DNA of 63,318 nt, the filler included, from Candidatus Desantisbacteria bacterium CG1_02_49_89 (lineage in GTDB: Bacteria; Desantisbacteria; UBA1551): NCBI GenBank assembly GCA_001871075.1. It is 4 parts of 4 records of this genome, joined end to end, with 100 filler letters (N's around TTAATTAATTAA, not from the genome) between each part and the next. Parts side by side here need not be neighbours in the genome. Positions count along the whole stretch, not along the records: positions 29,014 to 45,828 come from MNUP01000135.1; 3 more parts are not named here. One strand, written 5' to 3'. Shown piece after piece: positions 1 through 63,318 of this stretch. The position numbers and the translations under genes are program-made. The notes under the pieces were generated by a model. The model was not told the origin of the DNA. It did no database searches and saw only the letters and a program-made list of their open reading frames with translations. The first letter of the stretch is position 1; each line of letters starts with the position of its first letter.

Positions 1-2
1 CA

Positions 3-2930
3 ATGACACAGAAGGAAGCGATGAACACAGATAAAATCATTATTCGCGGGGCAAGAGAGCACAATTTAAAGAACATAAACGTGGAAATACCGCGCAACAA
101 ACTTGTCGTGATAACCGGCTTAAGCGGCTCAGGCAAATCCACGCTCGCTTTCGACACCCTTTACGCGGAGGGGCAGCGCAGGTACGTGGAATCCCTTTCA
201 GCTTACGCGAGGCAGTTCCTCGAGCAGATGGAAAAGCCCAGCGTTGATGAGATAACAGGACTTTCTCCCGCGATAGCCATACAGCAGCGCGCGGCAAGCC
301 ACAACCCGCGTTCCACTGTTGCCACAGTCACCGAAATTTACGATTACCTCAGGGTGCTTTTCGCCCGCATAGGCGTTCCCTTCTGCTACAAATGCGGCCG
401 CAAAATACAGCGCCAGTCCGTGGACGAGATCATCAGCCAGATAATGCAGTCGAGCGTCATACGTCATACGTCGCACGACATACGACGTCCGACGTCCGAC
501 GGGAGAATCGACATACTCGGCCCGCTTATCCGGGGCAGGAAGGGCGAATACAGGGATATAGTTGAAGATGTTAAAAAGCAGGGTTTTATCCGGGTGCGGA
601 TCGACGGGACGATCTACGATATTTCCGAGGAGCTGCCCAGGCTCGCGAAATATAAGAAGCACGACATAGAAGTGGTTGTTGACAGGATAGCGCTGACGCC
701 TGAAAACAGGAACCGGCTTGCGGATTCACTGGAAACCGCGCTCAAGATCGGCAAGGGCCTTGTCATGATACAATTCCATAGAGAAAAAATCCCCCTCAAT
801 CCCCCTTTGCTAAAAGGGGAGAAAGGGGGATTACGACATCCGACGTCCGACGCACGACGTCCGACGTTATTGTTCTCCGAACAATTGTCCTGCCCGAAAT
901 GCTCGATAAACTACGAGGAGATCTCGCCCAGGTCTTTCTCTTTCAACAGCCCTTACGGGGCCTGCCCCGGGTGTTTGGGCCTGGGCGCGAAAATGGTAGT
1001 GGACCCGGACCTTGTCGTCCCCGATAAGAACAAGTCGGTTAACGACGGCGCCATAGAGCCCTGGTCAAAAGGCATGGGATTCTACCGATGGAAAGCCGCG
1101 GCAAGCAACTGGTATCTTTCGATGATCGAGGATATCGCGAAAAAGCGGCGCATCGACCTGGATGTGCCTTTCGCCAGGCTGCCCAAAGAGCACCAGAATA
1201 TACTTCTTGTCGGAAGCCCGGAGGACAATTTCGAGGGCGTGATAACGAACCTGGAGCGCCGGTATAAAGAAACGGATTCTGAAAATGTCCGCCGGGACAT
1301 CTACGAGAAATACATTTCCTACGTGACCTGCTCCGCCTGCAAAGGGGACCGGCTGAAGCCCGAGAGCCTTTCGGTCAGGATAAACGGCAGGAACATATCT
1401 GAGATAGCCAGGATGCCGGTTAAAAGCCTTTTTGAATTCTTTGCGGATCTGAAGCTGAACGAACAGGAGCGCGTGATAGCGCGCGAGGTTATAAAAGAGA
1501 TCAGGGCGCGCCTGGGGTTCCTTGTGGATGTGGGCCTGGATTACCTCACGCTTGACAGGACAGCCGAGACGCTTTCGGGCGGGGAGGCGCAGAGAGTGCA
1601 CCTCGCCACCCAGATAGGGTCGGGCCTGGTCGGTGTGCTCTACATTCTGGACGAGCCCACAATAGGGCTGCACCAGCGCGACAACAAAAAATTGCTATCA
1701 ACCCTTGTAAGCCTGCGCAACCTCGGGAACACCGTTATTGTTGTGGAGCACGACAAGGAAACCATAATGTCCGCTGACCACGTCATTGACCTTGGGCCCG
1801 GCCCCGGGATCCACGGGGGCAGGATCGTGGCTGAAGGAACTGTCTCCGACATAATCAAATGCCCGGGATCGCTTACCGGCAAGTATCTGAAAGGGGAGCT
1901 TGCGATAAAAGTGCCCGGGGCAAGGAGGAAGCCGGCCGGTTTCATCACGATCGAGGGCGCTTCGCAGTTCAACCTGAAAGACATCACCGCGAAGATACCC
2001 CTGGGGATCTTTACCTGCGTCACCGGGGTTTCGGGTTCGGGCAAGAGCACGCTTGTGAACGAGATACTTTACAAGGCGCTTGCAAAAAGAATATATAACG
2101 CGAAGGACAAACCGGGCAGGTTCAGGAAGATACTGGGGGCTGAAAAAATAGACAAGATAATCATAATCGACCAGTCGCCGATAGGAAGGACCCCCCGTTC
2201 GAATCCAGCGACATACACGGGAGCGTTCGCTCCCATAAGGGATGTTTTCGCGATGCTGCCCGAGTCAAAGGCAAGGGGGTATTTGCCGGGAAGGTTCTCT
2301 TTCAACGTGAAGGGCGGCAGGTGCGAGGCATGCCAGGGCGACGGGGTCAAGAAAGTCGAGATGCACTTCCTTGCCGACGTTTACGTGACCTGCGAGGTCT
2401 GCAAGGGGGCGAGGTACAACCGTGAAACTCTTGAGATAAGGTACAAGGGCAGGAACATAAGCGAGGTCCTGGACATGATCCTGGAGGAGGCGCTTGAGTT
2501 CTTCAAGAATATCCCCCGGATCCACAGGAAGCTGCGGATGCTTAATGACGTGGGCCTCGGGTATATAAAAGTAGGGCAGTTCGCCACGACGCTTTCAGGC
2601 GGGGAAGCGCAAAGGGTTAAGCTCGCCACAGAGCTGAGCAAGATAGGCACAGGCAGGACCATATACATCCTTGACGAGCCCACTACCGGCCTTCACTTCG
2701 CTGACGTTGACAAGCTTTTAAGCGTGCTGCACCGGCTCACCGACGCGGGGAACACCGTTATAGTGATCGAGCACAACCTGGAAGTGATAAAAACAGCGGA
2801 TTACGTTATCGACCTGGGGCCTGAAGGCGGGGATGAGGGCGGAAGGGTTGTTGCGAAGGGCACTCCTGAGGAAATAGCCGGATGCGCCGGATCCTACACC
2901 GGCCAGTTCCTTAAAAAGATCCTGAAATAA
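3..2930 (+). CDS. uvrA: Excinuclease ABC subunit A, with two in-frame repeat-derived insertions
   Basis: [15 protein letters not shown]-terminus; two Walker A motifs ([16 protein letters not shown]); two LSGGEAQR signatures; Zn fingers. The start could be the ATG at 3 or at 21. Confidence 0.98.
449..500. repeat. In-frame inverted pair of 7-mer arrays (GTCATAC / GTCCGAC family) inside uvrA
   Basis: gtcgagc gtcatac gtcatac gtcg cacgac atacgac gtccgac gtccgac. The same family is intergenic at ~10550-10580 and 27966-28071. Confidence 0.85.
787..866. repeat. In-frame CCCCC..GGGGG hairpin repeat plus CGACGTC-type 7-mer array inside uvrA
   Basis: aaatccccctcaatccccctttgctaaaaggggagaaagggggatt matches intergenic copies at 47978-48023 and ~40617-40652. 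It encodes [27 protein letters not shown]. Confidence 0.88.
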
Positions 2931-3125
2931 TTTCCACGAAAACACGAAAGTATCACGAAAGCACGAAATTCAGCCACGGATTGTTTGCTTCGCAACATTC
3001 TTTGTGAGCCACGTCGATAAACGACGAATTGCACGGATTTTTACTCTATAAACTTGTAAACTGTGTAAACTTTATAAACTGCCTTTAAGGCTTTTGCTCT
3101 GACACGCTGACACGCTGATACGCGT
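2930..3125. repeat. Composite intergenic repeat cluster (CACGAAA block, GCCACG..CACGGAT block, TAAACT repeats, CTGACACG 8-mers)
   Basis: The CACGAAA block recurs at ~58425 and ~62738. 3008-3041 is nearly the reverse complement of 61919-61952. Confidence 0.8.
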
Positions 3126-4613
3126 TTATTCCTCTGGCAATTCTGCTTCCCCTCCCTCGGGGAAGAGCGTGTTTTCTATTTTAGCGCGCTTGCGCACGTT
3201 CTTGAACCATTCCTGCAAAACCTGGTATTCCCTGGCGTTCTGGACTTCCTGCCTTAGTTCTGAAAGGGTTTCCGTGTCTTTAACCGCGATTGACTGCGGC
3301 ACGTTCTTCTCGACGACTTTCGCAAGCAGGTATCCTTCTTCTGTTTTAAGGGGACCGCTCCACTCGCCGGTTTTGAGGTTCAGGATGGATTTTTTCAGTT
3401 CAGCGTCGCCTTTTATCCCCGGTATTTCCTTCGTCACCCTGAATAACTGGGTTGTTTTTATGCCTGAGGCGTAATTTTTTTCTCCCCCGGTTTTAAGGCC
3501 CGCGGAAATCTCTTTCGCGCGGTTGCCCGCCATTTCTTCCTGCTTCACGGACACAACTTCTTCTTTTATTTCCTTTCCTGCTTCCCCGATCGCGGGGACG
3601 TGCGCCTCTATTCTTTGGACCAGCCTCAGTATGTAAAAGAACTTTTCGGATTCAAGCCTGTCGGTCAGTTCTCCGGGGTCTGAAAGCATGAACGCGGCCT
3701 GGCTGAAAAGCTGGAAATCCTGGTTGTCAAGGCTCTGCAGCCTGGTGAAAAGCGGTGTTTTGTCGTATTCCAGGTTATACCTGTTGCCTGTTTCCCTCAT
3801 GTCTTTTTTGTCCTTATCCATTTCGTTGTAGGCGCTCTCCATTGTTTTCTTAAGGTTGGATATGATGCCGTTCCTTATCCCCGAATCCGGGATGTCCTCT
3901 TCGCTTGGTTTGGGCGCGGCAAGGTATTCGACCTGCACCTGCTCGGGTTTCTTGTATTTTTCCTTGTTTACCTCGTAGAATTTCTGCAGTTCCTGGTCCG
4001 AGGGCTGGAAGGGGAAGGCTTTGCGGTCAAGGTATATGTAATCCATCCTGACCTGGGCGTTCTGTTCCCTGTAGTATCCCAGCAGGTCTTCGTCGCTTGT
4101 TTTCACCGTGTTCCTTATCGCAAGTTCCAGCTTCCTTGCCAGCAGCGTTTTCTTCATCTCAAGCGTCTGGGTTTTCCACCAGCTATTGGGAAGAACTTTC
4201 TTGCCCTGCATGTACCTGTTGGGGTCGAACTGCCCGCTCTCGTTCTGGAAGATCTGCAGGGATTTCAGGGCTTCATCTATCTCGTAGCCGGTGGTCTTCA
4301 TCCCGTTCTTCAGGGCTTCCTGGTACATAAGCTCGTTGAACACCAGGTTGTTAAGTATCATCCTTTTAAGATTTTCAGCCATGGCGTCGTCAAAATCGTC
4401 GCTGTATGTTTTCCTGTACCTTTCAGCCCACTGGCTGTAGACAGAGTTAAAATCTTCGTAGGTGACTTTTTTGCCGTTTATTTTTGCCACGTAGTTCTTA
4501 GGGCCGCCCCTTCCCGAGAATTGAAGCCCCCACGCGATGGCTATAGTGGCAAGGAACACGACTATGATCCCCCATATGATAGCTTTCATATTCTTGCGCA
4601 ATCCTTCAAGCAT
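3126..4613 (-). CDS. SurA/PpiD-like membrane-anchored chaperone / peptidyl-prolyl isomerase (SurA N-terminal domain)
   Basis: MLEGLRKNMK..IIWGIIVVF N-terminal anchor; VAKINGKKVT; FQNESGQFDPNRY; GEWSGPLKTEEGY rotamase-like end. A GGAGGG RBS precedes the ATG at 4613. Confidence 0.85.
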   Translation of the reverse strand: MLEGLRKNMKAIIWGIIVVFLATIAIAWGLQFSGRGGPKNYVAKINGKKVTYEDFNSVYSQWAERYRKTYSDDFDDAMAENLKRMILNNLVFNELMYQEALKNGMKTTGYEIDEALKSLQIFQNESGQFDPNRYMQGKKVLPNSWWKTQTLEMKKTLLARKLELAIRNTVKTSDEDLLGYYREQNAQVRMDYIYLDRKAFPFQPSDQELQKFYEVNKEKYKKPEQVQVEYLAAPKPSEEDIPDSGIRNGIISNLKKTMESAYNEMDKDKKDMRETGNRYNLEYDKTPLFTRLQSLDNQDFQLFSQAAFMLSDPGELTDRLESEKFFYILRLVQRIEAHVPAIGEAGKEIKEEVVSVKQEEMAGNRAKEISAGLKTGGEKNYASGIKTTQLFRVTKEIPGIKGDAELKKSILNLKTGEWSGPLKTEEGYLLAKVVEKNVPQSIAVKDTETLSELRQEVQNAREYQVLQEWFKNVRKRAKIENTLFPEGGEAELPEE

Positions 4614-4629
4614 CTGTTCCCTCCATAGA

Positions 4630-4760
4630 AGATGATTACGGTGATTTTTTAACTGATGATTACGGTGATTATTTAAAACAACCAAAATCAGTATTTGTCA
4701 ATTAATCTTAAGATATTTCAATAATCACTGTAATCTCTTTTAGAATCACTGTAATCACAT
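4630..4760. repeat. GATTACGGTGATT / AATCACTGTAATC ~22-nt-period repeats in inverted arrangement
   Basis: The same motif occurs at ~15210-15335, 29873-29912, 58520-58603 and 62834-62871. Confidence 0.75.
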
Positions 4761-4941
4761 ATTATACCAAAAAACAAGGAAAATGCAAGTAAAACTTGCT
4801 AAAATCTCAAAAATCTGATATAATAGATACGCTTGACTATAATATATATCAAGTTACCCCCGCAGATTTTTTATGAAATCTGGACGCGGGGGTCCTTTCG
4901 GGACAATTAACAATTTACAATTTAAAATCAAGGAGAAAGAC

Positions 4942-6000
4942 ATGGGTATATTTAAAAATATAGCGGATTTGTTCTTAAATGACATAGGAATAGACCTGGG
5001 CACTGCAAGCACCCTTGTTTACGTGAAAGGGGAAGGCATAGTTCTGACAGAGCCGTCCGTGGTGGCGCTTAACAAGGATACCGGCAAGGTCCTGACCGTA
5101 GGCGAAGAGGCAAAGCAGATGGTGGGCCGCACCCCGGCCCATATAGTCGCGATAAGGCCCATAAGGGACGGAGTCATATCCGATTTTGAGGTTACTGAAG
5201 CAATGCTGAGGTACTTTATCGAGAAATCGCAGAAGCGCATGAAGTTTGTCCGCCCAAGAGTTGTCATAGGAGTTCCTTCAGGCATAACCGAAGTGGAACG
5301 CAGGGCTGTAAGGGAGTCGGCTGAAAGGGCGGGCGCAAGGGAAATATACCTTATAGAGGAACCTATGGCCGCGGCGATAGGCGCAGGCATACCCGTTCAG
5401 GAAGCAGGCGGAAACATGGTGATAGACATAGGCGGGGGCACCACAGAGGTCGCGGTCATATCTCTGGGAGGCATAGTCGTCAGCAAATCCGTAAGGGTGG
5501 CAGGCAACGAAATGGATGAGGCGATAATAAATTATCTGAAGAACGAATACAACCTGATGATAGGCGAGCGCAGCGCCGAGGCGCTGAAGATCCAGATCGG
5601 TTCTGCTTTCCAGATGGAAAAGGAAGAAGAAATGGAAGTGAAAGGCAGGGATCTTATCACGGGCCTGCCCCGGACATTGAAGGTAACTTCCCAGGAGGTC
5701 AGGGAAGCGCTTTCAGAGCCCGTAAAGACCATAGTTGACAGCATAAAAATGACGCTTGAGCAAACCCCCCCCGAGCTTTCAGCCGATATAGTCGAGAAAG
5801 GGCTTGTCCTGTGCGGCGGCGGCAGTCTGCTGAGAGAGTTTGATAAGCTTCTTGCCCAGGAAACAGGCCTTCCCATACACCTTGTTGAGGATCCGATGCA
5901 GTGCGTTGTGAAGGGAACAGGCAAGGTGCTCGAAGAACTGCAAACCCTCAGGGAAGTCCTCAGAGAGCGCACAAAATGCGAAGAACACACCCTCACTTAA
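4942..6000 (+). CDS. mreB: Rod shape-determining protein MreB
   Basis: [56 protein letters not shown] before the ATG at 4942. Confidence 0.98.
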
Positions 6001-6035
6001 AAACAGTCTATTACCTTATGGTACAAATTTTTAGT

Positions 6036-6142
6036 GTCTTTGCGAGGAGCGGCAGCGACGAAGCAATCTCGTATGCAGATTGCTTCCCCGCCACGAATAT
6101 TTCCTCCATAAGAATTGGCGGACAAAGGCGGGTCGCAATGAC
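6036..6142. repeat. GTCATTGCGA..GCAATCT..AGATTGC..TCGCAATGAC palindromic element with nested CCGCC/GGCGG hairpin
   Basis: Related copies at 57180-57251, inside the 166-bp MITEs, and partial copies at ~12757, 16834, 35840 and 40557. Confidence 0.8.
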
Positions 6143-6190
6143 CTGCTGGTTGAAAAGTAATGTTATAGAATACCAGTTTTGGCAGGATAT

Positions 6191-6937
6191 ATGACCCGCA
6201 GACACATACTTATCTGGCTGCTTGCAGCAGTAGCAGTCCTCACATTTATTTCGCCCCCCTTCATGCCCGCGGTAAAGGCAGTGATCCTGTTTCCTTCCAG
6301 GGCAGTGACAGCCACCCTGCGCAGTATCTCAGGGTTTTTTTCTTTTGTGGCGAGAGTGAAAAAAATAGACGGCGAAAACTTTGAGCTTAAAAAACACATT
6401 ACCGAGCTTGAAACCGAGAATTCGGTGATCAGGGCGAGGATTTCCGACCTGGAAAGGGTTGCCAGGTACAAATACCTCGGCACCAGGTTTGTAGTGTCAG
6501 GTATAATCGCGCGGGAACCCACGAACTGGTTCAAGACCGTTACGGTTGACGCCGGTTCCGATGACGGCATCGCCAGCGGCATGTCCGTTGTCCTGCCGCA
6601 GGGCGTGGTCGGAAGGGTGATAGGGGTGGACCGCGGTTCCGCGGTTGTGATGCTGGCGGTTGACAATAGCTCCAGGATCTCGGCGATCGCCTCGCCGACA
6701 AGGGAACTGGGCATGATCGAGGGCACGGGCCAGGGCCTGCTGCTGAGGTTTTTTTCAGCCGCGGTCCGGGCAAAACCCGGGGATGCGGTCCTGACCTCCG
6801 GGCTTGGGGGGATCTTCCCCAAAGGCCTTGAAATAGGAAGGATCTCCGCGGTCAAAACAGGCGGGCTTGTTGCGGTTGCCGAAGTTGTGCCCGCGGTTGA
6901 GTTCAACAAACTGGAAGAAGTCCTTATAATGAAATGA
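6191..6937 (+). CDS. mreC: Rod shape-determining protein MreC
   Basis: N-terminal TM plus coiled coil; VTVDAGSDDGI, GVVGRV, GDAVLTSGLGGIFPKGLEIG; follows mreB. Confidence 0.95.
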   Translation: MTRRHILIWLLAAVAVLTFISPPFMPAVKAVILFPSRAVTATLRSISGFFSFVARVKKIDGENFELKKHITELETENSVIRARISDLERVARYKYLGTRFVVSGIIAREPTNWFKTVTVDAGSDDGIASGMSVVLPQGVVGRVIGVDRGSAVVMLAVDNSSRISAIASPTRELGMIEGTGQGLLLRFFSAAVRAKPGDAVLTSGLGGIFPKGLEIGRISAVKTGGLVAVAEVVPAVEFNKLEEVLIMK

Positions 6938-6944
6938 AGGGGAA

Positions 6945-7553
6945 ATGTCGCAATTCGCGTATTACTTATTAGGGACCGCGTGCCTCTGCCTTGCCTTTAT
7001 AATCCAGATGAGCATCGGCAATTTTATACAGATAGTGTCCGTGAAACCCGCGCTCGCCCTGATCCCGCTTGTTTTTTTCACCCTGGGGATCTACCCGAAA
7101 TTTTTCTCAGGTCTGACCTTCAACGCTGCCTCACCGAAAGCCGGCAGGATGAAATTCCAGACCCGGTGGTATGCGCCCCGCGAAATGCCGATGGAAAACC
7201 TTTTGCGCGGCCTGGTGCTGGGGTTTCTGGCAGGGCTTATGGAGGGCGCGAATTCAGGATTTGTCGCAGGCTCTGTTCTTTCGTGGTGCGCGGCGGGCGC
7301 TTTCCTGGGCATTGTTTCAGGCCCGATCAACAGGGACAACGAATTCGTGATCTCGATACTTCTTTTTACTTCAGTGTTTATCCAGGCGCTGGTCTTCTCG
7401 TTTTTGCTTGTGGCAAGGTCGGAAGATTATCCGCTGGGGCCCTGCGCGTGGGCAGCGCTGATCTCGGCGCTTTATACCACGGTGCTTGGAACAGTTGCCA
7501 TAAGGTTTTTTGAGAAGAAAAAAACCGCCAGCGTGATCCGGTTCGGAGCGTAA
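6945..7553 (+). CDS. mreD: Rod shape-determining protein MreD (with an extra loop)
   Basis: Polytopic membrane protein between mreC and mrdA; VKPALALI and GLVLGFLAGLMEG motifs. Confidence 0.75.
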   Translation: MSQFAYYLLGTACLCLAFIIQMSIGNFIQIVSVKPALALIPLVFFTLGIYPKFFSGLTFNAASPKAGRMKFQTRWYAPREMPMENLLRGLVLGFLAGLMEGANSGFVAGSVLSWCAAGAFLGIVSGPINRDNEFVISILLFTSVFIQALVFSFLLVARSEDYPLGPCAWAALISALYTTVLGTVAIRFFEKKKTASVIRFGA

Positions 7554-9347
7554 ATGAAAAGGCATCAGGTATTCGCATACATCCTTTCCGTTGTTTTCCT
7601 GGTTCTCTGCGTAAGGCTTTTTTTCCTGCAGGTGGTCAGGGGGGAATTTTACAGGGAAAGGTCTGAGCATAACAGGATACAGGTGCTGAAGGATTTCGCG
7701 CCGCGCGGCGCCATATACGACAGGAACCGCGAGATCATCGTAGGCAACAGGCCGTCCTTCTGCGTATATATCATTCCCTGGCTGGCGCGGAACAAGATCG
7801 ACGGCGTTCTGAACGGGCTGTGCAGGATAATTCCGCTGAACCCCCAGGAGATAAAGGCGAAGATAGAAAACCAGCGCTTCCGTCCGTTCCAGCCCATAAC
7901 CCTGAAAGAGGACGCGTCACCCCTGGAGATGAGCAGGATCCTGGAATGCCAGCTGGATTTCCCGGGAGTTTTTGTCCAGGCAAGGCCCTGGAGGAACTAC
8001 CCGGACGGCAGGACCTGCGCCCACGTTCTGGGCTATATCCAGGAAATAAGCAACGATGACCTTGAGAAATTAAAGGACCAGGGATACCAGCAGGGCGATT
8101 TCCTGGGCCAGACCGGCATAGAGAAAGCATACGAGAAATACCTTAAAGGCGTTGACGGCGGAACCGAAATAGAGGTTGACGTGATGGGCAGGCCCGCCCA
8201 GCCGCCGCATGTCCTAGCCCAGAAAGAACCCTCTCAGGGCGCTGACATTCTCCTTACTATCGACCGGAAGGTCCAGGAGGCCTGCGAAAAAGCCCTGGGC
8301 AAAATGGCGGGCGCTATAATTGTCATGAACCCGGAAAACGGCGATATCCTTGGCATCGCTTCCAAGCCTGATTTTGACCCGGCCATGTTCACCAGCACCA
8401 TCCCTTCCGACCAGTGGAAAAGAATGGTCAGGAACCCCCGCAATCCTTTTGCCAACAAAGCCATCCAAAGCGTTTACCCGCCGGGCTCAGCGTTTAAATT
8501 TATTGTCGTGGCAGCAGCGCTTGAAAAAGGGGTCATAAAACCGGACGATGTTTTTAAGTGCGAGGGCAAGATCCCCGTTGGCGGAAGGGTTTACAGGTGC
8601 TGGAAGGAAGAAGGCCACGGCTGGATCAGCCTGAAACGCGCCGTTGCCGAATCCTGCGACGTGTATTTCTACCACCTGGGGGCAAAGGTCGGGCCTGAGG
8701 TGTTAAGCGAATACGCGAAATCCTTCGGGCTGGGCAGCGCGCTGGGCATTAGCATAGCAGGCGAGAAAAAAGGGCTTGTGCCTTCTCCGGCCTGGAAAAA
8801 GAAAAGAAAGGAAAAATGGTTCCTTGGGGATACCCTCAACTTTTCAATAGGGCAGGGCCTGCTTCTTGTAACCCCCCTTCAGATGGCAGGCGCGATGTGC
8901 GTGGTATTTAACGGGGGAAAGCTTTACCAGCCCAGGCTTGTCAGCCAGGTTATCAGACGGGGTGAAGGTAACATGAAATTCAAGCCCGTGCTATCGGGGA
9001 GCATAACACTTAAGAGCACGACGGTATCTGTGCTTCAGGACGCGCTCAGGAGCGTGGTTACCTCAGGCACAGGCTTTGGCGCAGGTATCCCCGAGGCGGA
9101 CGTATACGGGAAAACAGGCACGGCACAGAATCCTTTCGGCGAGGACCATGCCTGGTTTGTAGGCTACGCCAAACCTGTTGAGGGAAAGGCGGTCCCGGGT
9201 TCTGCGCCGGTTGTGATCTGTGTTTTTCTTGAGAACGGCGGAAGCGGCGGGCAGGTAGCCTGCCCCGCGGCGGCTTATGTCCTGTCCAGCATCTACCGCC
9301 CGTCTTTAGCTACCCCAAATACGTCCGCAAACACCGCCTCTTTTTAA
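7554..9347 (+). CDS. mrdA: Penicillin-binding protein 2
   Basis: RLFFLQV, APRGAIYDRN, YPPGSAFK (SxxK), SCDVYFY, GKTGTAQ. Confidence 0.97.
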   Translation: MKRHQVFAYILSVVFLVLCVRLFFLQVVRGEFYRERSEHNRIQVLKDFAPRGAIYDRNREIIVGNRPSFCVYIIPWLARNKIDGVLNGLCRIIPLNPQEIKAKIENQRFRPFQPITLKEDASPLEMSRILECQLDFPGVFVQARPWRNYPDGRTCAHVLGYIQEISNDDLEKLKDQGYQQGDFLGQTGIEKAYEKYLKGVDGGTEIEVDVMGRPAQPPHVLAQKEPSQGADILLTIDRKVQEACEKALGKMAGAIIVMNPENGDILGIASKPDFDPAMFTSTIPSDQWKRMVRNPRNPFANKAIQSVYPPGSAFKFIVVAAALEKGVIKPDDVFKCEGKIPVGGRVYRCWKEEGHGWISLKRAVAESCDVYFYHLGAKVGPEVLSEYAKSFGLGSALGISIAGEKKGLVPSPAWKKKRKEKWFLGDTLNFSIGQGLLLVTPLQMAGAMCVVFNGGKLYQPRLVSQVIRRGEGNMKFKPVLSGSITLKSTTVSVLQDALRSVVTSGTGFGAGIPEADVYGKTGTAQNPFGEDHAWFVGYAKPVEGKAVPGSAPVVICVFLENGGSGGQVACPAAAYVLSSIYRPSLATPNTSANTASF

Positions 9348-9447
9348 AGACGCACATGGCACATAGCTAATGGCATATGGCAACAACAAGGATTTTTAGT
9401 ATTTTTTAGCGAAGCACGAAGCACGATGCACGAAGAACGAGGAAGAA

Positions 9448-10542
9448 ATGTTATTCGATCGCCGCTTACTAAAAAATTTCGATTTGTGGCTTGTTATAAT
9501 TTGCCTTTTGCTTGTCTCGGCCGGCATTGCCGCGATCTATAGCGCGACGCGGCTTACCGATTACAGCGACCTTTTCGTCAGGCAGATGATGTGGGCCGGC
9601 GCCGGGCTTGCCGTTATGCTGGGAATGACCTTTTTCAATTACCGCATCCTGAAGGAATGGGGTTATGGTATTTACATAGTCAGCATCATAATGCTTGTCG
9701 GGGTGCTGCTCTTCGGAAAAACGGCCCTGGGCGCGCAGAGGTGGTTCAAGCTGGGCCCTCTTTCGTTCCAGCCGTCAGAATTCGCAAAGCTCGCTTTTAT
9801 CATAGTTCTTGCCGGGTACCTTACGCCCGAAGGCATGGAGAAGAGAAAGCCTGCGTTCCAGGACCTTATGGTCCCGGTCCTTCTGCTGTTCCCGCTTTTC
9901 ATTCTTGTTCTTGTCCAGCCTGACCTGGGCACAGCCATTGTGTTCGTGCCTGTGATGCTTGCGATGCTGCTTTTCGCCGGGTTCAGGGCATGGCAGATCT
10001 TCGCGCTCCTTGGCGCCGGCTGCGCGTTTTTACCGGTTGCCTGGACATTCCTCAAAGACTACCAGCGCACGAGGCTGCTTGTTTTTCTTAACCCGAAACT
10101 GGACCCCCTGGGTTCGGGATACCACCTTATACAGTCAAAAATAACTATTGGCTCCGGAAAATTCCTGGGCAAGGGATTCCTGGGAGGCACCCAGACACAG
10201 CTAAGGTTCCTTCCCAAGCAGCATACCGACTTCATATTCACGGTCATAGGCGAGGAATTTGGTTTCCTGGGAGCGATAATACTGCTTGTTCTTTTCATGC
10301 TGCTTTCATACAGGGCGTTAAAGGCCACTTCCACAAGGGACATGTTCGGAAGGCTTGTTGTCGTCGGCATATTGACCATCATTGTTTTCCAGGTATTCGT
10401 GAACATGGGCATGTGCATAGGGCTTATGCCTGTCACAGGCCTGCCGCTGCCTTTTTTAAGTTATGGCGGCTCAGCGCTTTTGTTCTCGTTTGCCGGGATC
10501 GGGCTGATACTGAACGTCCGCATGCGCCACTTCATGTTCTGA
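9448..10542 (+). CDS. rodA: Rod shape-determining SEDS glycosyltransferase RodA
   Basis: GAQRWF, FQPSEFAK, QPDLGTA, FLPKQHTDFIF, GLPLPFLSYGGS. Confidence 0.97.
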   Translation: MLFDRRLLKNFDLWLVIICLLLVSAGIAAIYSATRLTDYSDLFVRQMMWAGAGLAVMLGMTFFNYRILKEWGYGIYIVSIIMLVGVLLFGKTALGAQRWFKLGPLSFQPSEFAKLAFIIVLAGYLTPEGMEKRKPAFQDLMVPVLLLFPLFILVLVQPDLGTAIVFVPVMLAMLLFAGFRAWQIFALLGAGCAFLPVAWTFLKDYQRTRLLVFLNPKLDPLGSGYHLIQSKITIGSGKFLGKGFLGGTQTQLRFLPKQHTDFIFTVIGEEFGFLGAIILLVLFMLLSYRALKATSTRDMFGRLVVVGILTIIVFQVFVNMGMCIGLMPVTGLPLPFLSYGGSALLFSFAGIGLILNVRMRHFMF

Positions 10543-10703
10543 TAAGTGCCGTCGAGCGTCTTACGTCGTACGTCATACGCTGGATACAAAATTTATTTAG
10601 AAAATAGACAGCATTTTTTATTTTTCGTAGGGCAAACCTTTAGGTTTGCTGAGTAGAAGATGTATTTGATATATATTCTTTCAACTGTTTAACGGGAGGA
10701 GAA

Positions 10704-11549
10704 ATGCGACTCGGTGGTCCTTTGTTTGTTGAATATTCGAATCCGGAAGGGTGGGTAGCCGCGGTAATGAAATACCATGGGTACAGCGCTGCTTTTTGCC
10801 CGCTGGGAACAGATCAGCTCAAGAATACAAGCCTGGTGCGCAACTACGAAGAAGCGGCGAAAAAAGCCGATATCGTTATCGCGGAAATGGGAGCCTGGAG
10901 CAACCCGATGAGCCCTGATGAAAAAATACGCTCCGAGGCCCTGAAAAAATGTAAAGAATCCCTCGCGCTTGCCGACGAGATCGGCGCGCGCTGCTGCGTG
11001 AACATAGCGGGTTCCCGGGGGCAGAAATGGGACGGCCCCTGCCAGGAGGACCTTACTGACCAGACATTTGAAATGATAGTTGATACGGTCAGGGGCATAA
11101 TAGACGATGTAAAACCCAGGCGGGCCTTCTACGCCCTTGAAACAATGCAGTGGATGTATCCCGATTCAGCGGAATGCTATATAAAACTGATAAGGGCGAT
11201 CGGCAGGAAGCAGTTCGGGGTGCACATGGACCCCGTTAATCTTATCTGCAGCCCGCAGAGATATTTCGGGAACGCCGCGGTTATAAGAGATTGCTTCAAA
11301 AAGCTGGGGCCTTACATAAGGAGCTGCCACGGGAAAGACATAATGCTCGCTGACAGGTCCACTGTCCACCTGGACGAAGTGCGGCCCGGCACAGGCGGCC
11401 TGGACTACGGGGTTTTCCTCCAGGAGCTTGCAAAGCTGCATCCCGATACCCCGCTGATGCTTGAGCACCTTGCTAAGGAAGAGGAATACGCCCAGGCGGC
11501 TGAATATGTCCGTTCTGTCGCGGTCCAGAAAAGCGTCAAGATCATATAA
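10704..11549 (+). CDS. Sugar phosphate isomerase/epimerase family TIM-barrel protein
   Basis: ALETM, VHMDPVN, CHGKD, PGTGGLDY and LMLEHL motifs of the AP_endonuc_2 family. Confidence 0.85.
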   Translation: MRLGGPLFVEYSNPEGWVAAVMKYHGYSAAFCPLGTDQLKNTSLVRNYEEAAKKADIVIAEMGAWSNPMSPDEKIRSEALKKCKESLALADEIGARCCVNIAGSRGQKWDGPCQEDLTDQTFEMIVDTVRGIIDDVKPRRAFYALETMQWMYPDSAECYIKLIRAIGRKQFGVHMDPVNLICSPQRYFGNAAVIRDCFKKLGPYIRSCHGKDIMLADRSTVHLDEVRPGTGGLDYGVFLQELAKLHPDTPLMLEHLAKEEEYAQAAEYVRSVAVQKSVKII

Positions 11550-11836
11550 GCATGTATTTCAGCCACGGATGCGCACGGATTTTCACGGCTTTGTTTATGT
11601 AGCTCAAACCTTCAGGTTTGATATCAGGGCTAAAGCCCTGAGTTATCCGCCCCGATGTTCATCGGGGCGAGACCTCGCCCCAAAGGGGCGGGCAATTAAA
11701 TTCCTTGTTTTTACTCTGACACGCTGACACGCTGCCTGCCCGCCGCAGTATTCGCAGCCTTTCCGCGAATAGCGGAGTTTTAAGGATGCGAAGTTTCTAC
11801 GCAGGCGGGACACGCATTAATTTGAAGGGAGTATCC

Positions 11837-12514
11837 ATGAAACACTTGCCGGTAATTCTTCTATGTTTGATAGTCTGTTCTTCCTGCTTCGCCCAGTCTT
11901 CCCTGGTTGATCCCTGCATCCCTGACAACGAAAAAATAACCTACGCCTCAAATTTTGAAGGCAACAGATCTATCCTTATTACCGAGGAAACAAATATAAG
12001 AACGGAATCAGGCAGGGAAATATACGAAATAACGTCAAAGTCAGAGTTTGAAGACAAGCAGATGAAATTCCTGAAAAGCACGATGGCGCTTGTTTACGTC
12101 TGGTCGGTAAGGAAATTCCCGGATGCGTCCTTTGAGTCAAAATACGATTTTTCAGTGAAAAAAGACGGGGAAACGAAGATTTCGGATTTTTCAACGATCC
12201 GGTATGTATTCAGGGGTTTCCCTTTTGAAAAAACAAAATCGCTGAAACTGGATATTTTCGGAAGGCAGGGGGACCAGGCATACTCGGTAACGGTGAAAGT
12301 TCTCAAAAAAGAAAAAGTAAAAACCGAAATAGGGATCATAGAATGCTACAAACTTGAGCTTGGTATGAACGGGTTCTGGGCAGGTTTCTTCCCCAAGATG
12401 CACCTGTGGTACAGCGTAAGCCCTTCGCATTACCTTGTCAAATTTGAGGGTTCAAATATGGTCCAGCAGGGCAAGCGCGTCATCGAACTCAAATCCTACA
12501 CAAGATCACCCTAA
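11837..12514 (+). CDS. Exported hypothetical protein (DUF3108-like)
   Basis: Signal peptide; beta-rich; EKVKTEIGIIECYKLE and HLWYS..HYLVKFE motifs. Confidence 0.6.
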   Translation: MKHLPVILLCLIVCSSCFAQSSLVDPCIPDNEKITYASNFEGNRSILITEETNIRTESGREIYEITSKSEFEDKQMKFLKSTMALVYVWSVRKFPDASFESKYDFSVKKDGETKISDFSTIRYVFRGFPFEKTKSLKLDIFGRQGDQAYSVTVKVLKKEKVKTEIGIIECYKLELGMNGFWAGFFPKMHLWYSVSPSHYLVKFEGSNMVQQGKRVIELKSYTRSP

Positions 12515-12880
12515 TTCAGTATCCAGTATCCAGTGTCCAGTTTAAAACCAAGAAAAATTTCTCTGTGTCTCCGTGCTGTGCCCGCCAATCTTGGTGGCGT
12601 GGCCTCTGTGGTTAATCTCGTGTCTACCCGCCAAATAAATCCTGTCTGGACTAACCAGCACAATTTTTCGTTCATTTTTGTGTAGGGGCAGCCTGTCCGC
12701 CAGTTATTATGGTGGAACCTTGGTCTCCCTGCCTGTCATTGCGGCTGGTTTAAGGGGTCATTGCGAAGAGCGAAGCGACGAAGCAATCTATTTTGGTGGC
12801 TGAATTTCTATTTTTATTGCAACATTTTTCCTTGCAACGCGTATAATTATATAAGAAAAATACAGTTTAAGGATAAAGAA

Positions 12881-14167
12881 ATGAAATTAATAATTCACCG
12901 CGGGACGCATGAGATCGGGGGAAGCTGCATAGAGCTGGTATCCGCAAATTCAAGGATCCTGCTTGATTTTGGGCTGCCCCTGGTAGATAGCAACAACGAA
13001 CAGTTTGATTCAAAAAAAATAAGGGGCAAGTCAAAAGATGATTTAATAGAAACCGGGGTCCTGCCGCGGATAAAAGGATTATACAGGGACGAAACGCCTT
13101 CTTTTGACGCGATCCTGCTGAGCCATCCCCACCAGGACCACTACGGCTTGCTTTCTTACGCGAACCCGCGCATTCCCGTTTATTTGAGCAAAGGATGCAG
13201 GATCCTGGTCGAAGTTTCGCATTTCTTCAACCAGACCGGTTGCGAGCTGAAAAACATTGAAACGGTTGAAGACGGGCATTCTTTCAAAAAGGGCGATTTC
13301 ACGATAACTCCGTTTGTAGTTGACCATGCCGGGTTTGACGCCCTTGGTTTTCTGGTAGAGTGCGGGGGCAAAAAGATCTATTATTCGGGGGATTTCAGGG
13401 GCCACGGAAGGAAAAGCAAGCTGTTTTTTAAAATGCTTAGGAATCCGCCTGAGAATGTGGATTACCTGATCCTTGAGGGCACGATGATCGGCAGGGACGA
13501 AGGGCAATACGGGACTGAAGACGGTATAGAAACAAAATTAGCCTCTTTGTTCAAAAGCGAAAACAGACTGTTTTTTATTGCCTGCTCATCGCAGAATATA
13601 GACAGGATCGTTTCTATCTACAGGGCTTGCAAAGAAAGCGGGCGTACTTTCGTGATCGACCCTTATACCGCTTATATCCTGGACAGGTTGAAAGAAGTCT
13701 CAGAAAAAATACCCCAGGCGACCTGGGGCAAAACAATGAAGGTATTTTTCGTGAAAAGCAGCCACACTGATAAACTCGCGGGAAATAAGATATTGTATAA
13801 ATATAAATCGGCAAAAATAACTTATGACGAGATCAGGGAAGCAGGCAACAGGTTGGTTGTCAAGAGTTCGTATTATCTGAGGGAGTCGTTCGCCCGCAGG
13901 AAGCTCATGCCGGGCTCAAAGCTGATATATTCAATGTGGGAAGGCTACTGGGACAAAGAAAAGGATTTCTGGGAAACTAACAGCGTTCCTTTTGAAATGG
14001 TTCACTGCAGCGGGCATGCTTATATCAGTGAATTGCAGGCTTTCGCCGGCGCGCTTAAGCCGAAATGGATCATACCAAACCATACGTTTAGCCCTGAAAA
14101 ATATAAGGAATATTTTGGCAGGCACAGGATTTTGCAGGCCAAGGACGGCGAAGCGATCACCCTGTAG
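12881..14167 (+). CDS. MBL-fold / beta-CASP (RNase J-like) metallo-nuclease
   Basis: IHRGTHEIGGSCIE, SHPHQDHYG (HxHxDH), VDH, YSGDFRGHG, HCSGH, IIPNH. Confidence 0.88.
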   Translation: MKLIIHRGTHEIGGSCIELVSANSRILLDFGLPLVDSNNEQFDSKKIRGKSKDDLIETGVLPRIKGLYRDETPSFDAILLSHPHQDHYGLLSYANPRIPVYLSKGCRILVEVSHFFNQTGCELKNIETVEDGHSFKKGDFTITPFVVDHAGFDALGFLVECGGKKIYYSGDFRGHGRKSKLFFKMLRNPPENVDYLILEGTMIGRDEGQYGTEDGIETKLASLFKSENRLFFIACSSQNIDRIVSIYRACKESGRTFVIDPYTAYILDRLKEVSEKIPQATWGKTMKVFFVKSSHTDKLAGNKILYKYKSAKITYDEIREAGNRLVVKSSYYLRESFARRKLMPGSKLIYSMWEGYWDKEKDFWETNSVPFEMVHCSGHAYISELQAFAGALKPKWIIPNHTFSPEKYKEYFGRHRILQAKDGEAITL

Positions 14168-14220
14168 ATTATTATAGAATTATCCGCTCGCGCCTGCTCA
14201 ATTGATGCGTTTAGAGTTTA

Positions 14221-14270
14221 AAAACTCCCGTTCCAAACCATTTGCGGTTTGGGGCAGGAGTTTTATTTTT
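14221..14270. terminator. Probable intrinsic terminator
   Basis: AAAACTCC..CCAAACC / GGTTTGG..GGAGTTTT hairpin followed by a T-rich tract. Confidence 0.55.
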
Positions 14271-14407
14271 GCCTTTTTTTGCCACATTTTTGAGATTTTA
14301 GTAGTATATATAGTATAGGTAAAAAGCGTAGTTTTTGCGTTGACACGTTGATACGTTTTAAACCGTCAACTGTGGTCAATGGACTACTAAATAAGGGGGA
14401 GGTAGTA

Positions 14408-15196
14408 ATGCAGGAAACGATGAGGGTGCACTTTGAAAAATTAATGGATGGTTCTTTCCCGGACCGCGTGAAGGCGATCAGGTATTTTGAAAAAACAAGG
14501 GAATCCGCGCCATTCCTGGCGCGGAAGCTTGTTGATGTCAGGGGCCCGCAGCGCGGCTGGATCGTGCCCGCCCTCAGGAAAACCATTGATTACGAAACCC
14601 TGGGATACCGGGTTGCGGATTCTGAAAAATTCAACGACTGGGACCTGCGGATAAAGGCTAACTGCCTGTTGTGGGAAATGGCAGAACCGGCAATAATGGC
14701 GGTCCTGGACACGCTCACGAACAACTGGGATAACGCGGCGATCAATTTTTCCGCCATGCTTCTCGCGAAAGCCGGCAGGGATTCCTATATGGCGCTCATC
14801 CAGGTGCTTGCGGAGGACAGGAAGAACGAATATTTCCCTCCTGAGAACGGCTGGGAGGAAGGCTGTGTTGACAGGGAGATAGTGGCGGCATTCGCCCATA
14901 TTATGGAAAATACCGTTTGGCAGAACCGGGTCAAGCAACTATGGTTTTCCTGTATGCGCGGCAAGAAGGGCTTCAAGAGCTCTATGCCGGTTTTTATTGA
15001 AGCGCTGAAAGACGAGAGCCTTCACGACATGGCTTCCTGGGTTCTTGGCAATTCAGGGGGTTGGCCTGTTGAAGCCCTGAGGCAGAACCTGAACAATTCC
15101 GATGAAAAAATACGGTCAGGGGTTGAAAAAGCCCTGGTCAGAATGTACCCGAATCTTTTCCCGGAACTGAGAGAGTTGTTATGTGGAAAGTTATAA
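14408..15196 (+). CDS. HEAT/PBS-lyase repeat-like helical protein
   Basis: FIEALKDESLHDMASWVLG and LNNSDEKIRSGVEKAL; GGAGG RBS before 14408. Confidence 0.6.
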   Translation: MQETMRVHFEKLMDGSFPDRVKAIRYFEKTRESAPFLARKLVDVRGPQRGWIVPALRKTIDYETLGYRVADSEKFNDWDLRIKANCLLWEMAEPAIMAVLDTLTNNWDNAAINFSAMLLAKAGRDSYMALIQVLAEDRKNEYFPPENGWEEGCVDREIVAAFAHIMENTVWQNRVKQLWFSCMRGKKGFKSSMPVFIEALKDESLHDMASWVLGNSGGWPVEALRQNLNNSDEKIRSGVEKALVRMYPNLFPELRELLCGKL

Positions 15197-15354
15197 AAAT
15201 GTTTAATAGTCGGTGTAATCATCTTTTAAAAATCACCGTCCCTAAAGGACCCCTGCATCTTGTTCCAAAGGAATCCCTTTGGGGCTTTCATGAGAAAGCA
15301 GCAGGGGTAATCATTAGTTGAAATCACCGTAATCATATTAACAAGGAAAAATTT

Positions 15355-16578
15355 ATGCGTGACATCAAGGAAGATATAAACAAATACATCGGCGTTTTCA
15401 GGAAAAAGAGCAGTTTGGCTGCCCTGCTTCATGCCTCGGATGTTCTGGAAGAGATCGGCAAACCTGCTGTGCCTGCTTTGGCAGAAGCCGTTAACGATAA
15501 AGATATTATTCCAAAATGGGGCATTTTCATGGCAATAGACGGTATAGGCCCGGATGCGGCAGAAGCGATCCCCGCGCTGGTCGGGTCTTTAAATGATGAA
15601 GTCCTCGGGTCTTCTGCCGCGATGACCCTTGGGATTATCGGCTCGAAAGCAAAGCCCGTGGTTTCCGCGCTGCTTAAAGCCCTTGAAACAGGCAAAGATA
15701 AAAGAATGAAGGTGAATGTTATTCAATCCCTGGGAAAGATCGGCTCCAGGGCCGGGAATGTGATTTCCGCGCTTGTAAAAGCAATGAAAGACCCGGACTC
15801 TGGCATCCGTGTTGAAGCCGCTGAAGCCCTGGGCAGGATAGGTTTAAACACGAAGGCGGTAGCCTTCACGCTTTCAAGCGCCCTTCAGGATAGAAATGAA
15901 ATAGTAAGGAAAAGAGCGGCGTGGGCGTTTGGAAGAATAAGGCCGAAACCAAAGGGATCAGCCCTTGAGCCGGTGGTATCGGCGATGCGTGATAACGCCG
16001 GCGTAAGCATAAGCGCGGTTGACGCGCTTAGCGTGTTAAATTTCAAACTGGCAAAATACGCGATCCCGGTGCTGATAAAAGCGCGGGAAGAGAGCGTGGA
16101 TGAAGGCGACGCGGAGCGTAAAATGATCGCTTCCGTTGTCCTGCATAGAATTATTACGGATGTGACCCGCGAAACGATCCGCCTGGTCAAAGAAGAGTTG
16201 CGTAACAAGGACCCGGAACACAGGGGACTTGCTGCCTGGGTCCTGGGTGAGATCGGCCGGGTTGCGGAAAGCGCGTTGCCCGCGCTCATGAAAAGGTTGA
16301 AAGACAGGAACCAAACCGTCAGGTGGTTTGCCGCGGAAGCTGTCTGCAAGATCGATCGCAGGTTTGCGGGCGAAACGGTTCAGGTGTTTGTGGAAAACCT
16401 GAAAATGCCCGGGAAATACAGCAAACTGGAGGCTATTAAGCGTTTGAGCGACATCGGCGGATCCTCTGCCCTGGAGCCCCTGGCTCTTATCGCGGAAAAT
16501 GCTTATGACGGCAGCGTGAGGGCTGCGGCAAGAGAAGCGGTTAAGAAAATCAAAAAAGGAAATAGGATAACTGAATAA
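15355..16578 (+). CDS. HEAT repeat (PBS lyase-like) protein
   Basis: Many LxDxDxxVRxxAAxALGxIG repeats. Confidence 0.9.
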   Translation: MRDIKEDINKYIGVFRKKSSLAALLHASDVLEEIGKPAVPALAEAVNDKDIIPKWGIFMAIDGIGPDAAEAIPALVGSLNDEVLGSSAAMTLGIIGSKAKPVVSALLKALETGKDKRMKVNVIQSLGKIGSRAGNVISALVKAMKDPDSGIRVEAAEALGRIGLNTKAVAFTLSSALQDRNEIVRKRAAWAFGRIRPKPKGSALEPVVSAMRDNAGVSISAVDALSVLNFKLAKYAIPVLIKAREESVDEGDAERKMIASVVLHRIITDVTRETIRLVKEELRNKDPEHRGLAAWVLGEIGRVAESALPALMKRLKDRNQTVRWFAAEAVCKIDRRFAGETVQVFVENLKMPGKYSKLEAIKRLSDIGGSSALEPLALIAENAYDGSVRAAAREAVKKIKKGNRITE

Positions 16579-16618
16579 AGGAGATGCATGCATGGATAAG
16601 AGCAGGGCGGCATAAAAC

Positions 16619-16646
16619 TTGACTTTTAGGGGATTTGTTATATAAT
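16619..16646 (+). promoter_or_regulatory. Sigma70-type promoter
   Basis: TTGACT-N16-TATAAT. Confidence 0.6.
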
Positions 16647-16652
16647 ATATAC

Positions 16653-16820
16653 TATCAAATTTAATATATGTCCTGCGGCGCGCGGAAATAAGTTACCTGC
16701 AACCCGCAAGGGATCATTGTGAGAATAGATATAGATCTGTCTGTCAATGGCGCTTCGCAGGATAACAATTCTTGGATAGTGAAAACTACACCCGCTTGAA
16801 CCCTAAGCGGGTTTTTTATT
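16653..16820 (+). ncRNA. Candidate structured ncRNA or cis-regulatory leader (family unassigned)
   Basis: No ORF. Closing stem 16669-16681/16750-16764; GNRA hairpins CCC-GCAA-GGG and TAGT-GAAA-ACTA; bounded by a promoter and a terminator. Confidence 0.5.
16790..16820 (+). terminator. Rho-independent terminator
   Basis: ACCCGCTT-gaaccct-AAGCGGGT followed by TTTTTT. Confidence 0.8.
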
Positions 16821-16906
16821 CTCCAGTGCTTTTGTCATTGCGATCCGCCGATAAGGCGGGAAGCAATCTGCCTGTAGCGGTCCCGATTCATCGGGACATC
16901 TTTCAT

Positions 16907-17485
16907 CTAGTGTGGTGTTTCTAACAGATCTTTACATTTGGGCTGTCATTGCGAGGAGTGTTAACGACGAAGCAATCTTGACCTAAAAATCGAGATTGCC
17001 ACGCTCCCTTTGGTCGCTCGCAATGACAACTCAAAGCAGAATCAAATGTCAAGGGATTTATGTGACACCACACTAGTGTGGTGTCTCTAACAGTTCTTTA
17101 CATTTGGGCTGTCATTGCGAGGAGTGTTAACGACGAAGCAATCTTNNNNNNNNNNNNNNNNNNNNNNNNNNNNNNNNNNNNNNNNNNNNTTAATTAATTA
17201 ANNNNNNNNNNNNNNNNNNNNNNNNNNNNNNNNNNNNNNNNNNNNGCTCCCTTTGGTCGCTCGCAATGACAACTCAAAGCAGAATCAAATGTCAAGGGAT
17301 TTATGTGACACCATACTAGTGTAGTGTCTCTAACAGATCTTTACATTTGGGCTGTCATTGCGAGGAGTGTTAACGACGAAGCAATCTTGACCTAAAAATC
17401 GAGATTGCCACGCTCCCTTTGGTCGCTCGCAATGACAACTCAAAGCAGAATCAAATGTCAAGGGATTTATGCGACACCATACTAG
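16907..17485. mobile_element. Tandem array of at least 3 copies of a 166-bp MITE joined at CTAG
   Basis: CTAG at 16907, 17073, 17316 and 17482; TIRs TAGTGTGGTGT..ACACCACACTA; internal GTCATTGCGA palindrome. The array spans an assembly linker. Confidence 0.85.
17146..17245. other. Artificial assembly linker/gap
   Basis: N44-TTAATTAATTAA-N44 (stops in all six frames). Confidence 0.97.
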
Positions 17486-17521
17486 TATCCAGGATCCAGG
17501 ATCTGTTTTTAAGGTGAATAT

Positions 17522-18505
17522 ATGGAAATTGTAAGTGTAAAGAACTTAACGAAAAAATTCAAGGACTTCACCGCGGTTGACGGCATAACCTTTGACGTGC
17601 AGGAGGGCGAGATATTCGGCCTGCTCGGGCCCAACGGCGCGGGCAAGACCACCACCATACGGATGCTCATAACCCTTATACCGCCTTTTTCAGGCGGGGC
17701 AACGGTCGCGGGCAGCGACATCCTGAAAGACAGGGACAGGGTCAGGGAGAACATAGGGATAGTTTTTCAGGACCCCGCCCTTGACAGGCAGCTGACAGGA
17801 AGGGAAAACCTGGATTTCCACGCCAGGATGTATAACATGCCAAGGGAGAAACGCCTGCAGAAGATAACTGAGGTCCTTGAACTCGCGGACCTTACCGAGA
17901 AAGCGGACGAGCTTGTCGAGAATTATTCGGGCGGCATGCAGAGGCGGCTTGAGATCGCAAGAGGGCTCATGCACGCCCCCAAGGTTTTGTTCCTTGACGA
18001 ACCGACCCTTGGCCTGGATGTCCAGACCAGGAGAAAGATCTGGGACTACATCCAGAAACTGAACAGGGACCAGGGCACCACGATACTCATAACGACCCAT
18101 TATATGGATGAAGCCGACTACCTGTGCGGCAGGGTCGGCATAATGAACAGGGGAAAGATAGTGGCGCTTGACACGCCCAGGAACCTTAAGAACCTGATAG
18201 GGGCGGACGTTGTCACCCTTGAAATGGAAAACGGGGATCCCGGGCCTTTCGGGAAACTGGATTACGTGAAGAAAACCGTTGCGCACGGCAACCTTGTGAA
18301 CCTTAGCGTTGAGAACGGAGAACGGAAGATCCCTCTCCTGATGGAATTCGCGCAGTCTCAGGGCGTTAAGATCAAAAGCGTTGAGCTTCACAAACCAAGC
18401 CTTGAGGACGTTTTCCTGCAGTACACGGGAACCACCATTAAGGAAGTGAACACGGACAGCGAGGAAAGATCGCGGATAGGAATGAACATAAGAAGGGGCA
18501 GATAG
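17522..18505 (+). CDS. ABC-2 exporter ATP-binding protein (DrrA-like)
   Basis: GPNGAGKTT, YSGGMQRRLEIA, FLDEPT, TTHYMDEAD. Confidence 0.95.
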   Translation: MEIVSVKNLTKKFKDFTAVDGITFDVQEGEIFGLLGPNGAGKTTTIRMLITLIPPFSGGATVAGSDILKDRDRVRENIGIVFQDPALDRQLTGRENLDFHARMYNMPREKRLQKITEVLELADLTEKADELVENYSGGMQRRLEIARGLMHAPKVLFLDEPTLGLDVQTRRKIWDYIQKLNRDQGTTILITTHYMDEADYLCGRVGIMNRGKIVALDTPRNLKNLIGADVVTLEMENGDPGPFGKLDYVKKTVAHGNLVNLSVENGERKIPLLMEFAQSQGVKIKSVELHKPSLEDVFLQYTGTTIKEVNTDSEERSRIGMNIRRGR

Positions 18506-18506
18506 A

Positions 18507-19280
18507 ATGAAAGCGATAAGTTTCCAGGCAATATACGTGCTCTGGCTCAGGGAAATGAAAAGGACGTGGCGGGCGAAAAGCCGGGTCATCGGTTCGCTTG
18601 TAATGCCGCTGTTTTTTCTCGTTTTCATGGGCGCGGGTTTCAGGAAGGCAACGCTTCCGGGCATGCCCGCGGGTGTGAATTATATGACCTTCCTTATACC
18701 GGGAATAGTCGGGATGACGCTTCTTTTCGGGAGCATGTTCGGGGGACTGCAGGTGCTCTGGGACAAAGAATTCGGGTTCCTCAAGGAGATAATGGTAACG
18801 CCCGTGACAAGGCTTTCAATTGTCCTGGGCAGGATGGCAGGCGGTTCCACATCAGCCCTTATACAGGGATTCATGATATTAATATTAAGCACTTTTCTCG
18901 GGTTCCGAATTCCCGGGATCACCGGCCTGCTTGTCTGCGTGGCATTCATGCTGCTCATAACTTTTACCTTCATAGGCCTGGGCCTTGCTTTCGCTTCCAA
19001 AATGAAGGATATGCACGGGTTCCAGCTCGTTATGAATTTCGTTGTATTTCCTATTTTCTTCCTTTCCGGGGCTCTTTTTCCCATACAGGAACTTCCGGGA
19101 TTCATAAAACCCCTTATCTATATCGACCCGCTTACGTATGGCATTGACGGGATGCGCGGCGCTCTCATGGGTTCTTCCGCGTTCCCCGTCTGGCTGGATT
19201 TCGCCGTTCTCTCCTCGATCTGCATCGTGATCGTCTCAATCGGCTCCATCCTGTTCGAAACCACAGAAGTAGGGCAGTAA
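18507..19280 (+). CDS. ABC-2 exporter permease (DrrB-like)
   Basis: DKEFGFLKEIMVTP, FFLSGALFP, DPLTYGIDGMR; about 6 TM helices. Confidence 0.93.
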   Translation: MKAISFQAIYVLWLREMKRTWRAKSRVIGSLVMPLFFLVFMGAGFRKATLPGMPAGVNYMTFLIPGIVGMTLLFGSMFGGLQVLWDKEFGFLKEIMVTPVTRLSIVLGRMAGGSTSALIQGFMILILSTFLGFRIPGITGLLVCVAFMLLITFTFIGLGLAFASKMKDMHGFQLVMNFVVFPIFFLSGALFPIQELPGFIKPLIYIDPLTYGIDGMRGALMGSSAFPVWLDFAVLSSICIVIVSIGSILFETTEVGQ

Positions 19281-19286
19281 TCCTTA

Positions 19287-19458
19287 AATCGTTGAACATC
19301 GTTGTGACTTCGTTGTAAAATCGTTAACAACGATTCACCAACGATTTCCGGAGAGTCATTAGCCCTGCTCTGACTCGTAGGTCCCTGTGTTGAGTTCCGG
19401 TTTCATCGGAACTACAGGGATAACGACTCTATAACGATTGGATAACGATTTACTGACG
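19287..19458. repeat. Inverted ~10-nt-period ATCGTT / AACGAT repeat arrays
   Basis: aatcgttgaa catcgttgtg..aatcgtta followed by aacgattc..taacgactct ataacgattg gataacgatt. Confidence 0.65.
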
Positions 19459-19509
19459 TTTTAAACAGAAACTTGACAATTTATCAAATATTAGTAAAAT
19501 ATAAGTACT

Positions 19510-20631
19510 ATGACAGACTATATGCTATTCAATCTCCCTGTTAAAATATATATGGGAGATAGTATATTAGATAAATTAAAAGAGACCGCGGGATGGGGCA
19601 AAAAGGCGTTCCTTGTCACAGGCAGGAATTTCGCGCTGGGCACAGGGCTCCTGCAGAAAGCCGAGGCGTTGCTGAAGGAAGCGGGGGTCGGGACAAGCAG
19701 GTTCACGGAAGTTGAGCCTGAGCCCTGCGTGGAAACCGCTGAAAAAGGCGCGAAGGCGTGCAAAGATGCGGGCTGCGACTGCGTTGTAGGCATAGGGGGC
19801 GGAAGCCCCCTTGACACCGCGAAGGCGATAGCGATACTCGCCACCAACGCCGGCAGCCTGCGCGATTATTTCGGGGAGGAAAAATTCCCCAATGACCCGC
19901 TCCCGGTCATCGCGGTCCCGACCACCGCGGGCACAGGCAGCGAGGTCGCGAGGTACGCTGTGATGGTGGACTGGTCCATACCCGGAAAGAAAACGATCTC
20001 TTCATATAAGATCCTGCCCAAGATAAGCATACTTGACCCTTCCCTTACCATCACCCTTACAAAAGAACTGACGGTTTTCACCGGAATGGACGCGTTCTCC
20101 CATTCCCTTGAAGGCTACATGTCAACGGGCGCGAACCCGCTCTCAGACCTGTTTGCGGTGGAAAGCATGAAGATCATAAGCAGGAACCTGCTGAAGGTGC
20201 TTTCGAAACCCGGGGACGCCGGCCTGCGCGGCAGCATGCTCTACGCCTCGATGCTCGCGGGAATGGTGATAAATAAAACGGGCACGATAATAGTGCACGG
20301 CATGGCTTACCCGCTTGCCCTCGGTTACAGGCTGAAGCACGGCCAGACCAACGCGATGCTGCTTTCGTCTGCGATAGCATACCTGTACCCGCATTACAGG
20401 GAAAAACTCATCCTGCTGGAAAAAGAACTGGGCGCGGACATCCGTGCCGTGCTTGAGAGACTCGTGAAGGGGACAGGCGTTTCCTTCCGGCTGAGAGATT
20501 GCGGCGTGTTAAGAGAGGATATAGATAAGCTCGCGCAGGAAGCCGTTGGCAGCTGCGAAAGGGCGATGAAGCGTATGAAAGTAACGCTTGGCGCGGACGA
20601 CTTTAGAAAGATCTACGAAAAAGCCTTCTAA
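19510..20631 (+). CDS. Iron-containing alcohol dehydrogenase
   Basis: GIGGGSPLDTAK, VPTTAGTGSE, MDAFSHSLE, VHGMAY, HGQTN. Confidence 0.93.
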   Translation: MTDYMLFNLPVKIYMGDSILDKLKETAGWGKKAFLVTGRNFALGTGLLQKAEALLKEAGVGTSRFTEVEPEPCVETAEKGAKACKDAGCDCVVGIGGGSPLDTAKAIAILATNAGSLRDYFGEEKFPNDPLPVIAVPTTAGTGSEVARYAVMVDWSIPGKKTISSYKILPKISILDPSLTITLTKELTVFTGMDAFSHSLEGYMSTGANPLSDLFAVESMKIISRNLLKVLSKPGDAGLRGSMLYASMLAGMVINKTGTIIVHGMAYPLALGYRLKHGQTNAMLLSSAIAYLYPHYREKLILLEKELGADIRAVLERLVKGTGVSFRLRDCGVLREDIDKLAQEAVGSCERAMKRMKVTLGADDFRKIYEKAF

Positions 20632-20691
20632 CGGGCAAGTAAATAAACTATAATTTGCTAAATATCAAAAATATAGTAAAAGGTGTAAAAA

Positions 20692-22218
20692 ATGAATAAC
20701 AAAATAAAAAAGAATCCCTACGATCATGATTTATTCGGTCTTCATCTAAATCAGGAATTGGAGGATTTTATAGAGGAGATAAATCCTTGGTGGAGCGGAA
20801 GACCCATGCGGGAATTGCCAAAATTTCATCGTTGGTTATTTGAGCATGCGCTACAGCGTTTAAAATCAGGACTTGCGCCTGTGACTGTATTGCGTGGACC
20901 ACGTCAAGTTGGAAAAACAACACTACAGGAGCATGTCATTGCGCATTTAATTGAAAAAGAAAAGATTAATCCGATAAATATTTTACGTATACAATTCGAT
21001 GAAATTCCTTCCTTAAAAGGATTAAAAGATCCTATTTTAAGTATATGTCGTTGGTTCCAGGGTTGTGTTTTAAAAAAGACTTTTAATGAGTCGGCAAAAG
21101 AAGGTCGACCGGTCTACATATTTTTTGACGAAGTGCAAAATTTGATTGATTGGTCTCCGCAGATCAAATCGCTGGTTGATAACCATTCTGTCAGGATACT
21201 TTTAACTGGTAGTTCCGCGCTTCGTATTGAATATGGGCGTGATAGCCTTGCAGGAAGAATCACTACATTAGAACTTGGAACTTTCCTTTTGCGGGAAATT
21301 GCAGAATTGCAGGGTTTTCCGGAAATAGCTCCCTTGCTTAAATTAAATGGATTGAAAGAACTAACTCAGAAAGATTTCTGGGTATTGGTACGCGAGAACG
21401 GAGTAAAACAAAAACTAACACGCGACAGAGCATTTAATCTATTTTCAGATCGAGGCGGTTATCCGGTTGCTCAGGTAAGAACTGATCGCCCTTGGGGAGA
21501 GGTATCTGACCAGCTTAACGAAACAGTAATAAGGAGAGTGATCCAGCACGATTTAAGAGTAGGAGAGCGAGGAAGAAAACGTGATCAAGATTTATTAGAG
21601 GAATTATTTCGTCTTTGCTGCCGTTACATTGGTCAAGCTCCGGGACAGGCTCTGTTTATTACAGAATTACGCAGAGCTTTAACCGCCAATGTTGGCTGGA
21701 ATAGGGTTTTGGCTTATTTGAGATTTCTTAATAATACTTTGCTGCTTAGGTTGGTAGATCCTCTCGAAATTCGAATAAAGAAAAGAAAAGGTCGTCCTAA
21801 GATTTGTCTCTGTGATCATGCTTTGCGCGCAAGCTGGTTGCAGGAGTTTGTTCCATTATCTCTTGAGGGGTTAGATAAGGCTCCTCATTTGAGCGATTTG
21901 GCCGGACATGTTGCTGAAAGTGTGCTTGGATACTTTTTAGGCGGAATCCCCGGGCTTGATGTAGCCTGGTTTCCAGAACGCGGAGCTGAACCCGAAGTCG
22001 ATTATATTATTTCAGTTGGCGAATTTCGGATTCCAATTGAAATTAAATATCGCAGGCATATTGACCTTCATCGGGATACTATAGGTTTGCGTTCATTTAT
22101 AGAAAAAACAATATACAATGCTCCTTTTGGTATTTTAATTACTTTGGATGATAACGTAATCGCCGATGACCAAAGAATAGTTACTATGCCTTTATCATCA
22201 TTCTTGCTTCTTAGATAA
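20692..22218 (+). CDS. AAA+ ATPase (AAA_14) with DUF4143/PD-(D/E)XK-like C-terminus
   Basis: NPWW, GPRQVGKTT, FFDEVQ, LTGSS, GGYP, EVDYII..IPIEIK; visibly more AT-rich than the flanks. Confidence 0.88.
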   Translation: MNNKIKKNPYDHDLFGLHLNQELEDFIEEINPWWSGRPMRELPKFHRWLFEHALQRLKSGLAPVTVLRGPRQVGKTTLQEHVIAHLIEKEKINPINILRIQFDEIPSLKGLKDPILSICRWFQGCVLKKTFNESAKEGRPVYIFFDEVQNLIDWSPQIKSLVDNHSVRILLTGSSALRIEYGRDSLAGRITTLELGTFLLREIAELQGFPEIAPLLKLNGLKELTQKDFWVLVRENGVKQKLTRDRAFNLFSDRGGYPVAQVRTDRPWGEVSDQLNETVIRRVIQHDLRVGERGRKRDQDLLEELFRLCCRYIGQAPGQALFITELRRALTANVGWNRVLAYLRFLNNTLLLRLVDPLEIRIKKRKGRPKICLCDHALRASWLQEFVPLSLEGLDKAPHLSDLAGHVAESVLGYFLGGIPGLDVAWFPERGAEPEVDYIISVGEFRIPIEIKYRRHIDLHRDTIGLRSFIEKTIYNAPFGILITLDDNVIADDQRIVTMPLSSFLLLR

Positions 22219-22253
22219 TAATCATGGAGCAATAAACAATAAGAGAGATAGAG

Positions 22254-23894
22254 ATGAAAAAAGAGGTTTTAATGATTTGTGTAGTCCTGCTTGTCTGTCT
22301 GGCATCTGGCTCAATTGGCGCTGAGAAAAAAACAATTAGGATTGAAGGAGCCAAACAGTTATGCAGAGGTAATCTTGCGGGTACAGAACTCACTAAGGAA
22401 GGACTCATCACACTGAAACAGGCGGGCGTTTCGTCTGTTGATAGCAAACCAATATATTCCACATTTGGAACCTATACTTATGAGATTGCTTTACCTGTCA
22501 ACAGCAGCGTTTTGCAGATAGCTGCCCTGGCTCCTGAAATGCCATCGCAAGAGAAGAGTCCGTTCAAATGGAGTAACTGGCCCTGTGTTACAACTGATAT
22601 CATTACCCAGGTGTGTTTTCTCCAACCCAATGGGGAATGGACTGTTTGGCAGCCTCATAACTTACTTGCGGGCGGCGATTTTAATGATAAGAACCAAAAT
22701 GGTATTCCGGATTGGACGAATGTATTTTTACAACGGTCTGGCCACAATTCCATTTTTGTTGACCGCTCTATTATCGGATGGCAGCCACCCGAAAATAGCT
22801 GGTACTGCAACAATGACATGCCGTTGACTGGTAAATTTATGGATACGATCGGGCTCCCGATAGATGCTTCGCAGTCTTTCCGCTTGGAGCGTCACACCCA
22901 TGACGGACAGGATGTAGCGGAAATGTGCAAGGACCTTGTGCCGCCTAACGCCACGCTCACGGTTTCGGGGTGGAATCGCTACGACATTGAACCGAAAGCT
23001 TCCATGGGAGTAATGGCTCGTTTCCACGAGTATGATGCAGAGGGGCGCCGGATTAACAAGTATGTGTTGTTGGGCGACGATGATTTCCACCAGCCTTCCG
23101 GGCATTCTCTGTGGCAGTGGCGCGCCCTGACGTTTACGACGCTGCCGACTACTGCGAGACTTGGAATCTACCCCATTCGGATGATCACAGCGCAGGGACA
23201 GGCTTGGGCAGCGAACTGGGAAGTGCGCGAAGGTGCCGTCTATTCGGAATGGGGCAGTTCAGAGGCAATTTTTAAAGAAGAGTTTCTGCACCTTGACAAC
23301 TGGAAATTAAGTCACCCGGCAGTTTCCGCTCTTAAACCAAGTGGCTATTCGGGAAGCCATTCACTGGTGATGGAACCGCCTCCGCTTGTTGTGGCTACGG
23401 CTGTACAGAAGGACTTTATCCAGGTGCAAGAAGGAAAACTCTACGCCTTTCGCATTGCCATGCAAAATGACGCCTCTGAGAAGTATGAATTGACCCACGA
23501 GACCTGGGTTTCATGTTATTTTGAATTCTTTGATGAAAATAAACACTTTCTTGATTATGTCAAAGCGATGGCGTTTCGCCCTTCACTGGAGCGACCGATC
23601 GGCGCGGCAATGGTTGCTCCACCTGGCTCTCGGTTCGCCCGGTTTCTACTTGTCGCCTCGCACATCACCTATGGCGATCGCAAGAAAATTACAGAGAGGA
23701 TGTCAGCGTCTTTTAGTGCTTTACAATTGGAAGAGTCAGCATATAACATGACCTGGACACCGCGTCCTGCCGGTGCAGTTATTGAGTTTCAAATGCCGGT
23801 CCGAGCCACAAGAATGAAAATTAAGTCTTTGTTGCTGAGCCGCGATAGACTTGTCAGTCCGTCTTTTAGTGGCTATAGTATTCTTGTATTTTAA
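22254..23894 (+). CDS. Exported hypothetical protein, possibly with carbohydrate-binding jelly-roll domains
   Basis: Signal peptide; NLLAGGDFND/DKNQNGIPDW; Trp-rich beta strands; codon usage differs from the housekeeping genes. Confidence 0.55.
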   Translation: MKKEVLMICVVLLVCLASGSIGAEKKTIRIEGAKQLCRGNLAGTELTKEGLITLKQAGVSSVDSKPIYSTFGTYTYEIALPVNSSVLQIAALAPEMPSQEKSPFKWSNWPCVTTDIITQVCFLQPNGEWTVWQPHNLLAGGDFNDKNQNGIPDWTNVFLQRSGHNSIFVDRSIIGWQPPENSWYCNNDMPLTGKFMDTIGLPIDASQSFRLERHTHDGQDVAEMCKDLVPPNATLTVSGWNRYDIEPKASMGVMARFHEYDAEGRRINKYVLLGDDDFHQPSGHSLWQWRALTFTTLPTTARLGIYPIRMITAQGQAWAANWEVREGAVYSEWGSSEAIFKEEFLHLDNWKLSHPAVSALKPSGYSGSHSLVMEPPPLVVATAVQKDFIQVQEGKLYAFRIAMQNDASEKYELTHETWVSCYFEFFDENKHFLDYVKAMAFRPSLERPIGAAMVAPPGSRFARFLLVASHITYGDRKKITERMSASFSALQLEESAYNMTWTPRPAGAVIEFQMPVRATRMKIKSLLLSRDRLVSPSFSGYSILVF

Positions 23895-23933
23895 CAGAGG
23901 TAGCAGTTTTCGCCATTGCGAGAAGCATGCTGA

Positions 23934-25988
<2,055 letters not shown>

Positions 25989-25991
25989 CTA

Positions 25992-26074
25992 TTGCAAATC
26001 TCAAATTGTAAATTTTAAATTGTAAATTTTTGAAACAATTTGACTTTTGCAATTTGCAATTTGAAATTTTAAAT
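25992..26074. repeat. Inverted pair of 7-mer arrays (TTGCAAA / TTTGCAA)
   Basis: About 5 units forward, a short spacer, then about 5 units reverse complement. Confidence 0.75.
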
Positions 26075-26090
26075 GTTATAAGGGGTATAC

Positions 26091-27959
26091 ATGTGCGGGA
26101 TAATCGGCTATATCGGCAACAGGGACATAATCCCCATCCTCATAGAAGGATTAAAACGCCTTGAATACAGGGGGTATGATTCTGCGGGCATCGCAGTGCT
26201 TGAGAAAGGCAGGATCAGCCTCAGGCGCGCGGAAGGCAAGATCGCTCTGCTTGAAAAACTCATAAAGCAAAAACCTGTTTCCGGCAGCGCCGGCCTTGGG
26301 CACACGAGATGGGCAACGCACGGCCGTCCTTCAGAGGAAAACGCCCACCCGCACAGGGACTGCACCGGCACGATAGTGATAGTGCATAACGGGATAGTAG
26401 AGAATTACCTGGAGCTGAAGGAAAAGCTGAAAAAGAAAGGTCACAGGTTCAGGTCCGAAACAGATACTGAAATAATAGCCCACCTTATAGAAGAACAATA
26501 TTGTAGCGGTGCGGCGTTCCGTCGCACAAATAGTCTTGAACAAGCTGTCCGCAGGGCGCTGAAAGAGATCAGAGGCTCGTACGCGCTGGGCATTATTTCT
26601 TCGAAAGAGCCTGGCAGGATAATAGCCGCGAGGTCAGGCAGCCCCCTTATAATCGGGCTTGGCAAAGGCGAGAACTTCATAGCGTCGGACGTCCCGGCGA
26701 TACTGGCGCACACCCGCAGGATAATCTACCTGAATGACGGCGAATTTGCCGTCCTGACAAGAGAAGGCGTGGATATTACTAAAGCTGACGGTAGAAAGAT
26801 TATCGGGAAAGAACTCGACGGCAGGATAACCGCGGTCGCCTGGAAGGCGGGCGCTGCCGAAAAAGAGGGTTACAGGCATTTTATGCTGAAAGAGATACAC
26901 GAACAGCCCAGGGCTATCGAGGATACTATCAGGGGAAGGATCTCGCCGGACAAAGCTGAGGTCCACCTGGAAGAGCTGGATCTATCGACGCAAAAAATAA
27001 AGAGCATTGACAGGATAATAATAACCGCATGCGGCACTTCCTGGCACGCGGGCCTTATAGGCGAATACATGCTCGAGGACCTTGTCCGCATACCGGTCGA
27101 GGTTGAGAACGCGGCTGAGTTCAGGTACAGGAACCCGATAATCGAAAAGAACACCCTTGTTATAGCGATCAGCCAGTCCGGGGAGACAGCTGACACCCTG
27201 GGCGCGATAAGGGAAGTGCGCGAAAAGAACGGGACCGTGGTTTCCATATGTAACGTTGTGGGCAGCACCATTTCAAGGGAATCAGACGCTGTGATATACA
27301 CCCACGCCGGGCCGGAGATAGGCGTTGCTTCCACAAAGGCGTTCACAACCCAGCTCACCGTCCTTTACCTGCTTGCCATATACATGGGAAAGATAAGGGG
27401 CTTTATCCGGGACGCGCAGGCAAGGGAACTGATAGCCGAACTCCTGAAAGTGCCCGGCATTGTGAAAAGAATGCTGGGGGAGGAAGGGAAAATAATAAAA
27501 CTCGCGGAAAAATTCCGCAAAAAAACCAATTTCCTTTACCTGGGAAGGGGTGAGGGATTCCCTGTGGCGCTCGAAGGGGCCCTGAAACTGAAGGAAGTAT
27601 CGTATATCCACGCTGAAGGCTATCCTGCCGCCGAAATGAAACACGGCCCCATAGCCCTGATAGACAAAAATATGCCTGCTGTCGTGCTCGCGCTCAAAGG
27701 CCGCAGGTATGACAAGATACTGTCCAACATAGAGGAAATAAAAGCCCGCGGGGGAGAAGTAATAGCCCTCGCGTCTGAAGGCGATAAGGAACTTAAAAAG
27801 AAAGCGGACGAAGTCCTTTACGTTCCCAGGACCTGCGTGCAGCTGTCGCCTGTGCTCGCGGTGATACCATTGCAGCTCCTCGCGTATTACATCGCGGTAA
27901 AAAGAGGGTGCAACCCGGACCAGCCAAGGCACCTGGCGAAAAGCGTGACTGTTGAATAA
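26091..27959 (+). CDS. glmS: Glutamine--fructose-6-phosphate aminotransferase
   Basis: MCGIIG, LEYRGYDSAG, GHTRWATHG, SQSGETADT, C-terminal LAKSVTVE. Confidence 0.98.
   Translation: MCGIIGYIGNRDIIPILIEGLKRLEYRGYDSAGIAVLEKGRISLRRAEGKIALLEKLIKQKPVSGSAGLGHTRWATHGRPSEENAHPHRDCTGTIVIVHNGIVENYLELKEKLKKKGHRFRSETDTEIIAHLIEEQYCSGAAFRRTNSLEQAVRRALKEIRGSYALGIISSKEPGRIIAARSGSPLIIGLGKGENFIASDVPAILAHTRRIIYLNDGEFAVLTREGVDITKADGRKIIGKELDGRITAVAWKAGAAEKEGYRHFMLKEIHEQPRAIEDTIRGRISPDKAEVHLEELDLSTQKIKSIDRIIITACGTSWHAGLIGEYMLEDLVRIPVEVENAAEFRYRNPIIEKNTLVIAISQSGETADTLGAIREVREKNGTVVSICNVVGSTISRESDAVIYTHAGPEIGVASTKAFTTQLTVLYLLAIYMGKIRGFIRDAQARELIAELLKVPGIVKRMLGEEGKIIKLAEKFRKKTNFLYLGRGEGFPVALEGALKLKEVSYIHAEGYPAAEMKHGPIALIDKNMPAVVLALKGRRYDKILSNIEEIKARGGEVIALASEGDKELKKKADEVLYVPRTCVQLSPVLAVIPLQLLAYYIAVKRGCNPDQPRHLAKSVTVE
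26502..26528 (+). repeat. In-frame GTAG-type REP hairpin inside glmS
   Basis: tGTAGCG-GTGCGGCG-ttc-CGTCGCAC encodes CSGAAFRRT. Intergenic tGTAGCGGT hairpins occur at ~16874 and ~39159. Confidence 0.7.
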
Positions 27960-27965
27960 TAATAC

Positions 27966-28071
27966 CGTCGTAAGTCGAGCGTCGAACGCCGCGCGCAAAT
28001 ACCGTTATACGTCACAGGTCGTACGTTTTAAAGATTTACACGTACGACGTAAGACGTCCGACGTACGACGT
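27966..28071. repeat. Inverted pair of 7-mer arrays (CGTCGTA / TACGACG family)
   Basis: Same family as the uvrA insertions. Confidence 0.78.
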
Positions 28072-28091
28072 TATTTAAGGAAGGAACAAAC

Positions 28092-28913
28092 ATGGATATT
28101 ATCGCTCAGTTCAAGGAAAAAGCAAGAAAACAGCCTAAGAGGATAGTTTTGCCTGAGACCGGCGACCCGAGGATACTGGAAGCCGCCAGCCAGATAAGGA
28201 TCGAGGCCTTTGCCATACCGGTCCTTGTCGGTAATGAAGCAAAGATAAAAGAAACGGGTATAAAGACCACTGCCATAGAAATAGTCGACCCCATGGCAAC
28301 GCCGAAACTGGAGAAATACGCCGAAGTATACGCCGCTAAAAGGGCGGGCGACAACATAACAAAAGATATAGCCATGAAGCTGGTCAGGAAGAATCTTTTC
28401 TTCGGCGCGATGATGGTAGCCCAGGGGGACGCGGACGGCATGGTTGCGGGTGCGGCAACAGCTACCGCCACCATAATCCAGGTTTCTGCCCTCGCGATCG
28501 GCTACGCCCCTGGCATAAGCACGGCCTCAAGCTTCTTCATAATGATAATCCCCGAGTTCCAGGGCGAGAAAGACAAGATACTGATCTTTGCTGACTGCGC
28601 CGTGAACATTGAGCCCAGCCCGTCCCAGCTTGCCGAGATCGCCGTGGCTTCGGGCAGGAGCGCGAAGAACCTGCTCGAAATGGAGCCCAGGATAGCGATG
28701 CTGTCCTTTTCCACCAAGGGAAGCGCTTCGCACGCCGCCACCGATAAGGTCATCGAAGCATTAAAACTCGCGAGGCAAAAAGACGCCTCCCTGCTCTTTG
28801 ACGGCGAATTCCAGGCAGACACCGCCCTTATCCAGAGGGTAGCGCAGAAAAAACTGAAAGAGCCCAGCGAGGTAGGGGGCAGGGCGAACGTGCTTGTGTT
28901 CCCCGACCTTAAT
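28092..28913 (+). CDS. pta: Phosphate acetyltransferase (3' end lost in the gap)
   Basis: RIVLPE..DPRILEAA, GDADGMVAGA, FADCAVN, IAMLSFST, DGEFQAD, ANVLVFPDLN. Confidence 0.93.
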
Positions 28914-29013
28914 NNNNNNNNNNNNNNNNNNNNNNNNNNNNNNNNNNNNNNNNNNNNTTAATTAATTAANNNNNNNNNNNNNNNNNNNNNNNNNNNNNNN
29001 NNNNNNNNNNNNN
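28914..29013. other. Artificial assembly linker/gap
   Basis: N44-TTAATTAATTAA-N44. Confidence 0.97.
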
Positions 29014-29185
29014 AAGGCAGAATCTGGAAAGTAGGGCGATTTCCAGAACAGGAAGTAACCGTGTGTCTTATCCCCAACAAAAAGATTATTGTGTTAAAAG
29101 ATGAGCAGAAAATCGGAGAGTACCAACTATGAGCGATGTGACATTTTAAGGTTCCCAAATGTGACATTTTGAATGTTGCGGAACA
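29014..29185 (+). mobile_element. Right end of an IS (IS481/ISNCY-like) with a probable transposase C-terminal fragment
   Basis: ORF tail GRIWKVG..KIGEYQL* (29016-29132), then two ATGTGACATTTT repeats (29136, 29159) and a terminal ..GGAACA. Confidence 0.55.
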
Positions 29186-29201
29186 GGTTTTTTATTTTCC
29201 C

Positions 29202-29230
29202 TTGACAAAAGATGGAATTTACTATATAAT
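29202..29230 (+). promoter_or_regulatory. Consensus sigma70 promoter upstream of tRNA-Ser
   Basis: Perfect TTGACA-N17-TATAAT. Confidence 0.8.
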
Positions 29231-29360
29231 ATACTTGCTTAAATATACATCATTAAATATATATCCTAAAGTAATCTTCTGGATAATGGATGGGTGTCCG
29301 CCCGTCCCCTTCGGGGCGGGTCGAGACCTCGCCCGTTCATCCGGAGGATGAAACGGGCGG

Positions 29361-29449
29361 GGAGAGGTGGCCGAGTGGCTTAAGGCAGGCGCCTGCTAAG
29401 CGTCTAGTCCCTTTATCGGGTCTCCCGGGTTCGAATCCCGGCCTCTCCG
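29361..29449 (+). tRNA. tRNA-Ser (anticodon GCT), CCA not encoded
   Basis: Acceptor GGAGAGG/CCTCTCC; anticodon arm GGCGC-CT-GCT-AA-GCGTC; long variable arm; CCGGG-TTCGAAT-CCCGG; discriminator G. Confidence 0.95.
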
Positions 29450-29720
29450 TATTTTTCCCGAAGGGAAAAATGGAGTCCCGATGTAACATCGGGACGGTCT
29501 ATTGCTCTATTCTCCATTTTCAGTAGCAGGGATTCGAAAGGCACTTTCCGCCACTGGGTGAGTGGTCGCCTGAATAAAGGCGACCGTGCTACGAACGCCG
29601 CCGAGATGGTGAGGCGGCTGGAAAAGCGAGTCCGACAAAGAGGACGAGCGGCAGGAAAGTGCCCCGGCTCCGGGTAAATCCGAAACTGTAACCCAGTTCT
29701 ATTGAGGATTTACAAAGGAC

Positions 29721-29740
29721 CGAATCCCGGCCTCTCCGTA
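29721..29740 (+). repeat. Direct repeat of the tRNA-Ser 3' end (att-like)
   Basis: cgaatcccggcctctccgta is identical to 29432-29451. Confidence 0.9.
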
Positions 29741-29800
29741 GTCCCGATATAAAATCGGGACTAGAGCAATGGAGCAATTGAACAATAGAGCAATAGATAA

Positions 29801-32959
<3,159 letters not shown>

Positions 32960-33060
32960 ATTCTTTATTCCCTATTCTTCTTCCCCCTCTAACGGGGGAA
33001 GATGGAGATGAGGGTATTATGAGGGAGAGGGTGGGGTGAGGGGAAAAACAAGAGGATACA

Positions 33061-35733
33061 GTGCCTGCGAGAAAATTAGAAAAAATATTCAACCCCAAAG
33101 GGATCGCGGTTGTGGGGGCGACCAACAAGAAGGGCCACGTTGGCTATTCCCTGATGAAGAATCTTGTGGGCAGCGGCTACGAGGGGATAGTCTATCCCGT
33201 GAACATTACCAGGGAAAGCGTTTACGGAGTAAAAGCGTATAAATCTCTTTCCGAAGTGCCCGGCGAGGTTGACCTCGCGGTTGTGGCAACCCCGGCTGCC
33301 ACCGTGCCCGGCATTGTTGATGAGTGCGGAAAAAAGGGCGTGAAGGGAGTTGTGATAATTTCCTCCGGGTTCAAGGAGGCAGGAAAAGAAGGCGGGGAGA
33401 TGTGCGCGAAGATCCTGGAGACCGCGAAGCTTTACGGCATGAGGATAATCGGGCCCAACTGCCTCGGCTTCATAAAACCCTCGATAAGCCTTAACGCGAG
33501 CTTTGCCAACAAGATGGCGCTCCCGGGCAGGATCGCCTTTATTTCCCAGAGCGGCGCGCTTGGCACCGCTATCCTGGACTGGTCCGTAAGCCAGAATGTC
33601 GGGTTCAGCCATTTCATTTCCATCGGTTCGATGATAGACGTGGGATTCCACGACCTTATAGATTATTTCGGGCAGGACCCCGGGACTACCAGCATCCTGC
33701 TTTACATGGAATCTCTGACCGACGCGAGGCAGTTCATGAGCGCCACAAGGGCTTTCGCGAGGGCAAAGCCCATAATCATCCTGAAGGCGGGCAAGAGCTC
33801 TGAAGGCGCGCAGGCCGCGAAATCCCACACAGGCAGCATTACCGGGGATGACGCGGTTTTTGATGCGGCATTCAAAAGGGCGGGCGCGATAAGGGTGAAT
33901 ACCATCGGAGAATTATTTGCGTGCGCCCAGACCCTGACCGCGCAGAAAAAGGTGCAGGGAAGAAGGCTTGCCATTGTCACGAACGCCGGCGGCGCGGGGG
34001 TTGTTGCCACGGATTCCCTGATCGAGCTGGGCGGCACGCTCGCGAAACTTTCGGACGGGACGATGGCATCCCTGGACGCGGTCATGCCCGCGAACTGGAG
34101 CAGGGGGAATCCTGTTGACGTGCTCGGGGACGCGGATCCCGAAAGGTACAGAAAGGCGATGGAGGCCTGCATCGCGGACGAGGGAGTTGACGGGATACTT
34201 ACGATCCTCACCCCGCAGGCAATGACAGACGCGGCAGGTGTCGCGAAAGAGATCACGGCGCTTCAGGGCAGGGACAAAAAACCCATACTTACCTCCTGGA
34301 TGGGCGAGGAGGACGTGAACAAGGGCAAGGAGATACTTGAAAAAGGCAATATCCCGGTCTACAAGATCCCTGAGACAGCGGCGCGGTCTTTCATGGATAT
34401 ATACAGGTATTCCAGGAACTTAGAGTTGCTTTATGAAACGCCTGCCACCATACCGCACGCGTTCAGGCCGGAAATCGAAAAGAACAGGGAACTCATAAGC
34501 GGCATTATGAAAGAAGGCAGGTTTGCCCTGACCGAATCCGAGGCAAAGCAGGTCTTTGAAAATTACGGGATACCCACGGTAAAAAGCGGGATCGCGGCAA
34601 CCGCGGCCCAGGCAGGGCAGAAGGCAGCGGAAATAGGGTTCCCGGTAGTGATGAAAATACTTTCCCCGGACGTTCTTCACAAGACGGACGCCGGCGGCGT
34701 GAAGCTCGATATAAAAACAAAAGAAGAAGCGGAAAAGGCTTTCGATGAGATCAACGCTTCCGTGAAAAAATATTTGCCTGCGGCAAAAATAGTAGGCGTG
34801 ATAATCGAGGAAATGGTTTCAAAGAGATACGAGCTGCTCATAGGCTGCAAAAAGGACCCGATCTTCGGGCCTGTCATAGTGTTCGGAATGGGCGGCATAG
34901 CGGTTGAGGTTTTCAAGGACGTGGATACAGGCCTTCCGCCGCTGAACATGGCGCTCGCTATGCGCATGATAGAGGAAACAAAGATCTACACCCTGCTGAA
35001 AGGCTACAGGGGAATGAAGGGCGTTGACATCCCGGCGATCCAGTTCCTGCTTTACAAGTTCGCCTACCTTGTTATAGATTTCCCGCAGATAAAAGAGGTG
35101 GACATCAACCCGTTCGCGGTGGACGAGAACGGCGGGGTGGTCCTGGACGCCAAGATCCTGCTTGACGAGAAGACCGCGGGCAAAGACATAAAACCGTATT
35201 CGCACCTGGTCATCCTGCCCTACCCCAAGGAATACGTAAGGCAGAGCAAGATGAGGAACGGCAGGGAGTTCACGCTTAGGCCCATCAGGCCCGAGGACGA
35301 GCCGATGGAAGCGGAGATGTTCAAGAATTTTTCAGAGGAAACCCTGAGGTTCAGGTTTTTCCAGCTCATCAAGAACATAACCCACGAGTTCCTGATAAGG
35401 TTCACCCAGATAGATTACGACAGGGAGATCGCGATAATCGCCGAAGTCGAGGAAGACGGCGGGAAAAAAATGGCAGGCGTGGTAAGGCTGGTCGCAGACC
35501 CGGACATAGAGACGGCGGAATTCGCGATAGTTGTCGCGGACCCCTGGCAGCGCCAGGGCATAGGCAGCATATTCACGGACTACATACTTGAGATAGCCAA
35601 AGAAAAGGGCCTGAAGGCGATCTACGCGAGCGTCATGAAGTCAAATTACATAATGATCCATATGTTCAGGAAGCGCGGTTTCAGGATGGAAGAGAAAGAC
35701 GATATGTACCACGCTGAGCTCATACTGCAATAA
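33061..35733 (+). CDS. ADP-forming acetate--CoA ligase family / GNAT acetyltransferase fusion (Pat/YfiQ-like)
   Basis: CoA-binding AVVGAT, GPNCLG, SQSGA, SHTG; ATP-grasp HKTDAGGV; C-terminal GNAT IRPED..WQRQGIG. Confidence 0.93.
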   Translation: MPARKLEKIFNPKGIAVVGATNKKGHVGYSLMKNLVGSGYEGIVYPVNITRESVYGVKAYKSLSEVPGEVDLAVVATPAATVPGIVDECGKKGVKGVVIISSGFKEAGKEGGEMCAKILETAKLYGMRIIGPNCLGFIKPSISLNASFANKMALPGRIAFISQSGALGTAILDWSVSQNVGFSHFISIGSMIDVGFHDLIDYFGQDPGTTSILLYMESLTDARQFMSATRAFARAKPIIILKAGKSSEGAQAAKSHTGSITGDDAVFDAAFKRAGAIRVNTIGELFACAQTLTAQKKVQGRRLAIVTNAGGAGVVATDSLIELGGTLAKLSDGTMASLDAVMPANWSRGNPVDVLGDADPERYRKAMEACIADEGVDGILTILTPQAMTDAAGVAKEITALQGRDKKPILTSWMGEEDVNKGKEILEKGNIPVYKIPETAARSFMDIYRYSRNLELLYETPATIPHAFRPEIEKNRELISGIMKEGRFALTESEAKQVFENYGIPTVKSGIAATAAQAGQKAAEIGFPVVMKILSPDVLHKTDAGGVKLDIKTKEEAEKAFDEINASVKKYLPAAKIVGVIIEEMVSKRYELLIGCKKDPIFGPVIVFGMGGIAVEVFKDVDTGLPPLNMALAMRMIEETKIYTLLKGYRGMKGVDIPAIQFLLYKFAYLVIDFPQIKEVDINPFAVDENGGVVLDAKILLDEKTAGKDIKPYSHLVILPYPKEYVRQSKMRNGREFTLRPIRPEDEPMEAEMFKNFSEETLRFRFFQLIKNITHEFLIRFTQIDYDREIAIIAEVEEDGGKKMAGVVRLVADPDIETAEFAIVVADPWQRQGIGSIFTDYILEIAKEKGLKAIYASVMKSNYIMIHMFRKRGFRMEEKDDMYHAELILQ

Positions 35734-35913
35734 ATACAGTGGTCAGTGGTTAGTTAGTGGATAGCGGGTAGCGGTTGCAATGTAGGGGCTCAATTCATTG
35801 AGCCCGGGATCGCGTAGGGGCGACCTTGGTCGCCCGAAGATCATTGCGACCCGCCGTCGAGGCGGGGAAGCAATCTTGTAGCTGCAGGGCTTGCCCTGCA
35901 AATAGGGGCGCAA

Positions 35914-36723
35914 TTGCCAGGAAATAAGGTAAACCTTCTTCTGAAATATTACACCGAAGTGACAAGGTCAAAGCACCTGCATTTCGGTTTCTGGGAGCCG
36001 GGCGAGGAACTGGATATGAAAAACCTGCGCGTCGCGCAGGACAGGTATCTGCGCCACCTGCTCAGTTACATCCCGGCCGGAGTGAAAACCGTGCTTGACG
36101 CGGGCTGCGGCGTGGGGGGCAACGCGGTTGAGCTAAAAAACAGGGGCTATGACGTTGTAAGCCTTTCACCCGATCCCTACCAGGAAAAAGTTTTCAGGGA
36201 AAACACCGGCGGGAAGGTCCAGTTCTGCCTGACCGGATTTGAGGATTTCCGGGCCGAGCGCAGGTTCGACCTGGTCCTGATGTCCGAGAGCTTCCAGTAT
36301 ATGGATCTCACGGCCGGCCTGAAAAAATGCCGCGAGGTCCTGAACGGCAGGGGATGGGTTCTCATATCGGATTTTTTCAAGGTGGACGGCGTTGACGACC
36401 GTGAGGTGCACATATCCGGCCATTCGCTTTCCGGTTTCCTGAAAGAGCTGGAAGCGGAAGGTTTTAAGATCGCCAGGCAGGAGGATGTCACGGACAGGAC
36501 AGGGCCCACGCTTAATTTCATGATATCGCTTTTCAATGATTATGCCATACCCAGCATCAGGATGCTCGCGTACGCCATGGAGACCTACATCCCGTTCGTT
36601 TACAAGATCTCGCGCCGGCTTTTCAGGAGCCCTATAAAGAAGGCGCTTGAAAAAAGCCTGGTGGATGATAAGACTTTCGCGAAATGCCGCAGATATATGT
36701 TCTATTTACTTCAACTGCAATAA
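35914..36723 (+). CDS. Class I SAM-dependent methyltransferase
   Basis: HLHFGFW, VLDAGCGVGG, FDLVLMSES. Confidence 0.88.
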   Translation: MPGNKVNLLLKYYTEVTRSKHLHFGFWEPGEELDMKNLRVAQDRYLRHLLSYIPAGVKTVLDAGCGVGGNAVELKNRGYDVVSLSPDPYQEKVFRENTGGKVQFCLTGFEDFRAERRFDLVLMSESFQYMDLTAGLKKCREVLNGRGWVLISDFFKVDGVDDREVHISGHSLSGFLKELEAEGFKIARQEDVTDRTGPTLNFMISLFNDYAIPSIRMLAYAMETYIPFVYKISRRLFRSPIKKALEKSLVDDKTFAKCRRYMFYLLQLQ

Positions 36724-36938
36724 GACAGTGTCCAGTGGCCCGCCCCTTCGGCGGGTCGCCATGCCTCGTCGGCAGGTCGCCGAAGTGGTGACCGTAGTGG
36801 CGACCAGTATCCAGCAAATAATTTTAAATTTCAAATTGCAAATTTCAAATTGCAAATTGAAGGAGTAGCTGCAGGGCTTGCCCTGCTATTTTGAATAAAA
36901 ATTCTATTTCCTTCATTGTAAATTGATAAGGAGAAAAG

Positions 36939-38129
36939 ATGGACCAATCTAACACAAGTTTTGTTAACCTCGGTATTGCTCCGGGATTTCTGGAAGCTTT
37001 AGGGAGAATGAAGATCACTATTCCTACGCCCATCCAGAACAAGGCGATCCCGGTGGCGATGGAAGGCAAGGATGTTGTGGGCATTGCTCAGTCAGGCACA
37101 GGCAAAACGATCGCGTTCGGCATACCGATGATGCAGCGCCTCGCTCAAAGAAGGGGGAAGGGGCTTGTGCTCGCTCCTACCAGGGAACTTGCGGTCCAGG
37201 TGGGCGAGATGCTGAGGAGCCTGAGCCACGCGCCCGGGATGGAGATCGCTGTCCTTATAGGCGGCGCCCCGATAAACAAACAGCTGAACCAGCTTAACAG
37301 GAACCCGCGCATACTCGTGGCCACGCCGGGAAGGCTGATGGACCATGTTGAGAGAAGAAGGAACCTGCTGAGCGACGTGAACGTGGTGGTGCTTGACGAG
37401 GCTGACCGCATGCTTGATATGGGTTTCAAGCCGCAGATAGACCGTATCCTGCAGCAGGTGCCCAGGGACAGGCAGACCATGCTTTTTTCCGCGACGATGC
37501 CTTCCGAGATAGCCGGTATCGCGAGGACTTACATGAAACTTCCTGTCAGCGTTGAGGTCGCGCCTGCGGGAACCGCGGCGGAAACAGTCGTCCAGGAGCT
37601 TTTTATCGTAATGCACGACAGCAAGGCGCAGCTTCTGCGCAGGCTTCTCGAGCAATACAAGGGGTCGGTCCTGCTGTTTACGCGCACTAAGGCCGGCGCG
37701 AGGAAGGTGAAGATAAGAGTGCAGTCTATGGGGCACAACTCCGCTGAGATACACTCAAACCGTTCTCTTTCCCAGCGCAGGGAAGCCCTTGAAGGCTTTA
37801 AATCAGGCAAATACAGGGTGCTGGTCGCCACCGATGTCGCGGCCCGGGGTATTGACGTTAAGGGTATTGAGCTGGTCATAAATTATGACCTTCCCGACGA
37901 GGCGGAAAGTTACGTGCACCGCATCGGGCGGACAGGGCGCGCCGGCAAGCCCGGGCACGCCATATCTTTCGCGATGCCGGACCAGCTGCAGGGAGTGCGC
38001 AGCATCGAAAGGCTGATAAGGACTACTTTACCCGTTTCCAAGCACCCCGATATGCCAGTTACGCAGTTTTCAACGCACTACGTCAGGTATACTCCGCGCA
38101 GGCGGCACGGCACGCACAGGTACCGTTAA
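36939..38129 (+). CDS. DEAD-box RNA helicase
   Basis: PTPIQ, SGTGKT, PTRELA, DEAD, SAT, ARGID, HRIGRTGR. Confidence 0.96.
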   Translation: MDQSNTSFVNLGIAPGFLEALGRMKITIPTPIQNKAIPVAMEGKDVVGIAQSGTGKTIAFGIPMMQRLAQRRGKGLVLAPTRELAVQVGEMLRSLSHAPGMEIAVLIGGAPINKQLNQLNRNPRILVATPGRLMDHVERRRNLLSDVNVVVLDEADRMLDMGFKPQIDRILQQVPRDRQTMLFSATMPSEIAGIARTYMKLPVSVEVAPAGTAAETVVQELFIVMHDSKAQLLRRLLEQYKGSVLLFTRTKAGARKVKIRVQSMGHNSAEIHSNRSLSQRREALEGFKSGKYRVLVATDVAARGIDVKGIELVINYDLPDEAESYVHRIGRTGRAGKPGHAISFAMPDQLQGVRSIERLIRTTLPVSKHPDMPVTQFSTHYVRYTPRRRHGTHRYR

Positions 38130-38132
38130 AAA

Positions 38133-38253
38133 CAGGGACAAGGAACCAGATACCAGGGACAAGATGCAAGGGACAAGATGCAAGTGAAGGATTTTTATTT
38201 AAATAAGATTCTATTTCCATCCCTAGCACCTTGCCACTTGTCACTTGTCCCTG
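38133..38253. repeat. Inverted pair of 7-mer arrays (CAAGGGA-like / TCACTTG-like)
   Basis: About 8 forward units, an AT-rich spacer, then about 5 reverse-complement units. Confidence 0.72.
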
Positions 38254-38333
38254 AAGTAAATACAAGAACAGACACCATCGATGCGTCCTAGGCAAGAACT
38301 AAAGCCGGGCTTAACGGCCCTGCGGGAGGCAGA

Positions 38334-39083
38334 ATGGAAAAGAAATGGAAGAGACCAGACATATCCATCCCCGTTAAATACAGGATCATAAGCGGGGGAA
38401 CGGGCGGGAGTAACGGAACCGGGGCGGCAGTTATGCCGGATGGCGCTATTTTAAACGCAGAGGAAGACCTGCTGAAAATGCTTATCGAGAAGGGAGCGCG
38501 CGCCGGGGACAGGATCGAAGTTGAAATGGAGATCTTCGAGCTGCTGAAAGACAACCGTTTTACGGCGGATATCATACAATTGCAGGAAGACAAGCCGGGT
38601 TTTGAGACAGCTGTTTTAAAGATAAGGGAAATGCTGGGGAAAAACCGCAGGATGTTCCTGGAGCGTATTTCCGAGATGCAGACCGAAACGGAGTTGAGGG
38701 GTGAAAAGAAGGAAAAAAGGATCTGGGCGAGAGTGGAGACATTTCTAAACGTTAAATATGATATTATCGCCCACGAGGGAGACGCGATAGACGTTGATTC
38801 CGTTGAGCCGCGCGCGGAGCTTCCTTATTACGGCAGGATACTGGACATAAGCGAGGGCGGGCTTAAATTTTTTAAGGACACGAACAGCGTTGTCCGGATC
38901 GGGGATGTCCTGGAAATCCTTTCTGATATACCGAATATCTCTGAGGACCAGCGCTTCTTTATAAAAACCGTGGCAGACAGGGGCGAGGCGAAAAGGGGCG
39001 GTCTGTTCGGATGTGTCTTTTTGAAAGTCAAAAAAACCCTGCGAGACCGTATAATCGATTACATCGCCAGGAAAAGTGGGTAG
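38334..39083 (+). CDS. PilZ domain-containing protein
   Basis: RxxxR (KRIWARV) and DxSxxG (DISEGG) c-di-GMP motifs; RDRIIDYI end. Confidence 0.7.
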   Translation: MEKKWKRPDISIPVKYRIISGGTGGSNGTGAAVMPDGAILNAEEDLLKMLIEKGARAGDRIEVEMEIFELLKDNRFTADIIQLQEDKPGFETAVLKIREMLGKNRRMFLERISEMQTETELRGEKKEKRIWARVETFLNVKYDIIAHEGDAIDVDSVEPRAELPYYGRILDISEGGLKFFKDTNSVVRIGDVLEILSDIPNISEDQRFFIKTVADRGEAKRGGLFGCVFLKVKKTLRDRIIDYIARKSG

Positions 39084-39380
39084 TTTGTAGCTGCAGGGCT
39101 TGCCCTGCTAATGCAGTCGTAGGGCAAGGTTTTTGTAGCTGCAGGGCTTGCCCTGCTATGTAGCGGTCCCGATTTACCTGTCCGCCAGTTAGTTTGGAGG
39201 ATCGGGACAATCTTGTCATTATCTATGTAGTTTGTAGCTGCAGGGCTTGCCCTGCTATTTTGAATAAAAATTCTATTTCCTTCATTGTAAATTGTTAATT
39301 GTAAATTTTAAATTGATAAGCGAAGCAATTTTGTAGCTGCAGGGCTTGCCCTGCTATGTAGTTATTATCCGGGAGCGTAT

Positions 39381-40457
39381 ATGCTTTCAATGGGGATAGT
39401 GGGCCTGCCCAACGTGGGCAAGTCCACTCTTTTTAATTCTCTGATAAAAAAGAGAAAAGCGCCGGCCATGAATTACCCGTTCTGCACCATAAAGCCGAAC
39501 GTGGGCGTGGTGGAGGTTTTTGACGAAAGGTTTTTTAAGCTGGCGGAGATGTCGCGCGCGCGCAGCGTTGTGCCCGCGGCAATAGAGTTCGTGGACATAG
39601 CCGGTCTGGCAAAGAACGCCTCGAAGGGAGAAGGTCTGGGGAACCAGTTCCTTGCCGACATCCGGGAAGTGGACGCCATACTTGAAGTGGTTCGTTTTTT
39701 CGAAGACGGCGAGATCATGCACGTGGAAGGCGAGCTGGACTGCGAACGCGACCGTGAGGTAGTGGACCTGGAGCTCGCGCTTGCTGACCTTGAAGTGGTG
39801 AGCAAGCGCCTGGATAAAGCTTACAGGGCGGCGCGCGCAGGGGACAAGGACGAAAAGAAGATATTCGATATATTAGGCAGGGTGAAAATATCGCTTGAAA
39901 AAGGGGACCTTGCCTCTGAGGCTGGGCTTAATGACGACGAAAAATTCGCGGTCAAGAGCCTGAGCCTGCTGACGCTCAAGCCCATCCTGTGCGTGGCGAA
40001 CGTCAGTGAAGAGCAGTTCAGGACCGGTTCCTGGAAGAAAATGACTGACCATCCCGAAAGATACCTTCCCATATGCGCGAAGATCGAAGAAGAGCTTATT
40101 GACCTGGACAGGGATGACTCAAAAAAATACCTTGAATCTATTAACGCGGGCGATTCCGGCCTTGACAGGCTCATCAAAGAAAGCTACAGGACTCTTGACC
40201 TAATCGCCTTTTTTACGGTAGGCGAGGAAGAGACCAAGGCCTGGAAAATAAGGAACGGCACCAAAGCGTCGGAAGCCGCGGGCGAAATACATTCTGATTT
40301 TGAAAGAGGGTTCATAAGGGCGGAGGTCATAAACTGGAAAGTCCTTCTGGAGGCAGGTTCAGAACTGGCTGCGGTTGAAAGGGGATTGATCAAGGGAGAG
40401 GGCAGGGACTATATCGTGCGCGACGGGGACTGCATAACCTTCAAGTTCAACGTATAG
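39381..40457 (+). CDS. ychF: Redox-regulated ATPase YchF
   Basis: GIVGLPNVGKSTLFN, NYPFCTI, DIAGL..GEGLGNQFL, IHSDFERGFIRAE. Confidence 0.97.
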   Translation: MLSMGIVGLPNVGKSTLFNSLIKKRKAPAMNYPFCTIKPNVGVVEVFDERFFKLAEMSRARSVVPAAIEFVDIAGLAKNASKGEGLGNQFLADIREVDAILEVVRFFEDGEIMHVEGELDCERDREVVDLELALADLEVVSKRLDKAYRAARAGDKDEKKIFDILGRVKISLEKGDLASEAGLNDDEKFAVKSLSLLTLKPILCVANVSEEQFRTGSWKKMTDHPERYLPICAKIEEELIDLDRDDSKKYLESINAGDSGLDRLIKESYRTLDLIAFFTVGEEETKAWKIRNGTKASEAAGEIHSDFERGFIRAEVINWKVLLEAGSELAAVERGLIKGEGRDYIVRDGDCITFKFNV

Positions 40458-40695
40458 CCAAAGATAAAGCCGTATTTTCGTTTTGGTGTCATTGCGACAC
40501 AAGCTTTTAGACAATGAAAATGACAATTACGAGCTCAATTGATTGACGGTTTCTGGTGTCATTGCGGGCGCAGCGTGGCAATCAAAAAAAGCAACGGCAG
40601 GGTTTATCCTGCCGGGTTCCCCCTTTGTAAAAGGGGGATTGAGGGGGATTTTGCAGGGCAGACCTTTTCGAAGACCCGCCAGTTTTTAAGGAGGG

Positions 40696-40859
40696 AGGTC
40701 TGCGTAGCTCAAACCTTCAGGTTTGAGAGTGAATATTCAAGGTCTGACCCCCAAGCTTGCACAAATAGGTTTTTATTTATCTTTCGTAGGGCAGACCTTC
40801 AGGTCTGCGTAGCTCAAACCTTCAGGTTTGAGAGTGAATATTCAAGTTCTGACCCCCAA
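40696..40859 (+). repeat. REP cluster: two ~59-bp direct copies containing GTAGCTCAAACCTTCAGGTTTGA and ..TCTGACCCC
   Basis: 40696-40754 vs 40801-40859. The same REP occurs at ~11599 and ~49923. Confidence 0.82.
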
Positions 40860-40887
40860 ACTTTTATAGTAAAAAAGGAGATCCCCG

Positions 40888-41232
40888 GTGTCCATTTTAA
40901 AGGAGTTCAAAGAATTTGCGGTTAAAGGCAATGCCATTGATATGTCCGTAGGTATAGTGATCGGTGCGGCTTTTGGTAAGATCGTCAGTTCTTTGGTAAA
41001 TGATGTTATTATGCCGCCTATCGGTATCTTGATCGGCGGGGTTGATTTCAAGGACCTGAAACTGATACTTAAGGGCGCCACGGCAGATGCGCCGGCAGTG
41101 ACCCTCAATTACGGGCAATTCATTAATTCGGTGCTTGATTTCCTGATCGTCGCCATCGCGATCTTTATGGTGATAAAAGGCATCAACACATTGAAAAAGA
41201 AAACCGAACAAACCAGGACTGAACCTAAATAA
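40888..41232 (+). CDS. mscL: Large-conductance mechanosensitive channel
   Basis: [40 protein letters not shown]. Confidence 0.96.
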
Positions 41233-41484
41233 ACCGTTCGATCGCGCGGTGGTATTGTCAAGGAGCCGCAGGATTATCCCTGGTCAAGCGCACTGAGCCA
41301 TATCAAAAGAAATGGCAATCTTTTACTGTCAGGCGACCTTCCTCTTGTGGGTGAAATAAAGGACTGGAAAACATATCTTTCAAGCCAGGAAGATGAGGAG
41401 GCCCTGAAAGAACTAAGGCAATGCACTCTTACGGGAAGGCCCGCAGGAAAGGATGATTTCGTTATCAAGATGGAGTGCCTGCTG
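41233..41484 (+). pseudogene. C-terminal remnant of a RAYT/Y1-type transposase, interrupted by a MITE
   Basis: One frame reads GIVKEPQDYPWSSALSH..DWKTYL..LRQCTLTGRPAGKDDFVIKMECLL; no start codon. Confidence 0.72.
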
Positions 41485-41600
41485 TGTAAATTGTAATCAA
41501 AAATTGACCCACCTTGTAATGACAATTGACCCGTCTTTTATATTGTAGGAGTGGGTCAAACCAGATTACAATATGGGTCAAAGATGCATTACTATTGACA
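41485..41600. mobile_element. 116-bp IS21-like MITE, left copy
   Basis: TG..CA ends; imperfect TIR with two GTAAT-N-TTGACCC repeats per end. Confidence 0.88.
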
Positions 41601-41687
41601 TTATTTAGTCAATTAGATGAGTTGCATAATATATTAAAAGAAAAATTATTACCAGAAATAATTGATTATGGGTTTATTAGTGAATAA
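41601..41687 (+). pseudogene. Probable 3' fragment of a gene truncated by the left MITE
   Basis: Open frame LFSQLDELHNILKEKLLPEIIDYGFISE* begins exactly at the MITE end. Confidence 0.45.
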
Positions 41688-41756
41688 AAGATGAAGTAAT
41701 GAAATAGAAATTTATAAGTAAGTTATTCGTATTTTGATAAGTAGGGAGTAAATAAC

Positions 41757-42482
41757 ATGACTAAAAGTGGACAGCTTGTTTGCTCATATCTTGAAAATAT
41801 CCCAAGAGAAGGTTTAGAAAAATATCAGAAAATAATTCGGGAATATGCAAAAGGAAGACACGGAATATATGCCTTGTATAAAAGCGGAAAATTGTATTAC
41901 GTAGGATTAGCTTCAAATTTACGCTCCAGGCTTCATCATCATTTACAGGACAGACACGCTCAAAGCTGGGATAGGTTTAGTATCTATTTAACAATTAATG
42001 ATAGACAACTTAAGGATTTGGAGACTTTGGTTCTTAGGATCGCCAGTCCTAAAGGGAATTTACAAGAAGGAAAATTTATCCAATCTGAAGATTTGAAGAG
42101 GAAATTCAGAAGGCAATTTACTGAATTTCAAAGACATGAACGGGACATTTTCTTTCAAGATAACCATCCAACGTTTGAACCAGATCAACAGCCAGAACCC
42201 ATTAAGGGTCGTAAAGCAACCCTTGCAGATTATATAAAAAGACGTATACATATTCGATTTGAATACAAAGGGCATCTTTACATTGCCCATGTGCGAAGGG
42301 ATGGAACTATAACATTTGCAGCTGAAGGTCACAGGGCAAAGGAATTACAGGGGAAAGTTTATACTTCGCCTTCACTGGCTGCTACGGCAATAACTAATCA
42401 TAAAATGAATGGTTGGAAAGCTTGGAAATATGAACGTTCTCCTGGTGAATGGGTATTATTAGATGAGCTAAGGAAACAGTAA
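41757..42482 (+). CDS. GIY-YIG nuclease fused to a RAMA-like domain
   Basis: HGIYALY..LYYVGLASNLRSRLHHH and later E/N residues; C-terminal GKVYTSPSLAATAI..NGWKAWKY. Confidence 0.82.
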   Translation: MTKSGQLVCSYLENIPREGLEKYQKIIREYAKGRHGIYALYKSGKLYYVGLASNLRSRLHHHLQDRHAQSWDRFSIYLTINDRQLKDLETLVLRIASPKGNLQEGKFIQSEDLKRKFRRQFTEFQRHERDIFFQDNHPTFEPDQQPEPIKGRKATLADYIKRRIHIRFEYKGHLYIAHVRRDGTITFAAEGHRAKELQGKVYTSPSLAATAITNHKMNGWKAWKYERSPGEWVLLDELRKQ

Positions 42483-42970
42483 TGAAAACAGACATCGGTG
42501 AATATATAGTAGGCGCTTATTTAAAAGTAATAGAGGGTTGCAGTTTTATTGATTATAATGTAAGACCTCCTGGCGGAGGGTTGGAAGGATTAAATGAAAT
42601 TGATGTTCTGGGTTTTGATTTGGAAAAGAGAGCTATTTATTTGTGTGAAGTAACAACGCACATTCTTGGACTTAATTATGGAAGTCATACGGAAACAATT
42701 CAAAAAATAAATGATAAATATTTGAGGTTAAAGGAGTATGCAAAAAAGAATTTAAAAGTATTTACAAAATTTAATTATATGTTTTGGTCTCCCGTTGTAA
42801 GTAAAGGGTATCTTACAAATGAACTCGAAAAAATTCAAGGCTTGAAAGTTATTATTAATGAAAAATATACTGAAAAGATAGATATGTTGAGAAAAAAAGC
42901 AAAAAGATTTACACAGGATTTTGGAAATCCTTTTTTTAGAGTTCTCCAAATTTTAGAAAAGTTAAAATAG
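42482..42970 (+). CDS. PD-(D/E)XK restriction-endonuclease-fold protein
   Basis: GEYIVGAYL, EIDVLG, IYLCEVTTH; TAATG overlap with the upstream gene. Confidence 0.7.
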   Translation: MKTDIGEYIVGAYLKVIEGCSFIDYNVRPPGGGLEGLNEIDVLGFDLEKRAIYLCEVTTHILGLNYGSHTETIQKINDKYLRLKEYAKKNLKVFTKFNYMFWSPVVSKGYLTNELEKIQGLKVIINEKYTEKIDMLRKKAKRFTQDFGNPFFRVLQILEKLK

Positions 42971-43043
42971 ATCAGCTTGACTTTGAGCCACCATAAATAA
43001 TAAGTGTTTTAAAAACTGATAGGACAGATCACAAAGAGAGAAA

Positions 43044-43598
43044 ATGGACGTTAATAGTAGTTATAAATTAATATATTCTAAGATTTCTAAAGAATGGTTT
43101 AATTTATCGTTTACGTTAAATGAGCCATCTTTTTATAGATTTTTTTGTTTATGGAATTCGTTTAATGCGTTATATATTTTAATAGGCGATCTTTATACAA
43201 GAGATTCTGAAAGACAAAAAATACTAATTGGACAATTGAATAAAGACGATGCTAACAAGATTATTGAATCCGCAAAGAATCTTATAAGAGATCCGATTAG
43301 AGATTTAAAGGGAGAATTATTCAAATTAAATCAACCTCCAGACGTTGAAAATTTTGATTATACAAAGCTAACATATGAAAGGGATTATACAAACTTAGAA
43401 AAGTTAGAACATATTGTAACTATTTTATATCGTATAAGAAATAATTTAACGCATGGTTCAAAAAAAATAACCGGCATGAATATAGAAATAGTAAATAAAG
43501 CAAATTTAGTTTTAAAAATAATCGTTGAAAAATGTATAGAAGAAAAATTACCCAAATTAGATAATGAAAATTCAAATAACTATAATGGAGATAAATAA
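43044..43598 (+). CDS. HEPN-domain putative RNase (Apea/MauJ-like)
   Basis: FFCLWNSFNALY helix and RNNLTHG (Rx4H) motif. Confidence 0.78.
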   Translation: MDVNSSYKLIYSKISKEWFNLSFTLNEPSFYRFFCLWNSFNALYILIGDLYTRDSERQKILIGQLNKDDANKIIESAKNLIRDPIRDLKGELFKLNQPPDVENFDYTKLTYERDYTNLEKLEHIVTILYRIRNNLTHGSKKITGMNIEIVNKANLVLKIIVEKCIEEKLPKLDNENSNNYNGDK

Positions 43599-44384
43599 AT
43601 GTGCAGATTGTTTGGAATTATGGCTAATAGAGAAGTAGATATCGATTTTTCATTTTACAAAGCTGACAAACCATTTAAATCGTTTTCAAGAAGTAATCCA
43701 GATGGATGGGGAATAGGTTATTACAAAAATGGCAAGGCAGAAGTTTTTAAGGAAGGATTGGACGATGTTGAAAAATATGACTTTAACAAAATAGAGTATA
43801 TAAAATCAAATATAGTTATTTCACACGTAAGAAAAGCCGCTCAGTATGGTGGCAATTCAAGTAAAAATGCGCATCCTTTTAAATATAAAAATTGGATATT
43901 TGCCCATAACGGTGTTGTAAAAAGAGAAAGAATATTAGAATGTTTGGATGAAGAATACAAACAGGAATTAACCAGCGAAAACGATACCGAAATATATTTT
44001 CGTTTACTTTTACAAGAAATTAATAGGAGTTCTAATGTAATTAATGGAATAAAAACTGGTATTAAAATAGTAAAGGAGCAGGTTGATTATACTGGTCTGA
44101 ATTTTGTCATGTCTGACGGAGAAACTTTATATGCTTACAGAGATGCTTCAGAAAACAAAAATTATTATTCCTTATATTTTCTTGAACGAAAACCCCAAAA
44201 AGGAAAAGAATTTAATTTTAAATCTAAGGCAACCAATCAATTAATGCACAGTAAATGTTTATTGGGCGAAAAAGCAGTTTTGTTTTGTTCGGAAAAAATG
44301 ACTGAAGAAGAATGGCAAGAAATTGAATTAGGAAAATTATTTATTGTAGATCCTAAGTTAGAAATAACAAAGATTAAATTATAA
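43599..44384 (+). CDS. Class II glutamine amidotransferase / Ntn-hydrolase (YafJ/EgtC-like)
   Basis: MCRLFG (Cys2 nucleophile), NPDGWG, SHVRKA, NAHPF, FAHNG, NDTE. Confidence 0.9.
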   Translation: MCRLFGIMANREVDIDFSFYKADKPFKSFSRSNPDGWGIGYYKNGKAEVFKEGLDDVEKYDFNKIEYIKSNIVISHVRKAAQYGGNSSKNAHPFKYKNWIFAHNGVVKRERILECLDEEYKQELTSENDTEIYFRLLLQEINRSSNVINGIKTGIKIVKEQVDYTGLNFVMSDGETLYAYRDASENKNYYSLYFLERKPQKGKEFNFKSKATNQLMHSKCLLGEKAVLFCSEKMTEEEWQEIELGKLFIVDPKLEITKIKL

Positions 44385-44659
44385 ATTAAGGAAGATTGCC
44401 GATTACCCGAGTATATTTTGCAGCATTTTCAAGTTCTGCGTGTATAATAAGATAATACCATTCATTTTCTGCTTGATTAATAGGAAGAAATGTGGTATAA
44501 TGATATAAGAGGTTAGGGGTTGGGAATAGGGAAGGCTAAAGTAGCTTACAAGTTAAAAGCGGTTCTTTGAAAATTGGGGATTGAAGAGGCATGCCTGCCC
44601 GGAAGAAAGGTTCTTTAAAGGAAAAGGTAATAAAGACGATGGTGTTAGAAGGAGGGTGC

Positions 44660-44866
44660 ATGGAACAGAACAACCCGGCAGGGCAGCAGAATTTGAACAA
44701 GAAATGGCTTAAGGAGTTTTTCCAGATTCCTCTTGATTGGCTTTCATTTTTACTGGTAGCAACCGTGTCAATTATCCACGCAATAAAAACATCATATTAT
44801 CTTACAAACACAGAAGAGGGAAAGGCGGAAATAGAAAGGCAGGCAAAAGAAAGGTTGGATAGGTAA
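44660..44866 (+). CDS. Small membrane-associated hypothetical protein
   Basis: GGAGGG RBS before the ATG at 44660; one hydrophobic helix; upstream TGTGGTATAAT. Confidence 0.45.
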   Translation: MEQNNPAGQQNLNKKWLKEFFQIPLDWLSFLLVATVSIIHAIKTSYYLTNTEEGKAEIERQAKERLDR

Positions 44867-45128
44867 AGAAACTGGTAGAGGTGGCGTGCCTCAGTTTGAC
44901 TTTAAACCACTATACGTAAAAATATAGATGGAAATTAGAAGCCGGTGCTATCACAGGGCCGGTTTTCTATTTTGTCTCTCCTTATAATCGAATACACTTG
45001 ACTTTTTCAAGTTTTAATATATAATAGACTTGCATAATTAGATGCTATATTCAATATATAAATAATGAACTCAAGTTAGATTACAACACAGACCCAGACT
45101 GCGTTATAGTTGACAAGGAGTATTAAAA

Positions 45129-45286
45129 ATGAAAAAACTAATCTTGATCTCATTGTTAGTATTATTAGCGGCAACTGCCTATGCACAAGATACAAAGACT
45201 ACTGCTGCGGTTATGGATTTAACTGCTGAGCAGGGAGTTTCCGCAGGTACAGCAAAGGCACTTTCAGACTATTTGCGAGTCCAGCT
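45129..45286 (+). pseudogene. Exported protein (CsgG/LpoB-like N-terminus) truncated by the right MITE
   Basis: Signal peptide MKKLIL..AYA and AAVMDLTAEQGVS..ALSDYLRVQL, after which the frame runs into MITE sequence. Confidence 0.65.
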
Positions 45287-45402
45287 TGTAAATTGTAATC
45301 AAAAATTGACCCACCTTGTAATGACAATTGACCCGTCTTTTATATTGTAGGAGTGGGTCAAACCAGATTACAATATGGGTCAAAGATGCATTATTATTGA
45401 CA
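45287..45402. mobile_element. 116-bp IS21-like MITE, right copy (direct orientation)
   Basis: Differs from 41485-41600 at only one position that I could see. Confidence 0.88.
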
Positions 45403-45577
45403 GCCAGATCAAGGGGAAGGCCAGAGAAAATAAAATAAATGGTCGCTGTCCCTATTAAAATTAAAGTTTTCTTCCCTTAATTTCATATCAAATAATCTTG
45501 ACATTGAACGAAAATATGCTATAATATAGTCTCCTAAATATCTATATCATTAAATATATATTCGCGGGAAGGAAACG

Positions 45578-45760
45578 ATGCCGGTTTTGAAGACAAAGCT
45601 GAATAATGAGGAAAAAGAACTGGATTTTGAGCTGAAGTACCAACTGTCGCTGACAACAGAGCAGAGGTTCAGGATGATGTTTAAAAAATCAAGGGAAATG
45701 CAGGAGATGCTGCAGAAAAATGGACACCGAAAACCTTTTGAGGTCATTAAAAGAAAATAA
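45578..45760 (+). CDS. Small protein, probable partner of the downstream nucleotidyltransferase
   Basis: ELDFELKYQLSLTTEQRFRMM; promoter TTGACA-N16-TATAAT at 45498-45525; overlaps the next gene. Confidence 0.6.
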   Translation: MPVLKTKLNNEEKELDFELKYQLSLTTEQRFRMMFKKSREMQEMLQKNGHRKPFEVIKRK

Positions 45761-45828
45761 GGTAAAATTCGTTATCATAGGCGCCACTGCTTTTCCTGTG
45801 CACGGTTACAGCAGGGCAACCCTTGACA
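45720..45828 (+). CDS. Nucleotidyltransferase-family protein, N-terminal part (cut by the gap; not in the ORF track)
   Basis: MDTENLLRSLKENKVKFVIIGATAFPVHGYSRATLD (IG..A...HG..RATxD motif). Confidence 0.72.
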
Positions 45829-45928
45829 NNNNNNNNNNNNNNNNNNNNNNNNNNNNNNNNNNNNNNNNNNNNTTAATTAATTAANNNNNNNNNNNNNNNN
45901 NNNNNNNNNNNNNNNNNNNNNNNNNNNN
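45829..45928. other. Artificial assembly linker/gap
   Basis: N44-TTAATTAATTAA-N44. Confidence 0.97.
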
Positions 45929-47446
45929 CCAATCTGCCTCGTGCAGGCTGAAAGAACTGGAAAAGAACAAAGAGGAACCAGATTTATTCATTCAGAGGAT
46001 GTGAAGGAATATTTGATCAAACAATGCGGTATTTTAGAAGAACAGATAGCGATAAAAAGCAGCGAAAAGGATGACATTGAAGGCATTGATTTATTGAGCA
46101 AAGATTGCCAGATTCGATATATAATTACTAAACAAGCCTTGCAGGAAGGATGGGATTGTGCTTTTGCTTATATCCTTACGGTATTGACTAATCCGGGTTC
46201 TCAACTAAGTATTACTCAACTGGTTGGTAGAATTCTAAGGCAGCCAAAGGCAAAAAAAACAAAGGTAAAAGAGCTTGACGAAAGCTATGTTTTTTGTTTC
46301 AGGCAAAAAGCTAAAAATCTCCTTGAGAATGTAAAAGTAAGCTTTGAAGATGAGGGACTCGGAGACATAGCCGGGAGAATTACCATAGACGAGAGCGATG
46401 AACAGACGCTGAAAACAACAAAGGAAAGAACCGTTGGTTATAGGGAAGAATTTAAAAGATTTGAAGGAAAGATATATCTTCCTAAATTCGTTATTCAGGA
46501 GAATTCAAGCTGGCGCGATATCAATTATGAAATGGATATTTTAAGCAGGATAGACTGGGACGATATTGACATAAAGCCTTTAAGCGATATAACGCTTTCT
46601 AAAATACGGCAAGAAGAGCAAGAGGTAATAGTTGGTTTAAGTGATGATGAGAAGGAGGTCATAAAAGAGAAAAATAGGATTTCTAAAGCCGGGGGCTTGG
46701 AGATTGACAAGGTTTTTATAACCAGGCAGATTCTGGATATCGTTCCAAACCCCTGGGTTGCTTATGATATTGGCGTAAAAACTCTGGATATATTTCTAAA
46801 AAAAAGTGATAAGAAAATGGTTTCAACGAATCTTGCTTTTATCATTGAAGAACTAAGAAAAATTCTGGAAAAAGAAAAAGATAAATTAGCGGAACAAATA
46901 TTCAAGAAACTATTAGAAAACAAAACGTTGTGTTTCTTTTTAATTTCTGATAAGGGCGGCTATAAATTACCTGATACCATAAGGGTTAAAAATAATATAA
47001 AAGGACTTGTAAGAGATGACAATAGTCCCATACAGTTAAGCCTTTTTGATTTTGTCCCAGAAGAAGAATTAAATGAAACAGAAAAAACAGTTGCTCTTTA
47101 TCTTGATGAACAAGAGAAGCTTTTGTGGTGGTATAGAAATTTGTCACGGCAGGATTATTATGTGCAAGGGTGGAAGAAATACAAAATATATCCAGATTTT
47201 GTTTTTACGGATAAACGCCAAAAAACAAAGAGTGATTACAGTAAGATATTTGTGATAGAGACAAAAGGATTACATTTAAAAAACGAAGATACTGAGTATA
47301 AGAAGAATATTTTTAATTTTTGTAATAGCTTAGGACAGCAAAAAGATTGGAGAGATCTCAATCTTGAATTCAGCGATAAAAAAATTGAATTTCAGATTGT
47401 TTTTGAAGATGAATGGAGAAAACGAATAAACAAAATCTTTGAATAA
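45929..47446 (+). CDS. Type III restriction enzyme Res-like subunit, C-terminal part
   Basis: ALQEGWDC and QLVGRILRQP helicase motifs; YPDFVF..VIETKG nuclease motif; AT-rich; frame is open from the gap. Confidence 0.85.
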   Translation, partial: PICLVQAERTGKEQRGTRFIHSEDVKEYLIKQCGILEEQIAIKSSEKDDIEGIDLLSKDCQIRYIITKQALQEGWDCAFAYILTVLTNPGSQLSITQLVGRILRQPKAKKTKVKELDESYVFCFRQKAKNLLENVKVSFEDEGLGDIAGRITIDESDEQTLKTTKERTVGYREEFKRFEGKIYLPKFVIQENSSWRDINYEMDILSRIDWDDIDIKPLSDITLSKIRQEEQEVIVGLSDDEKEVIKEKNRISKAGGLEIDKVFITRQILDIVPNPWVAYDIGVKTLDIFLKKSDKKMVSTNLAFIIEELRKILEKEKDKLAEQIFKKLLENKTLCFFLISDKGGYKLPDTIRVKNNIKGLVRDDNSPIQLSLFDFVPEEELNETEKTVALYLDEQEKLLWWYRNLSRQDYYVQGWKKYKIYPDFVFTDKRQKTKSDYSKIFVIETKGLHLKNEDTEYKKNIFNFCNSLGQQKDWRDLNLEFSDKKIEFQIVFEDEWRKRINKIFE

Positions 47447-47461
47447 TCAGACGGAGTTTTT

Positions 47462-47932
47462 ATGAAAGAAAAAATGACGATAATACTTTTTTCCGGAGAG
47501 ATGGACAAGGCGATAGCGGCATTCACGCTTGCCGCGACCGCTGCCGCAAGCAACATGGACGTGTCTATATTTTTCACTTTCTGGGGCCTGAACATCCTGA
47601 AAAAGACGAAGTTCGCCCGGTCAGGGTCCCAGAACATAATGCAGAAAATGTTCAATTTCATGAGCACGTCAGCGCTGCCCATCACAAAGCTGAACATGTT
47701 CGGGCTGGGCCCGTGGATGATGAAGAAGCTGATGAAAAGATCAGGGATGGCGTCCCTTGAAGACCTGATGAGGACGGCAAGGGATCTTGGCGTGAAATAT
47801 ATAGCGTGCACCACAAGCTGCGGCGTGCTGGGGCTTACGAAGGAGAACCTTACCGGCGATGTGGACGAATTCGCCGGCGCCTCCACCTATCTTGCCGAAG
47901 CCGTTAACTCCAAAGTGAATTTGTTTATATAA
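47462..47932 (+). CDS. DsrE/DsrF/DrsH-like sulfur-relay protein
   Basis: FSGEMDKA, IFFTFWGLNILKK, YIACTTS. Confidence 0.9.
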   Translation: MKEKMTIILFSGEMDKAIAAFTLAATAAASNMDVSIFFTFWGLNILKKTKFARSGSQNIMQKMFNFMSTSALPITKLNMFGLGPWMMKKLMKRSGMASLEDLMRTARDLGVKYIACTTSCGVLGLTKENLTGDVDEFAGASTYLAEAVNSKVNLFI

Positions 47933-48053
47933 CCTAGTGCATAGTCTCATTAAAATTTGACAATAATTTATGGAACTAAATCCCCCCTGTCCCCCTTTGA
48001 TAAAGGGGGAGTAAGGGGGATTTGATTAGCAGGAATTGAAGAGACAGAGTACT

Positions 48054-48127
48054 AGTCGACAGTCCACAGTCGACAGACCACAGTTAAAATCATTAAAACT
48101 GTGGACCGTGGACTGTGGTCTATGGAC
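48054..48127. repeat. Inverted pair of 7-mer arrays (AGTCCAC / GTGGACT)
   Basis: Four units, a 15-nt AT spacer, then four reverse-complement units; preceded by the CCCCC/GGGGG hairpin at 47978-48023. Confidence 0.82.
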
Positions 48128-48144
48128 AAAGCCAGGAGTTATCC

Positions 48145-48372
48145 ATGAAAGCCGATAAAACACTGGACTGCACCGGGTTGTTCTGCCCGATGCCGATCGT
48201 AAAAACAAAGATCGAGCTTGACAAAATGAAGCCCGGAGAAGTGCTGGAAGTGCTCGCGGACGACCCCGGCTTTGAGAAAGACCTGCCTGCCTGGTGCAAA
48301 ACCACGGGCGGGCAGCTGCTGGCGATGGAAAAAGACGGCAATATGTTCAAAGGTTACGTGACAAAGAAATAG
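48145..48372 (+). CDS. TusA-family sulfurtransferase
   Basis: LDCTGLFCPMP, LEVLADDPG..DLPAWC. Confidence 0.92.
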   Translation: MKADKTLDCTGLFCPMPIVKTKIELDKMKPGEVLEVLADDPGFEKDLPAWCKTTGGQLLAMEKDGNMFKGYVTKK

Positions 48373-48542
48373 TTAACCACAGAGGCACGGAGAGTAATAT
48401 ATTTCAAATTTCAAATTGTAAATTGCAAAGTGCAAATTTACACTCCTTCAATCTACAATCTGAAATCTACAATCTACAATATGAAATAATCAGTAACTAT
48501 GACTCTATGACTCTTTGACTCTCGAATAATCAGGAAATCTAA

Positions 48543-48971
48543 ATGGGCATGTTAAAATCAAAAATAAGAATAAAGATCATAAAGAAAGCCAGAAGGGAAG
48601 ACATTGTCCGGTTGTACAAGGCCGCGGGGTGGTGGAAGCCCTGGTATTCCCCGGCTTTCGTTGACAGGCTCGCGCGCAGCTCTTTCTGTTTCGCGGGCGC
48701 GTTCGATAAAGGCAGCCTGGTAGGAATGGCAAGGAGTATATCAGACGGGATAAGCGACGCCTATATCCTTGACACGGTTGTCCTTAAACAATACAGGGGC
48801 AGGGGGATCGGGGTAAGCCTGGTAAAGGCGCTTATAAAATACATTAAAGCACGCGGCATTGACTGGGTCACGGTCATTGCCGAACCGGGAACAGAGAAAT
48901 TCTACAGGAAAGCCGGTTTCAGGATAATGAAGGATTTTACTCCGATGATCATAATAAAAAGGAAGAAATGA
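48543..48971 (+). CDS. GNAT family acetyltransferase
   Basis: LVGMARSISDG, YRGRGIG, FYRKAGF. Confidence 0.9.
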   Translation: MGMLKSKIRIKIIKKARREDIVRLYKAAGWWKPWYSPAFVDRLARSSFCFAGAFDKGSLVGMARSISDGISDAYILDTVVLKQYRGRGIGVSLVKALIKYIKARGIDWVTVIAEPGTEKFYRKAGFRIMKDFTPMIIIKRKK

Positions 48972-49861
48972 GCGAGCTGGACATATCCGCGTTCAAAGCC
49001 ATGGAGCTTCCGGATAAAAATATTTTTGAAAATGCGCTGAAACAGGATGCCAAAATCCTGTGCAACTTCAATTTCCAGAACCTTTTTATCTGGGGCGGCA
49101 TATTTAAAACCTTATGGAAGACATATAAGGAAAGGCTGATAATTTACGGCGGTGATAACGATCTTATCTATATGCCTGTGGGGAAGGATCTGAGTCTTCG
49201 AGAAATAATCGGGATCTCCGACGATTTCAAAAAACAGGGCAAAAGCGGGAATTATATATTTTTTGACGCGGATTACGCGGGAAAAAACAAAGAACTGTCC
49301 GGGTATTTCAGAATAGAGTCTGACAGGAATAATGCCGACTATATCTATTCAGCGGCGAAGCTGGTTGAGCTGAAAGGCAAAAAACTTCATAAAAAGAAGA
49401 ACCTGGTTTCGCAGTTTACCCGCAACAATCCCGGCTATACAATAAAAAATCTGGAAAAGCAATTCTTCGGCGAATGTTTCAGGCTTGCCGAAAAATGGTG
49501 CAAAGCAAGGAACTGCGACGAAATAGGCTTCACGCACGAAACATCCGCGCTGAAACGAGCGTTTGACAATTTTAAGGAACTGGGGTTTGAAGGGCTCCTG
49601 GTTTTCACCGGGGACAGGATGGCGGCCTTTTCGGTTTTCAGCAGGCAGAACAACAGGACCGCTGACGTGCATTTTGAAAAATACGACAGCGAGATAAAAG
49701 GTTCAGGGCAGGTAATCTGCTGGGAGACCGCAAAGCTCCTTCAGGCCGACTGCGAATTCATAAACAGGGAAGAGGATATGGGGCTTGAGGGCTTAAGGCA
49801 GTCAAAGCTTTCCTACGATCCCGGCCTTATCGTAATACCTTGTAAACTATACAGATTATAG
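48968..49861 (+). CDS. DUF2156 / phosphatidylglycerol lysyltransferase-like domain protein
   Basis: DYIY..LKGKKLHKKKN, VHFEK, INREEDMGLEGLRQSKLSYDP. Confidence 0.88.
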   Translation: MSELDISAFKAMELPDKNIFENALKQDAKILCNFNFQNLFIWGGIFKTLWKTYKERLIIYGGDNDLIYMPVGKDLSLREIIGISDDFKKQGKSGNYIFFDADYAGKNKELSGYFRIESDRNNADYIYSAAKLVELKGKKLHKKKNLVSQFTRNNPGYTIKNLEKQFFGECFRLAEKWCKARNCDEIGFTHETSALKRAFDNFKELGFEGLLVFTGDRMAAFSVFSRQNNRTADVHFEKYDSEIKGSGQVICWETAKLLQADCEFINREEDMGLEGLRQSKLSYDPGLIVIPCKLYRL

Positions 49862-50184
49862 CCACTGAAGCCACTGTCGCCACTTCGGTGACCCGCCGAT
49901 GAGGCGGGAGACTACCTTTGATGTAACTCAAACCTTCAGGTTTGATGTCAGGGCTCCCTCCTTAAAGATTTGCACCTTAAATATTGGCGCATCCGCCAAT
50001 TCTTAAGGCGGAGGCGGGTCTTCGAGAAGCCCTGAGTTACTCCGAAGGAGTCCCCTTGGGACAATTTCACAATTCCTTGAACCACGGTCGCCACTTCGGC
50101 GACCCGCCGATGAGGCGGGAACTTCGGAACCTCGGAACTAATTATAAAACTAATGGCTAATTGACTGCAGTTAACGGAGGAGAT

Positions 50185-50562
50185 ATGGTAAAGGAAAAAT
50201 TGGAAGTTTACAAGTGCAGCGTTTGCGGCAACATGGTGGAAGTTGTTTTCGTGGGCGGGGGAGAGCTGGTGTGCTGCGGAAAGCCCATGGTCCTGCAGAA
50301 GGAAAACACGGTTGACGCGGCAAAGGAAAAACACATTCCCGTTATCGAAAAAACATCTGACGGCGTTAAGGTAAAAATCGGGGCGGTGCAGCACCCGATG
50401 GAAGAAAAGCATTTTATACAGTGGATCGAGCTGCTTGCGGACGGCAAGGCATACCGCCAGTTCCTAAAGCCGGGGGACGCGCCTGAGGCGGTCTTCTGCG
50501 TGAAGGCGGACAAGGTGACCGCGCGCGAATACTGCAACCTGCACGGCCTGTGGAAAAATTAA
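50185..50562 (+). CDS. dfx: Desulfoferrodoxin (2Fe superoxide reductase)
   Basis: [38 protein letters not shown]. Confidence 0.95.
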
Positions 50563-50571
50563 GGAGGCAGA

Positions 50572-51636
50572 ATGAAAGCGATAATCCTCTTGGGCGGGAA
50601 GGGAACAAGGCTTCTGCCGTTGACGGCCCGCAAACCAAAACCGCTAATCTCGTTTTTCAACCGCCCGCTTCTGACATATCAGATTGAACTGATGAAGCAA
50701 TATGGGGTCAGCGAGATAATTTTTTCCCTTGGCCATCTTTCAGAAAGGATTGAAGGTTTCCTTAAGTCAGAAAAAAATCGGGGGATCTCAATAAAATGGA
50801 TAGTCGAAGAAGAATCGCTGGGCACGGCCGGCGCAGTTAAAAATGCACAGTCAATGCTCGGAAAGGAAACTTTTCTGATATTGAACGGAGATATTCTTAC
50901 GGGAATCAATCTTGCCAAACTGATTCATTTCCACCGCCTGAATAAATTAAGGGCTACAATTGCATTGACATCCGTGGATGACCCCACTGCTTACGGGCTT
51001 ATAAGGGTTGACAAAATCGGCGCTATTCAGCAATTTCTCGAAAAGCCCAGCTGGATAGAGGCCGGTACATGCAGAACAGTTAATGCGGGACTATATGTTT
51101 TTGAGCCGGAAGTTCTGTCTTATATACCGCCCAAAAGAAATTTTTCTCTTGAAAGGGAACTGTTCCCCATCCTTTTACAGAGAAAAGAAAAGTTTTTTGG
51201 ATGGGAGACTAAGGATTACTGGTTAGACGTAGGAACCCTTGAGAGATACAGGCAGGGGCACCGGGATATCCTGGAAAAAAAGATTATTTTTCCGTTTCTA
51301 TATTTTAGAAAAATAGAGGGAGGGGTCTGGCTTGAGGGAAGCTCAAGAATTTCTCCAAAGGCGAACTTCATCGGGCCCGTATTGATCGGAGACAATTGCA
51401 AAATTTCAGACGGGGTAGACGTTTCTCCTTTCACTGTTATTGGCGAGAATTGCATTATTGAAAACGGCGCCAACATAGCCAACAGTATTATTTTAAGAGG
51501 CACCCATATAGGTAAAAACGTTAAAATGAAAAGCTGCATTATCGGGGAGGCCTGCGAGATAGAGGACAACGCGGTGATATCTGACGGAGTAGCGCTGGGA
51601 GACAGGAGCATAGTAAAAGCGCACAGTCAGCTATGA
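50572..51636 (+). CDS. Mannose-1-phosphate guanylyltransferase-like NDP-sugar pyrophosphorylase
   Basis: LGGKGTRLLPLT..PKP, LGTAGA, NGD, FLEKP, YWLDVGT; hexapeptide C-terminus. Confidence 0.88.
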   Translation: MKAIILLGGKGTRLLPLTARKPKPLISFFNRPLLTYQIELMKQYGVSEIIFSLGHLSERIEGFLKSEKNRGISIKWIVEEESLGTAGAVKNAQSMLGKETFLILNGDILTGINLAKLIHFHRLNKLRATIALTSVDDPTAYGLIRVDKIGAIQQFLEKPSWIEAGTCRTVNAGLYVFEPEVLSYIPPKRNFSLERELFPILLQRKEKFFGWETKDYWLDVGTLERYRQGHRDILEKKIIFPFLYFRKIEGGVWLEGSSRISPKANFIGPVLIGDNCKISDGVDVSPFTVIGENCIIENGANIANSIILRGTHIGKNVKMKSCIIGEACEIEDNAVISDGVALGDRSIVKAHSQL

Positions 51637-53099
51637 ACGAAAAAAAGGGCGGGATAAAATTCGGGACAGACGGCTGGAGGGGCGTGATTGCCGGGGATTT
51701 CACGTTCGAGAACGTGAGAACTGTCAGCCAGGCAACCGCTGATTATCTGCTGTCGCGCGGCGCGGGCGGCGTTAAAGGGAAGCAGCGCGTGGTCGTGGGA
51801 TACGACACCCGATTTTTGTCAGAAGATTTCGCGCTGGCTGCCGCGGGGGTGGTGGCGGGCAACGGTTTAAAAGTTATCCTGAGCAGATCTTTTATACCCA
51901 GCCCGGCCCTCGCCTGGTCAGTCGTGAACATGAAAGCAAACCTGGGAATTATGATTACGGCAAGCCACAACCCGCCCGAATACAACGGCTTTAAAATCAA
52001 GGCGGAGTCCGGTTCGCCGGCAGACAGCCGGATCACGGGCGAGATTGAAAAATACCTGCGTAAGAATAGGCCGAAAGACAGCGGCGGCGTAACCACAAAG
52101 GATTTAATGCCGGGTTATCTGGAAAAACTGAGGGATCTCGTTGACATCAATCTGATAAAAAGGCGGCGTCTCAGGATAGTGCACGACCCGATGTTCGGGG
52201 CGGGGAGAGCCCTGCTCTCAAGGACCGCCGGGTCCGCCAGGTGCAGGATCTTTTCCATACACGACAGGCCTGACCCCAGTTTCGGCGGGCTGCGCCCTGA
52301 GCCGATCGGAAAATATCTGGGCGGCCTTGCCCGCGAGGTCAGGAAGAGACGGGCGGACATAGGCGTTGCTACCGACGGGGACGCGGACAGGATAGGGGTG
52401 GTTGACAATAACGGCAGGTACCTTACGCCGAACCAGGTTTTCCCCCTCATACTTTTATATCTGGCGGAAGAAAAAAAGCTGAAGGGGAAGGTAGTGCAGA
52501 CGATTTCCCTGGGTTATCTGGGAGAAAGGATCGCGGATTTCTTCGGCCTGCCGTTTCAGGAGGTTCCCGTGGGGTTCAAATACGTGGCCGCCTCCATGAT
52601 GGCGGAGGATGTTCTGGCCGGCGGGGAGGAAAGCGGAGGGTTCGGGCACCGGAATTATATCCCGGAGAGAGACGGCACCCTGAACTCCCTTATTCTGCTT
52701 GAGATGCTTGCCGTGAAGCGCAGGAAACTTTCCCTGATCTGCAAAGATCTCCAGCAAAGGTTCGGCAGGTCGTATTACGACAGAGTGGACCTGGCGCTTG
52801 AAAATGCCGGGGCAAAGAAAGAAGGTTTTAAAAAAGAGCTGACAGAAGCGATCGCGAAAAGGATACCCGGGAAGATCGCAGGGATGAAGGTCAGGGAAGT
52901 CAGAACGTATGACGGGGTGAAACTCATACTCGGTTCCAGGGGCATTACGGGGGGAGAGGCCTGGCTCCTGCTAAGGCCTTCGGGCACCGAGCCCCTTGTC
53001 AGGGTTTACGCCGAGGCAGACAGAGAATATAAAATGAAAAAATTGCTGGATACGGGCAAAAAAATTGTACATGATTGTTTCAGAAAGGATAAAAAATGA
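51633..53099 (+). CDS. Phosphoglucomutase/phosphomannomutase
   Basis: FGTDGWRG, ITASHNP, DGDADR, GEESGG, RPSGTEP. Confidence 0.95.
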   Translation: MNEKKGGIKFGTDGWRGVIAGDFTFENVRTVSQATADYLLSRGAGGVKGKQRVVVGYDTRFLSEDFALAAAGVVAGNGLKVILSRSFIPSPALAWSVVNMKANLGIMITASHNPPEYNGFKIKAESGSPADSRITGEIEKYLRKNRPKDSGGVTTKDLMPGYLEKLRDLVDINLIKRRRLRIVHDPMFGAGRALLSRTAGSARCRIFSIHDRPDPSFGGLRPEPIGKYLGGLAREVRKRRADIGVATDGDADRIGVVDNNGRYLTPNQVFPLILLYLAEEKKLKGKVVQTISLGYLGERIADFFGLPFQEVPVGFKYVAASMMAEDVLAGGEESGGFGHRNYIPERDGTLNSLILLEMLAVKRRKLSLICKDLQQRFGRSYYDRVDLALENAGAKKEGFKKELTEAIAKRIPGKIAGMKVREVRTYDGVKLILGSRGITGGEAWLLLRPSGTEPLVRVYAEADREYKMKKLLDTGKKIVHDCFRKDKK

Positions 53100-54310
53100 G
53101 ATCTCTATTGATAATTTCGAGCTATCCGCCGAGGTTCTGCGGGATCGCTACTTTTGTTGAGGAAGCGGTTGAATTCATGAAAAAAGCAAGGCCGGATACA
53201 AAGATCGAGATAATCTCGCACACGGACGGGGCGGGAGAAGGCGTCCATCCGGTCATTGACCTGAAGGACAAGAGGTGGTATGCCGGGGTCGCGGAAAAAA
53301 TAAGGAGACTGAACCCCGACGCGATCCACATCGAGCATGAATACGGGCTGTATAATTACCAGGGAAGGGATCCCCGCAACAGGGAATTCATCAGGCTGCT
53401 CGATCTGATAAAGGACTATCCCACGGTGATAGAGGCGCACACGATCCACGGAAGGTTAAAGGAAAGCGAGGAATGGTTTATTAAGGAACTGCTGAAGAGA
53501 TGCACGGTCCTGATCGTAAAATGCGAGTACCAGAAATGGAGGCTTTACTGGACATTTAAGGATAACAAGAAAATAAAAAAACTGCTCGGCAAGGTTACGG
53601 TAGTTCCTCACGGAGCGCGGCCCGACCGCAGGTACGGCGACGAAGAGATAAACCTTCTGAAAGAGGAACTCGGGCTGGAAGAACTCAGGGGGAAACACAT
53701 GGCCGGAATGGTCGGCTGGGTCCAGTATAACAAGAGATGGGATATAGTGATCAATATGTGGGAAGAGATCGAGAAGGCAATTTACCAGAAAACGAAACAG
53801 CACTGGCTGCTGTTCGGCGCCGGGGACATAAGAGACGAGGATGACAGGGAGGAATATTCGAAATACGTCATGACCCTGAAGGGCCTGGAAAAGAAGGGGA
53901 TCGGAAAATATTTTAAATTCACCCCGCGCGGAGAAATTTATTACAAGGTCATGGCAATATGCGATTTTATCGCCCTTACTTCGGTGGACGAAACGCAGTC
54001 CGGAACGCTGGCGCGCATTATTGCCACGAACACCCCGTATATCACCACCGCACCCCTTGAAGGGCTTACCGCCCAGACGGTTGACAGCCAGGGCGGGCTG
54101 TTGTTTACCGACAGGGACTCGCTGAAGGACGGCATAATCAAGCTTGCCTGCAGCGAGAAATTAAGAAGGAAATTCGGGGACAACCTTAAGAAATACCTCG
54201 ATACGAAAGTAAACTGGGAAATCGTCGCAAGGCGGTATTACGAGATCCATCAAAAGGCGATAGATGCAAAAACAGGGAGAGCGCAGATCAACTTTCCGCC
54301 GAATCTATAG
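53096..54310 (+). CDS. GT4-family glycosyltransferase (mannosyltransferase-like)
   Basis: SSYPPRFCGIATF, HEYGLY, VPHG, TQSGTL. Confidence 0.82.
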   Translation: MRSLLIISSYPPRFCGIATFVEEAVEFMKKARPDTKIEIISHTDGAGEGVHPVIDLKDKRWYAGVAEKIRRLNPDAIHIEHEYGLYNYQGRDPRNREFIRLLDLIKDYPTVIEAHTIHGRLKESEEWFIKELLKRCTVLIVKCEYQKWRLYWTFKDNKKIKKLLGKVTVVPHGARPDRRYGDEEINLLKEELGLEELRGKHMAGMVGWVQYNKRWDIVINMWEEIEKAIYQKTKQHWLLFGAGDIRDEDDREEYSKYVMTLKGLEKKGIGKYFKFTPRGEIYYKVMAICDFIALTSVDETQSGTLARIIATNTPYITTAPLEGLTAQTVDSQGGLLFTDRDSLKDGIIKLACSEKLRRKFGDNLKKYLDTKVNWEIVARRYYEIHQKAIDAKTGRAQINFPPNL

Positions 54311-54355
54311 GACCGGGCGGCAGTACCCGGAAAATTACGGACAGGGAGCGGAGTT

Positions 54356-55492
54356 ATGAAGGTCATATGCGTCAGCACTTACCCGCCGAGGGAATGCGGC
54401 ATCGCGACTTTTGCCAGAGACCTGATTACCGCGATAGAAAAAGTATCGCCGGAAGTAAGGTTCGATGTCGTCGCGGTCAACCAGCCGGGCGCGGTTTATA
54501 ACTACGATCCGAGAGTCAAGGCCAGGCTCAGGGCCGATGATCTAGCGGAATACCTGGACCTTGCATCCAGGATAAACGATTCAAGCGCCGGGCTGGTCCT
54601 TGTGCAGCACGAATTCGGCATTTATGGGGGGCAAAGCGGCAGCCATATCACGTATTTCCTCAGGGCGCTTAAAAAACCCGTTGTGACGACACTGCATACC
54701 GTGCTTCCGAAGCCTGACCCTTCGCAAAAAGCCGCGATCAGGGACATCGTGTGTTACAGCACGCATGTTGTCGTAATGGCGCGCAGGGCGATCCGGATAT
54801 TAAAAGATGCTTACGGGGTGCAGGTTAATAAGATAAGGATGATACCGCACGGCACCCCGGATTTCAAAAAGGTTTCAGGCACCACCATGGATGAATTCCT
54901 GGACGGATATTCGGAAAGGATCATTATTTCCACATTCGGCCTGCTCAGCGAAGGCAAGGGCATTGAATACGCGATCATGGCGATGCCCGGGGTTATTGAA
55001 AGGCACCCCGCGGCCACATATTTCGTGATCGGGGAAACGCATCCCGAGATAAGAAAAAGAGAAGGCGAGTGTTACAGGAACAAGCTGATAAAGCTGGCAA
55101 AAGACCTGAAGATCCGGGATAACGTCAAGTTCCATAACAAATACATGACCCAGAGGGAGATCATCCGCTACCTGCAGGCGGCAAGTGTCTACGTAACCCC
55201 GTATCTCAACCCCGACCAGATCACAAGCGGGACGCTGGCATACGCCCTGTCCTGCGGCAAGGCGATAGTCTCGACTCCTTACATTTACGCGAAAGAAGTC
55301 CTGGCGGACGGAAGGGGGCTGCTTGCCGGCTTCAGGGATCCCTGCTCGCTTACCCGGAAGATAAATATGATACTGGGGAACGAAGGCCTTAAAAGAAGCA
55401 TGGAAAAGAAGGTATATGCCTACAGCCGCAAGATGCTGTGGCCAAGGGTGGGCAGGAAATATGCCTGCCTTTTCAAGGAGGCGCTGAAATAA
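54356..55492 (+). CDS. GT4-family glycosyltransferase (mannosyltransferase-like)
   Basis: STYPPRECGIATF, QHEFGIYGG, FGLLSEGKGIE, QITSGTLAYA. Confidence 0.9.
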   Translation: MKVICVSTYPPRECGIATFARDLITAIEKVSPEVRFDVVAVNQPGAVYNYDPRVKARLRADDLAEYLDLASRINDSSAGLVLVQHEFGIYGGQSGSHITYFLRALKKPVVTTLHTVLPKPDPSQKAAIRDIVCYSTHVVVMARRAIRILKDAYGVQVNKIRMIPHGTPDFKKVSGTTMDEFLDGYSERIIISTFGLLSEGKGIEYAIMAMPGVIERHPAATYFVIGETHPEIRKREGECYRNKLIKLAKDLKIRDNVKFHNKYMTQREIIRYLQAASVYVTPYLNPDQITSGTLAYALSCGKAIVSTPYIYAKEVLADGRGLLAGFRDPCSLTRKINMILGNEGLKRSMEKKVYAYSRKMLWPRVGRKYACLFKEALK

Positions 55493-55494
55493 AG

Positions 55495-56547
55495 ATGCTT
55501 AGGAAAAGGATACCGGAAATAAGGCTTGACTATTTCAAAAAATTGACCGACGATATGGGCCTGTTCCAATTCGGAAAATACTCGGTTCCCGACAGGAAAA
55601 GCGGGTATACCACCGATGACAATGCCAGGGCCCTTATCGTGGCCCTGAAGCACCACGCTATGTTCAATGACCAGGAAAGCGCGGACCTGGCGGGAATATA
55701 TCTGGGTTTCCTGCATTATGCCCAGAAGGAAAACGGAAGATTCCATAACCTTGTCGATTACCGCCGGAATTTCCTGGACGAAGAAGGCAGCGAAGATGCT
55801 CACGGAAGGGCGCTGTGGAGCTGCGGTTTCGCGCTTGATTCAAAAATTTACGGGAACATCAAGAAATTGGCAAAAGAGATCTTTGAAAAATCCATTATAG
55901 CGAGCCTTGATTTCAGGTCTTTAAGGGCCAGGGCATACGCCATCTCCGGCCTCTATCATTATTTCAAATGCTTCAGGTCGCCCGACATAATGGAAAAAAT
56001 GATACATATTGCCAGGCTGCTGGAGGAATGCTACGCGAAAGAGTCGGACAAGACGCGGGATTGGAAATGGTTTGAGCCTTACCTTACATACGACAACGCA
56101 AGATTGTCCAAGGCATTTTTTTATCTGTATGAAGTCACCGCAGAAGAGAAATATCTGCGTATTGGCCTCCAGACGCTTGAATTCCTTACCGGAATGGTGC
56201 TGATAGACGAAAAACTCGTAGTCATCGGGCAGGAGGAATGGTACCAGAGAGACGGAATTAAGTCGGTCTACGACCAGCAGCCCATAGACGCGGCCGCGAT
56301 GGTCGATCTCTACGTCACCGCATACAGGATCACAAAGGACAAGAGGTTCCGGAAGATGGCGCTGATCTCTTTTGAGTGGTTTCTCGGCAGAAACGTCCAG
56401 AATGCTTCTCTTTACGATGAGAACACCAGTGGTTGCTATGACGGCCTTAATCCTAAGGGACTGAACCTGAACCAGGGAGCGGAAGCCATTGTTTCCTACC
56501 TGCTCGCGCGTCTGGATATAGAGGAACTGAAACGCCGGATAAAATAA
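55495..56547 (+). CDS. Six-hairpin glycosidase-like protein (domain usually fused to GT4)
   Basis: [48 protein letters not shown]. Confidence 0.78.
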
Positions 56548-56561
56548 AGAGGAGGTGCGTT

Positions 56562-57137
56562 ATGAAAAGCGTGAAGGGAACAAAAACGGAAAAGAACCTT
56601 ATGGGCGCCTTTGCCGGGGAAAGCCAGGCAAGGAACAGGTACACGTACTGGGCGTCCCAGGCGAAAAAGGAGGGTTTTGAGCAGGTTTCCTGGATCTTCC
56701 TGGATACCGCGGACAATGAGAAGGAACACGCCAAGAAAGAGTTTAAATTCCTTGAAGGCGGGGAAGTAGAGATCCAGGTGGCATTCCCGGCCGGCGTTAT
56801 CGGCACTACCGCCGAGAATTTAAAGGCAGCCGCTGCAGGCGAGCATTTCGAATGGACGGAGATGTACCCGGGATTCGCCAAGATCGCCCGCGCCGAAGGC
56901 CTTGAGGAGATCGCAGTGGTGTTTGAGTCGATCGCGGTCGCGGAAAAAGGGCACGAGGAAAGATACCTTACTCTTCTTAAGAATATTAAGGAAGGCAAAG
57001 TATTCAAGCGCGAAAAGACCATGAAATGGAGATGCAGGAACTGCGGGTATATACACGAGGGCAAAGAACCCCCGAAGCTGTGCCCGGCGTGTTCCCATCC
57101 CCCGGCGTATTATGAGCTGCTGTGCGAAAATTATTAA
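56562..57137 (+). CDS. rbr: Rubrerythrin
   Basis: [25 protein letters not shown]-terminal [15 protein letters not shown]. Confidence 0.96.
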
Positions 57138-57179
57138 AACAGTCATTAGTGCTTTGTAACACAAATTCTTGATTTATCT

Positions 57180-57251
57180 GTCATTGCGAGGAACGGCAGT
57201 GACGAAGCAATCTCGTATACAGATTGCCGCGCCCTTCGGGCTCGCAATGAC
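57180..57251. repeat. Complete GTCATTGCGA..TCGCAATGAC palindromic element
   Basis: Terminal 10-bp inverted repeat and internal GCAATCT/AGATTGC pair. Confidence 0.85.
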
Positions 57252-57297
57252 ACGCTGGTCGGAAATTACATTACACCTTACACGTTGGTAAAAAAAT

Positions 57298-58404
57298 ATG
57301 GAAAATGAAAAGACGGCGTGGGTTGCCCTGAACATGGCGGGCATCGGGTCAGGAAAGCTGAAAAACCTCCTTCAGTTCTTCGGTTCGCCTGAAGGCATCC
57401 TGGGCAGAAGCGCGGGCGATCTGGGAAAAACTGAGGGCATAGGGGAAGAAACCGCGAGAAGAATTTCAGGATTTGCGGACGGCAAGGCTGCGAAGCGCGA
57501 GCTTGAAAAAGCGGAAAAAACCGGGGTCCGCGTAATGATCGCCGCGGACAAGGATTACCCGTTCCTGCTCAGCCAGATCTACGATCCCCCGATCGTGCTT
57601 TACGTAAAAGGGAAACTGCTTGAGCAGGACAGGAACGCGGTCGGCATAGTAGGTTCGCGCAGGCCAAGCATCCAGGGACGGCTCAACGCTGAGAAGCTGG
57701 GGACCGAGCTTGCGAGCAGGGGCTTTACCGTGGTAAGCGGGATGGCCCGGGGTATAGACACCGCCGGGCACAGGGGAGCTCTGTCCGCGAAGGGAAGGAC
57801 TATCGCGGTCATGGGAAGCGGGCTTGACGTTGTTTACCCGCCAGAGAACAAGGGCCTGATGGATGAAATTTCCAGAAGCGGCGCGGTTATAAGCGAATTC
57901 CCTTTCGGCACGAAGCCGGACCGGCAGAATTTCCCGCGCAGGAACAGGGTTGTTTCAGGCCTGAGCCTGGGTGTTGTGGTTGTTGAGGCAGGTGAGAAAA
58001 GCGGGGCGCTGATAACAGCCGGGTTCGCGCTTGAACAGGGCAGGGAGGTATTTGCAGTTCCGGGTAACGTGAACCTTCCCACCACGAAGGGCTGCCACCA
58101 GCTGATAAGGGACGGCGCGAAACTGGTGGAGAAGGTGGAAGACATTTTAGAAGAGCTTAATACAGACAGTGTCAGCGTGTCAGCGTGTCAGCGTGTCAAC
58201 GAAAAAGAAAAAGCCTCAAAACAATTACCGCTAAATAATGAAGAAGCAAAGATATACGAGCTGATCAGCGGGGAGCCGGTTTACATTGACGAGCTGGCAA
58301 AGCAGGCCGGCACGGAATCGTATAAGCTGAGCCAGGTGCTTGTGAATCTTGAGATACGCGGCCTTATAAAACAGCTTCCCGGCAAGTATTATGTTAAAAG
58401 ATAG
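57298..58404 (+). CDS. dprA: DNA-processing protein DprA (Smf)
   Basis: DYP..IYDPP, IVGSR, VSGMARGIDT, FPRRNR, VVEAGEKSGALITA; wHTH tail; (GTGTCAGC)n insert at 58169-58200. Confidence 0.96.
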   Translation: MENEKTAWVALNMAGIGSGKLKNLLQFFGSPEGILGRSAGDLGKTEGIGEETARRISGFADGKAAKRELEKAEKTGVRVMIAADKDYPFLLSQIYDPPIVLYVKGKLLEQDRNAVGIVGSRRPSIQGRLNAEKLGTELASRGFTVVSGMARGIDTAGHRGALSAKGRTIAVMGSGLDVVYPPENKGLMDEISRSGAVISEFPFGTKPDRQNFPRRNRVVSGLSLGVVVVEAGEKSGALITAGFALEQGREVFAVPGNVNLPTTKGCHQLIRDGAKLVEKVEDILEELNTDSVSVSACQRVNEKEKASKQLPLNNEEAKIYELISGEPVYIDELAKQAGTESYKLSQVLVNLEIRGLIKQLPGKYYVKR

Positions 58405-58424
58405 CTCAAAGCTCAAAACCAAAA

Positions 58425-58603
58425 TTTCCACGAAAACACGAAAGTGTCACGAAATCACGAAATTTCAGTTTATGATTATAAACTGACAACTCACAACTGA
58501 CAACCGACAACTATTTTTATAATCACTGTAATCGTTAGTTAATAATCACCGTAATCGTCTTTAAATAATCACTGTAATCATCTTTTAAAAATCACTGTAA
58601 TCA
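58425..58603 (+). repeat. Composite repeat (CACGAAA block + AACTGAC 7-mers + AATCACTGTAATC) upstream of topA
   Basis: About 110 bp nearly duplicated at ~62738-62847. Confidence 0.82.
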
Positions 58604-58629
58604 ATCTTTAAGGAAAGAAAGGAGAAGAC

Positions 58630-60819
58630 ATGCCGAAGTCATTAGTAATAGTTGAGTCGCCCGCAAAGGCGAACACGATCAGCAAATTCTTGGGTCCTGA
58701 TTACACGATCAAGGCGAGTATGGGCCACATCAAGGACCTGCCCCTGAAGGAACTCGGGGTGGACGTGAACAACGGGTTCAAGCCTAAGTTCACCACCATA
58801 AAGCTGAAAAAGAAGATCGTGAAAGAGATAGTGGATGCCGCAAAGAAAGCGGACATGATATACATAGCCACTGACCCTGACAGGGAAGGAGAAGCGATAG
58901 CGCACCACCTTGCCCTGGAGGTCAGCCCGGGCAACAAAACGATCGACACCGAAAGGATCAAGAGGGTGACCTTCCACGAGATCACGAAGGAAGCCGTGAA
59001 CGCCGCCTTCCTGCATCCCGGGCCCATAGACACACACAAGGTTGAAGCCCAGCAGGCAAGGCGCATCCTGGACAGGCTCGTCGGCTATAAACTAAGCCCC
59101 CTGCTTTGGAGGAAAATAAGGGGAGGCTTAAGCGCGGGCAGGGTCCAGTCCGTGGCTTTGCGCATCATATGCGAGCGTGAGAAGCTCGCGGGCAAGTTCA
59201 AGCCGGAAGAATACTGGCTCATTACCGCGAAAGTCGAGAGCCCGTCCGCGCCGCCCCCGTTCATCGCGAGGCTTGAGAAAATTAAAAATGAAAAATTAAA
59301 AATTAAAAATGGGGAAGAAGCAAACAATATTGTAGCCGGGCTGAAGGGCGCCAGGTTCATCGTGTCGGATGTCCTCAAGGAGGACAAGAGGAAATTCCCG
59401 CTTCCGCCGTTCACGACAAGCACTATGCAGCAGGAATCGGTAAAGAACCTGGGAATGTCCGCCTCTAAAACGATGCGCGTGGCGCAGGCGCTTTACGAGG
59501 GTATCTCTGTGGGAGAAGAGGGCCCGGTCGGGCTGATAACCTACATGCGCACTGATTCGGTGAAGATCGCCCAGGAAGCGCAGAATTCCGCCATCAGGTA
59601 TATAAGGGAAAAATACGGCGAGCTTTCCCTGCCGTCAAAGCCCCCGGTTTACAAAAGCAACAAGCGCGCGCAGGAAGCGCACGAGGCGATCCGCCCGACA
59701 GGCCTTTCGCGCGACCCGGAGAAGATAAAGAAATACCTGGCTCCGGAGCAGTACAAGCTCTACAAGCTGATATGGGAAAGGTTCATAGCAAGCCAGATGA
59801 AATACGCGATGCTTGAGCTGACAACGATACTCATAGAGGCAGGCGACGCGGTTTTCAAGGCAACCGGGACGATAATCAAGGACAAGGGTTTTATGGCGGT
59901 ATATGGGTACGCCCAGCCGGATGCTTCCGAAAAGAAGGAAGAAGAGGAAGAGGATGACTCTGAAGCCGAGGAAAAGAAGGAACAGCGCCTTCCCGCCGTG
60001 AAGAAAGGCGAGGCGTTGAATGTCCTGGAGGTCCTGCCCAACCAGAAATTTACCAAGCCGCCCGCGCGCTATACCGAGGCAAGCCTTGTGAAGATGCTTG
60101 AGGAGAAGGGCATAGGCAGGCCCAGCACCTACGCGCCGATAATCCAGACAATACTGTTCAGAAGGTATGTTCTCAAGGAAAAAGGCAAGCTGATCCCCAC
60201 CGAGCTGGGCCAGCTCGTGAACGACATGCTGGTTGAGAATTTCCCGGTTGTCATAGATTCCAAATTCACCGCGGACCTGGAGAACGAGCTCGACGAGGTT
60301 GAAGAGGGCAAAACAGAATGGACAAAGGTGGTGAATGACCTTTACGTCCCATTTGAAGAAACCCTGAAAAAAGCCCAGAACAACATAGAAAAAATGAAAA
60401 GGAAGGCAGAGCCTACCGGAAAGATATGCCCGGAATGCGGCAGCCCTGTCGTGGAAAGGGAGGGAAGGTTCGGCAGTTTCCTCGCGTGTTCCGCCTATCC
60501 GAAATGCAAATACACGAAATCCGCGACCCTCAACATTCCCTGCCCGGCGCCCGGGTGCACCGGCGAGGTCGTGCAGCGCAGGACAAAAAAGGGCAGGACC
60601 TTCTACGGGTGCAGCAGGTACCCGCAGTGCAACTATATGTCCTGGCAGAAACCGGCAGGCAAAGATAACGTGTCAACGTCTCAGCGTGTCAACGTGTCAG
60701 AGTCAAAGACTGACCCGACCGCACCTGATGCACCGGACAGCGCCAAAACCACGGAGCCGGAAAAAGATAATTTAACCAGCGAGCCAGCGAACCAGCAAAC
60801 CAGCGAACCAAAAAAATGA
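58630..60819 (+). CDS. topA: DNA topoisomerase I
   Basis: LVIVESPAKA, ATDPDREGE, SAGRVQS, LITYMRTDS, QEAHEAIRPT, Zn ribbons; repeat-derived C-terminal tail. Confidence 0.98.
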   Translation: MPKSLVIVESPAKANTISKFLGPDYTIKASMGHIKDLPLKELGVDVNNGFKPKFTTIKLKKKIVKEIVDAAKKADMIYIATDPDREGEAIAHHLALEVSPGNKTIDTERIKRVTFHEITKEAVNAAFLHPGPIDTHKVEAQQARRILDRLVGYKLSPLLWRKIRGGLSAGRVQSVALRIICEREKLAGKFKPEEYWLITAKVESPSAPPPFIARLEKIKNEKLKIKNGEEANNIVAGLKGARFIVSDVLKEDKRKFPLPPFTTSTMQQESVKNLGMSASKTMRVAQALYEGISVGEEGPVGLITYMRTDSVKIAQEAQNSAIRYIREKYGELSLPSKPPVYKSNKRAQEAHEAIRPTGLSRDPEKIKKYLAPEQYKLYKLIWERFIASQMKYAMLELTTILIEAGDAVFKATGTIIKDKGFMAVYGYAQPDASEKKEEEEEDDSEAEEKKEQRLPAVKKGEALNVLEVLPNQKFTKPPARYTEASLVKMLEEKGIGRPSTYAPIIQTILFRRYVLKEKGKLIPTELGQLVNDMLVENFPVVIDSKFTADLENELDEVEEGKTEWTKVVNDLYVPFEETLKKAQNNIEKMKRKAEPTGKICPECGSPVVEREGRFGSFLACSAYPKCKYTKSATLNIPCPAPGCTGEVVQRRTKKGRTFYGCSRYPQCNYMSWQKPAGKDNVSTSQRVNVSESKTDPTAPDAPDSAKTTEPEKDNLTSEPANQQTSEPKK

Positions 60820-61751
60820 ACCTATCCGAAGTTTTAAACAGATTCTTCGCGTACCTGAAGGCAAAAAACGCTTCTAACCTCACGGTTAAGAATTACTTCA
60901 TTGACATCAAGCAGTTCCTCGCGTTCCTTAAAAAAGAGCAGGGGAACACAAACCTGGAAGAAACCACCTACGCCGTAATAAGGAAGTTCCTGGCAAACCT
61001 CACGGAAACCAGTTACCCGGTATCGCGGTCCGCCGGGCGCAGCCGCTACAAGAAGACCACCATAGCCAGGAGGCTTTCCTGCCTGCGCACTTTCTACAAA
61101 TTCCTCAACCGCAACAGCTATATTCCTTCAAATCCCATAAGGTTCCTGCGCACGCCCAAGCGGGAATCAAGGCTCCCTTCATTCCTGACGCCCCAGGAAA
61201 CAATTAAGCTCATTGAGTCTCCTCCCGTTGCCGCGGGTATTCCGTCGGCTTTAAGGGATAAAGCGATAATGGAGTTCCTGTATGCCACCGGCATGCGCGT
61301 CAGCGAGCTTACCGGCATGGACCTTAAGGACGTGGATGTTATAAGCGGGACCGTGAAGGTTTTCGGCAAAGGCAGGAAAGAACGCATTATTCCCGTAGGC
61401 CGTCCGGCCCTTTCCGCTTTAAAAAAATATTTGGAATCACGACGCACGACGCACGACGCACGACGCACGACAGAAAAACAGGCAGTTTTTCTGAACAAAT
61501 ACGGCGGGCGGCTGACGTCCCGCAGCGTCGAGAGCATTATACTGAAATACGCGAGGCAGGCCGGTCTGAAGAACGTGACTCCGCATACCTTAAGGCATTC
61601 TTTCGCGACACACCTGCTGGGCAACGGGGCGGACCTGAAAATGGTGCAGGAGCTTTTAGGCCACAAGAGCCTTTCTACAACCCAGATCTACACCCATATG
61701 ACGCCTGAGCATCTCAAGAAAGTATACGCCGGAGCACACCCGCGGGCCTGA
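60816..61751 (+). CDS. xerC: Tyrosine recombinase XerC
   Basis: LYATGMRVSEL, GKGRKER, PHTLRHSFATHLL, LLGH..TTQIYTH, HPRA end; dprA-topA-xerC context. Confidence 0.88.
   Translation: MNLSEVLNRFFAYLKAKNASNLTVKNYFIDIKQFLAFLKKEQGNTNLEETTYAVIRKFLANLTETSYPVSRSAGRSRYKKTTIARRLSCLRTFYKFLNRNSYIPSNPIRFLRTPKRESRLPSFLTPQETIKLIESPPVAAGIPSALRDKAIMEFLYATGMRVSELTGMDLKDVDVISGTVKVFGKGRKERIIPVGRPALSALKKYLESRRTTHDARRTTEKQAVFLNKYGGRLTSRSVESIILKYARQAGLKNVTPHTLRHSFATHLLGNGADLKMVQELLGHKSLSTTQIYTHMTPEHLKKVYAGAHPRA
61438..61471 (+). repeat. Perfect (CACGACG) x ~4.9 array inside xerC
   Basis: Encodes RRTTHDARRTT. Confidence 0.9.
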
Positions 61752-61953
61752 TCCGGACAACTGGTCGATTGATTACGAATTAGTATCAAGGGTCAAGTAT
61801 CAAGTTTGAAGCCAAAAACTTATAAGGTAGTCTCCCGCCCCGTTTAGTATCGGGGCGAGGTTTCGCCCGCTGAAAGACGGGCGGACTGTGCATCTGTGTC
61901 TCCGTGGTTAATCTTATGAAAATCCGTGAAATTCGTCGTTTATCGACGTGGCC

Positions 61954-62579
61954 AACCCGGTCCACGGGCAGGTTGCCGCCTATATGTCCGGCAGGTCTGA
62001 CCTGATCGTCGCTTCTTTCTTCCTGCTTTCCGTTATTTTTTTATAAAATACAACGGCGGCAGAAAACCGCTTCAATATTTTGCTTCCCTGGCATTCTTCG
62101 CGCTCGCCCTGATGTCCAAGGAGATCGCGGTTACGCTTCCTCTTGTGCTTGTCCTGTACGATTTCGCGTTCCTTCCCGGGGAAAACAGGTTGAAAAGAGC
62201 CCTGCTTCATATTCCGTTCTTCGCAGTCGCCGCGGTTTATGTCCTGCTGAGAGTGACGGTCCTTAACTTCAATCCGACGGGTATAGGGCTGAAAGGCGTT
62301 GACCTGCCGGGCTTGTTCCTGCCATTCAATATACATATGGAAAGGCAGGTTCTTGCCCCGGTTTCATTTTTTGACCCCTGGGTTCTCGCGTCGGCCGCGC
62401 TTTTTGAAAAAGCCCTGGAGATCAATCCCGCGGAAGCGATCATACATTTCAATCTCGGCAAGGCATACGAGGCGAAAAAAGACTACGCAGGGGCAAGGGC
62501 GGAATGGGAAAAAGCGCTTGCCCTGGACCCGGGATACGCGCCTGCCAGGGAGAGCCTGAACAGAATAAAGACTCGGTAA
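61954..62579 (+). pseudogene. Degraded TMTC-like (membrane GT-C + TPR) gene
   Basis: NPVHGQVAAYMSGRSDL; frameshift at the T7 run 62036-62042; ALMSKEIA; then a jump to a single terminal TPR. Confidence 0.65.
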
Positions 62580-62896
62580 AAAAGGCAAAAAAGCTGACTT
62601 TTCCCTTGACTTTTTCTATTATTATGGTATTATATTATATATTATTATATATTAAATTTGCTAAATATACTTTATTGAATACTTACTATTAACTGGTTCC
62701 TGATCCCTATAGCCAAATAATCTATAAAAGAATAAAGATTTCCACGAAAGCACGAAAGTATCACGAAATCACGAAATTTCAGTTATGGTTATAAACTGAC
62801 AACTCACAACTGACGACCAACAACTATTTTTTATAATCACTGTAATCAGTAGTTAGAAATCACTGCAATCAATTTTTTAAGGAAAAAGGAGGCAGT

Positions 62897-63318
62897 ATGA
62901 AGAAGGTCGGTCTGGTGGTTCTTGCGATGCTGTTCGTCACAACGCTTGCCTGCGCGAACTCTTCAAGGATAGCGGGCATGGGCTTGCAGAGCTGGATGCT
63001 CACGGATGACACGAACATATGGTTCGACCCGGCTGCCCTGAAAGACCTGGGCGGGCGCGCCTGGTGGGAAATGGGTTCAGGCGGGGCGGGTTTCACGGGT
63101 TTTGAGCTGACAAACAAACAGTGGGGCGGGATCGCGTTCGGCAGCCGCCTTTTCGGGGCAGCAGGCGTGTTTTTCGGAAGGCCTTATGACGGGATAACGC
63201 CCTCGGCGGGAAGAACCGCGCCATCAGTTCTTGGAGTAAATGATGACGTTCTGAGCGTGGCTTCGTTCGGCGGGCCAACCGGTGTTTTCAACGTAGGTGG
63301 CGTAGGTCGCCCGATTTA
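62897..63318 (+). CDS. Probable outer-membrane beta-barrel protein, N-terminal part (runs off the window; not in the ORF track)
   Basis: AGGAGG RBS; signal peptide MKKVGLVVLAMLFVTTLACA; RIAGMG..DDTNIWFDPA resembles a FadL-like N-terminus. Confidence 0.6.
   Translation, partial: MKKVGLVVLAMLFVTTLACANSSRIAGMGLQSWMLTDDTNIWFDPAALKDLGGRAWWEMGSGGAGFTGFELTNKQWGGIAFGSRLFGAAGVFFGRPYDGITPSAGRTAPSVLGVNDDVLSVASFGGPTGVFNVGGVGRPI

Follow-up and report, generated by a model that had tools for sequence, protein, structure and literature searches.

Can the short repeats that fill the spacers of a bacterial genome become part of its core proteins, and what would let them stay there? The question is raised by the window analysed here, by which we mean the whole stretch of 63,318 nt from Candidatus Desantisbacteria bacterium CG1_02_49_89 (GCA_001871075.1), made up of four of four records of the genome joined with filler. 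The source organism is an uncultured groundwater bacterium of a candidate phylum. A preliminary description of this DNA, in which all positions agree with the sequence, listed eight in-frame segments of core genes, that of mreD tentatively, as repeat-derived and proposed that an active process seeds repeats genome-wide, with survival only of frame-preserving events in tolerant loops. Six of the eight segments (two in uvrA, two in the tail of topA, and one each in dprA and xerC) are repeat-derived; for those in glmS and mreD a repeat origin is not supported. The coding copies are probably dispersed selfish repeats that selection has filtered to stop-free, frame-keeping spots in tolerant loops, where they would still be prone to slippage.

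Repeats between the genes

Intergenic DNA of the window is dense in tandem arrays of 7–8-nt units and in small hairpin repeats, with many distinct units side by side in one genome. The density of arrays is 3.38 per kb in intergenic DNA versus 0.21 per kb in coding DNA, which makes the genes about 16-fold poorer. Six arrays start 2–14 nt past a stop codon, and for 7 of 33 the next start codon lies at most 40 nt from the array's end. Intergenic arrays often pair up as the two arms of small palindromes; one such element, with arms of heptamer arrays (27960-28075, no strand assigned), has a DNA fold of -27 kcal/mol (z = -2.48), shares words with the uvrA sites and belongs to the twin family of uvrA sites 1 and 2b (see below). 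At least 13 intergenic repeats consist of GTAG plus a hairpin, with perfect stems in 10 of 13, and the region 47990-48127 joins two unrelated repeat classes. The octamer CTGACACG is repeated 3.1 times at 3099-3123 and recurs at 11716-11734, both on the minus strand, and a variant of it lies at 14338-14357; all three are intergenic twins of the dprA and topA octamer. As had been claimed for the 8-mers at 3099 and about 11715, the first two match the units in dprA and topA in reverse complement. The earlier count of at least four repeat classes stands even without glmS. None of the repeat units of the window is of the G-quadruplex type, and nothing that would show how the repeats move, such as a transposase or a target-site duplication, was found in the window.

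Repeat arrays in coding regions

Arrays of period 7, 8, 14 or 16 were counted with TRF in the coding regions and in 200 codon-shuffled sets. There are 11 in the genes versus 2.14 ± 1.46 in the shuffled sets (n = 200, maximum 8), and 7 versus 0.15 ± 0.40 (maximum 2) when only arrays with scores of at least 45 are considered, so within the window the preliminary description withstands its own control. By TRF, the coding arrays are head-to-tail copies of one short unit and, by the codon-shuffle control, they are commoner than composition predicts; these are two of the properties by which long simple-sequence repeats, with units of 5–11 nt, are recognized.

Twins were defined as 10-mers shared between a coding segment and the intergenic DNA of the window. 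Five of the eight tested segments (uvrA sites 1, 2a and 2b, the dprA array and the first topA tail array) have intergenic twins, in line with the claim that most would, and in these five the same family occurs both between genes and in frame within them. This is not the case for xerC and the second topA tail array; the latter and the glmS segment have no twin at all by shared 10-mers in the window. At several intergenic sites, boundary words recur in part along with the units. These matches support the assignment of the coding segments to dispersed repeat families, which we regard as their likely source. A generic 11-mer scan for coding-intergenic twins, run to add genes, was discarded as too noisy (15 clusters versus 6.76 ± 2.57 in 100 shuffles, the highest of which also gave 15).

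Four of the 48 coding regions are affected (uvrA, dprA, topA and xerC), at two places in the window, and to call the invasion window-wide was an overstatement. Array-bearing segments span 30–82 nt and add new peptide sequence, as the preliminary description held, with peptides that change with frame and unit. They occupy residues 152–288 of 975 in UvrA, 291–300 of 368 in DprA, 680–727 of 729 in TopA and 208–219 of 311 in XerC, and are thus mid-gene or at the gene end, with none near a 5' end. Every surviving coding copy sits where orthologues differ in length, which agrees with the notion of tolerant loops except in topA, where the tail is an extension and not a loop. This length variability, together with a weak structure model, suggests that the copies may lie at the protein surface. 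The insertions expected in orthologue alignments are found at the two uvrA sites, but the dprA and xerC arrays bring little or no gain in length, topA is extended, and glmS and mreD have no supported repeat insertion. Insert lengths divisible by three provide no independent test, because an intact frame forces them.

The affected genes are four of the five DNA-transaction genes among the 48 coding regions. Within the window, the skew toward such genes that had been described therefore exists, with a nominal P-value of 2.6e-5 that becomes 0.03 when the genes are counted as two loci, and which is post hoc in either case. A genome-wide skew toward DNA enzymes is unproven.

Two insertions in uvrA

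Site 1 of uvrA (449-505, plus strand) is a heptamer-armed repeat with CGTCATA and CGACGTC arrays at 455-501 (TRF). It corresponds to about 13 extra residues, which face a 13-residue gap in solved UvrA structures, and is absent or different in relatives of 67–69 per cent identity. Its twins lie at 10551-10579, 27974-27983 and 28053-28064, and its 10-nt start word (449-458) is common to the elements at 10551 and 27974.

Site 2 is composite. Its first part, 2a (786-830, plus strand), is a nested C5/G5 hairpin repeat that encodes 14 residues, has intergenic twins at 40618-40652 and 47990-48023, and folds as DNA with -14.7 kcal/mol (z = -3.77), a value equalled in 0 of 200 shuffles. Site 2b (834-867, plus strand) is a CGACGTC array of 4.9 copies (TRF, 81 per cent match) that encodes 11 residues; it has twins at 482-501, 28053-28064 and 61440-61471 and is missing from two relatives (P0004 and P0005). 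The whole of site 2, of which 2a forms part, amounts to about 25 extra residues relative to solved UvrA structures, and it joins two unrelated repeat classes in the manner of the intergenic region 47990-48127. At the same two loops, relatives of 67–69 per cent identity have other inserts or none. The two uvrA segments are true net insertions, and the sole clean ones among the affected genes.

The dprA linker and the topA tail

The dprA array (58169-58198, plus strand) consists of 3.8 perfect copies of GTGTCAGC (TRF score 60, 100 per cent match) and encodes SVSVSACQRV, in the linker between the Rossmann-like and C-terminal domains. It has twins on the minus strand at 3099-3118, 11716-11734 and 14338-14347, and another at 60669-60694. 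The linker is hypervariable among relatives, and the array brings no net gain in length. GTAG hairpins lie in the linker of dprA as well as in the acidic loop of topA in one relative (L085), where they have three intergenic twins; in another (L083), a GTAG hairpin lies within topA.

In the window, topA carries a 3' extension of about 45 codons (60664-60819, plus strand), the stop of which overlaps the xerC start. The extension opens with AACGTGTC in 4.1 copies (60667-60699, plus strand) and closes with AACCAGCG in 4.6 copies (60774-60810, plus strand), with matches of 84–86 per cent (TRF) in the two arrays. Twins exist for the first array, and the boundary word of the copy at 11713 is among what they share with it. 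Three relatives (L082, L084 and L085) are without the tail and stop 9–16 codons past SWQKP; from this motif to the xerC start there are 176 nt here versus 72–96 nt in relatives, and the topA–xerC spacer of L084 contains an octamer array. The tail is thus topA–xerC spacer filled with arrays, read through once the ancestral stop was lost; topA was extended 3' into the spacer, with no insert in a loop. The closest TopA match in the genome-contig scan, from Omnitrophica, has 52 per cent identity. TopA products of 228 and 229 aa stop without altered residues and resemble contig ends rather than frameshifts.

The xerC loop and a shorter allele

The xerC array (61438-61471, plus strand) consists of 4.9 perfect copies of CACGACG (TRF score 68, 100 per cent match). 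It encodes RRTTHDARRTT in a loop that varies in length within the catalytic domain, and it makes the protein hardly longer, if at all. This array shares 10-mers solely with uvrA 848-859 and has no intergenic twin in the window. The loop differs among relatives, and four lineages have 7-residue periodic peptides there, with differing residues. A XerC tree of 13 rows does not settle the branching of the Desantisbacteria clade, and one or several origins of arrays in the loop both fit it. With a mean pLDDT of 64.8, the model of the XerC structure is weak and places the array only loosely in a flexible segment.

One allelic form of XerC (P0122) is truncated at 223 aa, with an array that is one heptamer shorter and a shifted frame. 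Removal in silico of exactly 7 nt from the xerC array reproduces this protein at every residue. The truncated form is found on 1 contig versus 34 with intact XerC. The shorter allele, known from a single assembled contig, could be an assembly collapse; taken at face value, its sequence fits an ongoing process.

Beyond this one-unit difference, no copy-number variation was found at the other arrays. The segments are carried by independent assemblies, namely by all cluster members that cover them in uvrA (10 of 10, including site 1), glmS (8 of 8) and the topA tail (12 of 12 reaching it, in a cluster of 14). The lengths of the uvrA, dprA and topA arrays are constant across the 90 per cent cluster members, four sequencing runs and L081, which is 99.6 per cent identical over 5.7 kb and has its arrays unchanged; the glmS segment also lacks variation in the 90 per cent clusters. 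The run data are Logan contigs (24 runs found, 4 examined), which are blind to rare variants. Contigs bridge the dprA and topA arrays in four of four runs, with the dprA array identical in all four. The xerC array is spanned by none of the contigs listed for these runs, which thus neither confirm nor refute the unit-loss allele. Depth is raised over the array bins in the four runs, for which other loci or organisms are a possible source. With uvrA, dprA and topA invariant, the part of the preliminary description that calls the seeding active rests on little, namely the xerC allele that is one heptamer shorter.

Rejected candidates

Three candidate segments were examined and rejected as repeat insertions. 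The GTAG-plus-hairpin segment of glmS (26503-26527, plus strand) has no twin, and its loop has the same length in P0283 and other close relatives. Its stem has one mismatch and a 3-nt loop, unlike the perfect hairpins in multicopy families that make up GTAG-tagged REPs; its fold (z = -2.32) is equalled by 4 of 200 shuffles, and such shapes number 3 in coding DNA versus 4.3 ± 1.9 in shuffles. The extra loop of mreD (7080-7200, plus strand) likewise has no twin, and relatives down to 33–39 per cent identity share it. It is a lineage-wide insertion with no hint of repeat origin; the MreD of the window is recognized by neither NCBIfam nor Pfam. An AAAATTA array of 4.7 copies that TRF reports in topA (59278-59310, plus strand) is a conserved Lys-rich stretch, in which relatives have equal length and similar residues. 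The sole GIY-YIG protein of the window (41757-42482), considered as an Ssn-type nuclease, also matches RAMA and DUF4357, whereas Ssn has been described as single-domain.

Origin and persistence of the coding copies

In the reading that we favor, short repeats (7–8-nt arrays, palindrome arms, and tagged or G/C-rich hairpins) would be dispersed through the genome in large numbers, where they fill spacers and commonly adjoin stop and start codons. Occasionally a copy would enter a gene, or a gene deprived of its stop would run into a copy. Such a copy should persist where its orientation is free of stop codons in every frame, its net length preserves the reading frame, and added residues are tolerated at the site in the protein, be it a loop, a linker or a tail. 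This filter would leave copies in two loops of uvrA, in the linker of dprA, at the topA C-terminus and in the xerC loop. The peptides translated from surviving copies would be of low complexity, and no function is evident for them. Within genes, the arrays would remain mutable through replication slippage, and loss of one heptamer in xerC would shift the frame and remove the catalytic C-terminal part. Frameshifted alleles are rare, as purifying selection would predict, and in relatives different repeats occupy these positions (L085 in dprA and topA, L083 in topA). From these patterns we infer the route by which the repeats spread, the neutrality of the peptides and the role of selection as the filter. 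That all four hosts are DNA-transaction genes is not what a purely neutral filter predicts.

Alternatively, slippage may have amplified native motifs in place, and the arrays would look alike because mutation favors words of the CGTC/TGTC type. For the second topA tail array and the CACGACG array of xerC, a local origin is possible because neither has an intergenic twin in the window, and the periodic peptides of differing residues at the xerC loop in four lineages fit long residence and turnover in place. As a general account we consider it unlikely: the dprA and first topA tail units are identical to the arrays at 3099, 11716 and 14338, uvrA site 1 shares its start word with two intergenic elements, the first topA tail array and the copy at 11713 have a boundary word in common, and uvrA site 2 combines two unrelated classes in the same way as 47990-48127. 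Coincidence or artifact, in the form of low-complexity coding sequence or assembly chimeras, has hardly any probability as an explanation of the whole. It does describe the Lys-rich stretch of topA and the loose 11-mer scan, and it stands for glmS, which is no better than chance, but for uvrA, dprA, topA and xerC it is largely refuted by the excess over codon shuffles, by perfect multicopy arrays identical to intergenic ones, and by the presence of the same sequences in many independent assemblies and four runs.

The frameshifted xerC allele also invites the idea that the arrays are contingency switches, in which gain or loss of a unit toggles uvrA, dprA and xerC and supplies variants of the mutator, competence or recombination type. 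Steps of 7 or 8 nt do shift the frame each time, all four hosts handle DNA, and several lineages have kept arrays at the same loop of xerC. Against this, the allele was seen once versus 34 times and may be an assembly error; the uvrA, dprA and topA arrays are invariant in cluster members, L081 and four runs; those of uvrA and topA are imperfect and short; and the topA arrays follow the last conserved domain, where a frameshift alters the tail only. The arrays are mid-gene or terminal, away from 5' ends and promoters, their hosts are not genes for surface structures, restriction-modification or the like, and on/off variants amount to a single off allele of xerC in contigs that are unable to show rare variants. 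We regard the switch idea as improbable. It would be just as surprising if the arrays were maintained microsatellite switches of Desantisbacteria genome-maintenance genes, with reversible off/on states of XerC and by extension of UvrA and DprA, and we give equally little credence to its corollary that the array in the xerC loop outlasted the divergence of species even as the sequence of its unit was replaced. If the switch reading were true, it would mean bet-hedging control over recombination, repair and transformation, and would explain the four DNA-handling hosts.

Under the favored reading of selection-filtered dispersed repeats, the arrays would provide a natural map of insertion-tolerant sites in the products of uvrA, topA, dprA and xerC, and would exemplify how selfish intergenic DNA can give rise to new peptide sequence and to the 3' end of a gene. 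Essential genes are normally kept clear of repeats whose unit length is indivisible by three, since each slippage shifts the frame. In natural groundwater populations, loss-of-function alleles could arise spontaneously from the arrays, which are also a practical warning for the annotation and assembly of such genomes.

Comparison with known repeat systems

We found no description of these repeats in Desantisbacteria in the literature searched. Among the closest known systems are Rickettsia palindromic elements (RPEs), which, according to the account in PMC10969869 (citing Ogata et al. 2000), are about 150 bp long and inserted in frame in unrelated housekeeping genes, with a conserved peptide in each family. 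As in RPEs and intragenic MITE, ERIC and BOX elements, as far as that account describes them, the repeats of the window occur between and inside genes, in frame, in genes that remain intact, and encode fold-compatible peptides. Unlike the RPEs outlined there, they are pieces of 30–82 nt, not elements of about 100–150 bp with a family-specific conserved peptide; they are tandem 7–8-nt words or tiny hairpins of several families, one gene has been extended into a spacer, and the arrays can shift frame by slippage. Net insertion relative to orthologues, as in RPEs, is found at the two uvrA sites.

In unit size, the arrays resemble long simple-sequence repeats with units of 5–11 nt, most of all those with heptanucleotide units (Mrazek et al. 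2007, as summarized in PMC4679880 and PMC4692102), as well as cyanobacterial heptamer repeats and the TAACTGA repeats of Beggiatoaceae; MacGregor (PMC4679880) relates the tolerated sites to stop codons in the unit. In agreement with these outlines, the heptamer and octamer arrays of the window have 2–6 copies, are mostly intergenic, lie near starts and stops, and are scarce in coding DNA. They differ from the repeats so summarized in having many units in one genome, palindrome-arm pairing and several arrays translated in essential genes, with no unit of the G-quadruplex type.

Contingency loci of Haemophilus and Neisseria, in their general outline, share with these arrays units that are not multiples of three within a reading frame, where a one-unit change shifts the frame, as in the xerC allele. 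Here, in contrast, the hosts have housekeeping roles rather than roles at the surface or in restriction-modification, their short arrays lie away from the 5' end, and one variant allele, from an assembled contig, was seen. GTAG-tagged REP hairpins are matched by the intergenic GTAG-plus-hairpin repeats of the window and by in-frame copies in the topA of L083 and in the topA and dprA of L085, but not by any supported coding copy in this window, given the failure of glmS. The translation of intergenic repeats within genes is thus a known kind of event, present here in an unusual form.

Arrays in the spacers of the window

Of the roughly 48 coding regions in the 63.3-kb window, almost all are on the + strand. 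NCBIfam scores exceed the curated cut-offs for uvrA (3–2930), glmS (26091–27959), dprA (57298–58404), and topA (58630–60819). For xerC (60816–61751), a subfamily tyrosine-recombinase model exceeds its cut-off, and the equivalog models fall just below theirs (XerC, 326.9 bits versus 335.15; XerD, 317.5 versus 329.6). Public proteins near-identical to those of the window carry the label Candidatus Desantisbacteria, its XerC is 60 per cent identical to a named Desantisbacteria protein, and 24 groundwater or aquifer runs contain the stretch.

Tandem Repeats Finder (TRF) returned 85 rows across the window, mostly 7- or 8-nt units in 2–6 copies, and the spacers, all of which were read, are largely made up of 7–8-nt arrays. 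Paired inverted arrays flanking a short centre are common there (e.g. 48054–48127, 38139–38249, and 27960–28075), and GTAG-tagged and C5/G5 hairpins occur as well. For arrays of period 7, 8, 14, or 16, the density is 3.38 per kb between genes (33 arrays over 9,753 bases) versus 0.21 per kb in coding sequence (11 over 53,301). Six arrays of these periods start 2–14 nt downstream of a stop codon, and 7 of the 33 intergenic ones end at most 40 nt from the following start codon.

A composite intergenic element occurs in three copies (2935–2968, 58429–58512, and 62743–62825), all with CACGAAA-type arrays; in the latter two, these are followed by a short palindrome, then by an array of AACTGAC and by AATCACTGTAATC-type repeats, after which the next gene starts. 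AACTGAC resembles the TAACTGA repeats described for Beggiatoaceae and cyanobacteria (PMC4679880). At 16930–17480, a ~200-nt unit broken up by masked N runs is repeated in tandem at least three times; each copy includes a hairpin-type repeat, GTCATTGCGAGGAG...GACGAAGCAATCT, and the same hairpin word is found singly at 6040–6090, 12770–12800, 35840–35870, and 57180–57250. The spacer upstream of lacZ (29280–29760) contains a stretch that looks tRNA-like from its sequence (29362–29450) and is surrounded by hairpin repeats; the 3′ end words of this stretch recur at about 29720–29745. At 4611–4685 and 4873–4941, the longest reading frames of a ppiD-like gene and of mreB, respectively, begin within intergenic arrays (a 24-mer × 1.9 at 4631–4676 and ACAATTT × 3.7 at 4903–4928); the real start codons are probably further in, and the automatic calls may have added repeat-coded N-termini.

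Coding arrays and their twins

The preliminary description proposed that in-frame repeats had been seeded in core genes. When codons were shuffled within each gene 200 times and arrays of the same periods counted, the 11 observed coding arrays exceeded the shuffled controls (2.14 ± 1.46, maximum 8), as did the 7 with a score of at least 45 (0.15 ± 0.40, maximum 2). Six of the 11 are segments named in that description (two uvrA TRF rows, dprA, topA tails 1 and 2, and xerC), and four are low-score two-copy matches in genes for an ABC ATPase, an AAA ATPase, mreC, and a metallo-beta-lactamase-fold protein. The AAAATTA stretch of topA at 59278–59310 is ruled out as a repeat insertion: the Lys-rich stretch that it encodes is conserved and normal in length.

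Twins were called by shared 10-mers, for which the chance expectation is ~0.1 occurrences per word. Five of the eight proposed segments have intergenic twins by this measure, in agreement with the claim that most would, and the links bear out at least four repeat classes. The dprA array (58169–58198) has twins on the opposite strand at 3099–3118, 11716–11734, and 14338–14347, and another in topA tail 1 (60667–60699), which also has its boundary word in common with the copy at 11713. The dprA/topA octamer is free of stops only in its gene orientation, and the reverse, found between genes, includes TGA; because an intact gene demands the stop-free orientation, this explains the pattern rather than testing it. 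Site 1 of uvrA (449–505) shares words, including a common 10-nt start word, with uvrA site 2b (834–867) and with intergenic elements at 10551–10579 and 27974–28064, and the hairpin of site 2a (786–830) has intergenic twins at 40618–40652 and 47990–48023. The only match of the xerC unit in the window is uvrA 848–859, and no shared-10-mer twin was found within the window for topA tail 2 (60774–60810) or the glmS segment (~26502–26528).

Two of the eight segments did not hold up as repeat-derived. The glmS loop is 6 residues longer than that of Escherichia coli and equal in length to that of a named Desantisbacteria relative and of many other phyla; a repeat origin is unsupported because it has no twin and its hairpin shape is no commoner than chance (3 coding matches versus 4.3 ± 1.9). 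The extra mreD loop (7080–7200), also without a twin, is common to relatives down to 33–39 per cent identity. The two uvrA, one dprA, two topA, and one xerC segments stood.

Comparison with orthologues and related loci

Insertion relative to orthologues is borne out at both uvrA sites. Site 1 corresponds to a 13-residue gap in solved UvrA structures, and site 2 has 31 residues versus 6. In relatives at 67–69 per cent identity, both loops are empty or hold inserts of other length and sequence (~40 residues at the site 1 loop in one), and both inserts are kept in all 10 near-identical proteins covering the sites. The dprA array, by comparison, lies in a linker preceding the C-terminal domain that differs in every relative and is not longer in the window than in those relatives.

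Nor is the topA tail an insertion. The 45 residues following SWQKPAGKD are absent in three relatives, whose stops lie 9–16 codons past SWQKP; from this motif to the xerC start there are 176 nt in the window versus 72–96 nt in relatives; and one related metagenome locus (L084) has an octamer array within the topA–xerC spacer itself. Together, these sequence comparisons indicate that the topA 'tail' is an array-enlarged topA–xerC spacer, read through to a stop overlapping the xerC start. Elsewhere in topA, a near-identical protein (P0275) lacks 22 residues of an acidic low-complexity loop (alignment columns 424–445, about the same residues of the window TopA).

The loop in which the xerC array lies (CACGACG × 4.9, 61438–61471) exceeds that of solved Xer proteins by 2–5 residues and is variable across all relatives. 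Four lineages have peptides of 7-residue period there (e.g. RPSAIEH-RPS), and two others carry unrelated inserts as long as 28 residues. A 7-residue period is the coding outcome of three heptamers, and, judging from the protein sequences, the relatives' loops may be encoded by heptamer arrays; the XerC tree does not separate one from several origins. XerC residues 64–78 (61005–61050, SYPVSRSAGRSRYKK) form a second lineage-specific stretch with low pLDDT in the structure model; two relatives have other inserts in this loop, and no repeat twin of the stretch was found.

A metagenome scan recovered the same species (L081) and relatives preserving the rbr–dprA–topA–xerC gene order. L084 and L085 have many intergenic 7–8-nt arrays of units other than the window's, and L082 is compact, with none. 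A GTAG hairpin lies in frame in both the dprA linker and the topA acidic loop (the one shortened in P0275) of L085, with three tandem intergenic twins, and another lies in topA of L083. In the loci of four relatives, 4 of 44 reading frames have a stretch of at least 15 nt with an intergenic twin, three of them dprA or topA.

The affected genes were also said to be mostly DNA-transaction enzymes. All four are among the 5 such genes (uvrA, ligA, dprA, topA, and xerC) of 48 coding regions (hypergeometric P = 2.6e-5, for a category picked after the data were seen). By coding length, P = 1.5e-4 for five events and 0.03 with the adjacent dprA–topA–xerC taken as one locus; in the relatives' loci, two of three matches fall in DNA genes, as do 10 of 42 frames (P = 0.14). 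The skew is unproven, and we consider a real genome-wide skew unlikely. Overall, the preliminary observation is confirmed in part, for six of the eight segments, and its interpretation is partly supported.

An apparent unit-loss allele of xerC

One XerC of 223 residues (P0122, from a single 17.9-kb contig) is identical to the window protein as far as the array and then reads QKNRQFF-stop. Deleting exactly 7 nt from the window array in silico reproduces it residue for residue; changes of ±14, +7, and ±21 nt do not. It is without the downstream HTLRHSF and TQIYTH stretches, conserved in every aligned relative, which presumably bear the catalytic histidine, arginine, and tyrosine of tyrosine recombinases. 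Intact XerC occurs on 34 contigs and the truncated form on this one. Assembler collapse of the perfect 34-nt array can also produce such an allele; in contig-level data from four runs, no listed contig spans the xerC array. Contigs of all four runs do span the dprA and topA tail arrays, without change, and L081 shows no array difference from the window over 5.7 kb. In the locus of L082, the first Xer-type recombinase gene is followed 7 kb downstream by a second (17986–18873, product 38 per cent identical to the window XerC); if the window species also had one, XerC loss via slippage might be buffered.

Proposed origin and known counterparts

We propose that a large family of dispersed repeats, probably selfish, is filtered by selection, and that the coding segments are what has survived. 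Since the arrays lie next to stop codons, a gene that lost its stop or took an insertion across it would be extended into the adjoining array, as in topA; insertions within genes would persist only in loops or linkers already variable.

No transposase was seen in the window. Its sole GIY-YIG protein (41757–42482) is multi-domain, with RAMA and DUF4357 domains, whereas Ssn nucleases are single-domain. It lies in a low-G+C island (41233–47446; 32–36 per cent versus ~50 per cent elsewhere) that also holds a gene for a class-II glutamine amidotransferase-like protein, three frames without a Pfam match (42482–42970, 43044–43598, and 45941–47446), and a duplicated ~110-nt stretch (~41490–41600 and ~45285–45395). 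The region resembles an inserted island of the defence or mobile type.

Rickettsia palindromic elements are the classic case of in-frame repeat insertion, which is also known for ERIC, BOX, and QMITE elements (PMC10969869). Some bacteria are rich in heptanucleotide long simple-sequence repeats, which lie between genes and are depleted within them (PMC4679880, PMC4692102). No description of repeats in Desantisbacteria was found in the literature searched. New here are the many unit families serving as palindrome arms and translated in essential genes at sites recurring across species, along with one apparent unit-loss allele of xerC.

What the first reader, a model, noticed from the sequence alone, without database searches (positions are those of the whole stretch)
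41485..45402. Transposase-free composite transposon: two 116-bp IS21-like MITEs captured a 3.7-kb foreign segment
Seen: direct-orientation MITE copies differ at about one base and have TG..CA ends with doubled GTAAT..TTGACCC motifs. The cargo is sharply AT-rich and is cut mid-gene at both ends (41601-41687; 45129-45286). I see no target-site duplication. Known: multiple terminal repeats and TG..CA ends characterise IS21-family elements. Inference: recent MITE-mediated capture and delivery of a nuclease cassette, mobilised in trans.
Basis: partly seen in the sequence, partly recalled or inferred. Interest (0 to 1): 0.8.

Follow-up and report, generated by a model that had tools for sequence, protein, structure and literature searches.

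The report
MITE-bounded gene cassette in groundwater bacterium
Two nearly identical 116-base transposon-end remnants bracket a 3.7-kb AT-rich block of nuclease-like genes inside a dead transposase gene of an uncultivated groundwater bacterium, a known kind of structure that probably arrived in one piece but shows no proof of transposition.

Summary
The repeat pair is real. Two direct 116-nt copies (41485-41600, 45287-45402) differ at 1 of 116 bases. Both have TGT..ACA ends, and each end holds two GTAAT-N5/6-TTGACCC sub-repeats. That matches the published two-repeat design of IS21 ends.

Three independent metagenome assemblies carry the same two-copy arrangement, so an assembly artefact is unlikely.

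- The window is four contigs joined by N44-TTAATTAATTAA-N44 linkers. The right copy lies 426 nt from a contig end, and the AT-rich DNA after 45929 is on another contig.
- The 3,918-nt unit splits the 3' end of a RAYT/IS200-like pseudogene, in frame.
- The right cargo end is a truncated CsgG/LpoB-type lipoprotein gene. Its closest named relatives are Desantisbacteria, so that part is not clearly foreign.
- A promoter module in the cargo has an 84% paralogue just downstream in a strain variant.

Against proven transposition:
- No target duplication appears in any pairing of flanks.
- No istA/istB partner was found in any collection.
- Only one genomic context is known for the unit.
- About five codons of the target appear to be missing.

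The structure resembles the known MITE-bounded composites (TIME-COMPs, IMUs). I rate one-piece arrival through the MITEs at about 0.55. "Recent", "foreign" and "mobilised in trans" remain unproven.

The parts
41236..41484 (+). Left half of the target: C-terminal fragment (83 codons) of a RAYT/IS200-like Y1 transposase pseudogene, starting right after mscL
   Evidence: The translation has 625 relatives at E<=0.001. The full-length relative P0008 matches PF01797 Y1_Tnp (48.6 bits) and NF047646 RAYT (78 bits against a cut-off of 80).
41485..41600 (+). MITE copy 1 (116 nt): TGT..ACA ends, two GTAAT-N5/6-TTGACCC sub-repeats at each end, C at position 108
41601..41756 (+). Left cargo end and leader of the GIY-YIG gene. 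The claimed gene fragment 41601-41687 is only 28 open codons and is not verified.
   Evidence: The only family hit is a weak, implausible one (DASH_Ask1, E 0.043).
41757..42482 (+). GIY-YIG + RAMA/DUF4357 protein, 241 aa (candidate defence family PDC-S14)
   Evidence: Pfam: RAMA 36 bits, GIY-YIG 23.8 bits. PADLOC: PDC-S14 at E 4e-12. 2857 relatives at E<=1e-5, the next best 67% identical.
42482..42970 (+). 162-aa protein of unknown family; its start overlaps the previous stop. The restriction-endonuclease-like reading (Mrr_cat/NERD) is a lead only.
   Evidence: No Pfam, PADLOC, NCBIfam, PHROG or PDB hit. In the ESM Atlas the nearest clusters that carry a family score 0.83-0.86.
43044..43598 (+). 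184-aa HEPN-like protein with an Rx4H motif (RNNLTH)
   Evidence: The motif is read from the translation. HEPN_Apea is a weak hit at E 0.056. No PDB hit.
43599..44384 (+). Class-II (Ntn) glutamine amidotransferase-like protein, 261 aa, abutting the HEPN-like gene
   Evidence: PF13230 GATase_4 at E 1.4e-31. phrog_13070 at E 3.6e-18.
44591..44866 (+). 91-aa ORF, no family
44882..45060 (+). Terminator-like hairpin plus promoter-like module. An 84% paralogue lies upstream of a small GIY-YIG gene just downstream in strain variant L004.
   Evidence: blastn gives 84.2% over 183 nt, aligned. The hairpin and -35/-10 boxes are my reading of the sequence.
45129..45286 (+). N-terminal 52 codons of a CsgG/LpoB-type lipoprotein gene, cut by MITE copy 2
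   Evidence: 15 longer relatives of 124-687 aa, 14 of 15 with PF03783. Two are named Candidatus Desantisbacteria, at 72% and 79% identity.
45287..45402 (+). MITE copy 2 (116 nt), T at position 108
45403..45438 (+). Probable right half of the target: the last 11 codons plus stop (ARSRGRPEKIK*) of the same RAYT-like pseudogene, in frame with 41236-41484
   Evidence: Translation. The unit is 3918 nt, or 1306 codons. The peptide ranks 7th of 3105 against an HMM of 103 family tails. Relatives end ...GRPRKKK*.
45829..45928 (.). Artificial contig linker (N44-TTAATTAATTAA-N44). Sequence to its right belongs to another contig.

Best explanation
A 3,918-nt unit sits in the chromosome of a groundwater Desantisbacteria population. 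It consists of two directly oriented copies of a 116-nt non-autonomous element flanking 3,686 nt of AT-rich cargo. It lies inside the 3' end of a dead RAYT/IS200-like gene, at the edge of an AT-rich variable island between mscL and a tRNA-Ser gene.

The 116-nt element is a stripped-down DDE transposon: two ~48-nt ends and a 20-nt middle. Each end finishes in CA and holds two tandem transposase-binding-type sub-repeats, which is the IS21 TIR design.

The unit most likely entered the pseudogene in one piece through the element copies. One route is transposition from the two outermost ends, as in a composite transposon. The other is fusion of a circle carrying one copy with the chromosome, by cointegrate formation or by homologous recombination with a resident copy. 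The two routes cannot be told apart here.

The cargo holds two small operons: GIY-YIG/RAMA with a 162-aa protein, and a HEPN-like protein with a class-II amidotransferase-like protein. They look like defence or nuclease genes. The cargo also holds a lipoprotein gene that the right copy cut off.

Shown: the structure, the end architecture, the split pseudogene (moderately supported) and the truncated lipoprotein gene. Inferred: one-piece arrival, the family of the missing transposase, and any present-day mobility.
For: - Repeat pair and end design.
- A third, diverged copy (136 nt, L001 3155-3290) at an unrelated locus begins and ends at exactly the same TGT and ACA. So these are true element ends, and the family has occupied at least two sites.
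- IS21 TIRs are described as ~55 bp, made of two direct repeats (L1/L2, R1/R2), each with two conserved blocks, ending in CA. IstA needs both repeats (PMC10122671, passages).
- The same two-copy arrangement at 99.9-100% identity occurs in 3 further metagenome assemblies (L002, L005, L006). L005 lies on a 41.9-kb contig. A fourth assembly, L004, covers the right half.
- All 24 groundwater/aquifer runs listed hold 0.76-0.99 of the sampled words of the stretch.
- The left flank is a bona fide RAYT-like C-terminal fragment.
- The 11 codons after the right copy are in frame. They read ARSRGRPEKIK* where relatives read ..GRPRKKK*, and they rank 7th of 3105 window peptides against the family-tail HMM.
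- That 36-nt tail is about 47% G+C by my own count. This resembles the left flank and not the cargo.
- The right copy truncates a lipoprotein gene whose remainder is not behind it. So the right copy is not a simple insertion at its present site.
Against: - No TSD: 0 of 5 flank pairings has a perfect match of 3-10 nt. The best are 5 of 8 (outer flanks) and 5 of 7. IS21-type and other DDE elements make 4-8-bp duplications.
- About five codons of the RAYT tail (family-tail HMM positions 18-22) are missing at or near the junction.
- The tail match is weak on its own (5.8 bits, E 1.4). Arginine-rich off-frame peptides score similarly.
- No autonomous partner was found: 0 hits in viral contigs, in plasmids and in 185,579 species genomes. 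The JGI metagenomes gave only miniature copies, 7 loci at 2 sites.
- None of the 20 window ORFs or fragments scanned with Pfam is a transposase. Ten came, and 10 of the 45 ORFs of >=150 aa (list).
- The unit has only one known context. No empty site or solo-copy allele was found.
- Logan contigs break inside the repeat, so they do not verify linkage.
- Part of the cargo looks native, not imported.
Confidence: 0.55

Rival explanations
1. Two independent events in a pre-existing AT-rich island. The element copies inserted, or were brought by local rearrangement or microhomology deletion, at two places in island DNA that was already there. The unit never moved as a whole, and the RAYT-like tail after the right copy is a chance look-alike.
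For: - No TSD around the unit.
- AT-rich island DNA continues to the right of the unit (GC 0.376). It holds a DUF6036 nucleotidyltransferase pair, a small GIY-YIG gene and tRNA-Ser.
- The cargo shares an 84% module with that neighbouring DNA.
- The cargo lipoprotein fragment is of host-phylum type.
- The tail score is only 5.8 bits.
- At the csgG'-MITE junction the relatives' sequence (LRVQLVNT) continues two residues into the element. Up to 7 nt (TGTAAAT) could belong to either side, as in a microhomology join.
Against: - The tail is in frame, ends with a stop at the family's usual distance, and ranks 7th of 3105.
- Neither copy has a TSD of its own.
- The near-identity of the copies, together with a target gene split exactly at the unit's outer ends, is what one-piece arrival predicts.
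Confidence: 0.28
2. Assembly artefact. In the cells there is a solo copy in the RAYT pseudogene plus a separate 3.8-kb circle carrying one copy, and assemblers joined them through the 116-nt repeat.
For: - The repeat is close to read length.
- The right copy lies 426 nt from a contig end.
- k=31 contigs cannot resolve the two topologies.
- The only difference between the copies is 9 nt from the right end, so it is linked only to the right flanks.
Against: - Three other assemblies from different metagenome records give the same joins. One contig is 41.9 kb and runs through both copies.
- The cargo has no replication or integration gene.
- No joint of the alternative form appeared in 4 of the 24 runs laid, though contigs are a weak test.
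Confidence: 0.07
3. The 116-nt repeat is not a transposon remnant. It would be another protein-binding module, such as an iteron-like origin/operator or a recombination site, duplicated on integration of an element.
For: - Four phased 19-20-nt sites with ~23-nt spacing could bind any dimeric or tetrameric DNA-binding protein.
- There is no TSD.
- Direct repeats flanking an insert are what site-specific integration leaves.
Against: - The TGT..ACA termini are shared exactly by a diverged solo copy at an unrelated site.
- The symmetric 2+2 inverted design equals the IS21 TIR layout.
- The cargo has no integrase or Rep.
- There is no Rfam match in the MITEs; the only match in 40400-45828 is a sub-threshold Flavo-1 hit at 42907-42986 inside the cargo (22.3 bits against a gathering score of 42).
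Confidence: 0.05

Closest known systems
[quoted passage not shown]
   Same: Two copies of one miniature element bound a few kb of cargo with no transposase inside. Directly oriented pairs exist (MITESen1). For those, the authors propose integration of a MITE-bearing circle by homologous recombination into a resident copy, which is the same alternative I raise here. They also set aside structures without flanking direct repeats as lacking direct evidence of transposition.
   Different: - Those MITEs derive from Tn3-family ends with one 38-nt-type IR per end, leave 5-6-bp direct repeats, sit on Enterobacteriaceae plasmids and carry resistance genes.
- Here the ends have the IS21-type two-repeat design and there is no direct repeat.
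- The host is an uncultivated groundwater bacterium.
- The cargo is a nuclease/defence-like cassette.
IS21-family insertion sequences (IS21, IS5376): istA/istB, with TIRs built of L1/L2 and R1/R2 repeats (PMC10122671, passages)
   Same: Terminal CA. TIRs of about 50 nt, each made of two direct repeats with two conserved blocks. Left and right ends are alike enough that either could serve.
   Different: - No istA/istB was found anywhere with these ends.
- There is no 4-8-bp TSD.
- There is no sequence similarity to any IS end in 72,556 plasmids.
- Other transposons with AAA+ helpers (Mu, Tn7, Tn402/Tn5053, Tn552) also have TG..CA ends with several binding sites. As I recall, they are less symmetric; this was not tested.
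Ordinary bacterial MITEs such as MITEAba12 (PMC6382973, passages)
   Same: About 113 nt, TIR-bounded, non-autonomous. Only 40% of its 90 copies keep a TSD, so a missing TSD is common in this class.
   Different: MITEAba12 has a known partner (ISAba12), 9-bp TSDs in fresh insertions and dozens of copies. Here only 3 copies at 2 sites are known, and there is no partner.

Membership tests
IS21-family-derived MITE | Ends terminate in 5'-TG...CA-3' | tested here: met
   All three known copies start TGT and end ACA.
IS21-family-derived MITE | Each TIR consists of two or more direct repeats (L1/L2, R1/R2), each with two conserved blocks | tested here: met
   There are two GTAAT-N5/6-TTGACCC units per end. 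Four N5 matches were found against 0.26 expected. Layout; definition from PMC10122671.
IS21-family-derived MITE | Target-site duplication of 4-8 bp | tested here: not met
   0 of 5 flank pairings has a perfect 3-10-nt match. The L001 copy shows only CC/CC.
IS21-family-derived MITE | An autonomous istA/istB element with matching ends | tested here: not met
   The pattern scans gave 0 hits in viral contigs, 0 in species genomes and only miniature copies in JGI metagenomes. blastn against plasmids gave no match. The host's full genome is not held, so absence from the host itself is untested.
Composite transposon / TIME-COMP-like unit | Two copies of the same element with intact outer ends bound the cargo | tested here: met
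Composite transposon / TIME-COMP-like unit | Direct repeats of the target flank the whole unit | tested here: not met
   The outer flanks GCCTGCTG / GCCAGATC match at 5 of 8, with nothing perfect. About 5 target codons seem to be missing instead.
Composite transposon / TIME-COMP-like unit | One target sequence is interrupted by the unit (or an empty site is known) | tested here: inconclusive
   The RAYT-like fragment on the left and an in-frame family-like tail on the right fit this. The tail scores only 5.8 bits, and no empty-site allele was found.
Composite transposon / TIME-COMP-like unit | The same unit at more than one location, or transposition shown with a transposase in trans | tested here: not met
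   All 4 metagenome loci with the cargo show the same context. The cargo has no match in plasmids, phages or viral contigs. The transposition assay cannot be done with these tools.
RAYT / IS200-like Y1 transposase (the interrupted target) | Y1_Tnp catalytic domain | tested here: not met
   Only the C-terminal extension is present, with no Pfam hit on the 83 aa. The full-length relative P0008 has PF01797. It is a 5'-truncated pseudogene.

The most novel reading that the evidence does not exclude
The 116-nt elements belong to a small, undescribed family of IS21-type miniature elements in candidate-phylum groundwater bacteria. They would move or fuse DNA without leaving a target duplication, for example by joining at short homologies to their own TGTAAAT terminus or next to CCWGC-like sites. 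Left flanks of all three known copies carry CCTGC or CCAGC within 1-3 nt of the end. In this way they would shuttle defence-type cassettes into tRNA-linked islands.
Probability: 0.1. Interest if true: 0.55.

Novelty: new member of a known kind. Interest (0 to 1): 0.3.

Why it matters
If the unit moved as one piece, MITE-bounded composites are not confined to Tn3-derived elements carrying resistance genes on clinical plasmids. They would also shuffle defence-like cassettes in uncultivated candidate phyla, using ends of the IS21 design. As it stands, the locus is a well-documented example of a known kind of structure with incomplete proof of mobility. It also shows that this window is a concatenation of contigs.

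Tried and rejected
- **Whole-genome search:** no genome is held for this window. Metagenome loci cannot be used as handles.
- **Search for a partner element or further copies:**
  - viral contigs, 0;
  - plasmids by blastn, no match;
  - species genomes, 0;
  - JGI metagenomes, 7 loci that reduce to 2 sites.
- **Synteny or empty site in relatives:** YchF found 44 loci, but the best is only 51% identical. No close relative was found in the species-genome set through the YchF patterns.
- **First homologue search with the RAYT fragment ('longer'):** nothing. The full-library HMMER search then worked.
- **Other RAYT-like copies:** none in the held DNA that would allow a DNA-level comparison of the tail. 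There is no intact paralogue of the lipoprotein gene in the held DNA either.
- **Reads:** only Logan k=31 contigs were available.
  - They stop 30 nt into the repeat or at the single variant base. None bridges a whole copy, and no joints were reported (4 of 24 runs laid).
  - Uncovered stretches were seen in X24 (40900-41229, depth 0, with 41230-41330 only thinly covered) and X16 (about 45064-45363). These may reflect strain differences or low coverage and are not used as evidence.
  - Depths (for example 41.2 for the repeat core against 21.8 and 28.6 beside it in X5) are not copy numbers by the tool's own caution.
- **Cargo elsewhere:** no match in plasmids or phages. No viral-contig relative of the amidotransferase-like protein.
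- **Rfam on 40400-45828:** only a sub-threshold Flavo-1 hit at 42907-42986, at 22.3 bits against 42.
- **An 8-bp TSD with 3 mismatches (GCCTGCTG/GCCAGATC):** rejected. Removing it would put the GRP..K tail out of frame. Three changes in 8 nt also do not fit with 1 change in 116 nt of the copies.
- **Tn6645 as a precedent for MITE-bounded composites:** rejected. It is bounded by ISAba3, not by MITEs.
- **IS21-derived MITEs in print:** one search ('IS21 family' + 'miniature inverted-repeat') found 1 paper, seen as a listing only and not read. This is no proof of absence.
- **Supplementary files:** not consulted. The TIR sequence tables of PMC10122671 might allow a closer comparison of the sub-repeats.

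Full report
**1. The observation**

The repeat pair is in the sequence as described.
- The repeat finder reports two direct copies of 116 nt at 41485-41600 and 45287-45402, 3802 nt start to start, 99% identical.
- A script finds a single difference, at position 108: C at 41592 and T at 45394. The flanks on both sides are unrelated.
- Each copy starts TGT and ends ACA. Its first 48 nt match the reverse complement of its last 48 nt at 34 of 48 positions.
- Each end holds two direct sub-repeats, (T)TGTAAT-N5/6-TTGACCC, about 23 nt apart.
- The N5 form occurs 4 times in the 63-kb window, only inside the two copies, against 0.26 expected. None of 100 shuffles reached 4.
- The cargo has 31.9% G+C, against 52.2% for the rest of its contig (profile).

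**2.

The window is not one molecule. Three linkers of the form N44-TTAATTAATTAA-N44 lie at 17146-17245, 28914-29013 and 45829-45928, so four contigs were concatenated.
- The feature lies on the contig 29014-45828.
- The right copy ends 426 nt before that contig's end.
- The AT-rich 45941-47446 ORF, a 501-aa ORF with no Pfam hit, belongs to another contig.
- No whole genome is held.
- Earlier notes of this scan call the organism an uncultivated groundwater Desantisbacteria. My own search is consistent with that: the closest named relatives of a cargo gene fragment are from Candidatus Desantisbacteria.

**3. Is the arrangement real?**

A scan of JGI metagenome contigs with the double-site pattern gave 7 loci.
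- L002, L005 and L006 come from three different metagenome records. They carry both copies with the same 3802-nt spacing at 99.9-100% identity to the window. L005 lies on a 41.9-kb contig.
- L004 starts inside the cargo and runs through the right copy.
- Twenty-four groundwater/aquifer runs hold 0.76-0.99 of the sampled words of 40900-45828.
- I laid 4 of the 24. They are kept as k=31 contigs, which stop 30 nt into the repeat or at the variant base. They neither confirm nor contradict the joins, and no alternative joints were reported.

Concordant independent assemblies make a chimeric join unlikely, but read-level proof is still missing.

**4. The element**

L001, L003 and L007 are one further locus, 99.9-100% identical to each other. 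They hold a diverged 136-nt relative at L001 3155-3290.
- Aligned with the two window copies, it begins and ends at exactly the same TGT and ACA. It keeps the outer-left site and both right sites.
- This fixes the true ends and shows that the family has occupied at least two unrelated sites.
- L007 also carries a ~130-nt repeat that is 98% identical to repeats at two contig ends of this window. So that locus probably belongs to the same or a very close organism.

Passages of PMC10122671 describe IS21 TIRs as follows:
- they are about 55 bp long;
- they are built of two direct repeats (L1/L2, R1/R2), each with two conserved blocks;
- they end in CA;
- IstA needs both repeats and can use either end.

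The element here has that symmetric 2+2 layout. As I recall, Mu, Tn7 and Tn402-type ends also have several binding sites and TG..CA termini but are less symmetric. IS21 is therefore the best guess for the family, not a demonstrated membership.

No autonomous partner was found. None of the 20 window ORFs or fragments scanned with Pfam is a transposase (one search covered 10 of the 45 ORFs of >=150 aa listed).

**5. The target**

The 83 codons left of copy 1 (41236-41484) start right after mscL.
- They have 625 relatives at E<=0.001 in 1.84 billion representatives.
- Full-length relatives of about 220-235 aa are IS200-like Y1 / REP-associated tyrosine transposases. P0008 scores 48.6 bits on PF01797 and 78 bits on NF047646 against a cut-off of 80.
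- The window fragment corresponds to their residues ~126-205, so the gene is a 5'-truncated pseudogene.
- Relatives end ...LE..LGR.LRP.K.GRPRKKK*.
- The window reads ...MECLL, then the 3,918-nt unit (exactly 1306 codons), then ARSRGRPEKIK*.
- Against an HMM built from 103 family tails, this peptide ranks 7th of 3105 stop-to-stop peptides of the window. The score is low, however (5.8 bits), and arginine-rich off-frame peptides score alike.
- About five codons (HMM positions 18-22) are absent.

I take the split pseudogene as moderately supported.

**6. No target duplication**

I compared the last and first 2-10 nt of every sensible pairing of flanks: outer/outer, each copy's own flanks, inner/inner, and the L001 copy.
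- None has a perfect match of 3 nt or more.
- The best are 5 of 8 for the outer flanks and 5 of 7 for the flanks of copy 2.
- An 8-bp duplication with three changes is implausible beside 1 change in 116 nt of the copies. It would also put the RAYT tail out of frame.
- For comparison, only 40% of 90 MITEAba12 copies keep a TSD (PMC6382973, abstract passage).
- The authors of the TIME-COMP survey excluded MITE-bounded structures without flanking repeats as lacking direct evidence of transposition (PMC13367494, passages).

**7. The cargo**

| Coordinates | Product | Evidence |
|---|---|---|
| 41757-42482 | GIY-YIG + RAMA/DUF4357 protein |. PADLOC candidate system PDC-S14, E 4e-12. Large, patchily distributed family: 2857 relatives at E<=1e-5, next best 67% identical, named members from Aminicenantes, Desulfobacterales, WOR-3 and an archaeon |
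| 42482-42970 | 162-aa protein, no family | Overlaps the previous gene by one base. Restriction-endonuclease-like leads only |
| 43044-43598 | HEPN-like protein with RNNLTH | |
| 43599-44384 | Class-II amidotransferase-like protein | GATase_4, E 1.4e-31 |
| 44591-44866 | 91-aa ORF | No family found |

The 'nuclease cassette' label is reasonable for two of the genes and open for the rest.

The right end is a truly truncated gene. The 52 codons at 45129-45286 match the N-termini of CsgG/LpoB-type lipoproteins of 124-687 aa. Fourteen of 15 hits carry PF03783, and two named hits are from Candidatus Desantisbacteria.

The claimed fragment at the left end (41601-41687) is 28 open codons without a credible family and cannot be verified.

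The stretch 44882-45060 is a terminator-like hairpin plus a promoter-like module. It has an 84% paralogue just downstream of the locus in strain variant L004, in front of a small GIY-YIG gene.

So at least the right third of the cargo looks like DNA of this lineage's own variable islands, not like a distant import.

**8. Surroundings**

To the right of copy 2 come, in order:
- the RAYT tail;
- a 60-aa gene and a DUF6036 nucleotidyltransferase gene;
- in L004 only, the paralogous module;
- a small GIY-YIG gene;
- tRNA-Ser(tga).

L004 and L006 diverge from each other after the nucleotidyltransferase gene. The unit therefore sits at the edge of an AT-rich, strain-variable, tRNA-linked island.

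**9. Mechanism**

Two facts argue that the unit arrived as one piece through the element copies. The target gene is split exactly at the unit's outer ends. The right copy cuts a gene whose remainder is absent.

Two routes give the same product. One is transposition from the outermost ends. The other is fusion of a circle carrying one copy with the chromosome.
- The circle fusion could occur by cointegrate formation. As I recall from the older literature, which I did not check here, this is how IS21 fuses replicons, leaving direct copies at both junctions.
- It could also occur by homologous recombination with a resident copy. This has been proposed for directly oriented MITESen1-bounded units (PMC13367494).

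The lack of a TSD and the missing codons fit neither route cleanly. They leave room for the rival in which the copies and the cargo came together by local rearrangements.

One junction detail points that way. Relatives of the lipoprotein continue ...LRVQLVNT..., and the read-through into copy 2 also gives ...LRVQLVN. Up to 7 nt (TGTAAAT) may therefore be shared by the gene and the element terminus. This is inferred at protein level only.

'Recent' is not established. Gene conversion between direct repeats can keep them alike.

**10. Verdict**

This is a real, well-replicated, MITE-bounded unit of a known kind (TIME-COMP / IMU-like). Its ends have the IS21 design, it carries a defence-like cassette, and it sits in a candidate-phylum bacterium. 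One-piece arrival is likely (about 0.55), with composite transposition and circle fusion roughly equally probable within that. Present or past transposition is unproven. Interest is modest.

Noticed in passing
window 17146-17245, 28914-29013, 45829-45928: The window is four contigs joined by N44-TTAATTAATTAA-N44 six-frame-stop linkers. Any feature or composition trend that crosses these points is artificial.
   Followed up: yes
window 41473-41484, 45277-45286; L001 3143-3154: The left flanks of all three element copies carry CCTGC or CCAGC within 1-3 nt of the TGT end. The two window copies share 9 of 12 positions there, with 2 gaps (GAGTGCCTGCTG against GAGTCCAGCT). This may be a target preference or chance.
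   Followed up: partly
window 45280-45293: Relatives of the truncated lipoprotein continue LRVQLVNT, and the read-through into the element gives LRVQLVN. Up to 7 nt (TGTAAAT) at the junction could belong to either the gene or the element, as in a microhomology join.
   Followed up: partly
window 44882-45060 and L004 2462-2643: A 183-nt terminator-plus-promoter module occurs twice at 84% identity. One copy drives the truncated lipoprotein gene in the cargo. The other drives a small GIY-YIG gene next to tRNA-Ser in one strain variant only. Logan contigs show further contexts branching at 45060-45064.
   Followed up: partly
L004 2168-2428 (-), L006 381-629 (-): A free-standing 82-86-aa GIY-YIG gene next to tRNA-Ser is only 86.6% identical between two otherwise 99.8%-identical strain variants.
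   Followed up: no
window 16907-17144 and 17246-17442; L007 8766-8895: A ~130-nt repeat with ~166-nt period sits at the ends of two window contigs, and at 98% identity at the end of metagenome contig L007. It probably broke the assemblies.
   Followed up: no
L001 3704-4453 and L004 2783-3223: Both known sites of the element family lie a few hundred nt upstream of nucleotidyltransferase-like genes that are weakly alike: pairwise E 0.008, with DUF6036 detected in one of them.
   Followed up: partly
window 42700-43370, 43870-44034, 44200-44364: Several cargo stretches have extra Logan contigs with loose ends leading into other sequence. Near-identical pieces of the 162-aa, HEPN-like and amidotransferase-like genes therefore sit in other contexts in the same aquifer community.
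   Followed up: no
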